This document shows positions 1-64,000 of a stretch of 64,000 nt of DNA, piece after piece. The stretch is from contig JBLDXI010000029.1 of assembly GCA_047495785.1 (NCBI GenBank), forward strand, positions 3,720,001-3,784,000. Reading direction: 5' to 3'. The DNA is from Lepidodermella squamata. Lineage: Eukaryota > Animalia > Gastrotricha. The stretch's first letter is position 1. Each line of letters opens with the position of its first letter. The position numbers and the translations under genes were made by a program. The notes under the pieces are model-generated. The model made no database searches, was not told where the DNA came from, and saw only the letters and a list, made by a program, of their open reading frames with translations.

Positions 1-3000
1 CCTTCTCGACCTGTTGACGTTTGCGGTTGGCCTGCTCCAGAGCCTCGGTCAGCTCGTTGACCTTAAATAAAATTAAGAAATTTCATTGAAATTTTAAAAA
101 ATATAAAAAAATAAATATTAGAAAAAATTCAAAATTAAGGACGAATAACTTCCGAATTACCCCCACTTGCGTATTTCCCACTTGCGTATTTTCTCACTTG
201 CGTATCAAATTAATCTCACTTGCGTATTAGTTTTCTAAAAACTTGGTGAAACAGTGTTTTATTGAGAAATTTTTACGAGATTTTTAGCAGAAAAGTCAAC
301 AGTGAAAATTGTGACCATGTGGTACCATGCTTATGAACATGCGCTCATCAGGTGGTACACGGTTCGTTGTTTCATGTTGTTTGCAGCAGCTCACTTCATT
401 ACAATTTTACTTTGTAAATTGTAATTGTTATTTGCTCCTGAATGCTGCTGAAATGTATGATGCCCGGTTGCAAGTTCGCGTGCAACGATGCAAGAGGCTT
501 GGCCAACCACCTCAGAATAAAGCACAAGCTGAATAAGATCGAAATCGATGAAATCAAGTCACAGCAGGTACTCAGGGCAATTCCTCCAATCGACGAAGCC
601 TCTGGAAGCGATATTCTCGATTTCCTCCATGACGAGCGGAGTAGTGACGATGAACTTGAGTTTTCTCCGAAAAGTCAACTCATCCGCCAGCTGCAATCCA
701 GAATTCAACAGCTTGAGTCAGCTGGACCCGAATCGCGGTCTCCATCTCCGCAAAGTTCCAGAGTCGAATCTCGGCAGTCAACGGCGTCGTCAGAGTCGAA
801 ATTGAGCACCGTGAATTCGCTAATTTCATTGCCTGAAAACTTTCCTTCAACTGACCCTGGCTCGTACACAATTTTCAACGAAGGTTCAACGAAAGCGAAA
901 GAGCTGCTCTGCTTTCAAGGAGACCATTTCCATCTTCGAACTCAGAACAAGAAGTCCTATTATGAATGCAAATACCAGCGAAAGCACAAGTGCCCCATAA
1001 AGGTGTACATTGACGATGACGGCACTCTTGATATCCGCGGCCTTCATGATCCAACGAAGTATTCGCACGCCAAATGGCATGCCGAAAAGCCGACATGCAA
1101 GGATTTTCATGCGGTTCAGGATCTCAAGAGTGAGATCAAAAAATTTGATAAGCCGGTGCCCGAGGTTTATCGAGAAGCGGAACTGGATGCCGCTGTCAAT
1201 AAGAAGAAACTTCCAGGTTATTACAGTGTCAAATCTGCGTTGTACAGAGCTAAAGATAAGAATTTTCCCAAAATGCCGAAATCAGCAAAGGCGTTGGTAA
1301 AAATTCTTCGATCCCCGAATCCAGATGAAATGATTCAAAAGTACAAATCTACCAAGAAAGGGAAAAGATTCTACCTGTCTTCGGTGGGAGATGGGGACGA
1401 TCGCGCAATTATGCGTCATCTAGAGCGTTGCGGCGGTTGAGGAAAGCTAAGAGGCACTTCATGGATGGAACGTTTGATGTAAGTAATTTTCATTCTTAAC
1501 CTATTGCAACAAATGTTTTATTCTAGGCATCACCCGATCATTTTTATCAGCTCTTCAGCATAAACACGATGCATCATGACGTTTTCGTCAGCGGCATCTA
1601 CGTCTTCATGACTAGAAAGACGGAATCTCTCTACTCGAAGGTCTTTAAACGCCTCGATCATCACGTTCATTTCAAAAACAAGGTTGCCACGTCAGACTTC
1701 GAAACAGGGCTGCTGCCGGTTCTCAGGCGTTTCTACAACCGATTAACGCTATGTTTTTTCCACTACACTCAGTGTATTTACAGGTAGGAGTTTTTAATTT
1801 ATTAATTTTTTTAAATTTTTTATTGTATTACTTTTTCGAATAACCTTCCGACAGATGGGTTCAAGCGAACAATGGCGCAACCCTGTGGGCTCGGAAAGGG
1901 CAGTTTTACCGATACATTCGACGCTTCATGGTGCTGCCTCTATTGAAAACTGAACAGATCGAAACAATCCTCGATCAGCTGTACGCTGACGCTCCACCGT
2001 CGTGTCGCAGATTCGACAAGTACTGGAAGGAACAATGGGCTTCAACAATTTCAGAGTGGAATGTCCACAACCAGCGACACAGGACGAATAATGCGAACGA
2101 AGGTTGGCACCATCGGTAACCTTCAATTTCGGCTAACACGTTCTGGTTCTAAATTATTTATTTCAGGCTAAACCGATTGTGTCGCAAACGCCACCTGAAT
2201 TTTTGGCGGCTTGTTTTGATCCTACAAGAAGAAGAAGTTCTAGCAGCAGCCAGAGTAAGAAAGCTCAACAATGGACAGAAGGTCAACCGTTTTCTCCGCC
2301 GTTACGCTGAAATCGAAGAAAACCTGAAGGAAGCAACCCGCCACTTCGATGATGTTTGGTTCCCTGGCATGGCGCAAAACTTGGTGTACGTCCACATGGA
2401 TGAATTGTCGGCCTACATTGGACAAAACGGCAAGATACAGTCTGCCCACGGTCTCGGTCCTCTCACTCGTGCTCAGGCAGCCGATCTGTGGTGAACGTCG
2501 AAAGTTTCTAATCGTTTCCAATTCTGAATAATCAACCGTGTACCACCTGATGAGCGCATGTTCATAAGCATGGTACCACATGGTCACAATTTTCACTGTT
2601 GACTTTTCTGCTAAAAATCTCGTAAAAATTTCTCAATAAAACACTGTTTCACCAAGTTTTTAGAAAACTAATACGCAAGTGAGATTAATTTGATACGCAA
2701 GTGAGAAAATACGCAAGTGGGAAATACGCAAGTGGGGTACACCCTAACTTCCTAGAAAAATTTATAAATTATGAAAATAAAAAAAAAATCGGCGCAAATT
2801 TGAGAAATCATAATATCTCATACCGGAACCAAATTTTGTAACCTTGCGTTTCGGCGTGTTCTCAAAGTGACGAACGTGTCTTATAGTGAAGATCACGGAG
2901 AATTGTTAAGCAATTTTCAAACTAATTTGAAAATTGATAAAAATGTGAAAACCGCATTTTTTGAGCGAATTGATTTTTTTTTAATTTGGTCCTGCTAAGT

Positions 3001-6000
3001 AAGACCCAATTAAAATTTGGCGGAATCGAATTTTATTTTTCCTAATTTTCCCAAGACTGCTATAGGATTCAGTATCGCAAATTAAATTCTGAAAATAATT
3101 AATTCGAATATTTTTGGGAAAATCTTACGGCGGTACCAAAGTTCATTTAATTCAATACCTAACCCTTTTATTTGGTTCTTTAACTGGTTAGGGTTGGGGT
3201 TAGGTCAGGGTTAGGGTTAGGGTTAGAGGCTGGGACCTAAAGTTGGGGATTTGGCACTGATTGGAATAATTTGGTACAAAATTCGAAGATGTTTGGTACT
3301 GAATTCAATAATTTGGTAATGAATTCACTATGTGCTATTTTTTTCTCGAAAATCCGTCACGGGACGAGACGGAAATGGTTCAAAATACTCCAATGCTGAG
3401 GTCTTTATCTATTATCCAGAGCTTTAAGAAACTCAAGAAATCAGGTCGAAAATCGCACATATTTACTTTCAACTTTCGAAACAATTTCTTAGCTTATAAT
3501 GAAACTTATATTGCGGTTCTGTTTTGCGGTACCAAATTTGTAATTTAAAATCACTCGTAAATTTTCGAAACTTTCGTGAAAAAATGGCAAAGAAATCCTA
3601 ACAAAACTTAAGGCCTCGTTACACTCAGAGAACATGGGGTCAGTTTGATTCTAAAAATCGTTCGAAACTTTGTCAATAGTTTGCGTTCAGAATCAGAATA
3701 TCGTCAATTAGAACCAAATTTCAACCAAAATTCAACCAAACGAAAGTTTGGAAGGGTTGAATTTGTTGGAATTTGAAATTTAGAAATTGCTGGAAATTTT
3801 AAAATTTTATTCCGCCAAAAGATCCTCTGGGGATTCTCGGCTGATCCAAATCAAATCTTGATTTTCAATTCTTTCCGAAAAAACAACAAATAATTGAATT
3901 TTGTTTCATCATTTCAGAGAAAGGAATTTGAAGCTCTCAGATTGCTTTGAAAACTCTTAGTGAGTCCATTTTGCCAGAGAAAAGCGATGTTTTCGAATTT
4001 CAATATTTCCCAATCAGTGAGGATAGGTATTTATAATTGATTTTACTTACCTGATCCTGGTTCTTCTTGCGGAAAGCAGCCAGGGCAGCTTCGTTGGCCA
4101 TGCGCTGCTCCTCCATGTCAACACGCAGTTTGTTAAGCTCGCCCTCGCGGCGCTTGTTCAGCTCGATCTGAGCCGCCGTCGCACCGCCAGCCTCGTCCAA
4201 CCGAGCGGCAAGGTCCTCAAGCTCGCCCTGCAAATCGGCGCGCTGCTTCTCGACCTTGATGCGGTTGGCGCGCTCCTGGTCCAACTCCTGCTCGAGCTCT
4301 TCAATGCGCAGCAGAGCTTCCTTGTTGCGCTTGCTCAACTGAGCGTTGTGAACATTCGCCTCTTCGATCTTCGAGTTGAGGCCGGCAATGTCGCCCTCCT
4401 TTTTGCGGACAACACCCTCAAGTTCGCCCTTGAGGCGGTCGAGCTCGGTGACGGCGTCCTGAGTCGCCTTAAGGTCACCCTCCAGCTTCTTCTTGGCCTT
4501 CTCCAAATCGGCCTTGACCTTCTTCTCACGGTTGAGGTTCTCGTTAAGCTCATCAACGTGGGCTTCGAGGTTCTGCTTGACCTATTCATTAAATTTCAAT
4601 TAAATTAAAAATTTGAATTGTAATTTGAAAACGGAAATTTCAAAATCGAGTTTCTTCAAAATTTCAAAATTTCTGAAATTTTTTGAAATTTTGAAATTTG
4701 ATTTTTGAAATGTAGAAGACATTTGATTTTTGATTTTGAAATTTCCGTGAAGTTTTCAAATTTGAATTGAAATTTTAAATTTTAAATTGTTGAACTTTAA
4801 AATAATTTTGAATTTTGAAATTCCAAAAATTTGAAATTTTTGAAATTTTGAAATTTTAAAACAAATTTTTTACATGAAAATGCAATTTACCTTGGTAAGC
4901 TGGGCGTTCTTGTCCTGTTCGGACTGGAGGTCGCCCTGGGTCTTCTTAAGGTTCTCCTCCGTTGACTTCTTCTCCTTGGACAGCTTAGCAATAGCTTGGT
5001 CCTGAGCGGCAACGTCGTCCTGCAGTTTGCGGATCGACGCGTCCTTGGCCTTCTTCTCCTCCTCCTGCTTGGCGACGGTCGACTCGAGCTGTTGGATGCC
5101 GCCCTTCAGGTTTTCGATCTCACCCTCAAGCTTAACGCCGCGAGCCTCGGCCTGGTTGGCGCGGGCCTCCTCCGAAGAGGCGCGCGACTCCAGTTCGCGG
5201 TTCTGCTCCTCGAGCGCAACGCGCTGTTCAACGAGGTTGCCAACCTTCTCCTCCATCTCGCCGATCTGGTCTTGAGCGGCCTGAAGGTTGATGAACCTTG
5301 AAAAATTAAAAAAAAAAACATGGTAATCAATAATTTCCATTTAAACCGAAAATTCAATTAAATTGAAAATTGAAAATTTGAAAAATATAATTGAAAATTT
5401 GAAAATTTCGAAGTTTAAAAAAATGTTAACTAAAATTTCAAATTTTAAGAATTCAAAAATTCAAAATTCAAAAATCCATTTTTAAAATTTTAAAATTTCA
5501 AAATTTCAAAAATTCAAAATTTCAAAAATTCAAAATTTCAAATTTCATTTCAACCTTTTTAACCACTCAAAAGTGACTTACAGGTCGTTCTTCTGCTGCA
5601 TGAGGACAACGTTCTGTTCCTCGAGCTGCTTGGCGAGCACGTTGACGCGCTCGAGTTCTTGCTTCGTCTTCTCGAACTCTTCCTCCTTCTGCGCAATCTC
5701 GTCCTCGCTCTTGATCTCGGCGAGCAGGGGCTTGATGAGGGTGTACATCTTCCACCACGGCCACGAGCGGAAAGCCATGTACTTGCGAACGTTGCGCTGG
5801 ATCATGTCCAGGGCAGTGCGCTGGTCTTGCAGCTTCTTGTACTTGCGGCGCATCAGGTAGCCGCGGACGTAGGCCTGGAACGATGACATGATGCCGGACA
5901 GCTTCTCCTCGCGCCACTCCTCGAGCTTGGCGACGATACCGGCGCGGAAGAACACCTTGGTCAGACCCAACTTGTAGTCAGACTCGCCCATAGTCAGGGC

Positions 6001-9000
6001 ACCCAAGACCTTGATTGGAAAAATAACACAAAAATTATCAGAAATTCAAGGGAATTTCAAAAATTTCATCCTGATGGAACAACATTTTTAAAAGCAATTT
6101 TTTCTATTTTGTACCAATAATTCGGAAACAATAAATTCCTAAAAATGAGAAAAAATTCAAAAAAAAATTCAAATGTAAATTTAAATTAAAAAATAGTTGA
6201 TAAACTTTCTACATTAATTTCACAATTTATTGAAGCAAAATTTGTGAAAAATTTGAAAAAGATTTGAAATTTGTTCGAAAATTTTAAAAATTTCAAAAAA
6301 ATTCGAAAATAAAATTTAAAGCTTCGAGATTTTTGTGAGAATTTCAAATTTCAGATTTTCGAATTTTTCAATCTTAAATTCACAATGATAAAATGGCTAT
6401 AAAATTCAAATTATTACTGGAAATTTGAGATTTTTAAATTATTTAAGGCATTTTCTCTTTTATTCAAGATTAAATTTTGAGATTTTAGAAGAAAGGCAGA
6501 AGACAGAAGACGTTTTTGTCTCACCTTCTCAGCGACGACTTTAGCGTCGACGAAGCCGGCCGGGACGGCGTTCGGGGCCAAGATGGTGTAGCGCTGCTTG
6601 AAGTCGGGGTAGATCATGCGGTTAGGGAAGCCCTTGCGGCAAATACGGATGCCCTCGAGCACACCGTTGCACTTGAGCTGGTTCAGCACAAGGTGAGCGT
6701 CGATGTACCACGACTGCTTCATTTCGTTCGGGATCAGGCAACGCACGAAGTGAGGATGCGTCGAGTACAAGTTCTTCATGAGACGGTTCAGCGACTCGCG
6801 ATGGGCGGCCGAGATGGTCGACATGGCACCACCCTTCTTCTTCTTGCCACCACCACCAGACTCTAAAAAAAATTCAAAAAATTAATAATAAAATTCAAAA
6901 TTTCAATTTTGAAAATTTAAAAAATTCATTTTTTATTTATAATTTTCCTTGCTATTTTCCCCTCACTTTTTAATTAATCAAATTTTCATAGATTATTCAA
7001 CTTTTTTTCTATCCGCCGTTATTTTTTTCCGATTTTTGCTTTTTTTTGGAGAAAGTGGAACGTCCCTGTTTTTTTCTCTCATCTGTTTCCGCATCAAATT
7101 TCACCTGGTGAGAAAAACAAGATCCGCGCGCGTTTTTTTCGCGATAGGAGAAGAAAGCAATAATAATAACAGCTCCACTGTTCATCGGCTAGCGCGCCTA
7201 TATGCTAAATATAGAATAAACCGTTCCCACTTCGATAACGCAAAAATCGCCCATGGTAATATTATATACCTGTCAGGAAATGTAGCCGGTAGAAAAAATC
7301 CGAGGAAAAAACAATTACTTGGGTCGCTCAACAGCTGTTGTTGCCGATATTATTGCTAAAATGACAGGTGGTACTCACACACTTTTTAGGATAATTAATT
7401 TAGGTGCTAATAAAGCGCACTGGATCCTACACTTCGTGGGAAATAATAAATTTGAGAAAAAATCAGGAAAAAAATAAAAAATTGATTAAGAAATTCAGCA
7501 AATAATTTTATGACCATAAAAATTCAGAACAATTTAAAAAAATAAAATTCCCTAATTTTGGCGAAATTCCGATAAAAATTCGAATTTTGAAAACTAATTT
7601 CAATTTTTTAAAAATTTAAAAATTTCTTTTTTCAATTTCAATTTCAATTCGCATTTTAAGGCAACTTACCCTCAGGCTCGGCCGGGAAGAGGATCGGAAC
7701 CAGGGTGTCCTTGGAGCCAGACATGAGCTCGATGGTGCAGGCCTGGATAGGATCCTTGTTACGCTCGAGCCATCCGTTGCAGTTGTACGCAACAGTGCCG
7801 GCGTAGTGCTTCAGCTGGAAGTGCGGCTCCTTGTCCTTTTCCTTGCCCTTGCCTGGGGCCGGCTTCAAGAAGCACGGCGACTTGCCAAGATGGTTCTGGT
7901 ACAGCTTCTCAACGAAGGTCTTGTCGCTGCCCTTCGGCACGATGCACTCCTCCTCGAGGATGGCCATGATACCCATGGGCTTCTCGATGAGCTCGATGCA
8001 AGCGGCCAAGTCGAGGCCGAAATCGATGAAGACCCAATCGATGGCTTCCTTCTTGTACTCTTCCTGCTCGAGGACGAACATGTGGTGGTTGAAGAACTGC
8101 TGCAGACGCTCGTTGGTGTAGTTGATGGCGAGCTGTTCGAACGAGTTGAACTCGAAAATTTCGAAACCGGCGATATCCAGCACACCGATAAAGTACTGGC
8201 GACGGTTCTTCGTGTCCAGGGTCTGGTTGCAACGCTTGACCAGCCAGTCGAACAGACGCGAGTACAGCGACTTGGACAGGGTGGCAACGGCATAGCTGAC
8301 CTGTATGGAAAAAAACTCGAAAAATTAGGGAAAATACCGAAAAACCCGGTAAAAGGTAAAACCCGAAAAAACCGATTATACCCGGTAAGACCCGAAAACC
8401 CGATTGTACCCGGAAAAACCCGAAAAATAAAACCTTCAGTTGAGAACATTGCGATTTTATAAATGTCCATAAAATGAAAACTGTTTGGTAACCGGGTAAA
8501 ACCCGAAATACCCGGTAGTACCCGATTTCATAAATATTCCAGTTGAAAATTCCCCTTCGTGATATAGAAATACGAAATCGGTAATTGACTGACCTGGTCC
8601 TTGTTCTGGGACTTGTTGACCCACTCGGTGCCGACCTTGACCTTGGGCTTGGTGAGGCACTTCAGCAAATCGGTGGCGTTGATGCCGAGCAAGAAGGCGG
8701 CCTTCTCAGCTTCAGCGGTGCCATCAGCTTCGGCCTGTTCGTCCTTGGCCTGCTTGAACTTCATCTCACCCATCCACATGATGGCGGCGCACGCCTTGAA
8801 CATGGACAACTTCTCGTCTTCAGTGAAGCCAAGAATATCCAAGGCATCCTATAATAAAATTGAAAAAATATCAGCATTCATCATTCATCTAATAAATCGT
8901 TAGTAGACCCGGCTTTAAACTGGCTTGAAGGAACCGAAATAGCTTGAAAAACCGGACTAAATCCGAAAAATAAGGTAAAACCCGCTCGTACCCTATATCA

Positions 9001-10197
9001 GAAACATTTAACAGAATCTAACAAAGTTGGGAAATTACGAAGAACCCGGTAAAACCCGAAAATCCCAGGTAAACCCGAAAAACCCGGAAAAACCCGAAAA
9101 CCCAGGTAAAACCAGATATTCCCGATACAGCCCAGCTATGTTGCCTGGAACCTGGGACACTACTTTTAAGGACTTACCGAGGTGGCCTTCATTTCAGCGG
9201 TATCGTCCATACCGTCGACAGTCAGGACACCCTGGTTGGTGAAGCTGTAGGCACCAGTATCGGGGGTAAGCAGGAGCTTATCAGAGAACGACTTGGCGCC
9301 ATCAGAGCACAGTTGGTAGAAGATGTGGTAGTTACGCTCGAGACGGCCGCAAGCGGTGACACGCGACTTTTCAAGCAGGTAATGCTCAATATCGGCACCG
9401 GCGATCTTACCAGTCGGGCCGAAGTGGATGCGGATAAACTTACCGAAGCGCGACGAGTTGTTGTTACGCACGGTCTTAGCGTTACCGTAGGCTTCAAGCG
9501 GCGGGTTGCACTGCACGATTTGATCTTCAAGCGAGCCCTTCTGCTTGCCGGCGTCTTCAGCAGCAACGCCCTTAGCAGCATCGGCAGCAGCCTGGGCGGC
9601 GGCGACCTTGGCGAAGTACTGGATGACCTTCTTGGTGTTCTCGGTCTTACCAGCACCAGATTCACCGGTGATCAAAATCGACTGGTTCTCGCGGTCTTGC
9701 AACATGAACGAGAAAGCGCCGTCGGCAGTTGCGTACAAATGGGGCGGCATCTCAGTACGACGCTTGCCGCGGTACTTGGCAATAACCGATTCGGTGTAGA
9801 TCGGCAGGAACTTGTACGGGTTGATGACGACGCAGAAAAGGCCCGAATATGTGTAGATGTGCTGGTGGAAGTAGCGCTGGCGCAGATTGTGCAGGATAGC
9901 GGCTTCGTTGAGCTGCGTCAAGTCAGCCATATCCGTTGTCTGCTCGTACTTGGGCGGGTTAGGATCCTGCAGCAGGTCCTTGTGGAAGGTCTTCACCTCG
10001 CCCTTCTCCGTGCGCACCGTCACTTCATCGCCCTTGGTCGAGTCGATTTCGGACAGAACGAAACCGTCCTTTTCATCGGGCGCCCAGATAGCCTTCTTCG
10101 GGTCGATCTTCGACCGCGACAGCTCCTCCAACAGCTTCTTACGGTCGACGACCAAAAACTGGTATTCCGGTTCGGTCTCAGGGATCGAACGGTCCAT
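1..10197 (-). CDS. Mhc: Myosin II heavy chain (muscle type), 5' part; runs off the left edge. Exons 10197-9178, 8848-8594, 8300-7670, 6862-6525, 6009-5582, 5296-4891, 4581-4051, 61-<1
   Basis: Motifs: P-loop [46 protein letters not shown] motifs, WPWWK head-rod junction, then coiled coil. All GT..AG junctions are phase-consistent. Exons have strong GC3 codon bias. Confidence 0.97.
154..2744 (+). mobile_element. Full-length Mutator-like (MULE) DNA transposon inside a myosin intron
   Basis: 211-bp TIRs (154-364 and 2534-2744), identical apart from the outer few nt, each with four CACTTGCGTA subrepeats. G...C termini. 8-bp target-site duplication TAACTTCC at 146-153 and 2745-2752. Confidence 0.95.
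442..2494 (+). pseudogene. MULE transposase (C2H2 finger + FLYWCH-like + DDE domain) with one frameshift near 1412. Exons 442-1478, 1527-1783, 1855-2115, 2167-2494
   Basis: Motifs: CMMPGC...HLRIKH, YYEC...KCP...[43 protein letters not shown]. The segment [21 protein letters not shown] is one frame away from the 442-1440 ORF. Confidence 0.88.
3158..3229 (+). repeat. Short degenerate interstitial TTAGGG repeat
   Basis: GGTTAGGGTTGGGGTTAGGTCAGGGTTAGGGTTAGGGTTAG at 3186-3226, with an inverted CCTAACCC at ~3158. Confidence 0.6.
7080..7370. promoter_or_regulatory. Candidate intronic muscle enhancer
   Basis: Perfect MEF2 site CTAAATATAG (7205-7214), E-boxes CATCTG (7080) and AACAGCTGTT (7330), and TGACAG motifs, all in a higher-complexity island within an AT-rich intron. 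Confidence 0.4.
8305..9130. repeat. Intronic AAAACCCG(A/G) motif arrays in two myosin introns (8305-8530, 8900-9130); probably transposon subterminal relics
   Basis: Many direct copies and some inverted copies of AAAACCCG. Confidence 0.55.
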
Positions 10198-10494
10198 TTC
10201 CTTCTAGGTTATAAGAACTATAATCAAATTAGAAAAATCCTCCTTAATGATGCGCACACACTTAATATTAGTGCGCACTTAATTACGCGCGCACTTTTTG
10301 CGCGCACAATTGTCAACAGGTCAATTATAGCAATAAGGTCATTGCTAATAATAGAGAGATCGAAATCCTAAAAACCGATTTGACTCGAAGTATTAGGTAA
10401 TGTTAGCTCATTGTTTCCATATAAGTATGTTTAAGGTGGGCTAACAAATGCGTTGATTTTTTGAGGGAAAAAGCGAGATGAAACGCTAGCCGAG

Positions 10495-10503
10495 CTTTAT
10501 ATA
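10495..10503 (-). promoter_or_regulatory. Candidate TATA box of Mhc
   Basis: TATATAAAG on the - strand ~300 nt upstream of the ATG. An acceptor-like CTAG lies just before the ATG, consistent with a 5' UTR intron. Confidence 0.45.
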
Positions 10504-12053
10504 CTCAAGTACCGGTGTTTTAGGCAGAAAAGGCCGAGAAAAATGGCCGCGTTGAAGGGTACGCGCGCTTTTCGCATATATATCAGTCACGCTGTGCGCG
10601 TTGCTTGATAGGCACGCGCAACTGTTACGTTCGCGCACGCGCGCGAATTGATGTTCTGATGTTCTTGTGCGTGTTTTTGTGTTCATGCGCGCGCAAGAGG
10701 GCCAATTTATTACGATCGCGCGGCTATTTTGTAGGTGCGCATCATGTTATATGTTGTTCTCGCTCGTTTGATTTTTTGTTATATGATCCATCCTCTCTAG
10801 AACGCGCTGAAAACACTATGCTATAGCCGTCGATATATAACAAAAAAAACAAGAATAATAACCGCGAATTATATTGGCAACAATCAACCGACCGGCGGCT
10901 CTCTCAAATCACAGCAGGTCCATTTTTTTCGTTATATTGTGCTGCTGCTGCAACTCGAATCTCTTGTCAGGTCTTTCTCAGCTAGCTGAATGCTGAAACT
11001 ATGATCTTGGCCTGTTTGTAATCTTATGATATACCTAACCGCTAGATTGATGGCCATAGATCATATTCGGCTGCAAGCGTTCGAGGATTGGTACCGGGTA
11101 TTTCAACCGCGGATGCCTGGCAGGTTCTTTCTAGATTAACACGATACCTTACGTGAGCTGAATCTCTCTCACGAAACTGGCCTGATGAAACTGCAATAAG
11201 AAAAACGAAGTTTCTGGTTTTAGGACTTTTATCAGGGTCGCACTGCAAAAATGAAAAATGATTTCGATTATTCACTTGCTTGAGGATTTTTAAATCCCGT
11301 CATTAATCAGTAAACCAAGTCAGCTTGGTTAAAGGATAAGCAAAATGTTTATTGGTTTTCTTTAGTTGCCCTTTGATATGCTACGTTTAGGAAAAGAAAG
11401 AGCAGAGCAAGCACAAATTACTGGACGGAATTACATTGTTTCACAGAAGTGACCTAAACACGAAAAGAGATAAAACCAGAAATGGAAAGCGATACCACAA
11501 CATTAGAATGACATTAGGATGGCAATTAGCTATGAAACTCTATCATAAGAATGCAAAATCCGGGAAATTTTGGTACTACCTATAATACCGATAATTACCG
11601 AATTCCAAATATACCAAAATTCCATTAAGGATTTCTTGGGATTCTCCGATACATTTTGGTAGAATCGGGCGTAATGAAGCCTTCGTCGGGTCAAGATTTC
11701 AAACAATTTAACGAAAACGGTTTACCTAACTATGGGACATGCTGTGATGCCAACCCTAGCCCTAGAAGTATTGCATGTAGCAACAATCGCAAGACTAAAG
11801 ATGCGAACACGGGTACTTGTTGATATAATATGCAAGCTGATCAGTACTCATTCTACGATATCGTTAGCGACGTTGAATAATTCGGATTTGAGTTTGCTTA
11901 CATCCTTTTCAAAGTGAGAGGAGACAAGTAAAAAGTCTCTTGTTTTGCCGCTTCATTCGCGTTAACGAAAGCTGCTTTTACTTGTCACCCGTCACCTTGA
12001 AACGGATGTAAACAAGCCTAAATCCGAGTTATTCAACGACGCTAACGATATTA

Positions 12054-15000
12054 TTAATCGTCTTTGGCTATAAGCTCCAGCCTATGCTTTAATTCAGCAA
12101 AAGTCGGCCTTTCGTCAATATTCGAAGCCCAGCATGGCACCATCACCATTTCATACCTAGCAAAGTGACAGTAGCTTTTACGGATATAGCCAAGTGATGG
12201 CTTACACATTTTCAGGGCAAATTGGAGGGCGATCGAGCCGACAACCATCCATGACTCTCATCGCCACGTCAGCGTTTGACAACTCCTTATAAGGAATGTA
12301 CTGGCAGTCTGGAAAAAGCAAAATTAGATTGATTGATTTAGGAAGACGCTTACAATGAGCCTATTAACTTACATGTGAACATTTCCCACATGACCACTCC
12401 AAAAGACCACACGTCGCTTTTCCTGAGGAAAACATGAAGCCGGATGGATTCAGGCGGGTGCCATCGAACAGGAATAATCCGATTTGAAGAGCACCGGTAG
12501 TACAGCTCGTTTTCGTCAATAGTCCTCGACATTCCAAAGTCAGAGATTTTCAAAACCTCCCCCGATGAGACAAGCACGTTGCGACATGCCAGATCTCGGT
12601 GCAGACAGTTTCGTTCTGATAAATAAGCCATGCCGCTGCAAATCTGTTGACAGTACCCGAACAACTCTTCGATATTCTTAGGATAGACACTTTTTCGGAG
12701 GAAAGAATGCAAATCACCTCTTTCCATGAATGGCGTGATTATTCCGACTTCTTCGCCGTAGAAAGCGACCCCGTACAACTCGAGGACGTTCTCGTGAATG
12801 AAATCTCTCATTAACAAGGCCTCCTTAAAAAATTGGGTCAATTCGCGTTCCGAAGATGGCATTACAATCTTGAACCCGACCAGCTCATCATTTGTCCCGT
12901 TTTCAGACGTAAGCACAGCTCGATAGACGCATCCGAACTGACCATGGCCGCATTGTTCCAACAACTTGAGGTTGGTAGATTTCACAATCACGCTTTCGAT
13001 TTCTGTCAGCAAATCGCCGGAGCATTGGTACATGAGTTTGTTAAGATCTTTTGTTTTCCCAGAGTCCTCTGAACTTTTCCCGCTATCTTTTTTTGCTTTT
13101 CTGTACTTTCGTATAAGGTATAATGAAGCAGCTATAGCTAGCACGGTTAAGGCGATGAGTCCTCCAATAATGCCGTAAATATAATCTGAAGAGAAGAAAT
13201 ACTTTGCAAGTGATTAAATAGTTAACGAATTTTACCTGGAAGATTCTGACTTTCTGCCTTATCTGGTTGTACGCTGGTAGTTTCCAGGTACTCAGGGATA
13301 TTTTGAGCAGTTGTTGTATTAACTGTAGTATTTGCAGTAGTTGCTGTTGTTTCAGGCTTGATAATGGCGGATCTTTCATTAGAAAAACACGCTTCAGATT
13401 GAAGATCCCATTCATGAGGATAGTCTATACAAGCCATGGCCTTTTTGAGCCATTTCATTCGAGGGAGGAGGCTCACAAACCGGGCCGGCTCGTCAGATAG
13501 GCAGCTACTGGTTTGGTAGCTATGTGAGAAAATGCCGATCGGAACCACTGTTTCGCCGGTTTTCTTAACTGCATCCGCAGCACTCTTCACGAAGAGTATG
13601 GAACCATCAGCCATGTCGCATTTCGGATATTTCGAAGTCGGGTTGAAGCAAAACGTTTTGTTACCGCAGACGGATATGGTACCAGTAACGTAATAGGTGT
13701 AGATATTCGTACTCGTGGAATTGTACGCCGTCCTGCGGTCAAGCATGGCATACGCTGGTAGACCCCACAATATCATCTGAAAATAATAGATCAGATGATT
13801 TAATCAGAGAAAAATTGCCCCAGATAGCATATATATAGGCTGTTAAAACTTGATCGTTCTCATTCTCAAAGTATCGCTGATTGAATTAGTGTAAGAATTG
13901 TGAAGGTTTGCCAGTTGTAAAAGCTAAATTGCATTTTCATTTCCAGATAATATCAAAAATGGGGTTTTTGAGAATGAATGATTAGAATCTTGTTTCTTTT
14001 TTATCATTACTTAGGGCAAAATGACAATTCCGGCGAAACTTGATGTCTTCGCTTGATGGCTCCGATTCTACAACGCCAAACTTTGAAATAATTCGATTTG
14101 AAAGAAACCAAACTGCCTGATAACTTTCAACATCCGGAGCATACATGACGGTTAAGCTTAGAAACTATCGATTCTCTAATATATGTTAGAGCACCGAGAT
14201 TTGATTCTAATAGTGAAAACGCGTAATTTGAAAAAACCCGCGATAACTCTCTGCTCTTAAAACTTCTTAAAACTTTCACCTGGATCTCACTGAGATGTGA
14301 ATTATGCATATCTTTTAGCGGAACCAAAGATGCTGCAGCGGAACCAAATTTGCATTTTGCGGAACCACTGTTGAAAGATGCCAATCATTTTTGAATAATT
14401 CTACCAGTTTAAAGCGAAGCATGTGTTCTGAATTGAACACTCTGTCTTATAGAGATTCTTACGCTGAATTCATGAGCTAATGATTTTTTCCGAATTATCG
14501 AGGTCAATCTTGACCTGCAAGAAATATCCGAAAAGTGATTTCGTGCCACTAGAAAATTCCAAAATTTGGTTCCGCTACGGCAAATTAGGTTCCGCTCACC
14601 GTAAATTTTGCTCAGGTAAAAGGAAATCAATTTTTGAAATCAACCGTCCCGGCACGCCCCGGCGCGGATAGTTATCGTGAAAATTAAGAGAAAAAATGAC
14701 CTTTTTTCAATGCATTGGTCTAGCCACATGTTGCTTTAAATGAAGCTGAGATTTGTTTCACATCTCAACCTTTATCTATGATCAGGAATTTCGGGTTAAT
14801 ACTCACCCTCAGCTAACAGTTGCGTATAAAACACACTGTAATATGTAGCAAACATCTTCGAAAACAGAGAACTTATGCTTTGGACGATGAGGCCGGGTCT
14901 TAATTGTCTTAGCTTTTTGAAACCACTGGCACCTGAAAACTTAAATTTACCTGGCTATCGGATAATAAATTGACAGGGTGTTCGGCAGATGATGTGAATA

Positions 15001-17136
15001 TCTGCTCACGAGTTCGAAGTACAGTAACGACGCCGTCTGTTAAGGCCTTTGTTACGGTTAGATTCCGAGCATTAAAGTTGATGATGGTGTCATTTCCTTC
15101 TGGGGCACATTCCCGCAGGGTAACCAACATGTAAAAATCGACAAAGGTCGCTAGGCATGGTTTGTCAAGTGCCGCGTGTGCAATGCGCCTTTCAAAATAG
15201 AACTGGACAGCGGTAAGTCTTGGCCCATTAGTTGCAAGAGATGACAACCTATTCTCACACTGTGAAGGAATTGATGATCGGTGAAGGTAGCAGCATGCCA
15301 TTTGCAGCTGTGCCAAGTCACTCGAGGATAAAACCGACCGATAAGCAGCTATGCAGGAGTAGATATCTAGCTGAATGGCCCGGCCATCCAAACCTTTGCT
15401 GCCGAATTCGATATTCGTAAAATTTTTGTTCGATGCAAATATCGACGATTCATTAAATTGGTAGTAGACGCCATGTCGGTTGTGAATCGAAAAGCGACCT
15501 TCTTTTGTTATCATGAACACAATGAAAGACCACTGCTGAACTGGCAGGAAACCGGGTAGGTAAATTTGCCATTTATCTTCGACAGTCACCTCTAAACTGC
15601 CGTTATATTGCTGCCGATAACTAGCGACTAGATTTGGTGCTGAGATGCTCATAATGACCTTTTCCTCGCCAGTCGGTTTGAAGTAAAATGCTATTGTGAA
15701 TTCGGTTAGATTTGAGAACTTTCCATGGATATCGTGAATTCTGAGCAAAAAATTAGATCCTCCATGCGCCGATAATGGGTTATTGAAAGGACCATCATGC
15801 CATATCAGAGTCGCTATCTTACGCAAATCATAGACCATGAACCATGGGCCTAAATCGCGAAAATCGTATTCCCAAGCTACTGGGATGATCATCAATATCG
15901 CAAATGGTCTCGGCCACGGAACAGCTTGAAAAATTCGACAATATAAAATGATGAAAACTAGCTTTTACAACATACCATGGTTTATCGAAGTGATGGTCAA
16001 ATGATGTGGACGGGTGGCTCTATTGATTGTTTCAAGTAGTAAATCCTCTTCGGCCCACATACTTATGCGCTCTAGAATCGCAGCATGGAATCTGCCTGTA
16101 CCATCCTCCCTGAAAGAATCTCTCACTTCTAATGCAGATTTAGGAAGAAAATCTTACGAAGTGTTCACACTGACGACTCTCAATCCAGAATTTCGAAGTA
16201 GACTGCTTATCTGAAGACAACAATATCCATGTATCTACTAAAATAGTCTGATAAGTACTTCATCGCTCGCTGCTGAAGTTGAATCGGAATTGCCATAAAT
16301 ACCGACTGGTAACAAGGTAGATGATGTAATAAGACAAATTCTTCTAAACCTCGGGACTCACTCATCTGCCCAGCCGCATATATTTCGCTGCGATTTTTGG
16401 TGAATGCCACGATTTCTTCCAGCCGCTCGATGCCGAGAGCTTCCTCAAAAATCATGAAGTTAGCGAACATCGCCGTGTCTGAGGCGTCGGGACATATGAC
16501 AAAATCAAACGGTGGTAAAGGAGGTGCCAGAAAGATCTTTTTCGTGAAGTTTGTTTCAGCGAGACTTGGGTCGAAGTTATAACCTGGGGCTTGCGATACA
16601 TGCATAGTGACATTTGTGAAGTTATTTCGAAAAATGATGGCGACAAACGTCCAAGTGGCTAGTGGGATTTCGACCGATGTCATTGATAAAGCCGTCCAAT
16701 CTGGTATATTCCCAACCTTACTTTTGATATGCAGGCGAATTTCCGCCTGATTTCGCGAACCCTTTCGTACAGCTTCTACAACCATGTACCATTCATTTCC
16801 TTCCGTCCTTACTTTGTAAAGTTCAGAATTGGTATTGATTTCAGAATTGAAGAAAAAACAGTGTGTGAAATCCATCGACAGAGGTCGATTGATTCTGTAT
16901 CGAGCCACGGCTTCATATTTGTCATCTATTAGTTGATAGGCCGTGTTGGGATAGCCGAACGGCCCTGGGCGCCAACTAAGCGGTCCGCTCGACCGATAAA
17001 TCAATTTCGCCCCGCGAGGTATCAAGTTTTTCAGGCCATCTCGTGCATCCATCGACACGAAAAGGCTTGCGGTAGAAAGATTCAATGACGCGATGTGAGG
17101 TAGCCAGCTGAACCCGAAAATTGACAAAAAAATCAT
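12054..17136 (-). CDS. RTK type A, copy A1 (~1180 aa): SP-LamG-SEA-like-LamG-pseudo-trypsin-Thr-rich stalk-TM-tyrosine kinase. Exons 17136-16362, 16305-16259, 16210-16158, 16109-15976, 15924-14951, 13776-13236, 13185-12373, 12308-12206, 12156-12054
   Basis: Nine phase-consistent exons give an open 3543-nt CDS. TM is YIYGIIGGLIALTVLAIAASLYLI. Kinase motifs: GHGQFGCV, VGFK, HRDLACRN, DFG, YY, SDVWSFG, RPTF. Exon structure matches A2. Confidence 0.88.
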
Positions 17137-17225
17137 CGTCTAAAACTGTCTAAAAATAAAACTTTCCCTAGAACAGAATTTTTATTAACAAAACCAGATG
17201 GCTTGCTTTTAATCGAATTTCTTTA

Positions 17226-17325
17226 TTAAACAGCTGTCATCTGTTCAATTCGAGTTAATAAATCACTGAAATTAGGTCTGGCCTCAGGGTCATGCGACCA
17301 ACACAGTTCGACAACATCTGCGAAT
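17226..17325 (-). pseudogene. Orphan last exon of a third type-B RTK copy (B')
   Basis: Translates FADVVELCWSHDPEARPNFSDLLTRIEQMTAV*, paralogous to the last exons of B1 (22777-22675) and B2. The upstream B exons are absent. Confidence 0.85.
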
Positions 17326-17823
17326 CTGAATAATAAGCAATGTTTTATTCCCAAAAATTAAAGTTAAGCACCGGCCACGGGTGGGCTTATGGCGCATCAG
17401 ATATATATAACTCGTACGTACGTGTTTTCTGCATACAGGATAGGATAATATTATAATGAATCTGATTATTATAATGATTCTGATTATTTTACTAATTCTG
17501 ATTATTTTACTAATTAATTGTTGGTAGGGTATGTGTGAATGTTTAACGTTTTTAAGGGGCGTCATTCCCTTCTGGGGCACACTCCTGTAGAGTTAGCAAC
17601 ATGTAAAAATCGACAATGATCGCTAGGCATGGTTTGTCGAGTGCCGCGTGCGAAATGCGCCTAACGAACTTGAACCCGAGTGCGGTCGGTTTTGGCCCAT
17701 TAGTTGCAAGCTCTGACACGCTATTCGCACAAAATGCAGGAGTTGCAGATTTGTGAAGGTGGCAGCAGGCCGTTTGCAATTCAGCCAACTCGCTCGAGGA
17801 TAAAACTGACCGATAAGCAGCTA

Positions 17824-18683
17824 CACCTTTTTTCCTTTGCAATTTCATTATTTTTATTAAAGAAACACGCGTTTATTTTTTCATGATTATCAGCGTATTC
17901 ATTTTATTCATTTTCTTACTTTTTTCTTCCTAAGGATTTACTCGATCTTCGAAGGTTCGCTGTATGCGAATACGAAACCCAAATGGGATGAATTATATAT
18001 CAAATTGAAGCTAGAGATCTGATCTATCTAGCTGTCAAATTAGAATACTGGATGCCATTTTGCTCTTGAATGTATTCAACGTTTTTGCCGACTGGTTGAT
18101 CGGAAAGTTTCTTCTGATTTTACTTACAATGATGTTTATTTTTCAACAGATAACTACTAAGGAACTATTCTATTACTTAGTCTTCGCTAATTTCATCATT
18201 TCATGATGAAACCAAAGCAATATTTGTGAAAACTACCTCAGCACCCGCGTAAGCTATTGCCCAAAATGCTACTAAAGCCAAATTTTTTGAGGTTCTATCG
18301 CTTCTACTCGAGATATCACCTTCGCCTGATTGTTCTAATCATTTTTGGGGAGGAGGGAGGGGCCTTTTACCTATAAAATATAAAAACTACCCAAGGAAAA
18401 CATCTTTGTAGTTCATTCTACTTACTGCTTAGTTTCTGCGAAACAAATAATGATTTTGCCGATCTGATCGCATATTTGAAAAGATTATATATCTAGCTTC
18501 AATTTGATATATAATTCATCCCATTCGGGTTCCGTATTCGCATACAGCGAACCTTTGAAGATCGAGTAAATTCTTAGGTAGAAAAAAGTAAGAAAATGAA
18601 TAAAATGAATACGCTGATGATCATGAAAAAATAAACGCGTTTTTCTTTAATAAAAATAATGAAATTGCAAAGGAAAAAAGGTG
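17824..18683. mobile_element. Non-autonomous long-TIR DNA transposon (TA target, Tc1/mariner-like) inserted in a psi-A' exon
   Basis: ~190-bp TIRs (17824-18015 and 18492-18683). TA is duplicated at 17822-17823 and 18684-18685. The empty site GCAGC-TA-TGCAGG is visible in paralog A1 (~15345-15357). Confidence 0.93.
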
Positions 18684-19600
18684 TATGCAGGCGTAGAAAT
18701 CTAGCGACATCGCCCTGCCATCCAAGCCTTTGCTGCCGAATTCGATATTCGTAAAATTTTTGTTCGATGCCAATATCGACGATTCATTAAATTGGTAGTA
18801 GATGCCATGTCGGTTGTGAATCGAAAAACGACCTTCTTTTGTCATCATGAACACGACGAAAGACCACTGCTGAAGTGGCAGGAAACCGGGTAGGAAAATT
18901 TGCCATTGACTAGCGACGAGCTTTGATGCTGAGATGCTCATAATGACCTTTTCCTCGCCTGTCGGTTTGAAGTAGAAAGATATGGTTATTTCGATCAGAT
19001 TCGGGAATTTTCGATCAATATTTGCGACTCTTAGTACATGGTTAAATCCTCCAAGCGCTGATCGTAAGTCATTGAAAGGACCGACGTGCCAAATATCAGC
19101 CGTAATCCTTTGTTTATCACAGGCTAGGAACCATGGGCTCATGTCACGAAAACCGTATTCCCAAGCTACTGGGATGATCATCAATATCGCAAATGGTCTC
19201 GGCCACGGAACAGCTTAGAAAATTCTACAATATAAGATGAGAAACGACTTCATAAACCTACCATGACTTATCGAAGTGATAGTCAAGTTATGTTGTCTGG
19301 TGGCTCTATTGATCGTTTCGAGTAGCATATTCTCCCCAGTCCACATATTGCTGTTTATCCTTTAAATGCCCCAATTGCTTGTGAGGTCTATTTTGATGAA
19401 AGAAATCTTACGAAGCGATCACACTGACGACTTTGAATCCTGAATTTCGAAGAAGACCACTGATCTAAAGACAAACATATTATGTTGATCATAAATAATA
19501 GAATAATGTATTTATATAAAACTGAGAGGTACCTCATCATCGCTTGTGGCTGAAGTAGAAGTTTCCTGTAATCTCAACTGGTAACAATGTGGATGGATTA

Positions 19601-21337
19601 CAGTGCTCCCTCGATAAAAGCACTGGGTCGGGAGCCAGACCCGGTCTTTTAACAAGGGAAAGCTATAACGAGGGCTGTAATTGAATGCAGGAGCTAAAAA
19701 TAGACCGTTTCTACGCCTTAAGACAGTTGCCATGCCAACGCGCAGAAAGAGACGGACACGGATTACGTGTCATTACAAATTTCGCTCGCTAAAGGCTGTT
19801 AAACAATGACACTATGAATCATTAGTTCTTCAAGTTTTTATTCTTATTTGCCAGGGCGGCTTTGATTTAACTGGTTGGCCTTGTTTTTTTACTCTAATTT
19901 TAAGTCCTGCCTGGGGTTAACGAATAAAAAAAACCTGGAATCTCATTATTTCAATTTACTTCAAAAATGCCAAGCTCGTCCGATTTCGCAAACAAATTTC
20001 ATTTGAAATCACAGCTCATTTGACAAAATCAATCACCTTGGTCAAGATTGACCAGAATACTTCTGAATCACCAGCAAATTCAGCCAAACATGCTCAAGAT
20101 AATGCTGTGTTCAATTCATAACTCATGCTTAATTCGTAGAATTATTTAAAAAACAATCTGAAATTTGAAACAATTAGGATGAAAAATGTATTTTCGACAA
20201 TTTTTTCGCGGTTAACCTGACTTTTTCTTTTTTAAATTCATCGAATTAATGGCATTGAGCAATCACGGACCGATTTCACGGCATAAGACGTGTGGTTCCG
20301 TCAAGAGGGCGTTTAGATTGAATGGAATACATTTGCATCTTCTCAGGCGTGATTTCGTTTTCATTCGACTGGCCTATTAAGATCCGAGCAAGGTAAAAAT
20401 CGGGCAGAAGCTCCCGCCGCCCCTCCTCGGGATGTTGCGATTTTCAAAGTCAAAATCCAATGATTAAAAGTTGTAAAAAAAACCGTAAAATTGCCAAGGC
20501 GTTGAGCAATGAAATCGTAGAGTAGTGGCAGCCAGTTAGATCAGGCCTATCGACTATCGAAAATCGGCTAATAATCCAATAACTTAGGACAACTGGAACG
20601 AATGAAAACGATCTAATTTTATGAGAATAAATCCATGTATCGAAATTGAAATAAATCGTAAAACCAGGACGCGATTCTTCATGATTACGCAACACAGCCG
20701 GGAACAAAATTGGGGAAACAGTTTCCTTAAAAAAATCACGAATTAAATCCTAATTTGATCATGCTAATAATGCTTGTAAATTGCAAGAGATTTTCTGGCC
20801 GGGAAAAAGCTAAAACTTGAAAAATCAGGGCAATTCAGATGAGTCTTTTAGTTGATCAGCAATTGGCCTGAGGGAAAATCAGCAAATCAAGGAGAGTTAA
20901 GATTGACGGGCATTTTTATAGTTATTGAAATAAATTGCTGATTTTGTCTGATTAATTGGCGTAATTTCTGATAGAAAAGTTTAACAAAAAAGCAGGAAGA
21001 CTCGCAGCGCGACTTGAGTGGCAGCTAATCCCCACACTCTGTTGCGTAATCACAGCCATTTCAAAGCCACAAGAACAGCTTAATGCACTGATGATCTTTC
21101 AACTCGTTTGAACTAAACTTGAAATAACTGGATCTCCCAAAACCACGACAACGCGCCGCTAGGTTTCCAGGAACGCTTTATTATTTTAATTTTTCACGCT
21201 TAATTTTTTTAATCTATCAAAAAATTATTATTTGTTTAAATAAAAATTTACAACTAATTTATTTAGCAGGGTCCAAAATTACGGTATACAAACGAGGGAG
21301 TTCTTTTAAGGAGGGTGCCACTAACGAGGGAGCACTG
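19601..21337. mobile_element. Non-autonomous pogo/Tigger-like (Tc1/mariner superfamily) element in psi-A' intron 1
   Basis: TA|CAGTGCTCCCTCG...CGAGGGAGCACTG|TA, with internal AACGAGGG subrepeats. The paralogous introns are only ~55 nt. Confidence 0.85.
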
Positions 21338-22209
21338 TATCAATTGGTTGTCTCAATAAAATGGAGACTCACTCATCTATGTCCAGCTGCATATATTTCG
21401 CTGCGATTTTTGTTAAAAGCCACGATTTCTTCCAGTTGCTCGAAGCTGAGAGTCTCCTCAAAAATCATGAAGTTGGCGAACATCTTTGTGTCCGATGCGT
21501 GGTTATAGACGATCAAATCAAACGGCGGTAAAGGAGCCGCAAGAAAGAGCTTTTTCGTGAAGTTTGTTTCAGCGAGACTCGGGTCGAGGTCGTAACCTGG
21601 GGCCTGTGATACATGCATAATGACATTTGTGAAGTTATTTCGGAAAATGATTGCGACAAATGTCCAAGTGGCTAACGGAATTTCGACCAAGTCATTGATA
21701 ACGCCGTCCAATCTGGTATATTGCTAACCGAATTTCTGATCCGCAGGCGAGTTTCCACCAATGATCCCGAACTCTTTTGTTCAGCGTCTACAACAATGTA
21801 CCATTGGTTTCCCTACGTTCTTAGACTGTAAAAGAAAAAACAAGTTGTAGAAAAAACAGTGCGTGAAATCTGTCATCTATTGACAGCGGTTTGTCGATTT
21901 CATACAACGCCAGGCCACTAATAACTATACCAACTTGTCCTTGGTAGGACGTGTTGGGATAGCCAAACGGCACTGGGCCCCAACTGAGAGGCCGTCCATA
22001 GCCTTGAACAAATTTAGCTCCGCCAGGTATCAAGTTCTTCAGGCAATCTCGTGCATCCATCGACACAAAAAGGCTTGCGGAAGAAAGATTCAATGACGCG
22101 ATCTGTGGCAGCAAGCTGGTCCCGAGATATAACGAAAAAATCCTTCTTGAAATTTTCCTAAAAATATATTTTTATCGAAACTGCTGCAGTCGATATGGTA
22201 TGAGTTTAA

Positions 22210-22600
22210 CAAGAAAAAAAAACATTTTATTTGATTTTGGTAACGTTTCAGTACCAACTTGTACCACCATCAGACACAAAAGTTACAACTGATTTTTTGC
22301 ATAGCGCAGCCACTTTTTACCGAGGCCGAGAAAATCTCACAATAGAGCCCGTAATTTGAATAAGGGAACGCGAACATATTTTTCGGCGAATATTTTTCAT
22401 TTAGGAAATAAAAAATATTGGCCCAAAAAGTTTGTCCTTTTGTGCGGGCAATTCGTTTGTGCTCTATTGTGCAATTTTCGTGGCTACGGTAAAAAGTGAC
22501 TGCGCTATGTGTGATTATACAGTAATTTTCTTTCTTTTTATTCTAGTCTGAAGTAGGCACCAAAACATTAATAAAAATCAAATATTATTGTCAGCGCAAG
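22210..22600. mobile_element. Foldback/MITE in the gap between B1 and psi-A'
   Basis: Inverted arms CATAGCGCAGCCACTTTTTACCG (22300) and CGGTAAAAAGTGACTGCGCTATG (to 22509), with degenerate outer arms. It is absent from the two paralogous gaps. Confidence 0.75.
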
Positions 22601-22674
22601 CGATCGCTCTATTTTTTGTTGAAACTGGATTTTTATTAAGTAGACCAGATAGTTTGCGTCTAATCAAATAATTT

Positions 22675-25600
22675 CTAATAATGAGCTATCAACTGTTCAA
22701 TTTGAGTTAATATATGACTAAAATCGGGTCTGTTCTCAGGGTTATGACACCAACACGGCTCGATAACATCTGTGAATCTAAAAAAAGCTAAATTTACGAT
22801 ATTTTCTTAGATTATTAACGGAGCTCACGTTATTTCAGGGCATTGAATAGGCCGATTCAGGCGGAGGCCGCTGCAAACTTTGACTATGACGTCCGAGTTT
22901 TCCTTCAGGTCGCTGTAGGGTGACTCTTGGCATCCTAAAACATATAATCACAGAGTGTAGAAAAAAATCAGTGAAATCTGTATAATGGCAAATAAATTAT
23001 AAGAGTGTCGACCCAGTAAGATATTTTATAATACCAAAACCAGAACCAAATCCGCTTTTACCAGAAAATATTTCCCACATGACGACTCCAAAAGACCAAA
23101 CATCAGCTGAGGTGGAACATACGTTCCGTTCGAAAGATTCAGGTGGATGCCACCTGACTGGAATAGGTTTACTAGACCCATCGTATATGGATGAGAAATT
23201 GTCTTCTTGCGATGCCAGAATTCTGGCCAGGCCAAAGTCGGAGATTTTAAGTATTTCCTCGTCAGAAACAAGAACATTGCGGCAAGCGAGATCGCGATGA
23301 ACGCAATTCTTCTGAGATAAATACACCATTCCCGAACAGATCTGACGGCTGAAATCCATCAGTTTGAAAACATCGACGTCATCGATCGCTTTGAGATATG
23401 ATGCAAGAGCTCCATTCTTCATGAACGGGACAATTAAATTCGGCTCACCTCGCGACAGTATCGTCCCAGTCAGTTTAAGAACATTTTCATGGTCAAATTT
23501 ACTCATTACCGAAATTTCGTGAACTAGAGCTGTTGCTTCACATCGATCTGTTTTGATAGTTTTGATAGCTACTGATAGTTCCGGCTTGTCAGGCTGTTTC
23601 AGAGTTCCGTGCCAAACTTTGCTGAAGTAGCCCTCACTAATGACCGATCCTTGTTCCAGCCAGGAGTCTTGAAGTTCGAGCGATAGCAGTAAATTGAGAT
23701 CGTTATTATCCAAGTCCATTCGCTGCACCATATCTCGAAAGTCTATTGCATCGATGTATTTCGAACATTTTTGCTGGTGAGGCATCCTTGCAACAACAGC
23801 CTTTCTTCGATGATACAGCCAGACACCCAAAACCGCGAACAAAGTGGCGACACAAAGCGCCACAGCTAACAGAATTATCGCCAAATCTGATATTCCATCT
23901 GAAAATACGAAAAATTTGTTACAACGTTACAATTTGACAATAAGACTGGTTTTAGAGGTAAAAAGACCGATTTGGCGGAAAGAAACCGCATTTTGATGGC
24001 AATTTCTGAATATTCGTATTTGGTGGCGGAAGCCCAGAAATCATTAATTTCTCCCTGAAAAAGCTTTAGATCTGGAGGCTGGGATGATACCTGAATCAAC
24101 CGAAACTTCAAATCTCGTTTGGTTGGAAAGATACGTCTCTGTTGAAGTCAATCCAACGGTCGCTTTGCCATAATCTGGAGTGTATACCAATCTCTTAACG
24201 CATGAATCCCATTGTAGAAGCGCTTTAGCCGGCAAACAAGCTCGTTGGTCCAGGATCCAATCGGAATACGCCAGTAAATTCACAAATAGTATAACGTTCG
24301 CCGTAGCCCGCCTCTTGTTTTTCCTTGAGTAAACTCCAATCTTGAGAATTGAAATCGTAAAACCGTTGGCCACTCTCTAGCGACTTTTTACCTGGATTAA
24401 TCTGGGCCCTATAAGGCTTGCAGGGTTGAAAGGCTCGAAAAGAACCAGTGCTGCACCTTCAACTAAATTCATTTCTCTGACATCGCTTTCAGAATTGGCG
24501 ACAAAACATAGTAGAGAATGATCTCGCCATCCAAGAGCTAAATTGCAAGCCTCTGATGTCATTAGTCGACCTAAAATGTAATAATACGTCTTGCCACTCC
24601 TGAAGCCATACACTAATGCTGTGCCATTCCAATCTACAACTTGGTGGTAGCCACTGATCAATATTTGAACAGCGAATTTTAGCGAATTCACCGAAGTGTT
24701 CTGGGGCCAAAACGCTATGCCTAAATCCTCGTTTTCAACATGTTGCGTGGAAATGAGAGATTGGACACATTGCGCTGTTGACATGACGACAAATCGGCTG
24801 ATTCTTGAAGTTAAACAATCTCTCCCAATTTGGTCTATAAAAGAGTGGGCAATGTCGAATGCCCCGAGGTCTTTATCAGTTGTGACTGACGGAATGTCTC
24901 GGAAATTGTTTTTACTGCCCGTCGCATCGTGGAAATAACGGCATGCGTCTTGAACTTGAACGAGTTCTTCGAAACTCAACGGAGCTGCGTAAAGTCCACA
25001 GCAAGAAATAAAACCGGTGGTACCTATGGCATCTGTTCCGATTCGTAGGCCTTCAATAGCTTCTCCGAGAGTAAAATCTGAGTCTCCCGTGATTTCCATG
25101 GCCATACTATCTTCGAGGAACACAGAAAGCTTCGCACCCTGGAAAATCAATGCTATGAACTGCCAAGTGTTGGGAACTATCAGCCCGGCTAAGATCAACG
25201 GGGAGGATCTGTTGTTGAAGTCTATCATGAGATCGCCTTTCGCTGCTATAATACTGACGTTGCAAGGGCTAAATTGCAGGATTTGCTGCGTTGTTAGATC
25301 TATGAACAAGTAGAAGAACACTGTGATAGAATTTGCTTCGAACATGTTCGGAAAATCGATAAAAATTTGATGCGAGAGTGGAGTGCTTGTTTGCAGGTCG
25401 TAGAAAGGTCCAGTTTCAAAGCTATGATAAGGAATTCGTTTGCGATTGATCGCCGGCCCGTGAAGTCTGTTCGGTCCGACATCGGACCACTCACGATTCT
25501 CATTCAACGGCCAGAGACCAATGAGCGCAAACGTCCTCGGCCAAACAACTCCTTAAAATGATATCAAGTATCAACAAATAGTTTCTCAACTGCGTTCACC

Positions 25601-28600
25601 AGGGTTAATTAATATGATGAGGGTAGAGTCTCCTACCATGGGGGCCGTGCCCTTTTGATGCATAACTTCATTTTTCTTGCCCCAATATGCATAACTCACG
25701 ATTTTGACCTAAAATAACTGAATAGTGTAAATCGACCACGTAGATCACGATTCGGATGTCAGAATGCAGTAGAAATGTACGGAAACCCTGTATTAGATCA
25801 AATCGCCCAAAACGGGACATCGATAGACACAATAACTTCCGATGAGGCTCCATTGGCAACGAAATCGAAAATGTTGCGCTTTAAATTTATAAAACGGTTT
25901 TAACTTAGAGAATTATTCATTAGTGTTTGGCCATGCCAAGTTATTAGTGGGTAATAAATTATTCATCCAGATTTTAAGATAGGACGGATTAATTGCAGCT
26001 GAAACACGCATTTTTCGACGTTAATTTCAAACTTCCCCGAAAAGAATATGACTTGACCTAGTTTCCAGGGACTAGTTTCGCAAATCTACAACCTCCCACC
26101 CCTCACTCAACTCACCTCCGTTAGCCGTTAGCCATCAGCTAAGTCTGCCTTCTAATCCTTTTCTATTCTAGTTAGTTGAGGTGAATAGGTCGATTACAAA
26201 TCAAGTTTAAAACCCTAAGGCCTATTGATTCATTTGCTTCAAACTAAAGTTTAGAGTGACGGCCTCTGTACTGCTTCCTTGTTTAAAGTTACGACGTTAA
26301 AACTCTCGATCATCAGCCTCTAGGTTAGAATGGCTAATGCCACGAGCCTCGTAAGCGTGACACCAAAGTTAAATGGCTCTAACGTCAGTGGAGTATTTGG
26401 CGAAAACCCCGATCATATTAACCCTTTCATGGCCATAAGGACGATTTCGGAATTTTGACTTTGACAGTGCACCAAAATTTCATTTTGATTTATTTTTTAT
26501 CGCCCCTTCAAGCAATACTACTTTTCGATGTTGGCTACAATAATTTGAAACAATCAGACCGCTATCTCACACCGTTTTGAAAATATGACCATTTTAAAAT
26601 TGATAACTGAGGTATGAAATTTCGATTTTTTTCAAATTGAAATTAAGGTAACTCCATCTCATTATCCGGTCATACAAATTACAGTGGATACTACAGTGTC
26701 CGGCATAGTCTCATTGACCTGTGTGTAAATTTTTCTCTGATTTCGACAACAACTAACAGCGCTGCCTTGATTTTAGTTAAGTGGTCGAAATCGTCCTATC
26801 GGCCCAGACGATATAAAGGCGAGATGCGTTTTTTTGTGCTTCAAAACGGCCGCGTGTGAAAAAGCTGACTTGGCTGAATACTGATCAAAATGCTGATTTT
26901 TGAAAACTGGGTTCAACTGATTTCTTTTCTCAGAATAATGATGGGAGAATTTCAGGGACCGTTAAGGGAGAGGCTTAGAACATGAAAATTCAATGTTGAC
27001 AGCATCTAATGCTGAAACTAGGGTGTTTGAAAAATGTGCTGAAATCAGCTGGGCCGATAGGGCGATTTCGACCACTTTTTGCACAGCCTTAACGGTGATG
27101 GATAGAGACAAGCGGGTTTCAAAATCGTGATCAGGGCCTTCGAAAACCCCTAGTACTCCTGTCAAAAAAAATTTCTACCGGAGATAATTCGGCCATGAAA
27201 GGGTTAAAAGGTTACTACTTATTCGAATGGTTGTCAAAATTTTGATTATTTCCGGCTTTAAATTTTGAATCAATGAGAACCCAAACAAAAAAGTGCACAC
27301 TGTTTACGAGTTTTTTCGGCTCGCATAATTGTTTACGGGTTTTGTGGCTAATTTTTTCGTCACCAACGATGATTCATCCAGTCATTTGGAGGTTTTATTG
27401 CTATTATTGGAGTATTTCTGTCATAGTGCGAGAAATGCCCAAAAAAGTAGACGGCGCGTGCCAGTTTTTTGCGACGTCGATTATCATGAAAAAAATTGCA
27501 CAGAGATATCACGAAAAAAATAAGTATTTTTTGCCATTTATAGAGTGGAATTTTTTTCGACTGATATCGACTCGGTGATTTTTACTGCTTTTTTGGGGTT
27601 CTTTAGGATTTAATTTGAAATTAGCGTAAAATTGTCGGGCGTTTTAGTAATGTCAAGAAATCTCGTAAACGAAATATGGACTGGAAATATGGCGTCGCAA
27701 AAACAACCAAGTCCAAAGTGCAAGTTATATTTATAAACCAATAAAAACAACATCATTTATGTGATCGCTGGTGGCGTAGCGGATGAGGTGCTGGGCTTGT
27801 ATATCAATGGTCGATGGTTCAACCCCCACCACAGAGGCACATTTTTAATTAATTGAATCATATTACGATATTTCTTGCTATTTGAACTTTCTCGACATAT
27901 TACGCTAATTTCAAATTAAATCCCAAAAACCCTACGTTGAAAACACGTAAAAAAACACGAGAAAAGTCGCATTTGATAAACTTTCTTTTGTTCGGGAATT
28001 TTTGGAATTAGAAGCTATGATTGCGTGAAAATAGTAAAAAAAATTCAATTTGAAATTTGTCGGTCCTTTAGTGGTTTTCAGTGCATTATGACATCAGAAT
28101 CGTGATCTACGTGGTCGATTTACCCTATTCCGTTATTTTCAGGTCAAAGTCGCGAGTTATGCATATTGGGGCAGGAAAAAAGTAAGTTATGCATCACAAG
28201 GGCACGGCCCCAATGGTGCATAATCGTGACTCACTTCGGCTGATCAACAATAGCTCATTGGCCATGTGTTGCATAAACGTGTGCTTTTGCGGGGTGATTA
28301 TGGGGATTCAAATTTGTGAATCTTGAAACCCTGGTTTATGGGTTATGGGTCTAATATTTCTTCGATAATTTATCAACCACTATTATATTATGCTCACCAA
28401 TTGAAACCTTTAAAACGGCGATTCCGCTCATTATGTCTTGCATGCTCGAAACTTGTTCCATCTCCGTGGTATTCGTAAGCTCAAAATGACGCCGTAACGT
28501 AATAAAAAGCTTGGCAATCATTTCGCTGCAATACATTAAAACTTTACTTGAAGCAGTGCAACATGGCAGTATCTCACTTTTCGGACTTATCAAACGCCGT

Positions 28601-30365
28601 AACAACCAGACCATGTAGTGATACATTTTTGGCGATTTCGAAATTAGAAATGATCTGAAAAGCGGAAGATTTAAGCTGGAAGAGGTTCACCCTAAACTAA
28701 CCTGTTCTTCAACTGCGCGTTTCAACCTAATTGTCGTATCGCTCAACGGGTTGGAATATTCTGGGATCCATGTATGATTCGCCAGCTTTATCAAGCCGAT
28801 GACTGACCCTGTATCATATTCTAGAATGTAAACTCAAGCAGAGTGGTATATTGACATAGTTGGTTCGGAATTACCTAACTTTGAGTTGAAACAACTCCTT
28901 ACATTGTTTTAACCTCCCTGCTATCATCTAATTTATTACAAGGTTCGTTCGGAGTACTGCTGAAAACACAGCACTGAAACCCCCGAGAACCCTAAACTAT
29001 TCGAAATAAAATCGCACCAGTAAATGCACTGTCTTAGTGGAATCAACGAGTCCACAAAATCGCTATCGGCTGGACCAAAATTTGTTGAAGGGCGAGATTG
29101 GTTAAATTTTCCAGCATTTTAGTGTGTTATTTCTTGAACAGAAAGAAATTCCTGAATTTCCGGGTTCGATTCGCGGTGGCCAAAAATACCTGGGATTTTT
29201 TATTACTTTTCTAGAAATAACTAAAATTTCAAGATGCTGGAAAATCAAACCAATCGCGTCCTTCAACAAATTTTAGTCCAGCCAATAAAGATTTTGTGGA
29301 TTAGCTGGTTCCACTAAGGTGTTATAATAAATCACTAACATTATCAAAATAAGCATCTCGACAATGTTGGGGCGGCCACAAATTTTTTTTAAATATTCTA
29401 CCTATAGTTTGCGCATCGGGGTTGGGGCCTGTAAATACCTGACAGTGATCCGAAATTGAGCTTTTATACATTAAACTAACAAGGTTGGTTGAATCGCAAT
29501 CTGAAAAGTCTGGTTAAAGATGGGCTGAAACCGGTTGTAACCTAACAATACGCTGAATTGGCTTACATATTTGGTTGGCAGATAAATTCATGTGCCGTAC
29601 TCGCGTGTCATTTATCAAAGAAGATAGTTGTTCGTAGCTGAGAACACTCGAGTGCATCATGAAGTTAGAAATAGCTTCTTGGGAGGTCACTGTTGCTTTA
29701 AGCTTTCTGTCGTCGAACCAAAGTCTCGCCGCGCCAATGTCGAGCCGCTTGGAATCGTCGAGTTGCACAGTTTCGCGGATGCTTTCCGATATCTTTTCGA
29801 CGTAGTAATCGGGACCTTTTGCTACATACAGCGTAGTTTTATTCTCTTCGCGGTCGTAAGTAATCGCGATGAAATGCCACTTGTTAAAATCGATAATTTT
29901 AACGTTAAAAATGGTTTTCATTGAGTTTGGCTCAGTGCCAAATCCAAGCCGTAGCAAATCGGGTGGGCTGAAGACTGCCATATAGCCACCTTTTTTACGG
30001 AAAACAAAGTCAAACAACCCGACGCTTGCTGATCGTGAAGCGGAGAAGAAGAAGAAAGAAATAGTAAAATCGCCGAGCAGGTCTTGTTCCAGATCATAAG
30101 CTTGCAAAATAAATACATTGATATGTATATGCGCCTTGACGGTATGCGATGCGTTATAGTGCCCATAGGGACCTGTTAGCATAGCAGAGGGAATGGTGAG
30201 AGCTGAGGATTCTGCCAGAGGGTATTCAGTCGGGCTTAGGTCTTCAATGCCAGCTTCTGAATCCAATGCGAAGTGGAAGCGCAATGTCGACTGCGCAACT
30301 GTGTTGCAATGCATTGATATTAATATTAAGCAGTCCAAAATCAACTGCTTTATCCTTCTCTCCAT
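22675..30365 (-). CDS. RTK type B, copy B1: SP-LamG-SEA-LamG-pseudo-trypsin-TM-tyrosine kinase. Exons ~30365-29567, (unresolved), 28820-~28703, two small SEA exons ending 28398, 25551-24392, ~24341-24091, 23898-23062, 22934-22829, 22777-22675
   Basis: SEA-like GLIKLANHTWIPEYSNPLSDTTIRLKRAVEEQ; LamG GLWPLNENREWSDVG...WQFIAL; trypsin-like CLTSRISRFVVMSTAQCV; TM; kinase VAIK, HRDLACRN, DFG. The junction from LamG1 to SEA is not resolved (see findings). Confidence 0.72.
26422..27203. mobile_element. Non-autonomous piggyBac-like element (nested)
   Basis: TTAA|CCCTTTCATGGCC...GGCCATGAAAGGG|TTAA: 13-bp perfect TIR, CCC/GGG ends, TTAA TSD. Confidence 0.9.
27596..27935. mobile_element. Small foldback with a tRNA-derived core (27765-27838)
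   Basis: Inverted arms TTTAATTTGAAATTAGCGTAA / TTACGCTAATTTCAAATTAAA flank an A-box (TGGCGTAGCGG) and a B-box (GGTTCAACCCC). Confidence 0.6.
29033..29320. mobile_element. Palindromic MITE with a central B-box (GGTTCGATTC at ~29163)
   Basis: ~90-bp imperfect inverted arms, CTTAGTGGAA...CCAGCAT and ATGCTGG...TTCCACTAAG. Confidence 0.7.
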
Positions 30366-30819
30366 TTTGATGCAAGGATTGCCGATACACTTCATTTTCT
30401 TCAAAAGTCTATTGCCACTTGATTTAGATTTTCGAAACTATATAGGGTTAAATTTCAAACAAAGCACTGCACTTCTTTTGATATCGATAAAAAAAAGTTT
30501 TAATCCAGTTGTTGGTTTTATTGTAACTATAAAACCGAAAATTATCAATTCCGAAAATTCATGATGAAAACAATGAAATGAGCCCTTATCACGTAGTTAA
30601 CAATTTTAATATATTTCCAGCACCCAAATTTAGAATTTCGCTATCGTGCTGCTACAGTTGAGCCCTAAAGTCACGCCGTTTCAAATTTTTCGAATAATCC
30701 TGAGTTTTATGTCAAACGAAAACGATTAAGACGATAAATTTATAATGCAAAAGAAATATTTACACCCGGAAGTGTAACCAATTAGCCACGAGGCTGGTCA
30801 CATTCGGCCATGAGACATA

Positions 30820-30990
30820 CCAGGACGCCGGGGCTTAATTTCTCCCCAACCAAAATCTCTGCGTCACGTGCCGGACTATTCATGAGCTGGTCGTATTGAT
30901 TTGATGCACGAGTTCGGCAAAAAATAGGTTTCTTGCTCATTAAAAGATAACATAAAAACTACGCTTTTCTATTAAGCTCCGGCGTCCTGG
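30820..30990. mobile_element. 171-bp MITE with TA TSD
   Basis: TA|CCAGGACGCCGGGGCTTAAT...ATTAAGCTCCGGCGTCCTGG|TA. Confidence 0.8.
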
Positions 30991-31219
30991 TACTTCTCTT
31001 GCAGTCGGCTATATTAAAATGTTGTTAAAAAGTTAAAGAGAGCGCGATCTATTCCTATTAACGAGCCCACAAAGCGACGTTTCAGCTCGAATCGGTGGCT
31101 CAATCGAATAGATTTGAGCTGTTATTTACTGAGGTAAACAGTTCAGCTCACAACAAAGCTTTCGATTTCCGATAAATATCAGTAGCTATCCAATAAATAT
31201 CAGCAGTCGAACATGAACT

Positions 31220-32638
31220 TTTCCAGGTACACTCACCGGCTTAGTGGCGGGATTTTCATCAATCTCATCGTCAACCTTCTGCCAGAAGTCGTGGTCTGCA
31301 GCGGCATCTGAGGTTGTTGCGGGTGTCGAAACCACTTTGGCCAACTTTTTCGCGAGCAGATCGGCCTTTGCCTTGCTCCCTGTCAACGCCTTGCCGTTTC
31401 CTGTCTTTAGACTCACTACGCGGCATTTCTCAAGGCTCGAGTGGCTCGAGCTCGAGAACCTCATGGCGAGGGATCCTGGCCTCCAGCCTGGTGGAGTGCT
31501 TCGCCTGCCTGGTCCCCAGTCCCCACGACTTTAGCGTCAGTCAGCAAATGCTGGCCTCGGCGATCAACGATCTCAAGCCTTTCAAGGCCCCTGGGCTTGA
31601 CGGGGTCATCAATGTCTTCTACAAGTGGGGTGGCGCCCCTCTCCAGGTCCACCTTCGCTTGCTCTATAACATGAGCCTTGGGAGCTGCCTGAATGGAAGG
31701 AGGCAGTCGCCGTGGCCGTGCCTAAGCCGGGCAAGCCGCCTGGTGCCGTGGCCTCACAGCGACCCATTTCGCTTCTACCAGTGGATGCCAAGATCCTCGA
31801 AGCGATTATCGCCCGTTGGATGGAACATCGGTCAGCAGCCGACATCCCTGTTCGTATCGCCCACCGTGTACACCAGGCTCGGTTCTTGGTATCCTCTTTG
31901 CCGAAAAGCTCACCTGGAAGCCTCACATTGATAAGCTCTCAATTTGCCAGTGACTGGTGTTCAGTTTATTTTCAATGAATAAATCATTAAGGGTAGCAGT
32001 TGACTGTTTTATGTTTCCGTGACACAATGTGCTTCAAAACAATTGTCTCCGTTCTATCCTGCATGTCCGCCTGGGCGACCGCGTCCGCGTCTCCACTCTG
32101 GAGCTCCGCTGTCGCTTACCCAGCCTCCAGTCCTTTCTGACTCGCGCTCGAATCCGTTATGTCGACAACGCTTGCCTCTGCGGGAGGACGTGGAAAGCGT
32201 CCGCACCTAGTTGCCGCCCCTGAAATCCCCTGTGACTCTGCTGGCTTCTCCGCTGCCACCGGGCCCGCTCCCTGCACTCCTCTAATCCTGTCATGTCTTG
32301 TTAGCTCTTCTGTGTTCCGTGTCACATATGTGTGGTTTGTTTCACCCCCGCGCCGATCCGTATCCTGTTCACCAGCTAGTTGCTTCTCGCGTGTGCCTTT
32401 TACCTGTAACCGTTTGCTCATCTTTCTTTATGTGTTCGCCATTTCAGCGTGCGATAATTACTCCCCTGTATGATAAATCCATGCGTGTGCCTCCCCTTCG
32501 TGTATTCGGCGCATAGTCTCCGACAAGCGCCACCTACTAGACTGCTCGAGCCTTGAATTTCCTTCGTTTTTATCGTTTTTATATTGCTGTTAACGGATGT
32601 TCAGGGACAAATAAAAAGGTTTTTTCGTTTTTCGTTTA
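31220..32638 (+). mobile_element. Degenerate non-LTR retrotransposon (Jockey/I-like ORF2 fragments; RT core deleted) with an inverted ORF2 piece at its 5' side
   Basis: KAPGLDG, WKEAVAVAVPKPGK...RPISLL..KILE, C-terminal LQNNCLRSIL, and AATAAA at ~32610. Minus strand 31220-31430 reads LKTGNGKALTGSKAKADLLAK. Confidence 0.85.
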
Positions 32639-33180
32639 AAAGCTTCTGCTTTCTTTTGAAGTTGAAGATTCCTGGCAGGTTCTTTCCCGATTAACATGAA
32701 ACCACTCTTGAGTTGTTTTATCAAAAATTATACTAGTTTTCATTAGCTGCCGTTTAATATGCTACGTTTAGGAAAGGAAAGAGCAGAGCAAGCCCAAATT
32801 GCTGGATGGCGTTACAATGTTTCAAAGAAATAACCAAAAAACACATATAAAGCACCAAAAGGGTTCAAACGAAAAATGGAAAGCCATATCAGAAAAATGT
32901 AGCTATAGCTTCATCTCAGCGAAATGAAAATTATGAAGGTTTAAATGATGAAGGAGAGCCTATTATTAACAGTGATTAAAAGCGACGATGGGGCGGAAAT
33001 TTTCCCAGAAGATGATTAAAGTTAGAACGTTTGCCCTTCACTTGCTTCTATTAGCCCATCTTGAATAGAAGCCCAGTTTTTCACCCTTTTTCGGACATTA
33101 AAAATCTAGAAGCGAGGCTAGTATTTCAACATTTACGGTATGCTATACGCAAACTGATCAGTACTCCTTCTACGGTATGA

Positions 33181-36100
33181 TTAATCGTCTTTGGCTACAA
33201 GTTCCAGCCTATGCTTTAAGTCAGAAAAAGTCGGTCTTTCATCGATATTCGAAGCCCAGCATGGCACCATCACCATTTCATACCTAGCAAAGTGACAGTA
33301 GCTTTTACGGATATAGCCATAATAAGTGATGGCTTACACATTTTCAGGGCAAATTGGAGGGCGATCGAGCCGACAACCATCCATGACTCTCATCGCCACG
33401 TCAGCGTTTGACAACTCCGTATAAGGAATGTACTGGCAGTCTGGAAAAAGCAAAATTAGATTGATTGATCCAGGAAGATGCTTACAATGAGCCTATTAAC
33501 TTACATGTGAAAATTTCCCACATGACCACTCCAAAAGACCACACGTCGCTTTTCCTGAGGAAAACATGAAGTCGTATGGATTCAGGCGGGTGCCAGCGAA
33601 CAGGAATAATCCGATTAGAAGAGCACCGGTAGTACAGCTCGTTTTCGTCAATAGTCCTCGACATTCCAAAGTCGGAGATTTTCAAAACCTCCCCCGATGA
33701 GACAAGCACGTTGCGACATGCCAGATCTCGGTGCAGACAGTTACGTTCGGATAAATAAGCCATGCCGCTGCAAATCTGTTGACAGTACCCAAACAATTCT
33801 TCGACATTCTTAGGATTGACACTTTTTCGGAGGAGAGAATGTAAATCTCCTCGTTCCATGAATGGCGTGACTATTCCGACTTCCTCGCCGTAGAATGACA
33901 CCCCGTAAAGCTCGAGGACGTTCTCGTGAATGAAATCTCGCATTAACAAGGCCTCCTTAAAAAACTGGGTCAATTCGCGTTCCGAAGATGGCATGACAAT
34001 CTTGAAGCCAACCAACTGCTCATCATTTGTCTCAGAGGTAAGCACAGCTCGATAGACACATCCGAACTGACCCTGGCCGCATTGTTCCAACAACTTGAGG
34101 TTGGTAGATTTCACAATCACGCTTTCGATTTCTGTCAGCAAATCGCCGGAGCATTGGTACATAAGTTTGTTTAGGTCTTTCGTTTTCCCAGTTTCCTCAG
34201 AACTTTTCCCGCCATCTCTTTTTCCTTTTCTGTACTTTCGTATTAGGTATAGTGAAGCAGCTATAGCTAGAACGGTTAAGGCGATGAGTCCTCCAATAAT
34301 GCCGTAAATAAAATCTGAAGAAATGAAATATTTTCTAGGTGAGAAAATATTTAACAAAATTTACCTGGAAGATTCTGATTTTCTGCCTTATCTGGTTGTA
34401 AGCTGGTAGTTAATAACTCAGGGATATTTGCATCAGTTGTTGCAGTTGTTGTATTATGTAAGTAGTTGTATGTAGTTGTTGTTGTTTCAGGCTTAATAAT
34501 GGCGGATCTTTCATTAGAAAAACACGCTTCAGAGTGAAAATCCCATTCATGAGGGTAGTCTATACAAGTCATGGCCTTTTTGAGCCATTTCATTCGAGGG
34601 AGGAGGCTCATAAACCGGGCCGGCTCGTCAGATAGGCAACTACTGATTTGGAAGCTATGCGAGAAAATGCCGATTGGTATCAGGTTTTCGCCGGTTTTCT
34701 TCACTGAATCCGCGGGGCTCTTTACGAACAGTATAGAACCATCAGCCATGTCACATTTCGGGTATTTTGAAGTCGGATTGAGGCAGAACGTTTCGTTACC
34801 GCAGATGGAAATGGTGCCAGTGACGTAATATGTGTACATCTTCGTCTCAGTGGTGTTGTACCGCGTTCTGCGGTCAAGCATGGCAAACGCTGGTTGACGC
34901 CACAATATTATCTGAAAATGACATAACAGGTGATAGCAATCTGAGAAAATGTGCCCCCTGATAGCAATATAGATATTTTAGGCCGTAAAAACTTCCAGGG
35001 TTGTGATCGAAGTAAAATAGTACGAATGCATTTTTGTCACAACGGTGAACGACCCGATAAGAGCCACATTTTACCTGGCCTAGTCATTACTAAAAGCTAC
35101 TTGTGGCCCGCCAGGATCACGCTTTCAAATGTTTTCAAGGCTCATATTTACACTTTTCTCTTGATCACAACCCCTTTAATCTTTCTCATTCCAGAGTACC
35201 GCTAATGGGGCTGTTGCAAGAATTTTGAAGGTGTGCCAGTTTTTCATCTTATTTTTACGGCTACAACCTTTATCCGTGATCCGTAATTTCGGGTTTATGC
35301 TCCCCTCATAACAAATGTTCGTGATCAGCTAACAGTTGCGCATAAGACACACACTGTAAAGTCTTCGAACCCAAAGAAATTATGTTTTGGAAATTGACTG
35401 AAACTTAGTTGTTCAGTTTTGAAACTACTGGCACTTGTAAAATTAAATTTACCTGGCTATCGGATAATAAACTGACGGGGTATTCGCCAAATGTTGTAAT
35501 TATCTGCTCACGAGTTCGAAGTACAGTAACGACACCGTCTGTCAAGGCCTTCGTTACAGTTAGATTCATAGCATTAAAGTTGATGATGGTGTCATTTCCT
35601 TCTGGGGCACATTCCCGTAGCGTTAGCAACATGTAAAAATCGACAAAGGTCGCTAGGCATGGTTTGTCGAGGTTGGCGTGTGAAATGCGCTTTTCAAAAT
35701 TGAACTGGAAAAAAGTAGGTCTTGGCCCATTAGTTGCAAGCAACGACACGCTATTCTCACAATATGCGAAAGCTGATGATCTGTGAAGGTAGCAGCATGC
35801 CATTTGCAGTTCTGCCAACTCGCTTGAAGATAAAATTGACCGATAAGCAGCTATGCATGAGTAGATATCTAGCTGAATGGCCCGGCCATCCAAACCTTTG
35901 CTGCCGAATTCGATATTCGGAAAGGTTTTGTTCGATGCAAATATCGACGATTCATTATATTGGTAGTAGACGCCATATCGGTTGTGAATCGAAAAACGAC
36001 CTTCTTTTGTCATCATGAACACGATGAAAGACCACTGCTGAAGTGGCAGGAAACCGGGTAGGTAAATTTGCCATTTATCTTCGACTGTCACCTCTAAACT

Positions 36101-37646
36101 GCCGTTATATTGTTGCCGATAACTAGCGACTAGCTTTGGTGCCGAGATGCTCATAATGACCTTCTCCCCGCCAGTCGGTTTGAAGTAGAAAGCTAGAGTT
36201 AATTCGGTTAGATTCGGGAATTTTCGATCGATATCATAGATTCTTAGTAAACTATTAAATCCTCCGAGCGCTGACAACAGGTTATTGAAAGGACCATCAC
36301 GCCAAATCTTAGTCGCCATCTTATACAAATCATAGACCATGAACCATGGGCCTAAATCGCGAAAATCGTATTCCCAGGCTACTGGGATGATGACCAATAT
36401 CGCAAAAGGTCTGGGCCACGGGACGGCTTGAACAATTGAACAATAATTAGGATATTATGATGAAAAAGAGCTCTCATAACATACCATGGCTTATCGAAGT
36501 GATGGTCAAATGATGTGGACGTGTGGCTCTATTGATTGTTTTAAGTAGTAAATCCTCTTCGGCCCACATACTTATGCGCTCTAGAATCGCAGCCTGGAAT
36601 CGGCCTGAACCATCCTCCCTGAAAGAATCTCTCACTTCTAATGCAGATTTAGGAATAAAATCTTACGAAGTGTTCACACTGACGACTTTCAATCCAGAAT
36701 TTTGAAGAAGACTTCTTATCTAGAGACAAAAATATACATTTTTCACTGAAAGAGACTGATAAATACCTCATCGCTTGTGGCTAAAGTCGATTCGGAATTT
36801 CCTGAAATACTGACTGGTAGCAAAGTTAATGAAGTAATAAGGCTAATTCTTCTTAACTTGTGACTCACTCATCTGTCCAGCCGCATATATTTCGCTGCGA
36901 TTTTTGGTGAATGCCACGATTTCTTCCAGCCGTTCGATGCCGAGAGCTTCCTCAAAAATCATGAAGTTCGCGTACATCGCCGCCTCTGAGGCGACGGGAC
37001 ATATGACAAAATCAAACGGTGGTACAGGAGGTGCCAGAAAGATCCTTCTTGTGAAGTTTGTTTCAGCGAGACTTGGGTCGAGGTCGTAACCTGGGGCTTG
37101 CGATACATGCATAGTGACATTTGTGAAGTTATTTCGAAAAATGATGGCGACAAATGTCCAAGTGGCTAACGGAATTTCGACCGATGTCATAGATAAAGCC
37201 GTCCAATCTGGTATATTGCCAACCCTACTTTTGATATGCAGGCGAATTTCCGCCTGATTTCGCGTACTCTTTCGTTCAGCTTCTACAACCATGTACCATT
37301 CATTTCTATCCATGCTTACTTTGTAAAGCGCAGTATTGTAATACATTTCAGAATTCAAGAAAAAGCAGTGCGTGAAATCCATTGACAGCATTTTATCGAT
37401 TTCGTATCGAGCCAATTTAGTGACATATTTTTCAACTTTTAGTTGATGGGCTGTGTCGGGATAGCCAAACGGCCCAGGGCGCCAACTCAGCGGCCCTTTC
37501 GACCCGTAAACATATTTCGCCCCGCCAGGTATCAAGTTTTTCAAACCATCTCGTGCATCCATTGACACGAAAAGGCTTGCGGCAGTAAGATTCAATGACG
37601 CGATCTGGGGAAGCCAGCTGAACCCGAAAAATGCCAAAAAAATCAT
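33181..37646 (-). CDS. RTK type A, copy A2 (~1182 aa). Exons 37646-36869, 36813-36767, 36719-36667, 36618-36485, 36426-35453, 34911-34365, 34314-33505, 33440-33338, 33283-33181
   Basis: Nine phase-consistent exons give an open 3549-nt CDS with the same domains and motifs as A1. Confidence 0.88.
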
Positions 37647-37715
37647 CGTCTAAAATGTCTAAAAATACACATTTTTATTAACGATACTAGATGCTTTACT
37701 TTTGATTTAATATTT

Positions 37716-40700
37716 TTAATAATCAGCCATCATCTGTTCAATGCGAGTTAATAAATCACTGAAATTAGGTCTGTCCTCAGGGTCATGAGACCAGCAAGGT
37801 TCGACGACATCTGCGAATCTGAAAAGCAAAAAAATTATGCGTCATCTTCTTAGATTATTCCGGGGCTCACGTTTTTTCAGGGCAGCGAATAGGTCGATTG
37901 AGGCGTAGGCCGCTGCAAACTTTCACAATGACGTCCGAGTTCTCTTTCAGTTCGCTGTAGGGTGACTCTTGGCATCCTAAAACATAAAAAATCACAAAGT
38001 GTAGAAAACACATGAGGAAGCGTATGAAGTAAGGGGAGGCTATTCATGGTAGCTTTAAACACAGGAAAAATCACAGGAGGACTATTTGGTCCGATAAACT
38101 CGGGACCCTAGGAACCCCGCCTCCCCACCCCCTATCTCCACCTGAAGGATTCTACTTTCTGGATACTTTATGGAATTAGGAAAAATGCAGAAAATCTGTG
38201 GGATATACCTTATTATCGGGCTCAGTCGATATACGTAGCAATATCTTCAATAATATCTAAAAGCCATCATACCAGAAAATATTTCCCACATGACGACTCC
38301 AAAAGACCAAACATCAGCTGAGGTGGAACATACGTTCCGTTCGAAAGATTCAGGTGGATGCCACCTGACTGGAATAGGTTTACTAGACCCATCGTATATG
38401 GATGAGAAATTGTCTTCTTGCGATGCCAGAATTCTGGCCAGGCCAAAGTCGGAGATTTTAAGTATTTCCTCGTCTGAAACAAGAACATTGCGACAGGCAA
38501 GGTCACGATGAATGCAATTCTTCTGAGATAAATACACCATTCCACAACAGATCTGACGGCTGAAATCCAATAGTTTAGAAACATCGACGTTATCGATCGA
38601 TTTGAGATATGATGTCAGAGCTCCATTCTTCATGAACGGGACAATTAAATTCGGCTCACTTCGAGACAGTATCGTCCCAATCATTTTAAGAACATTTTCA
38701 TGGTCAAATTTACTCATAATGAAAATTTCGTTGATTAGAGCTGTCGCGTCGCATCGATCTGTTTTGATAGTTTTGATAGCTACTGATAGTTCCGGCTTGT
38801 CAGGCTGTTTCAGAGTTCCGTGCCAAACTTTGCTGAAGTAGCCCTCACTAATGACCGATCCTTGTTCCAGCCAGGAGTCTTGAAGTTCGAGCGATAGCAG
38901 TAAATTGAGATCGTTATTATCCAAGTCCATGCGCCGCACCATATCTCGAAAGTCTACTGTATCGACGTATTTCGAACATTTTTGTTGGTAATCAGAGGGC
39001 TTCCTTGCCACAGCAACTTTTCTTCGACGATACAGCCAGACACCAAAAACCGCGAACAAAGTGGCGACACAAAGCGAGACGACTGACAGAATTATCGCCC
39101 AATCTAATATTCCATCTAACGAAAAACGAAAAATACATGAAGCCCGTATTTAGGTATTTAGGTGAATTAACGGGAATTAAGAATTAAACTGGATTCAACT
39201 CGAAAGGGTTTTCGATATGAAAGCTGGGATCTTACCCGAATCAGCTGAAACCTCGATCCCCGCTGTATTGAAAAGATATGTCCCTGTTGTAGTGACATAT
39301 TGGCTGATTCCAGCGGTCGCTGTGGTGAAAACTGGAATATAAACGAATCTCTTTACACACGAATCCCATTGAAGAAGTATTTTGGCTGGCAAACAAGCTC
39401 GTTGCTCGAGGATCCAAGTGGAATACGCAAGTAAATTCACGAAAACGATAATATTCTCATGAGCTAACATCTTGTTCTTTTTTGCGTAAATTCCAACCTA
39501 TAGAATTTGGGTCGTTCAACGGTTGAATATTCTATAAAGACTATTACCAGAATTAATCTAGGCCCAATCAGTGTTGCAGGGTTGTAAGGCTCAATCAGAG
39601 CCAACACCGCCCCCTCCATTAGGTCCATTCCTTTGACTTCAAAATTTGCGAAAAAGCATAGCAGAGAATGATTTTGCCATCCTATAGCTGAATTGCATGC
39701 CTCGGTGGTCATCAGTCTACCTGATAGGTAATAGTACTTCGAGCCACTCCTGATGCCATACACCAAAGCTGTGCCGTCCCAATCTACAATTTGGAAACTA
39801 CTGACCGGAATCCCAAGAGAAAATTTCAGCGATTCATATGAAGTGTTTTGCGGTGACAATATCAAGCTGAGATCCTCATTTTCAACATGATGCGTTGAAT
39901 TTAGAGATTGGACGCATTGCGCTGTTGATATGACAACGAATCGACCAATTCTAGCGGCTAAGCAATCTGCAGAAATTTCTTCCAAGAAAGAGCTTGAAAT
40001 TTTGAATTCCGCCAGGCCTGATTCAGCTGAATGGATTGGGAAGTCTCTTGCCATGCTTTTTTCGCCCGCCGGGTCGTGGAAATAGCGGCATGCGTCTTGA
40101 ACTTCCACAAGTTCTTCGAAACTCAACGCAGCGGCGTAAAGTCCACAGCAAGAAATGTAACCTACGATTGCGTTGGCATTGGTACCGATGTGCAGGCCCT
40201 CAATTGTTTCTCCGATAGAAAAATCTGAGCCTCCTGTAATTTCCATAGCCACGCCATCTTCCAGGAATACAGATAGCTTCGGACCATTGAAAATCAATGC
40301 TATGAACTGCCAAGTGTTGGGAAGTAACAGCCCGGCTAAGGTTAACGGCGAAGATCCGTTATTGAAGTCTATCATGAGATCGCCTTTCGCTGCTATAATA
40401 CTGACGTTGCCAGGACTAAATTGCAGGATTTTCTGCATTGTTAGATCTGTGAACAAATAGAATAACACTGTGATAGATTTTGCTTCGAACATGTTCGGAA
40501 AATCGATAATAATTTGATGTGAGAGTGGAGTGCTTGTTTGCAGGTCGTAGAAAGGTCCAGTTTCAAAGCTATTATGATAAGGAATCTCCGGCCCGTGAAG
40601 TCTGTTCGGCCCGACGTCGGACCATTCGCGATGAAAGTTCAACGGCCAGAGACCTGTGAGTGCAAACGTCCTTGGCCAAGTAACTCCTGAAAAATGGTAC

Positions 40701-42274
40701 AAGAGCAACTCGAACACTCACACAACTCAAACTCCAGCTCACCCATTGAAACCTTTGAAACAGTTATTGTACTCATTATGTCTTGCAAGCTCGAAATTTC
40801 TTCCATCTCAGTGGTAATTGTGAGTTCGAAATGACGCCGTAATGTAATGAACAGCTTGGCGATCGTTTCGCTGCAATATTCCTGAATTGTACGTGAGGCA
40901 ATAGCAACTGGCGGTACCTTACCTTGCGGACTCATCAAATGCCGTGACAACCAGGCTATTCAGCGTTACGTTCTCTGCGATTTCAGCATCGGAAACGATC
41001 TGAAAAGCGGGAGATTAAAGCTAGGTAAAGTTCTCCATGAACTAACCTTTTCTTCAACTGCGCGCTTCAACCTAATCGTTTCAGCGCTCAACGGGTTGGC
41101 ATATCCAGGCATCCATGTCTGATTCTTGAGCTTGATCAAGCCGATGACTAGCCCTGTTTCATTGTCGAATAAAATCTCAATCGAAAAGTTATATATCGGC
41201 CTAAAATTTGATTCTACCAACTTTTAGTTGTATAGCCTTGTTTCAAATTGGTTTTGACCATGCTATCCCTTAACTATCATCCCAGGTATGATGAGGGCAG
41301 AGAACGAAATAGGGTGTTCGAGTTGGGGGATATTTTCTGGGGATTTTGCCACGAGTTGTCCGAGATTCGCTTGAAAAAGGAGAGGAAGCGGGGTTTTTTC
41401 AGTCCCGAATTTCGGACCGAAGGGTGGATTTCCGGGTTTTCTTAAGCTGTGGGGGTGCGGTTCTCCCGAATCCCCTGAACTTAGCACTTTGCCGCTAAAC
41501 TGACTTACATATTTGACGGCTGGCCAAATTCGTGTGTCGATCTCGAGTGCCATTTATCAGAGACGAAAGCTCTTCGCTGCTCAGAGTGCTCGAATACAGC
41601 ATCCAGTTAGAAATAGCGTCTTGTGGAGTTACTGACATTTGTCTGTTACTGCCAATGTCGTCGAACCAAAGTCTTGCTGTACCAACATCTAGCAGATATG
41701 AATCGAGAAGCAAAATTTCTTTAACCTTTTCCGAAATTCTTTCAACATAGTAATCTGGACCTTTCGCCACATATAACGTGCTTTTCTTCTGTTTTCTGTT
41801 GTAAGTAATCGCGATGAAATGCCACGTGTTAAAATCGATGATTCTAACATCAAAAATCGTTTCTATTGAACTCGGACTTACTCCGAATCCAACCAGTAGT
41901 CGATCTGGAGGACTTAAAGCGGCCAAATAGCCGCCTCCTCTATTGAAAACGAAGTCGTACAATCCTACATTTTTTGACTGTGAAGCGGAGAAGAAGAAAA
42001 AAGAAATAGTGAAATCGCCAAGCAGGTCCTCCAGACGATACGCTAGCACAAAATAAGAATTTGTGGAAAGCCGCTTGATGGTGTAGGATGTGTTGTAATG
42101 GCCAAAGGGACCTGTCAGCATGGCCGAGGGCACGCTCAGCGATGAGGAGTCTATCAGAGTGTAATTAGTAGGGCTTAGATCCTGAATACCAGCGTCCGAG
42201 TCAAACGCGAAGTGCAAGCGCAATGTCGACTGCACGGCTGCAATGTTAAAAACTGATATTAGGTAGACAAACAT
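37716..42274 (-). CDS. RTK type B, copy B2 (same architecture as B1; one splice acceptor reads CG at 41167-41166)
   Basis: Signal MFVYLISVFNIAAVQS; LamG1; SEA GLIKLKNQTWMPGYANPLSAETIRLKRAVEEK; LamG2 + CLAARIGRFVVISTAQCV (exon 40686-39548); TM; kinase; last exon ends ...RPNFSDLLTRIEQMMADY*. Confidence 0.7.
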
Positions 42275-42329
42275 GACCCTTTTCTCGATCTCAAAGAAAA
42301 ACGTCATGTTCAATTCGTTATATTTATTG

Positions 42330-43259
42330 CAGGGTTGCAATATTCACAGATCGCGGCCAATTTATACATGTTTAAACGTTTAAACCGTTTAAACATGTAA
42401 AAATATATGTTTAAACACCGTATAGAAATTATAATACTAAAACCTAGAATTCGACGCCCTGCCTTTCACCATGTTATTGCTTTCTTACCACACTACTCGC
42501 CTCCACCGCAAAACAGACATCACCATTGAATTCCTCGTCAAAAGTTACCCTAGAGGTTGCCTAGAAAACGATTAGCAGCATTTACTCGAGATGCTCAAGA
42601 TGCCAACCCGTGAGCCATGAGGCGAACGGATCTGCTGGTGGAATTCGCTAAGAAACATTGCGGTTGACTTGTCGATATATCACGCTGGACTGTTGAGCTC
42701 TTGCCAACAAAGAAAGTTAACAAAGAAAATGAAAGTGGACCCGCCGGATCGAATGGCTTTTGCAGAATTTTCATACCCATCGCCGCTTCCGAGATAGGTT
42801 TACTTCCGGTCCAGATTACTTTATTACAGCAATAAAAAATGACCAAAAAAAATGCTGTTAGTTGTTTTCTAGACAATTATCTAGGGTAACTTTTGACGAG
42901 GAATTCAATGGTGATGTCTGTTTAACGATTGCAGTGACCTTAGTTATAGAAAAAGAGATCGATGAAGCTTAAACCTGATAACCCCTCGTTAGCAACCCGT
43001 GTTTATCCTGCGTATAAACTACATCCCAGACATCCCAAATCATCGTATGATATTGTATAAAGCCTCGATATGTAACAAGTAAGAAAAATGACGACATTCG
43101 CGCAACTTTCACCTTGGTTTGCTTGTTACAGCGGACAAAACCTGCTACGTTACTGTATATGTATTTAAACATTTTTACATGGCACCAAAACTTTATACTG
43201 TTTAATCATGTGTTTAAACACGTGTGTTTTAACAGACTGTTTATACAAGTGCAACTCTG
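42330..43259. mobile_element. Non-autonomous hAT element in the B2 5' region, containing a nested MITE (42511-42923)
   Basis: CAGGGTTGCA...TGCAACTCTG termini; perfect 8-bp TSD ATTTATTG (42322-42329 and 43260-43267); GTTTAAAC subrepeats. B1-like upstream sequence resumes at 43268. The nested MITE has ~43-bp perfect TIRs starting AAACAGACATCACCATTGAATTCC. Confidence 0.92.
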
Positions 43260-43993
43260 ATTTATTGAATTTCAAACAAATTACTGCACTCTGTTTGATA
43301 TCGATAAGGCAAACATAATATTAGAGCGCAGCTGCTGATTTTATTGTATTGGAGAAAGGAGACTCGCATACAATAGAAAACGTGTTTATCGCACATTTCA
43401 CAAATCTTAAGTGATTACCAGCTCTCAAATTATTAATTTCGCTATTTTTACAGTTCCGCCTCTAGATATAAACTTTCACGCAATGTCACGTCGCATGAAT
43501 TTGAATTTCGAATTATAATGTGAAGATAATGAAATCGCGTGCTTCAGCAATTTTCAGCCGAGCCAATAGCAATGCTGTGGATTCGGTAGTTCCATTAGGA
43601 AGTCCGAACTCAGAAATCTCTCAGCGTTAGGGTAACAACTTAGAAATGATTCGGCCTGCCCGAGACAAATTTAATGTAGGATTCTCGAATAGGGGCCCAA
43701 ATTTATGTCCAAAGGGCCCCCTGTGGTTTTTTTGTGTTTCCCACCATGGCCTTGCGAACTAGGAGTATGAAACCCTATTCCCCGCGGTACTTCGTACTCA
43801 ATTTTTGATAGGGAATGCTGCCTTGTTGATACATTTTGTTTAGCAATTGTGCCGAGTCCACAATTTATGTGCGATAAGAACAGCAACGGCATTGTTAATG
43901 CAACACTGAGCCCTCTCAAGTGTTCACCTTCTTACGTTTGGCATATGTTAGTGCACCTATGCCAGTAAATATGGAGCATTGAGCCTCATTATA

Positions 43994-45955
43994 ATGAAAA
44001 CTTCGTCACTGCAATGCATATTTGTTAGCCTGCTTTTAACTGCAAATATTAGCTTAATTCTGATTGGCAACTATTATTTTTGCAAGAAGCCAGTAACAAC
44101 TCTAAATTCTGAAACAAATACATCCACACCAGCGAATTTAACCGAAGATCAGTTAGTAGAAGAGAGGAGAAAGTTCAAATTTCGCGGTTGCAACTCCATC
44201 GAAAGATGGCAAGAGGAACGAGCTAAACTTCGAGCCGCTGAAACAATCGAATCAAACAAGCTAGTCAACCAATTCAACCTCACTCGAGTCGCTCATTTCG
44301 TATTACATCCTAAATCTCCCCACAGAAAATTCACTTTCAAAGTAAGCCTAATTATTGACGATTTTGAATGATAACTTTTGTTCGAAGAATTATATTAGCC
44401 TCCTCAGTGCTGTTCGGTTTCTTGAGCCAGACGAAGTGTACATTCACCTACCATCCGAGCCCGAACCAAACGAATCATGTTATCATCACTGGTGGGAAGA
44501 AGCTCTAGCCACTGTACCTTTCCTACGGCTCCACTACACGAAAAACATCACTTTACAAGAAATTATCAGTTCGATTCGAAGTTCAGGTGGAGGTTTTGTG
44601 ATCCCCTTGGCTGGAATTGTCTTCGGAGGAAGCGCAACTTCTCCAAACATCCGAAGCTCTCATGCGAGAAGAATCTCCATTAAAAACCCTAGAGAGCTTA
44701 TTCTCTTCAAAGAAGAACAGATCGCATCTATTTCCTGCACCGACTACCTACCAGTGAAAAAGAGCAAAACCTTTAATGGAAGTTTCGTGATGGACGAGGA
44801 TCAGTACTATGGCTTAGAAATCGACCCAAACGCCCCAATCGATTTCTGCTACTCGATACCAGATAGAGTCGAATTATATCCTGTTGATATAATGACTGGG
44901 CAAGAGCCGTTTGCCAAACTGGCTCGGACCCTGTTTTACGGAAAAAAGGAAGAAATGTTCGTAAAACCAGCTCGTTACAGTATTGAAACCACGATTCCAC
45001 TGATTTGCCACTACATTTGGATCAATGGGTCAAATTTAGAGTTCGATTCTTTCCTCAGCATGTTGAGCTGCCTTAATATTTTAGGGTGAGTCTGAGTTTC
45101 GTGTTGAGACCCCAACTATCACAGGATTTTCTTGATTTAGAGCCGATATTTTTATTCACGGTTCACTTCCTCCATCTGGATGGAGATGGGAGAAACTGCT
45201 GGTAATGGGCGGGTCCAAGGTCCGATTCATTCGAACCCGGCTCCCCGAGATGGTCTATGGTAACGTGGTTTGGGAAAAGGCGCATATCAGTGACGTTTGG
45301 CGAGTTGAGGTCCTTCTTCGATACGGCGGTATCTACGTGGACTGGGACGCGATTTTCGTCAAACCCCTAGATCCATCCCTGCTAAAACACGACGCTGTCC
45401 TATGTTTCGATATAGTCAAATACCCTGATTATCCTGACGTCGTGAGTAATGGAGTTATGTTAGCTAAACCGGGCTCATTCTTCTTCCACCAAGTTCAGGT
45501 TTGAAATTTACTTAATTAAACTGGCTTAAAATAATTGGATTTCGTAGAAATCAATGAAGGATTTTCGTTCAAATGCGACTGGCCTTGGGCTGATTCCACA
45601 TTTTTACAACTCGTTGTTTCTTTACTACAAAACCTATGAGTGCTACCCAGATAGCGTGTATCTCGAACCTCGGCTTCAAGTTATCTGCTACGACAGCCGA
45701 TGCCATCCAACATGGCTGCCAAATTACAAGGATCTCGAGCTACATTACGACATTGATTGGCTGGCGGGGGAAGCCTATGCGCTGCATAACACTTATCCGA
45801 TTCCGAACGAATTCAAATCGGAGGAGAATTTGTTGAAAGCTAATGGAACTCGCTCTTTCTACTTTGATATTGCTCTTAAAGTTCTGAAGCATTCGGGAAT
45901 CGAACTGAAATATTTGGCAAGTTATAAGTCCAACGAACTCAAAACTCTTCATTAA
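43994..45955 (+). CDS. Type II membrane GT32-family (alpha-1,4-glycosyltransferase-like) protein. Exons 43994-44341, 44388-45085, 45141-45498, 45548-45955
   Basis: N-terminal TM; IPLICHYIW; AHISDVWRVEVLLRYGGIYVDWD (DXD motif); SNGVMLAKPGS; phase-consistent 46-55 nt introns. Confidence 0.88.
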
Positions 45956-46359
45956 GAAGCGCATTCGACCTTTGCAGTAAAGTCAAATCATGATCGACGA
46001 TGAGGAGCCGAAAAAGCCGAAGCTTCACACCACTTGACTAATGGATATACATAGTTTTACCTCGTTATGAATGATTTTATTGGAATGCCTATCTACCTTA
46101 ACCGGATAGCAGGTTGAAAACTGATTCGAATCCGGTACATGGGTTGAAATCATACGATAATACGAGGTTATTTGACTGTTCAATTCTAATGCGAACTCGC
46201 ACCCCGTATAATTTCCATCTAAAATTCAGGCTATTCTTTGAATAAATAATAAATTGCGAGAATCCTAGCTGTGCACCGGTATCAATTATTGAATTACGAA
46301 TTACGAAAACCATTTGTTTACTTCTTCATATGACAATCCCACAGCAACCGATATCGTAA

Positions 46360-46367
46360 TATAAATA
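46360..46367 (+). promoter_or_regulatory. Candidate TATA box of the LamG-EGF gene
   Basis: TATAAATA followed ~20-25 nt later by Inr-like TCATTTCAGT, with the ATG at 46399. Confidence 0.45.
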
Positions 46368-46398
46368 GCACTGATTCCAGTCATTTCAGTGCGAAAAA

Positions 46399-48165
46399 AT
46401 GATTTTCCCATTGTTTTTCCTCACTCTGATGCCCTTTGCTTTTGGTCAGGAGTGCGTAGCGCAGTTTCTGAACAATCAAGCTAATCTACCTAACCCAGTC
46501 ACCTTTTGGCCAATGAATGCGTTATTCGGGCTTCGAGACGTTTCTGGTAACAACATCAATGCGAACTTCGCCGCTACAACTGGAGAGCTGACAGAGGGCC
46601 CTGATGGACTGCCGAACACAGCTTACCAAACGAACAAGGCAGACACGACGAGTTGGATAGTTGCGAACACCTCAGCCGTCAACATGGGCGCATCTTCTTT
46701 CACCCTTGCCGGATACGTCTACGCGCCTAATCGAGCCGCAATCTATGAATACTACTCAGGCACGACTGCCCTAGCCTGGTTGTGGAATATGAATCGATAC
46801 AACCTGTACGACATGCAGCCTAATGTACTCACCGCCAATAGTGCTATTGACGGAGCTGCAGAGGGGACCTTGTCGTGTGACTTCTCGAAATGGCAATTCA
46901 TAGCGCATATCTACGACGCGGCAACAGCGAAGCACTACGTGTATTGCAACACAACCATCAGCAATTTAGCCCCACTGCCTTATGCTCCTAAGACAACTGA
47001 TACACTCATCTTCGGTCACAGGTTTCTTTAAGCGTCTTAAAGTTTCTTGCTACAGCGTGTCCAATAAGTAACACAAGTAAAGATAATACACGGAAGAGGG
47101 TTACTCTAAAATGAGAGACAACGTCATAATATGTCATAACTTATGCCTGAAAAATCATTAGAAAAATTCAAAAAGTGTGAATGAAAAGTCCGGAGAAATT
47201 TTGCCCAACCGGGTAAGATACCGAAAATGACAAAACCTATTACCATCGGGGTTTTCTTCGGTTAAATCGGTTGAAGGTGGAATATTCTCTCGGTAGGTTC
47301 AATTTTTTAAAATTAGTTGAAATTTCTACAAACAATTGTCAAATCAAAAAATAGATAATTGGTACAGGCTGTAAAAGCTCGTTTTTTCAACAGAATGCCT
47401 AATATGTACATTGGAGGGTCGTTTGACAACAAGTATGCATGCCTTTCGCTGTGGAAAGCTGCACTGACCCTATCGCAACTTGCGACCATTCGCCAACAGT
47501 GCAATCTTATAAATCGTAACAGAAATTGTCCATTTGAACCTATTTGATTTCGGCATTCCCTGCGTAGAGATATCTTGCAGCAGCAAGTGTTTACCTGGTA
47601 GCTGCGTCGGAGATTTGAACAGCATGGGCGGTTATCGATGCACGTGCCAAGACGGCTGGGAAGGTTGGGACTGCAGCGTTCGTAAGTTATAAGCGTTCGA
47701 AGCGTTCGAGTTTCTTCATTTTCACTTTCTTTATTTTCAAGCGACATGCAACCCAGGTTGCGGCATTGGAGGAAGATGTACGGCCCCAAATACGTGTACT
47801 TGCGCCCCGGGCTGGTCTGGCAGTCTCTGTGAATTGCGTTAGGAATTAACGAGAATATTAGGACCATGAACACAAACCTTTCTTTCAATATTTCCTAGCA
47901 TCATGTGCTTCAGGCTGTGAAAACGGTGGGACTTGCATTAGGCCCAATCGATGCGCTTGCACAGATGGCTGGTTGTCTCCCGACTGCCTCACGCGTTAGT
48001 CTTGAAACGACCTTGATTAAGCTCTCGGATCTGAGTTCCTTTGTTTCGCAGCATCTTGCCCGAAACGATGTATCTATCGCGGAAAATGCGTCGGTCCTAA
48101 CAACTGCGAATGCAAGCGAGGCTGGACTGGTGAAGACTGTTCTACAAGTTCTACAAGTTCTACAA
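46399..48165 (+). CDS. Secreted LamG/ConA-like + 4 EGF-like protein. Exons 46399-47021, 47394-47515, 47568-47681, 47742-47837, 47899-47994, 48052-48165; the 3' end is unresolved (probably continues to ~48.5-48.7 kb)
   Basis: Signal peptide; FWPMN...[11 protein letters not shown]...WQFIAHIYD. Four phase-1 EGF exons, e.g. [29 protein letters not shown] and [28 protein letters not shown], are missed by the ORF track. Confidence 0.85.
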
Positions 48166-49040
48166 GTTAGTTTGGCCACGACACTTGAATTGTATGTAAA
48201 ATGTTTTTCTCTCATAGGAGCTGAAGGTGTGTATCGACGGGTGAAATTCTTACCCATATTATAGTCACCGTCTTATTTTGCAACAGGTTATTGTCAAACT
48301 GGCGCATGCTGATTTACCCTGTTACAACGAAATGTGACACCTAATTTCCATTCTTACACATGTTGCAGAGAGGTGAAGACACAGCGAATTTAGCATTTAG
48401 CCTGAATCGTGATATATACATTACAACAGTGCTCCGCAAACTCGGTTTTTCCGAGCGGCCGGTGGGGCACTTCCTGGTGGCCGGGAGGCTTTTCACAGAT
48501 GATTGCTGGAATGTGGCCGGATACACCACTTTTTCGATCATGATGCCAATAGCAGCCTAGTTTAGACTATTTTCAGCCAAAATTCTCGTTAAATATCGGA
48601 AGAGCAAGTAATTTACAAGAATTGAAGTGGAAACCCACGGGAGTCATGCAGGGCTATCGGGTATCCGCGGGTTACAACTGTGGCCCATTCAGGAAGCTGT
48701 AGGTAGTAGTAAGCAATTGCTTCTATTGACTGTGGGGAAGCAGTCGCCTTAGCTGAAGTTCGCTCTCAAGGCCTGTAGAATTTACCTGTAAATAGGGTCT
48801 CTGTAATTAACCTACTCCGCTAAACGCAATGTAGAACTCTCGCGAAAGATCATTTATTAAGCAAAAAGTTGCTTCAAGCTGCAAAGAATAGAAATTAGCG
48901 GCCGAAGAAAGAACAACAGCAGCGTTAGTGCGGCCGGAGAAGGGTCGCATTTTGTCTGCGGCTGGAGGCCAGGTTTTCGACCCACCAAAAATGCCGACGG
49001 TGAAAAAGTTTCCGGAGCACTGTCATTACAACATCAGAAT

Positions 49041-49624
49041 GAGTGTTTTTTTTAAGGGGTTTACAGGGTTTACAATGTAAACACCGGAAATAGGCGATGT
49101 AAACACCGAAATCCAAAACCTGCCCGCGTCTGTAAAGCACCTTGGTCTGGAAATTTGCTAACTCTCTCATCTCATGCATTTTCAACGTTAAAATTATCCT
49201 AAAATACCTGTAAAATGCTACTACACCACTACTTCAAATTGGTAAGGCGAATTTTTCGAATCTGATGGTGAAGATTATTGAGCAATCATTCCTGCGGAGT
49301 ATCACCGCGCATGAAGTATGAACTGCAATGTTTTCATTAACTTATTTGAAATATCTTCGTTATTTTAAAGCAATTTTAGGCTATTCTCAGCACAAATTCC
49401 AGCATAAAATCGAAATTTAAGCTCGCTTCGCTCGCAAGTTCTGAATTTTGTTGTCCCAAAATTTCAGCCGCTACTTCTAATAGTTGTAGATAGAAGGCAA
49501 TGCTGTTTTCGGTATACATTTCCCGCAATTTTATACCGAAAAATTCCGGTACATATAAGGCGGATAGGTGTAAACACCGAACTGTTTTGGGTAAACACCG
49601 AACTTTTCCTTAAAAAAAACACTG
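49041..49624. mobile_element. Non-autonomous TIR element (hAT-like) with GTAAACACCG subrepeats; internal part shared with 60765-60860
   Basis: (G)AGTGTTTTTTTTAAG...CTTAAAAAAAACACTG ends. The AACTCTCT.ATCT.ATGCATTTTCAA and GCTCGCT.CGCTCGC blocks recur at ~60770-60855. No TSD seen. Confidence 0.55.
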
Positions 49625-50640
49625 GTGTAACGTTAATATTCAATTTATTCCATCACCTCAGTAAACGGTAAACATAAAATTGTACAATAGCCTGTACAAT
49701 AGGCTCTTTCGGGCAACAGCGTGTTTCCATGGTCTCCTATTTCCTCATCCAAGAGGAGGGTCGTAGTAGAGAGAAATCTGAATCGCCATGAAATCGTGAG
49801 CAAATTAGATGCAACTTTGATGGGCCTTGAGTGGCTATAGTCTGCATTACTACGAAAGATTATTTTCTGTCAAGTTACATGCAGTGCAATGCAGCTGATT
49901 AGAGGCCCATGGCCGTCGAAAATCAACAGTGTTGAGTATTTGGCCCGGTCAATTTATTAGGCCTTTATTAGGCCATTCACGGCAAGCTTTTTTGCTTAAT
50001 ATGAGTAGGCTGACTTGAACCTGCGAGCCTTCAGATGGAACAGCAGCCTAATGGGTGGAATGCTGAGTAAGCTTAATTGAAGATCATTCCTCGGGACTTT
50101 AACGTTTGTCTACTTGAATCGGGCAAAGCGTTATTGCTTCGCATTATTTTTATTAAATCTCAAACCTTATTAAGAGCAGTGCTTAAATATCCCGATCACC
50201 CATGTGACGAATTAGACCGAAACTTGTGGCGAATTGAGATACTAATTAAAGTTAGAATCGTTGAGGGGGAACAAACATCGATGAAGGCCAACTCATCCAA
50301 AACCCTTGGACTATTACTGAATGAACTCGACACTAGCCACTTTTCAGCTGGACAGAAAAAATCAATAATTTTCATGAAAATCACTTGAAAATCACATGTG
50401 TTTTTAGCACAATTTTTACGCATCTGTCCATTAAAAGGCCGAAAACTGGCAAAGTTTCACGAGTGGACACAATGGGCAAGCCATTATGATAGATGTAGAC
50501 TTGATTTTTATGAATATCGATAGCTCCAATCACGATCTTTGCTACAGTGCCAATTTCAAAATTTGCTGCCAGTGTCATGATTTTATTTTGAATTTTATAT
50601 CGAAATAAGCATTTTTTATTTAAAAAAAATTCCATGAGTA

Positions 50641-51406
50641 AAGGTCTCCGCACAAACTCCGTATCTTTTTTTTTGCTTACGCATACGACCAATCACTTAC
50701 GCATACGACGAAAAACATACGACCACATACGGACCCTATTCACAAACTCTGCATGCATAAGCGTTATGTTTTTGCTGAACGACGGTGTCGCCTAAAAAAG
50801 GCTTGCTCTGACCAAGAATCGAACCCGGGTGACTTGTTTGTGAGATCGGCATAACACCGATTACACAAACAAGACGCATGAAGTAATCAGTACTTGACGT
50901 GATATAATTATTAATTAATATAATTGGTAATTATTGATAGAGCATATATATAATTTCTTATTTTGTTATCCCAAAGGGCCTCAAAAGGTACAGGGAATTA
51001 AAAAAAAATCTTCTGAATTTTTCTGAATTTTTTCTGAATTTCCATCGAGTTCTTGATAATTATTCAATTAGTCAAAAAAATTATAATTATTTTCAACTTC
51101 AATGTTCGCCGAGTTGTGATGGTATCACAAATAAAACCGGAGAAATTCTCTCACTGTTTGCGAACGTCGTTGTGGTGAGGTTGGTTATTGACTGACCTCG
51201 ACGATTGGAGGCTCGGGTTCGAACCCCGCTCATCACACGACTTTTTTAAGCGATCAGTTCTCGTTGCAAAAATACATAACGCTTACGCATTCAGAGTTTG
51301 TGAATTGGTCGTATGCGTTATGTTTTTCTTAAAACATTCGAGAGAAGCAAAAAACTTAACGCATAACTTGTCTACTTATTTCATGCAGAGTTTGTGCGGA
51401 GACCTT
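50641..51406. mobile_element. TIR element carrying two divergent tRNA-like sequences (50800-50878 on -, 51167-51237 on +)
   Basis: 19-bp perfect TIR AAGGTCTCCGCACAAACTC plus inner inverted arms; B-boxes GGTTCGATTC (-) and GGTTCGAACCC (+). Confidence 0.75.
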
Positions 51407-52298
51407 CATCATGATTATTCTTTCGTATGTTCTATGGCAAGTCAATTTGTGATTTTTTCTCACGATATTTGAACGACTTTACGATCACGATTCTTCGGAC
51501 GGTTTTTTGCTTCCAGAAGCATTTTAATGGAGAGATGCCAGGAGTGTCAAATCCATACAGTATTAGTACCAAGTCGATAACGACGTTAACTAATTACATT
51601 AATAAAACTGCAGCGATAGAGCAGTTATACTTCATGATTAAGTATGGATAATACTACAAGCTGAACAAATTAATGACTAGCGAGTAATTTATTAACATCT
51701 ATGTTATACACATTCCTCCGGCCGATTTGACGGCAAGCAGTATGAAAAAATAATACAACCACTCTACCTGATGCTCGTCGAACCTAAGGTGGCATGACAC
51801 TCTGCCACGGTAGACTTTATGAAGGGATCAAATCTTAACAAATACGCGAAATCTTAACTTTGGGACCGAGAAATGAATGAGAAAAAAAACAATAAGAAAT
51901 TTCGCCACAGGTATACTTTCCTCATTTTGTAATTACGCTAATAGTTAATTGTTATAACGCTAAATTTACAAATTACATTCACGGCGTATTATAATAATAT
52001 ACAAACGCCTGCATGGCATGACACGTTTGATGATCATTAAGTCGAGCGACTGTATATTTTCTCGAGGCTGTCGAACCGGTTAAAAAAGTGGTCGACCAGG
52101 TTTATTGTATTCTGCGGGAAAAGTGGCACGAACCTGTGAACCCGAGTGCATGGAGGAGGTTGATCAGCAGGTGGATCTCAGAGGCCATCTACAAGGTTGT
52201 GAAGGAAATCTCTTATTAGCTTCAATGCATTTTTAACCTTGTGAGTAATATTTGATTGTTTCGACCCCCTTTTACAAATTAGTGTTTGAACAAATTGA

Positions 52299-53346
52299 AT
52301 GGGGTTATTTATCCTCGCATTTCTCGCCGCTGGGTGTGCTGTTACTGCTGGTTGCCCAGCAGCTTCCACAACACCATGCCCGAGGTCTACAGGCGTCACC
52401 GAAGCCCCTGTTGGGACTTGCCCTAATGGCCAGGCGTGCTATACAACATCCAACCCGTGCAACTCTGGATCATCCTGTGTAGCATCCGCTAATGTTTGCG
52501 AAGCCACAACGAACAGCTGCGTGGCAAAAAGTGGCTCCCCTTCATGTCCTGGAAGTCAAGCCTGTACACCACCTGCTAACATTTGCGACACGAGTTCGAA
52601 GAATTGTATCGGCAAATCAGCAACTCAATGCCCGGGTGGACAAGCCTGCGCAACCCCGGTTTGCTGAACAATTTCCGAACAGCGTTTACATTACGCTGAA
52701 TTTTGAAAATGCGTGAATATACGTGTTACCTACAAGTTGTGTGTGATAACACAGACCCAAGGCGGTCCGACAAATTACGCGACAACCAACGTTCCATTTT
52801 GCACAGCGAATGGCGGGGCCTGCGACTCAGTCCTTTTAACTGACACAGCTGTAAGCCTTAAATCGAGTTTTAAAACCGCAATTTCCTGTATTATTTTCAG
52901 CCATCTACGGCCGCTGTTACTAGTTTCGCGTCTTTCGCAGAGTGCTGCAATGCCGTGAAAGGGGCTGACAGTGTCCTATACGATTTGGTTCCTGGCACTC
53001 CACCTGTGTTGGCGTGTGTTCAACAGTCTGGCGCAACGCGCAACTTTACCGTACAGATTAGAAGCTCGAAACAGCGGTGGAACTCCCAATGCTTTGTGTG
53101 TGCGCTTCCCTTATACAACTTACGCTCCGAATTATGTTGAAGTGACGAACACGCTGTTATGGCTTTAGAAATGTTGCTATTGTTTTTTGGTAATCTCTTT
53201 TCACGCATTCTCAGGCTACTTAAGGCGGTGCTTTCGGGGCTTCGACTTTCCAAGGCTGCTGCTTGCTTCTATCGTCGTTTCCTGTCAATTTAAACCTCGT
53301 CGATGCCTCTGGCGTTTCTGACTTTGAGATTTGCACTAAGATCTAA
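52299..53346 (+). pseudogene. Cys-rich secreted family, copy 1 (damaged)
   Basis: Four-exon paralog of 57020-58063. Lesions: exon-2 acceptor lost, 7-bp duplication GCGCAAC frameshift at ~53035, intron-3 donor GT changed to TT. Confidence 0.85.
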
Positions 53347-54329
53347 TCACTTGCAATCTGGAGATATGCTTGGAGACATATGTGGGACAGCAATGATGAA
53401 CCTAGCTATTCCCGGTTGTGTTTATTATTAATTTTTCATCGATTTGTTTGAAGGAAAGGATTCATCAGATTTTCTGTCAGCATCTCCCTTTTCGTGCTAT
53501 GCCTTTGTGATCTGTCCTGGAATTAATATCTATTTCTTTTTCACATTAATCAAATAACATTGGGCTCTACAACTTCTAAATGAATAAATGATAAATAAAT
53601 AGGACAAAAAAGATTCCTTTAACACCATCCAAAAAATATCGGATGTTATCCACACTTGGCGCTTATGAAAAATTACCAAAAAACGTTTTTCATCAAGCGA
53701 TTCTGTTATTTATCAAAAATGTCTCCCAGTTCAGTTCCAAAATTTCGGAATATCAGGAATCAGGACATTTTGTTTTTATTTTAAAGGCTGACATCGTAGG
53801 TCGGTGATTGCGTCGACATTTTGGCTGATTTCCAAGCCAAGATTGTGTTACAATTTCTCAAGTTTATGAATTTATGCATGCGGCAAGTATCAGCAAGTGG
53901 CATGAATAATAATATACAGCCGTCAAACGTAAAACTTGAGCTAACATTATTGCCACGCCGTACTTGTAGCCATAATGAAGCGAGCAGTGTAACAAACTAT
54001 AACAAATATGCGAAAAAGAGCTAAACTTAAGGGCCAAGTAATTAGTGAGAAATTGCTCTACAGTGATGCTTTCCTCACGTGGAATCTATGGATACACAAG
54101 CTCTTCAAATTTCCTACACGGCAAATTATGATATAATATATTGACGGCAGTGTGGCACTAGCTCGGCCTTCGCGTTTGATGATTATCAATAGCTCGTGTA
54201 GTTGTATATTTTTGCCGTCGAATTGGTTGCAAATTGCAACCGAGGACGAGGTGTACATGCGGCCGTATGGAGGCGAGAAAAGTGCCACGATCCCAAGAAC
54301 TCGAGTGAATGGAACTTCATATAAAACCT

Positions 54330-54985
54330 TGCTGCGACGCCTCAATGAACAGTTGCGTGGCGAAAGGCGGCTCCCCAGTTTCTTCATGTCCCGGGAGTCA
54401 AACTTGCACGCCACCTGCCAACATTTGCGACACTGGGTCGAATAACTGTATCGGCAAATCAGCAACTCAATGCCCGGGCGGACAGGCTTGCTCCGGCCCG
54501 GTTAGTTTCAGAAAAATTCCGCAAAAAATGTTTCAGAAGTTTAAATTTATTACCAGATTACCCACAAATTGTGCGTGAAAACACAGACCCAAGGCAATGC
54601 AGCAAATTTCGCAAAAACTAATGTTCCATTTTGCACAGCCAATGCTGGGGCCTGCGACTCAGTCCTTAAAAGCGACACAGCTGTAAGCCTTAGTGCGAGT
54701 AATGAAATTTCCAAACAGTATGATTTATTTTCAGCCAGCTACCGCCGAAATTACTAGTTTCACATCTTTCGCAGAGTGCTGCAATGCCGTTAAAGGGGCT
54801 GACAGTGTCCTTTACGATTTGGTTCCTGGGACCCCTCCCGTGTTGCCGTGTGCTCAGCAGGCTGGCACAACTTTACCATAAAGACTAGCAGCTCGAAACA
54901 ACAATGGCAATCCCAGTGCTGCATGTGTGCGCTCCCCTTATACTGCTTCTTCTCCCAATTATGTTGCAGTTACGGGCACCTTGGT
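54330..54985 (+). pseudogene. Cys-rich secreted family, copy 2 (5'-deleted, premature stop, last exon missing)
   Basis: The TATA box (54320) is fused directly to mid-exon 1. TAC is changed to TAA at ~54879. Confidence 0.85.
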
Positions 54986-55665
54986 AGCTTGCAAAATGAT
55001 TACACTTTTCCTGAATCGTGCCATTCTGTTTGTTTTAGTGCTTCATCTCACATGCCCTGTGTGAACAATCGAGATAAGGACAAATAAAGAAGATTTGTTG
55101 TTGAGTTATTCATTATTCATTATTTGACGTCCGAATTCAGCCATTTTGTCGAAAAATATGTGTGTAAATATACTGGCTCCTGTAAAATCCGAGTTACCCG
55201 ACCGCGTACGGAGTACGGACCGAAGTTCGGAATTTGCAGTCCCGAATCTGACCAAACTGTCCTTTTCTTACCTGGATCTAGGGAAAAAATACCCAGTTTG
55301 ATACTGAAGATGGTAACGATAGTCTGTAATCTTGAAAGTTTTGATTTCATCTCAACTCTCACTGAACTCTAAGCAATTAAACTAAATTCAGTGGATGAAC
55401 AGGACCCTCGATGCGGTGACAGTTTTCGGTATTTTCAGCACGGAATTCAGCTGACCGAAGGGTCCCACCAGTGATTTTTCGAGTCTCTTGCCCGAACCTT
55501 TCGAGGTGGAGGTACGGTACCCCGTACTTCGCACACTGATTAGACACTGTATGTAATCTTAGAATCGATATTGATAGCTTGGAACTTTATTATAAATGAT
55601 TGACTTCAAATTTCACAATTTCGGAATATCAAGATGCTAGTTATTAACTTTCCCGCCAAATGTCC

Positions 55666-56150
55666 TCAGTTGTGAGCTGAAACCTCACTCCAGAACTGGG
55701 TCAAAAACACTTTCATGAAATCGTGACGCTGCTGAGCTAGTTGGCGCGCAGATTCCGTATTCATCATAGCCGACAAATGCAGCAACTTCTCCTAGACATG
55801 CCCAATCGCATCGCCACCCTTCGGCTTAACAGCCGACGCGTTGTACTGCACAGCCATCGGCTTCTCAGCCACGTAATTCTCCGGCTCAATGAACTGTGAA
55901 ATTCGTGTACGTAAACTCGCCGACATCGTGGATGAGCGCGGTGATTGGGACGCCTTTTTCCTTGACTTTTCAAGCTGCTATCACGGGCTTGTTCCATGGC
56001 GACTAGACGCAGGGCGTTTGATTTAACGGGTTCGATGTTGCTGAAATCTTTGTTGTCTTCCAGGTAGATTTTGACTAGCTGCTCGGTTGTTCGAAGCATC
56101 TCGGAGCTCAATGTGCTATCAATCGCTGACAAGCGTTGACCATCTTTCAT
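55666..56150 (-). pseudogene. HD-domain phosphohydrolase (YpgQ/YedJ-like) pseudogene
   Basis: Across frames: TEQLVKIYLEDN..EPVKSNALRLVAME; ITALIHDVGEFTY (HD motif); DAIGHV*EKLLHLSAMMNTESARQLAQQRHDFMKVFLTQFWSE. It has frameshifts, an internal deletion and a TAG at 55792-55794. Confidence 0.78.
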
Positions 56151-56399
56151 CGGCTCCACCGATTCGAATTAGGACAGCGGGCTGACGTAGGCCGTGTTGA
56201 ACCCATAAACCTGCGAGCATTGCGAGGTGGATAAGAGGATTGTAGAGTTAGCTATTTTTAAGACCATTCCTGGTGGTTTTAAAAACCGTCCTCATTTTTA
56301 GACAATGCCCAACTCAACCATAATGCTGTCAACTAATTACATGAATTTGATAGCGCTATAGCAGTCTTGCCTCTCTTGATGAATATGAATAATAACACA

Positions 56400-56970
56400 A
56401 GCTATAGAATTTAACGACAAGCTGTGTATTGATATTACACACAGCGCTGATGCTCCGGCCGAATCGACGGCAAGCAGCATGAAAAGAGAAAAAATATACA
56501 ACCACACGACCTGGTGTTCATCAAATCTAAAGGCATAAGGTGGCGTGAGACTCTGCCACAGTATACGTGGCCGTGCTGAAGGGGGCAAATTTTGACAAAC
56601 ACGCGAAAGAGAGAAAAATCAGCAGCGCTGAACTTTGGGACGAATAAATTACGAGAAAATAATAAGAGATCGCGCCACAGTGATACTTTCCTCACGTAGT
56701 AATTATGGATAATGACACAAGCTCTTCAAATTTCATACATGGCGAAATAGGAAAATACAGTGACGGCGGTATAGCGCTAGCTCGGCCTTCATATTTAATA
56801 ATGATCATTAGCTCGTGTAGTTGTGTATTCTTCTTGAGGCTTTTACTGTCAAATCGGAAAAAAAATTGCCACTTGCCACCGAGGGCTAGGTGTACATGCG
56901 GCCGAGTGGAGGCGGGAAAAGTTCCACGATCCCATGAACTCGAGTGCATGGAACTGCCTATAAAAGTCGA
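56400..56970 (+). promoter_or_regulatory. Conserved upstream/promoter block of the Cys-rich family (paralogs at 51680-52155, 53860-54328, and an orphan at 58510-58790)
   Basis: Shared GTGGC-N10-GCCAC, TTCCTCACGT and CGAGTG(C/A)ATGGA motifs. TATAAAA at 56959 and 54320. Confidence 0.65.
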
Positions 56971-57019
56971 CTGAGGGTTTCGCGCGATTATTTTCTTTCA
57001 TTTAATTGTTAAATCATCC

Positions 57020-58063
57020 ATGGAGAGTTTCATCCTAGCAATTCTCGCTGCTGGGTTTGCGGTTACTGCTGCTTGCCCTACAGCTTCCACAACACCATGC
57101 CCGAGGTCAACAGGCGTCACGGAAGCCCCTGCTGTTGCGACTTGCCCTAATGGCCAGGGTTGCTATACGACATCGAACCCTTGCAACTCCGGATCATCCT
57201 GTGTGACATCGGCTAATGTTTGCGACGCCACAACGAACAGTTGCGTGGCGAAAGGCGGCTCCCCAGCTTCGTCATGCCCCGGAAGTCAAACATGCACGCC
57301 ACCTGCCAACATTTGTGACACTGGTTCGAATAACTGTATCGGCAAATCAGCAACTCAATGCCCGAGCGGACAGGCTTGCGCAACCTCGGTTTGCTGAACA
57401 ATTATCTAACAACTGTAATTGTGCTGAATTTTTAATGTATGTGAAACAGGTTTCCTACAAGTTGTGTGTGATATCAATGACACAAGGTTCAGTAACTTAC
57501 ATGAAATATGATGTTCCATTTTGCACATCGAACGCTGGGGCCTGCGACTCAGTCCTTAAAACTGACACAGCTGTAAGCCTATTTTCGAGTTGTAAAACTG
57601 CAATTTCCTAACTGTATTCTTTTCAGCCATCTAAAGCCGCTGTTACTAGTTTCGCGTCTTTCGCAGAGTGCTGCAATGCCGTGAAAGGGGCTGACAGTGT
57701 CCTATACGATTTGGTTCCTGGCACTCCACCTGTGTTGGCGTGTGTTCAACAGTCTGGCTCAACTCTACCTTACAGATTATCAGCCATAAATAATGATGGA
57801 TCTCCGAATGCTGCATGTATGCGCTTCCCTCATACTGCCTATACTAGGTCTTACGGTGAAGTTACGAAAACCCTGGTATAGCTTTTGAAATGATAACACT
57901 GTTTATCTGTTTAATTTATTCCGTTCGCATTCAGGTTACTAAAGGCGGCGCTTTCGGGGCTTCAACTTTCCAAGGCTGCTGCTTGCTAATATCGCCTTTT
58001 ACCGTCACGCTGGGCACCACAAAAGCCTATGGTGTTGATTTCGAATACTGCCTTACTACTTAG
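57020..58063 (+). CDS. Cys-rich secreted family, copy 3 (intact, 289 aa). Exons 57020-57388, 57450-57572, 57627-57875, 57935-58063
   Basis: Signal peptide, repetitive Cys/Thr/Ser/Pro N-terminal half, and a ~165-aa C-domain. Three phase-0 introns; the frame is open. Confidence 0.88.
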
Positions 58064-58854
58064 ATGGCGTCAGGTGACTAATAGAAGAGCCCCAGATGGA
58101 TAATAATAATCAGTTGTTTGACAAATACAGTTTGTATCGAATTCTTGAATCTTGCTGTTCTCTTTTTAATGCTTTTTCCTCCATGACGTGTGAACAATCG
58201 AGGAAAGAACAAATAAAAAGATTTATTGTTCTCCATTTTAATCACAAAGCTATTTCATCTACGGATACGCCGAAATGATTTGTGCAAAAACATTTTTTTG
58301 TTCTCGAATCAAAACAAGAGGAATAACAAGATGGGAACCAGCTCTGGAGCAAGCTCGGCGTGCTCCGACCAATACCACGGCTGGCCCATGTGCAGTGAAA
58401 CAAAATTCGTTCAAATGGTTTAATTTGCTGATAACATTTCACCTACAGGTACGGTTTGGAGCGGCGATAAATCATAGAGCGCCATTTCACAGCGATTCCT
58501 GCCGCTCTTGATGATAATGAATAGTAATACAATCTGTAGAAATTCATGACTAGCAGTAAGTGATATATACACTTATATTCGACACAACGTTGATCCCCCG
58601 AACGATTCGACGGCGACCAGCTTGTAGAAAACACGCGAATTTACAACCACGCGTCCTGAGTTCGTCAAACCTAAAGGCATAAGGTGGCGTGAAACTCTGC
58701 CACAGTAGAAGAACACTCGTTGAACTTTGAGACGAAAGAATGAGAAAAAAATAAAAAAATTGTGCCGCATTGATAAGGGCTGGCCACAATTCGTAAAAAA
58801 CGGATGAAGTCGTTGATCCAAGACAGAAAAAATCTAGTATTAGTATTCAAAAGC

Positions 58855-58930
58855 GATTGTGGCTTAGTTGCTCATTGGTTTGAGCACTAGCCTCAGTTAC
58901 CGAAGATCGCAAGTTCGATTCCACAAGTCT
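58855..58930 (+). other. Degenerate tRNA-derived sequence (SINE head or tRNA pseudogene)
   Basis: A-box-like TTGCTCATTGG and B-box AGTTCGATTCC; no convincing acceptor stem. Confidence 0.4.
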
Positions 58931-59649
58931 CCATTTTTTGTTCTTCGTGGACGTTGCGATAGCAAAAAATTTCATTTGAATTGCCGTATTTGAATGTTCG
59001 TTTGTGGCATGGGTCCTGTCAAATTCAAGTAAGCAAATCGTCAAGTGATGATTTTTTGCAAAAAATGCAAAACAAGCACGGCGATTTGAATGTTGACGAC
59101 TGAATTAGTGATTTGACACGCGTTTGTGGCCCGCCCTAGCTTTCTAGCTTAGGGGTTATTACGGATGATGACAGGAGGCCTTCAAATTTCATCACCGGCG
59201 AATTACAATAATATATCAAAAACTAAATAGTAAAACCAAAACTATCCTGCCGCATTCGACAACCCGTTCTGTGTAGATAACATGTTTTTCCGCGCGCTCG
59301 ACGATTTTACTTTATTTTATCAAAGCCCGATTGAAAGTATAGGAGTAATAGGAGAAAAATATGTGTATTTTAGATTCACTTTCGATCAAGTTATTTTAAT
59401 TCGATGAAAGCCCTCTTAATCTGGCTGCAATTGGTAGAAAAAGCACTTTAAACACAGCAAATGCGACAGTAAATGCGCGTCAACAAAAACAAAATATCTT
59501 TCGTCCGTTCCTTAATCCATCACAACAGCCATTACTTACACACAAATATGCATAACTACAAAACAGAGAATGAAAAGTTTACAGAAACCGATGCAAGCTT
59601 CCTTTTTTCTTTGCCGTTTCCAACCACGCCATGTTCCAAATCTATGCGA

Positions 59650-60257
59650 TTATGCTTTATAGCAAACCTCAAAGTCAGTGGCGCCATAGGCAATGCCGGT
59701 GGTCATTGTGACAGTGAACGGCGATAGAAGCAAGCAACAACCTTGATAAGTTGCGGCCCCGAATGCACCGCCTTTAGTAGCCTGAATGAGAACAGAGAAA
59801 ATGCCAATAAAAATGATATCATTCTAAAAGCTACCAGGGTGCTCGTAACTTCTACTACAATGGGAGTATAACCAGTATACGGGAAGCGGAAACAAAAAGG
59901 ACGGGGACTCCCATTGCTGTTTAGAGCTGTTAATCTGTAGGGTAAAGTTGCGCCAGCCTGTTGAACACGCGCCAACACGGGAGGGATGCCTGGAACCATA
60001 TCGTATATGACACTGTCAGCCCCTTTCACAGCATTACAGCATGCCGTAAATGACGGAAAAGTGTTCACCGCGGCGGCTGATGGCTGAAAAGAATACAGTT
60101 AGGTAATTGCCGTTTCACAGTTCGCATATACTGTTGTTCCAGTTGTAAGGACTGAGTCGCATGCCCCACCATTCGATGTGCAAAATGGAACATTAGTTTT
60201 TGCGAAATTTGTTGCATCGCCTTGGGTTTGCGTTATCACGCACAACTTGTACGTAGT
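59650..60257 (-). pseudogene. Cys-rich secreted family, copy 4: exons 2-4 only, frame open, exon 1 absent
   Basis: TTYKLCVITQTQGD...; PSAAAVNTFPSFTACCNAVKG; ATKGGAFGAATYQGCCLLL...EVCYKA*. Upstream sequence is transposon-derived. Confidence 0.8.
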
Positions 60258-61089
60258 CTGGTTTTCATACATTCGAAGCTCAATGTAATAGGTAACAGAT
60301 GAAACCGACACTAGATTGAAGTCAAATTGGACCGACAAATAGTAGCTACTTCTCAGAATTTTCATTCATTACCTGTGAATCCTACCGACTCCGGATTTTT
60401 TATATGAAGTACTAATGCAATTTATTAATTATGAAAATTATTTTCAGCGCATTTGCATCTTGAGCAGATTTCACCCGCTTCCCGGCCCTACTCCTTTGCT
60501 AAACCATTTTTAAGGTTGATTTTCAACTTGCAACAACATTTATTTAATCAGACACCATGGGTATGAGTGTTTCGGCATTTTATACATATTTCGAGCGGAA
60601 AAACTAGTTTTCTTCAGAAAATAACCAACCATGTGGGAACAGGAATCCTAAACTTCGTGTTTCAGCCCTTGAAAATACTCTCGGGCTTAGCTTCCCTACG
60701 CCCGCGGGCATTTTCAGCGGGCCGAAATCTCGTTTCTGCCCTCAACACCGTTATGGATTCTTAAATTACCAACTCTCTAATCTAATGCATTTTCAAAGTT
60801 CAAATTATCGTGAAATACCAACGGAAATATAAATTTTTCTGCTCGCTACGCTCGCACACGAGAATTACTCTATCGGATCAAAAGTGCCAAGGCAGAAGCT
60901 GCTAAGGTCGATTCCGAAGAAGGCAGGCAATGTAAGGACAATTTTTTCTTTAATTCTAGAATAATACCAGATTTGTATTTCAAAAGCTGAATTGATAACT
61001 AGTGCTGTCTCTGCTCAACACAACTCAACACAACTCAAACTCAACACAATCGGAGACGAGTATCAGTTCGATTTTTGCTCCAACATTAG

Positions 61090-61470
61090 CTGTGAAATTT
61101 ACTAAAGTTGAAGTCACGCTCATTAGAAATGCGCTCGTCCGCTTTGTGGTTGATAAACTGCGGCCGACTTCTATCGTCGAGGATACATACCTACGACGCT
61201 TGTTGTTTGAAATTTACCAAATCGGTGCTCGCAAAGGTCCGGATAATGAAGAAAACTTCAAAGATTTGTTATCTGGAAGAACAGCGGTGACAGAACAAAT
61301 TTTGGAGTTAGCCACTGGAGCTGGGATGAAATTGCGCGATAAGTGCACGATTGTTTGTGATCATTGGAAGTCGGACGGTGGGCGCGAAATTCTCTCCGTC
61401 CTCGCTCCCGTGGTGACATTACTCGAAGGAATAGCGAAGCTTGAACGTAATAACGAACAAATTGAAATGG
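61090..61470 (+). mobile_element. hAT (Hermes-like) transposase fragment
   Basis: RFVVDKLRPTSIVED..LRRLL..IYQIGA...DLLSGRTAVTEQI...TIVCDHWKSD resembles the Hermes DNA-binding domain and first catalytic D(x)W region. Internally deleted. Confidence 0.7.
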
Positions 61471-61747
61471 AATCCTCAATTGACCTTCCGATCATTTGGC
61501 AGTTTTCTTGCCATAAGATGTGACTTCGCCTCTCATTTTAGACCTTTAGGTGTATTTTCTTTGTTTACAATTTATTTTCGCGCTATTTTTAGTTTGTTTT
61601 TGATTAATTTGATAATTTGTCCTTTTCCTAATCCATTACAATAGCTATGACTAATACAAATATGCAAAACTACCAAAAAAGTGAATGAAAAAGTTGATTA
61701 AACCGATGCATGCGTTCTTTGCCGTTTCCAACCACGCCAACTTCCGA

Positions 61748-62780
61748 TCAGACTTTAATGCAATTCTCAAAGCCATTGATGCCATAGATGCCATTTGATC
61801 TGCTCAATGTGACATCAAACGGCGATAGCAGCAAGCAGCAACCATGAAAAGTTGAAGCCCCGAATGCACCTCCAGTGGTACCCTGAATGCGGGAAGAAAA
61901 CATTCCAATAAACAATGGTATCATTCTAAGAGCTACCAGGGTGTTCGTAACTGCTACTAAAGTGGCACCCATAGCAGTATATGGGAAGCGTAAACAAATA
62001 GCACGGGGAGTTCCATCGTTGTTTACAGCTGCTATTCTGTATGGTAAGGTTGTGCCGGCTTGTTGAATACACGCCAATACAGGCGGGGTGCCAGGAACCA
62101 TCTCGTATAACACACTATCAGCCCCTTTCACGGCATTACAGCATTCCGCAAATGACGGAAAAGTATTAATCGCGGCGGCTGATGGCTGAAAGGAATACAA
62201 TTAGGAAACTGCAATTTCACAATTCGCATAAATGTATACAGCCGTTTGAGTTTTAAGGACTGAGTTGCATGCCCCGCCATTCGCTGTGCAGAATGGAACA
62301 TTAAATTTCGCAAAATTTGTTGCATCGCCTTGTGTCTGTGTTATTTCACACAGCTTGTATGTAGTCTGGTATTTATACATTCAAAACTCAGTGAAATGCA
62401 TGTTTGAACGTTGTTCAACCAACCGGGCTTGCGCAAGCTTGGTCAACCGGGCATTGAGTTGCTGATTTGCCGACACAATTATTCGAACCAGTGTCGCAAA
62501 TGTTGGCAGGTGGTGTGCAGGTGCACGAAGGGGCCGGGGACCCGCCTTTCGCCACGCAGCTGTTCGTAGTGGCGTCACATACATTAGCCGATGTCACACA
62601 GGATGATCCAGAGTTGCAAGGGTTGGATGTCGTATAACAAGCCTTGCCGTTAGGGCAAGTCGCAACAGTAGGGGTTTCGATGACACCTGTTGACCTCGGG
62701 CATGGTGTTGTGGAAGCTGCAGGGCAAGCAACAGTAACCGCAAGCCCAGCTGCGAGAATTGCAAGGATAAAACACTCCAT
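61748..62780 (-). CDS. Cys-rich secreted family, copy 5 (intact frame, 288 aa). Exons 62780-62424, 62365-62240, 62185-61937, 61882-61748
   Basis: Same four-exon phase-0 structure as copy 3; 867-nt open CDS. Confidence 0.85.
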
Positions 62781-62889
62781 GGAAAGATTTCAATATCTAA
62801 TTTGGGAAAAAGGGTATTTTATGACAACATGTTATGGTTTAAAAAAGGATTATTCAAAAGCTGAAAGGAGGTTTCCCTAAAAAGACATA

Positions 62890-63300
62890 GAAACGAAACA
62901 ATGGTATCTAAGAGCTACACAGGTGGTTGTAAGTGCAATTAAACCGCTAAACGTAGCAGTAAAAGAAAAGCACATACAATAAGGACGGGAAGTTCCATAG
63001 TTGACTTGAGCTGCTAATCTGTATGGACGGACCTGTTGAACACAGGCCTAATCAAGTGGGGTGCCGGGAAAGACCTCTTATATGTTGTAAGACTCTGTTA
63101 CACGGCATTACAGCAATCTGCACAGGTCGGAAAGGTAGTAACTGGGGCGGTAGCCGGCTGAAAGGAAAACAGTTTGAAAATTGCAGTGTCACAATCTGCT
63201 TGGAAGCATGCAAGTGTTGAACTTTTAAGGACAGAGTTGCATCTCGACCAGGTTGCATTCGAAGTGCAAAATGGGACATTGGTTTTGCGTAATTCTGCGT
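62890..63300 (-). pseudogene. Cys-rich secreted family, copy 6 (degenerate exons 2-3)
   Basis: KTNVPFCTSN, PATAPVTTFPTCADCCNAV*, YRLAAQVNYGTSRPYC, with indels and stops. Confidence 0.8.
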
Positions 63301-63689
63301 AAGTTTTGCGCTCCAGAACGTGCCCATTTACTGTAAATTTAACAAATGTTAACGAATTCCGCTTTTCGCGGTCCAGCCGAGTTGTCGTTTCGAGCACGCC
63401 CGGGAACAAGATGGGAGCCATGGTTCGAAAACGAAAATTATTATTTCACAAATCTTTTTTCGGCAAATCTAGACATCAAATATTTTTTGAATAAATAACC
63501 GAACAAGACATATTTGTATATGTCCTTTCCTCGATTGTTCGCATTTAAGAAGATGAAGCATTAAACAAGCAGAATAGCAAGAATCCGATACACACTGAAT
63601 TTTCCCAACTGCAAGCGGTTATAAGTTAAGCATAGACAACTGATTATTATTATCCATCGAGGGCTCATCTATTAGCCACATGAGGCCAT

Positions 63690-64000
63690 CTATTTACGGC
63701 AGAACTCAAAATCAGCACCATAGGCTTCGACGGTGCCCAATGAGATAGTGAACGGCGATAGCAGCAAGCAGCAACCTTGGAAAGTTGAAGCCCCGAAAGC
63801 GCCGCCTTTAGTAGCCTGAATGCGAAAAGGCAAACTTAAATGAATGAAAAATGTTATCATTCTGAAAGCTACCAGTGTGTTCCTAACTTCAACGAAGTTA
63901 TAGTCATATGCAGTATAAGGGAAGCGCACACATGCAGCAGTGGGAGATCCATTGTAGTTGAAGGATGATAATCTGTAAGGTAAAGTTGTGCCGGCTTGTT
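63690..64000 (-). CDS. Cys-rich secreted family, copy 7 (3' part; extends beyond the window)
   Basis: Exon 3 ends ...YRLSSFNYNGSPTAACVRFPYTAYDYNFVEVRNTL; exon 4 reads ATKGGAFGASTFQGCCLLLSPFTISLGTVEAYGADFEFCRK*. Confidence 0.78.
   Translation of the reverse strand, partial: QAGTTLPYRLSSFNYNGSPTAACVRFPYTAYDYNFVEVRNTLVAFRMITFFIHLSLPFRIQATKGGAFGASTFQGCCLLLSPFTISLGTVEAYGADFEFCRK

Follow-up and report, generated by a model that had tools for sequence, protein, structure and literature searches.

Predicted receptor tyrosine kinases with tandem LamG-like domains and a dead trypsin-like protease domain in the ectodomain

Known systems and layout of the receptor genes

The dead S1 domain of HGF and MSP serves recognition in signaling through the receptor tyrosine kinases (RTKs) Met and Ron, and the tandem LamG pair of Gas6 and protein S is an extracellular recognition unit tied to signaling by the TAM RTKs. 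Other serine protease homologues, such as protein Z, haptoglobin, azurocidin and arthropod SPHs/masquerade, also combine an S1 fold and a lost triad with a binding role; these proteins are soluble, carry Gla/EGF, CCP or clip accessory domains, and none is known to be fused to a transmembrane (TM) kinase. In type II transmembrane serine proteases (hepsin, matriptase and enteropeptidase), a membrane-anchored S1 domain lies beside CUB, SEA and LDLa domains. A further likeness is offered by Venus kinase receptors and by choanoflagellate and sponge RTKs, in which an extracellular module was shuffled onto a conserved cassette of TM helix and tyrosine kinase. Domain shuffling in the tyrosine kinome is discussed in PMC8662651, the main text of which nowhere mentions trypsin, laminin or protease; no trypsin/S1 ectodomain was mentioned in the lineage-specific RTK literature searched.

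We analyzed a window of 64,000 nucleotides (the whole stretch of Lepidodermella squamata DNA under study), in which the minus strand of positions 12054–42274 holds three intact genes (A1, A2 and B2), a fourth of doubtful status (B1) and a decayed copy (Table 1). A preliminary description had delimited the same span, and its ends proved to be the A1 stop codon and the B2 start codon. Gene models were built by hand, with manual splicing at GT..AG introns into nine exons each. The rebuilt proteins of 1180–1193 aa consist of a signal peptide, a LamG-like domain, a linker, a second LamG-like domain, a protease-like domain, a Thr-rich stalk, one TM helix and a tyrosine kinase. Each model is a single open frame with a hydrophobic leader at the N-terminus and basic residues after the TM helix, in keeping with a predicted type-I RTK. 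Introns of A2 are 47–64 nt long, except for one of 541 nt, and its splice junctions are conserved in A1. B2 shares 28% overall identity with A2; of its junctions, the first donor (GTCAGT, 304-nt intron) is the least certain. The receptor architecture did not turn up in any of the papers and databases searched, in agreement with the earlier claim of an undescribed RTK; a LamG-LamG-dead S1-TM-kinase design thus appears to be new among RTKs.

Table 1. Coordinates of the predicted genes, exons, domains and gene relics in the window
Feature	Coordinates	Strand	Remarks
Gene A1	12054..17136	minus	Intact, 1180 aa, 87% identity to A2, same nine exons
A1 exons	17136-16362, 16305-16259, 16210-16158, 16109-15976, 15924-14951, 13776-13236, 13185-12373, 12308-12206, 12156-12054	minus	
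Relic of B-type last kinase exon	17232..17324	minus	tblastn, 90% identity to B2 residues 1161-1191
Decayed A-type copy	17561..22141 (fragments 22141-21379, 19349-18660, 17824-17561)	minus	tblastn, 56-75% identity to A2; ORFs
Gene B1	22678..30365 (start coordinate approximate)	minus	B2 paralogue; large exons and kinase open
Gene A2	33181..37646	minus	Intact, 1182 aa
A2 exons	37646-36869, 36813-36767, 36719-36667, 36618-36485, 36426-35453, 34911-34365, 34314-33505, 33440-33338, 33283-33181 (stop included)	minus	
A2 signal peptide and first LamG/ConA-like domain	36869..37646	minus	Hydrophobic N-terminus MIFLAFFGFSWLPQIASL; exon homologous to B-type exon 1 (tblastn)
A2 inter-LamG linker	36485..36813	minus	~78 aa, three mini-exons; 'SEA' of the preliminary description
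A2 second LamG/ConA-like domain	35801..36426	minus	Aligns with B-type LamG2 and Laminin_G_3 domains of P0001-P0006
A2 pseudo-protease, N-terminal barrel (eroded)	35453..35800	minus	C42-C58 pair CLATFVDFYMLLTLREC, His57 -> Glu; alignment
A2 pseudo-protease, C-terminal barrel, C-terminal helix and family-specific Cys tail	34501..34911	minus	Cysteines 168, 182, 191, 220 present; CDMADGS in place of CQGDSGG, Ser195 -> Asp; hhalign, language-model search, AlphaFold, Foldseek/VIA
A2 TM helix, juxtamembrane region and tyrosine kinase	33181..34314, three exons	minus	IYGIIGGLIALTVLAIAASLYLI then RKYRKGKR; Pfam
Gene B2	37716..42274	minus	Intact, 1193 aa, splice model
B2 exons	42274-41505, 41200-41047, 40999-40923, 40870-40743, 40686-39548, 39497-39236, 39115-38273, 37976-37871, 37818-37716	minus	
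B2 pseudo-protease	39348..40093 (40093-39548 + 39497-39348)	minus	CLAARIGRFVVISTAQC with His57 -> Gln; LMEGAVL with Ser195 -> Glu; hhalign, language-model search

The kinase models matched Pfam PK_Tyr_Ser-Thr (E 5.2e-65 for A2 and 6.9e-63 for B2) and have intact HRDLACRN and DFG motifs as well as P.RW (PVRW in A2); the glycine-rich loop of the B type is degenerate (SEGYFSKVW). The kinases had been described as Met-like, but EphB1 (148–154 bits) outscored Met (136–143 bits). No Sema, PSI or IPT domain was matched by Pfam in any ectodomain exon, and the proteins end a few residues past the kinase, with no C-terminal (bidentate) docking tail. On these three grounds, membership in the Met/Ron family is not supported. 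What the genes have in common with the HGF/MSP-Met/Ron system is the use of a dead S1 domain in RTK signaling; however, the dead protease is on the ligand in that system and on the receptor itself in the window genes, which also lack the kringle/PAN domains. In the Gas6/protein S-TAM system, it is the soluble ligand that bears the LamG pair, and the receptor has an Ig/FNIII ectodomain; no sequence relationship is claimed. A type II transmembrane serine protease was also considered and rejected: such proteins have a cytoplasmic N-terminal tail with a signal-anchor and an active, C-terminal S1 domain with an R-IVGG activation site, and they lack a kinase, whereas the type-I window proteins have a cleavable-type leader, their TM helix follows the S1-like domain, IVGG is absent and the triad is dead.

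Two ConA/LamG-like domains had been proposed ahead of the protease-like domain, and both lines of evidence that we obtained agree with this. Exon 1 of B2 matched Pfam Laminin_G_3 (E 3.1e-5) with 24.6 bits, under the gathering cutoff of 27.6, which is exceeded by metagenomic homologues (36.4 bits for P0002 and 48.1 bits for P0005); the second LamG-like domain of B2 was modeled as a jelly roll (pLDDT 70–88), with Foldseek matches to lectin-like jelly rolls at E 1e-9. The linker between them, roughly 80–120 aa across the models, had been taken for a SEA domain. Three linker exon pieces (two of B2, and 36486-36617 of A2) gave no Pfam match of any kind at E up to 10, and the resemblance to a SEA domain is a loose one ('NSLVVTAF').

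The protease-like domain and its homologues

All motif strings quoted in the preliminary description were present in the ORFs and in the spliced models: in the A type, CLATFVDFYMLLTLREC (A2), KCDMADGSILF and the IGIFS...PARF.SLLPRMKWL stretch; in the B type, CLTSRISRFVVMSTAQC and NLVEGAALVL (B1) and LILVGIYA..VFVNLLAYSTWI (B2, across a 50-nt intron); and, in the kinase, GHGQFGCVY, EALLMRDFIHENVL and PFMERGDL. The chymotrypsin-fold landmarks do occur in order, with an arrangement and spacing far beyond chance. When the spliced domains of A1, A2, B1 and B2 were compared by hhalign with the trypsin-only part of the homologues described below (P0001-6 and P0017), the probability was 98.0 and E was 2.9e-13 over 216 aligned columns, versus E 0.11–0.78 for one reversed and eight column-shuffled controls. 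Subsets of the alignment gave E 2.2e-6 (A only), E 1.9e-7 with probability 93.7 over 181 columns (B only) and E 8e-7 with probability 91.6 (C-terminal part of A2). The N-terminal half gave E 0.002 as a four-sequence profile, and the B-type N-terminal part alone had a probability of 3.7. In direct searches, none of the exons matched Pfam Trypsin at E up to 1, and phmmer and hmmsearch against PDB found no trypsin match for any piece of the window. In a language-model search, 27 of the 30 matches of the A-type C-terminal half and 25/30 of those of the B2 N-terminal part were Trypsin; the A-type N-terminal barrel gave no trypsin signal.

By alignment, the A type has all six canonical S1 cysteines (C42-C58, C168-C182 and C191-C220), whereas the B type keeps C42, C58, C168 and C182 and has lost C191 and C220. 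The catalytic losses reported earlier were confirmed in these alignments, with Glu (A) or Gln (B) in place of His57 and Asp (A) or Glu (B) in place of Ser195. Gly193 of the oxyanion hole and Asp194 are also substituted, and there is neither an activation cleavage site nor an IVGG sequence. One landmark was misassigned: NEDL of the B type, equated with the DIAL motif, aligned in both MAFFT and hhalign with the GxHD strand (approximately residues 69–72) and not with Asp102, whose column is occupied by the Asn of an NTS sequon in B and is ambiguous in A. Judged from sequence, the membrane-proximal domain is derived from an S1 (chymotrypsin-fold) protease and is predicted to be catalytically dead.

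Structure prediction pointed to a PA-clan fold for the C-terminal barrel of A2 and did not confirm the N-terminal barrel. The C-terminal half of A2 (barrel and helix) was modeled by AlphaFold with a pLDDT of 71.9, and the best 50 Foldseek matches and best 50 VIA matches of this model were PA-clan proteases without exception. Top VIA Z scores were 8.1–8.5, the top S1 rows covering chain residues 129–245, and the matches included KLK10 (Z 8.5), HGF beta (Z 8.3), protein Z (Z 8.1) and haptoglobin chains. This model is only partly independent evidence because its input alignment held true S1 proteases. The protease-like part of B2, including the N-terminal barrel, had a pLDDT of ~30, and folding thus did not confirm that barrel.

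Homologues are rare, with only 22 matches among 1.84 billion (1.84e9) proteins (best E 1.6e-21). The nearest relatives are a few metagenomic (CUB/LamG)-LamG-Trypsin proteins (P0001-P0006 and P0017, from ENA assemblies with animal-like contigs). Their trypsin domain passes Pfam Trypsin (E 1e-14 to 1e-24), unlike that of the window genes, and matches factor IXa at 1e-28. They share with the window genes the second LamG domain, the dead S1 domain and a C-terminal 'W..AC.[LI]P..C' tail, collinear over ~450 aa, and several of their ORFs end just where the B-type genes have an intron. These proteins are also catalytically dead: His57 is replaced by Ser, Arg or Gln (Gln in P0004, as in B) and Ser195 by Glu, Gln or Met, Glu being the B-type residue. 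They differ in lacking the inter-LamG linker, and no TM helix or kinase was present on the contigs read, two of which end too soon to tell. The proposed link to HGF was not supported, since the best solved relatives of the homologues are factor IX, protein C and plasminogen, HGF beta ties with KLK10 and protein Z, and the affinity of the domain to HGF in sequence is no higher than to other S1 proteases. Nor was a convergent HGF-mimic origin, as the whole LamG-LamG-dead-trypsin unit with its Cys tail matches a pre-existing secreted family that already lacked the catalytic residues. These comparisons show that the predicted ectodomain core descends from a rare secreted LamG-trypsin-like family whose catalytic triad was lost beforehand. 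In this lineage, the inter-LamG linker was added to the LamG-LamG-dead-protease unit, which in the gene models continues through the Thr-rich stalk into a TM helix and a tyrosine kinase that looks active.

Selection and putative function

The ectodomain is under purifying selection, with dN/dS of 0.2–0.5. For the pseudo-protease, dN/dS was 0.26–0.50 (A1 versus A2) and 0.20–0.29 (B1 versus B2); it was 0.2–0.3 for the B1 versus B2 ectodomain and 0.10 for the A kinase, so that ectodomain values were 2–5 times that of the A kinase. The explanation that we consider probable, taken as a whole, is a birth-and-death array of receptors in which an ectodomain from a secreted dead-protease family serves kinase-linked ligand capture. 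Without His57, Ser195, Gly193, Asp194 or an activation site, the domain would not cleave and may act as a membrane-proximal protein-binding module, a role that dead S1 domains have elsewhere. This module and the two lectin-like domains could jointly capture a putative extracellular ligand, and ligand-driven dimerization would then turn the kinase on. The faster evolution of the ectodomain, the slow evolution of the kinase and the turnover of the genes suggest that this ligand is variable, possibly non-self or environmental.

It is also conceivable, but unlikely, that the dead protease is a bait or sensor which has kept its substrate/inhibitor cleft and captures inhibitors (serpin-like or pathogen-derived) or substrates, as part of an innate immune-type RTK reporting on protease/inhibitor balance or on non-self. 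Such a role would be consistent with the elevated ectodomain dN/dS and with the turnover of the array, and serpin binding is known for dead S1 domains, protein Z among them; however, cleft residues 189–195 and 214–220 are heavily substituted, the B type lacks the C191-C220 disulfide, and dN/dS is below 1 throughout and thus shows no positive selection. Somewhat less likely again would be a new class of animal RTK in which the dead protease is the sensor and its former active-site cleft binds protease inhibitors, effectors that resemble proteases, or peptides that resemble cleavage sites, whether these come from other organisms or from damaged tissue. If true, this would be a diversifying 'protease-mimic' surveillance wired directly to phosphotyrosine signaling.

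We consider it improbable that the domain is an in-cis tethered ligand or dimerization element, acting like HGF beta by touching a neighboring receptor or the LamG domains and thereby setting activation, with the LamG domains binding the true ligand. Its membrane-proximal position, the place of HGF beta among the top structural matches, and the service of vertebrate LamG pairs (Gas6/protein S) and dead S1 domains (HGF/MSP) as RTK ligand modules would fit this arrangement, but the HGF match is level with those of KLK10 and protein Z, the homologues are nearest in sequence to factor IX and protein C, and the kinase is not specifically Met-like.

Quite improbable is a splice-model artifact, in which a secreted LamG/dead-protease protein and a separate short TM kinase were merged into one receptor. 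Transcript evidence covers two A2 kinase introns alone (33504-33441 and 33337-33284), spliced out in contigs of run X2; no contig or read connects the TM/kinase exon with any exon of the ectodomain, and no contig spans exons 6 to 7. Secreted relatives are known in the metagenomic LamG-Trypsin proteins, and retention of the 50-nt intron of the A genes leads to a stop after 3 codons, making soluble isoforms possible. On the other hand, the TM exon has neither its own ATG start nor a signal peptide, and the intron between exons 6 and 7 (50 nt in A, 120 nt in B) has consensus GTAAAT/GTAAGA...YAG sites and keeps the frame in A1, A2, B1 and B2. Finally, a trypsin resemblance due to chance or composition, in what would be an unrelated Cys-containing beta domain, can be set aside as extremely improbable: the empty Pfam and PDB searches, the low AlphaFold confidence for B2 and the weak B-type N-terminal part would fit it, but the whole-domain hhalign match stands far from its shuffled controls, language-model and fold searches both indicate S1, and the flanks, with LamG2 upstream and an AC.LP..C tail downstream, line up collinearly with those of Trypsin proteins that pass Pfam.

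Decay and turnover in the gene array

The array consists of tandem B-A gene pairs under birth-and-death turnover. When B1 is spliced like B2, its linker exon contains an in-frame TGA (28836-28834) and one of its introns is 2.8 kb long; B1 may be a pseudogene or may use a downstream acceptor instead. The decayed A-type copy breaks off within the pseudo-protease and lacks a TM helix and a kinase. The relic of a B-type last kinase exon precedes the A1 start codon by ~90 nt, an arrangement that mirrors the B2-to-A2 junction.

Gene array and transcript evidence

The minus strand between 12054 and 42274 carries a tandem array of kindred genes whose exons are large and whose introns are very short (mostly 47-64 nt in the A1, A2 and B2 models). 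As modelled, these genes encode a family of type-I receptor tyrosine kinases (RTKs), the ectodomain core of which is homologous to an existing secreted family composed of two LamG domains and a dead S1 protease domain. Gene models were assembled manually from GT..AG sites kept between paralogues. The status of B1 is uncertain because its linker exon contains an in-frame TGA under B2-like splicing. No other copies were detected elsewhere in the window by tblastn.

Positions of the array genes, their relics and other features of the window
Feature	Position	Strand	Description
A2	37646-33181	minus	1182 aa, nine exons, single open frame
A1	17136-12054	minus	1180 aa, nine exons, single open frame; 87% identity to A2
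B2	42274-37716	minus	1193 aa, nine exons, single open frame; 28% identity to A2
B1	about 30365-22678	minus	large exons open
TGA in B1 linker exon	28836-28834	minus	in frame if spliced like B2
Decayed A-type copy	22141-17561	minus	without TM helix and kinase
B-type last-exon relic	17324-17232	minus	roughly 90 nt upstream of A1 start codon (tblastn)
B2 stop codon	37718-37716	minus
B2-A2 spacer	37647-37715		69 nt
A1 5' side	17137-17231
Spliced A2 kinase junctions	33504-33441; 33337-33284	minus	GT..AG
Pre-TM intron retained, A genes	34355-34364; 13226-13235		frame ends after 3 codons
Pre-TM intron retained, B genes	39185-39235; 24044-24091		frame ends after 14-15 codons
TM/kinase exon 7, B2; B1	38273-39115; 23069-23980	minus
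Dispersed repeat, A2 541-nt intron	34972-35180
Insert between A2 and B1	31200-32470		GC-richer; ORFs overlapping on both strands
FLYWCH ORF	442-1440	plus	332 aa
Myosin heavy chain gene	4000-10197	minus	class II

The B2 stop codon is separated from the A2 ATG by just the short spacer. This spacer contains an AATAAA, some 25 nt upstream of the ATG, with TTTTTAG/TTTTAG after it. The 5' side of A1 mirrors this arrangement, with a B-type last-exon relic, roughly 90 nt and the ATG. The matching layout indicates that a B-A pair was duplicated as a unit, leaving too little space for a promoter between the two genes, which fits co-transcription or trans-splicing of the pair.

Transcript evidence came from X2, a read-run contig set flagged as probably RNA. 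Eleven of the 70 X2 contigs on A2 had at least 99% identity, and a source in the same or a close species is suggested. X2 contigs splice the A2 kinase exons exactly at the two predicted junctions, the flanks of which differ by a single synonymous change. X2 coverage was almost nil in the 541-nt intron of A2 except for its internal repeat, and was absent from the last stretch, including the B2-A2 spacer. At the repeat, many contigs of both X2 and a second set, X1, stack with loose ends.

None of the X2 contigs spans both an ectodomain exon and the TM/kinase exon, so that the evidence for their linkage is the structure of the genes. The TM helix begins in the first codons of exon 7, which has neither an ATG nor a leader of its own. 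The intron before exon 7 (50 nt in A genes, 120 nt in B genes) has consensus splice sites, and its frame is the same in all four genes. As judged from the reading frames, retention of this intron would yield a secreted isoform consisting of the ectodomain only.

The protease-like domain and its secreted relatives

The membrane-proximal domain had no Pfam match at E values up to 1; a Pfam scan of nine exon ORFs returned the kinase, a weak LamG and nothing else. Neither phmmer nor hmmsearch of window pieces against PDB gave a trypsin match, and an ERCC-8 match of one piece (E 0.11) was taken as chance. A profile of the four exons containing LamG2 and the domain start was then compared with 1.84 billion cluster representatives, a library that holds none of the window's own proteins. 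The return was weak, with only 22 matches reaching E 1e-3, the best of which were P0001 (E 1.6e-21), P0002, P0003-P0006 and P0017, all unnamed ORFs in ENA metagenome assemblies. According to Pfam, these intermediates have a (CUB or LamG)-Laminin_G_3-Trypsin organization (Trypsin E 2e-14 to 7e-24), and their trypsin part matched factor IXa at 1e-28, as well as protein C and plasminogen. They are catalytically dead, with TAAHC changed to T.AS/R/QC and GDSGG to GDEGA, GDQGS or ADMGI. In MAFFT alignments, B genes align with the intermediates across the entire protease-like domain and share with them the upstream flank (LamG2 with an ACR..H linker), and a family-specific downstream tail, W[IL]....AC.[LI]P....C, is common to intermediates, B genes and A genes.

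We also compared the spliced, aligned domains of A1, A2, B1 and B2 alone with a trypsin-only alignment of the intermediates.

Profile-profile comparison of the protease-like domain with the trypsin domain of the intermediates
Query	Probability	E value	Columns
All four, full domain	98.0	2.9e-13	216 of 263
B genes only, full domain	93.7	1.9e-7	181
A genes only, full domain	89.2	2.2e-6	81, C-terminal half only
N-terminal half, four sequences	13.5	0.002	56
C-terminal half, four sequences	96.9	1.7e-10	91
Controls (one reversed, eight column-shuffled)	0.1-0.5	0.11-0.78	9-27

A separate comparison of the A-type C-terminal half agreed with these statistics (probability 91.6, E 8e-7), and one of the B-type N-terminal part alone was in the correct register (probability 3.7, E 0.011). 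In an alignment-free protein language-model search, Trypsin clusters made up 25 of the 30 neighbours found for the B2 N-terminal part and 27 of 30 for the A2 C-terminal half, but none of those for the A2 N-terminal part.

AlphaFold modeled B2 exon 5, which encodes LamG2 and 80% of the protease-like domain, from an 11-row alignment; LamG2 reached pLDDT 70-88 and matched lectin-like jelly rolls in Foldseek at E 1e-9, but pLDDT was no higher than about 30 in the protease-like part. The A2 C-terminal half was modeled from an alignment of 19 rows, true S1 proteases among them, and formed six strands and a C-terminal helix (pLDDT 71.9). Its best 50 Foldseek matches were S1-family chains, such as tPA, thrombin, granzyme M and chymotrypsin, or the dead S1 homologue haptoglobin (TM-scores 0.45-0.59). 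Likewise, the best 50 VIA matches among 48,161 representatives were all PA-clan proteases, headed by KLK10 (Z 8.5), HGF beta (Z 8.3) and protein Z (Z 8.1), with residues 129-245, the C-terminal barrel, aligned in the top S1 matches. Because Z values near 8 are middling and the alignment may bias the fold, the model is supporting evidence and not independent proof.

S1 landmarks were mapped from MAFFT and hhalign alignments of the A and B domains with intermediates and S1 proteases, and are given in chymotrypsin numbering.

S1 protease landmarks in A-type and B-type domains
Landmark	A-type	B-type
C42...C58	CLATFVDFYMLLTLREC	CLAARIGRFVVISTAQC
His57	Glu	Gln
C168, C182	kept	kept
C191, C220	kept	lost
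CQGDSGG (191-197)	CDMADGS	MDLMEGA
Ser195	Asp	Glu
Gly193, Asp194	lost	lost
GIVSWG	IGIFSHS	VGIYAKK
PGVYTRV..WI	PARFMSLLPRMKWL	IIVFVNLLAYSTWI

The alignments bear out the replacement of catalytic His and Ser noted previously, and no R-IVGG activation site is present in either type. The former match of the B-type NEDL with Asp102 of DIAL is rejected: NEDL falls on the GxHD strand, and in B-type domains the Asn of an NTS sequon occupies the Asp102 column.

Elsewhere in the ectodomain, LamG2 is well supported. Support for LamG1 is weak (B2 exon 1 matched Laminin_G_3 at E 3.1e-5, below cutoff); the first exons of A and B genes are homologous to each other. The linker between the two LamG domains, previously read as SEA, is split over three mini-exons and is absent from the secreted homologues. 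Three single-exon pieces of it, two from B2 and one from A2, gave no Pfam match at E values up to 10.

Further homologue searches intended to deepen the alignment gave 1, 2 and 10 matches, its members being too rare or too diverged for a word-index search. JGI metagenomes scanned with A-type and B-type patterns contained no relatives, and no part of the 11-row alignment was conserved enough to serve as a scan pattern. No downstream TM helix or kinase was seen on the contigs of P0017, P0006 and P0003, two of which end directly after the gene, too early to show one. Metagenomic homologues (L001 5509-7995, L002 and L003) were located on animal-like contigs, with neighbouring ORFs for ANF_receptor, NIDO, Ank, Neur_chan_LBD and multi-CUB proteins. 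Several homologue ORFs stop at the B-type intron site, after ..RL[IV]Q, which suggests that the intron position is common to them and the B genes.

Constraint and kinase affinities

Between A1 and A2, dN/dS was 0.50 and 0.26 in the N- and C-terminal halves of the pseudo-protease, 0.22 in LamG2 and 0.10 in the kinase; between B1 and B2, the pseudo-protease had dN/dS 0.20-0.29 at a dS of about 0.84. By these ratios, the domain is being maintained and is not in decay, but it evolves faster than the kinase. The B1-B2 dS, about 0.84 in ectodomain exons, falls to 0.13 in exon 7, which suggests that the kinase part of the B paralogues recently underwent gene conversion.

From exon 7 onward the proteins match PK_Tyr_Ser-Thr (E 5.2e-65 for A2 and 6.9e-63 for B2) with HRDLACRN, DFG and PVRW intact; the B-type glycine loop is degenerate. 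The kinase had been described as Met-like, but EphB1 (148-154 bits) outscored Met (136-143 bits) among PDB sequences, making the resemblance unspecific, and the models contain neither a Sema/PSI/IPT domain nor a C-terminal docking tail. The apparent top PDB match, 9p9u, owes its score to the sum of two domains, being a tandem-kinase EGFR construct.

Receptor architecture and neighbouring features

It is mainly the ectodomain that defines an RTK class, and we know of no class with an S1 protease fold, nor was one found in the literature and databases searched. In vertebrates, both types of module belong to RTK ligands: Gas6/protein S carry a LamG pair, and HGF/MSP carry a dead S1 domain. Here they are fused to the receptor, a different solution from the same parts. 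A specific kinship to HGF or Met is not supported. The dead protease would serve as a putative binding module, possibly as a ligand mimic, decoy or bait, and ligand-induced dimerisation would activate the kinase.

The fused LamG/dead-S1/TM/kinase architecture was seen only in this genome, and RTKs with an S1 ectodomain were not mentioned in the literature searched or in the holozoan tyrosine-kinome paper (PMC8662651). The family has few members, which are rare among public sequences, and would be missed by routine annotation because Pfam is blind to the protease domain. The secreted ancestor family survives today, which makes this a clean, datable case of domain capture. Its value is limited, as ectodomain shuffling is a familiar theme in invertebrate RTKs.

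An Rfam scan of the window gave no matches. In the insert between A2 and B1, one ORF has a 'LKPFKAPGLDGV'-like motif reminiscent of LINE reverse transcriptase, but the 205-aa ORF had no Pfam match. The plus-strand ORF near the window start encodes a FLYWCH zinc-finger domain (E 1e-6). The myosin gene product contains Myosin_N and Myosin_head (E 3e-106) and Myosin_tail (E 7e-23), and, as a weak hint of a spiralian invertebrate source, its head fragment scored higher with scallop and squid muscle myosins (433-455 bits) than with those of insects and spiders (382-394) or vertebrates (about 345-391).
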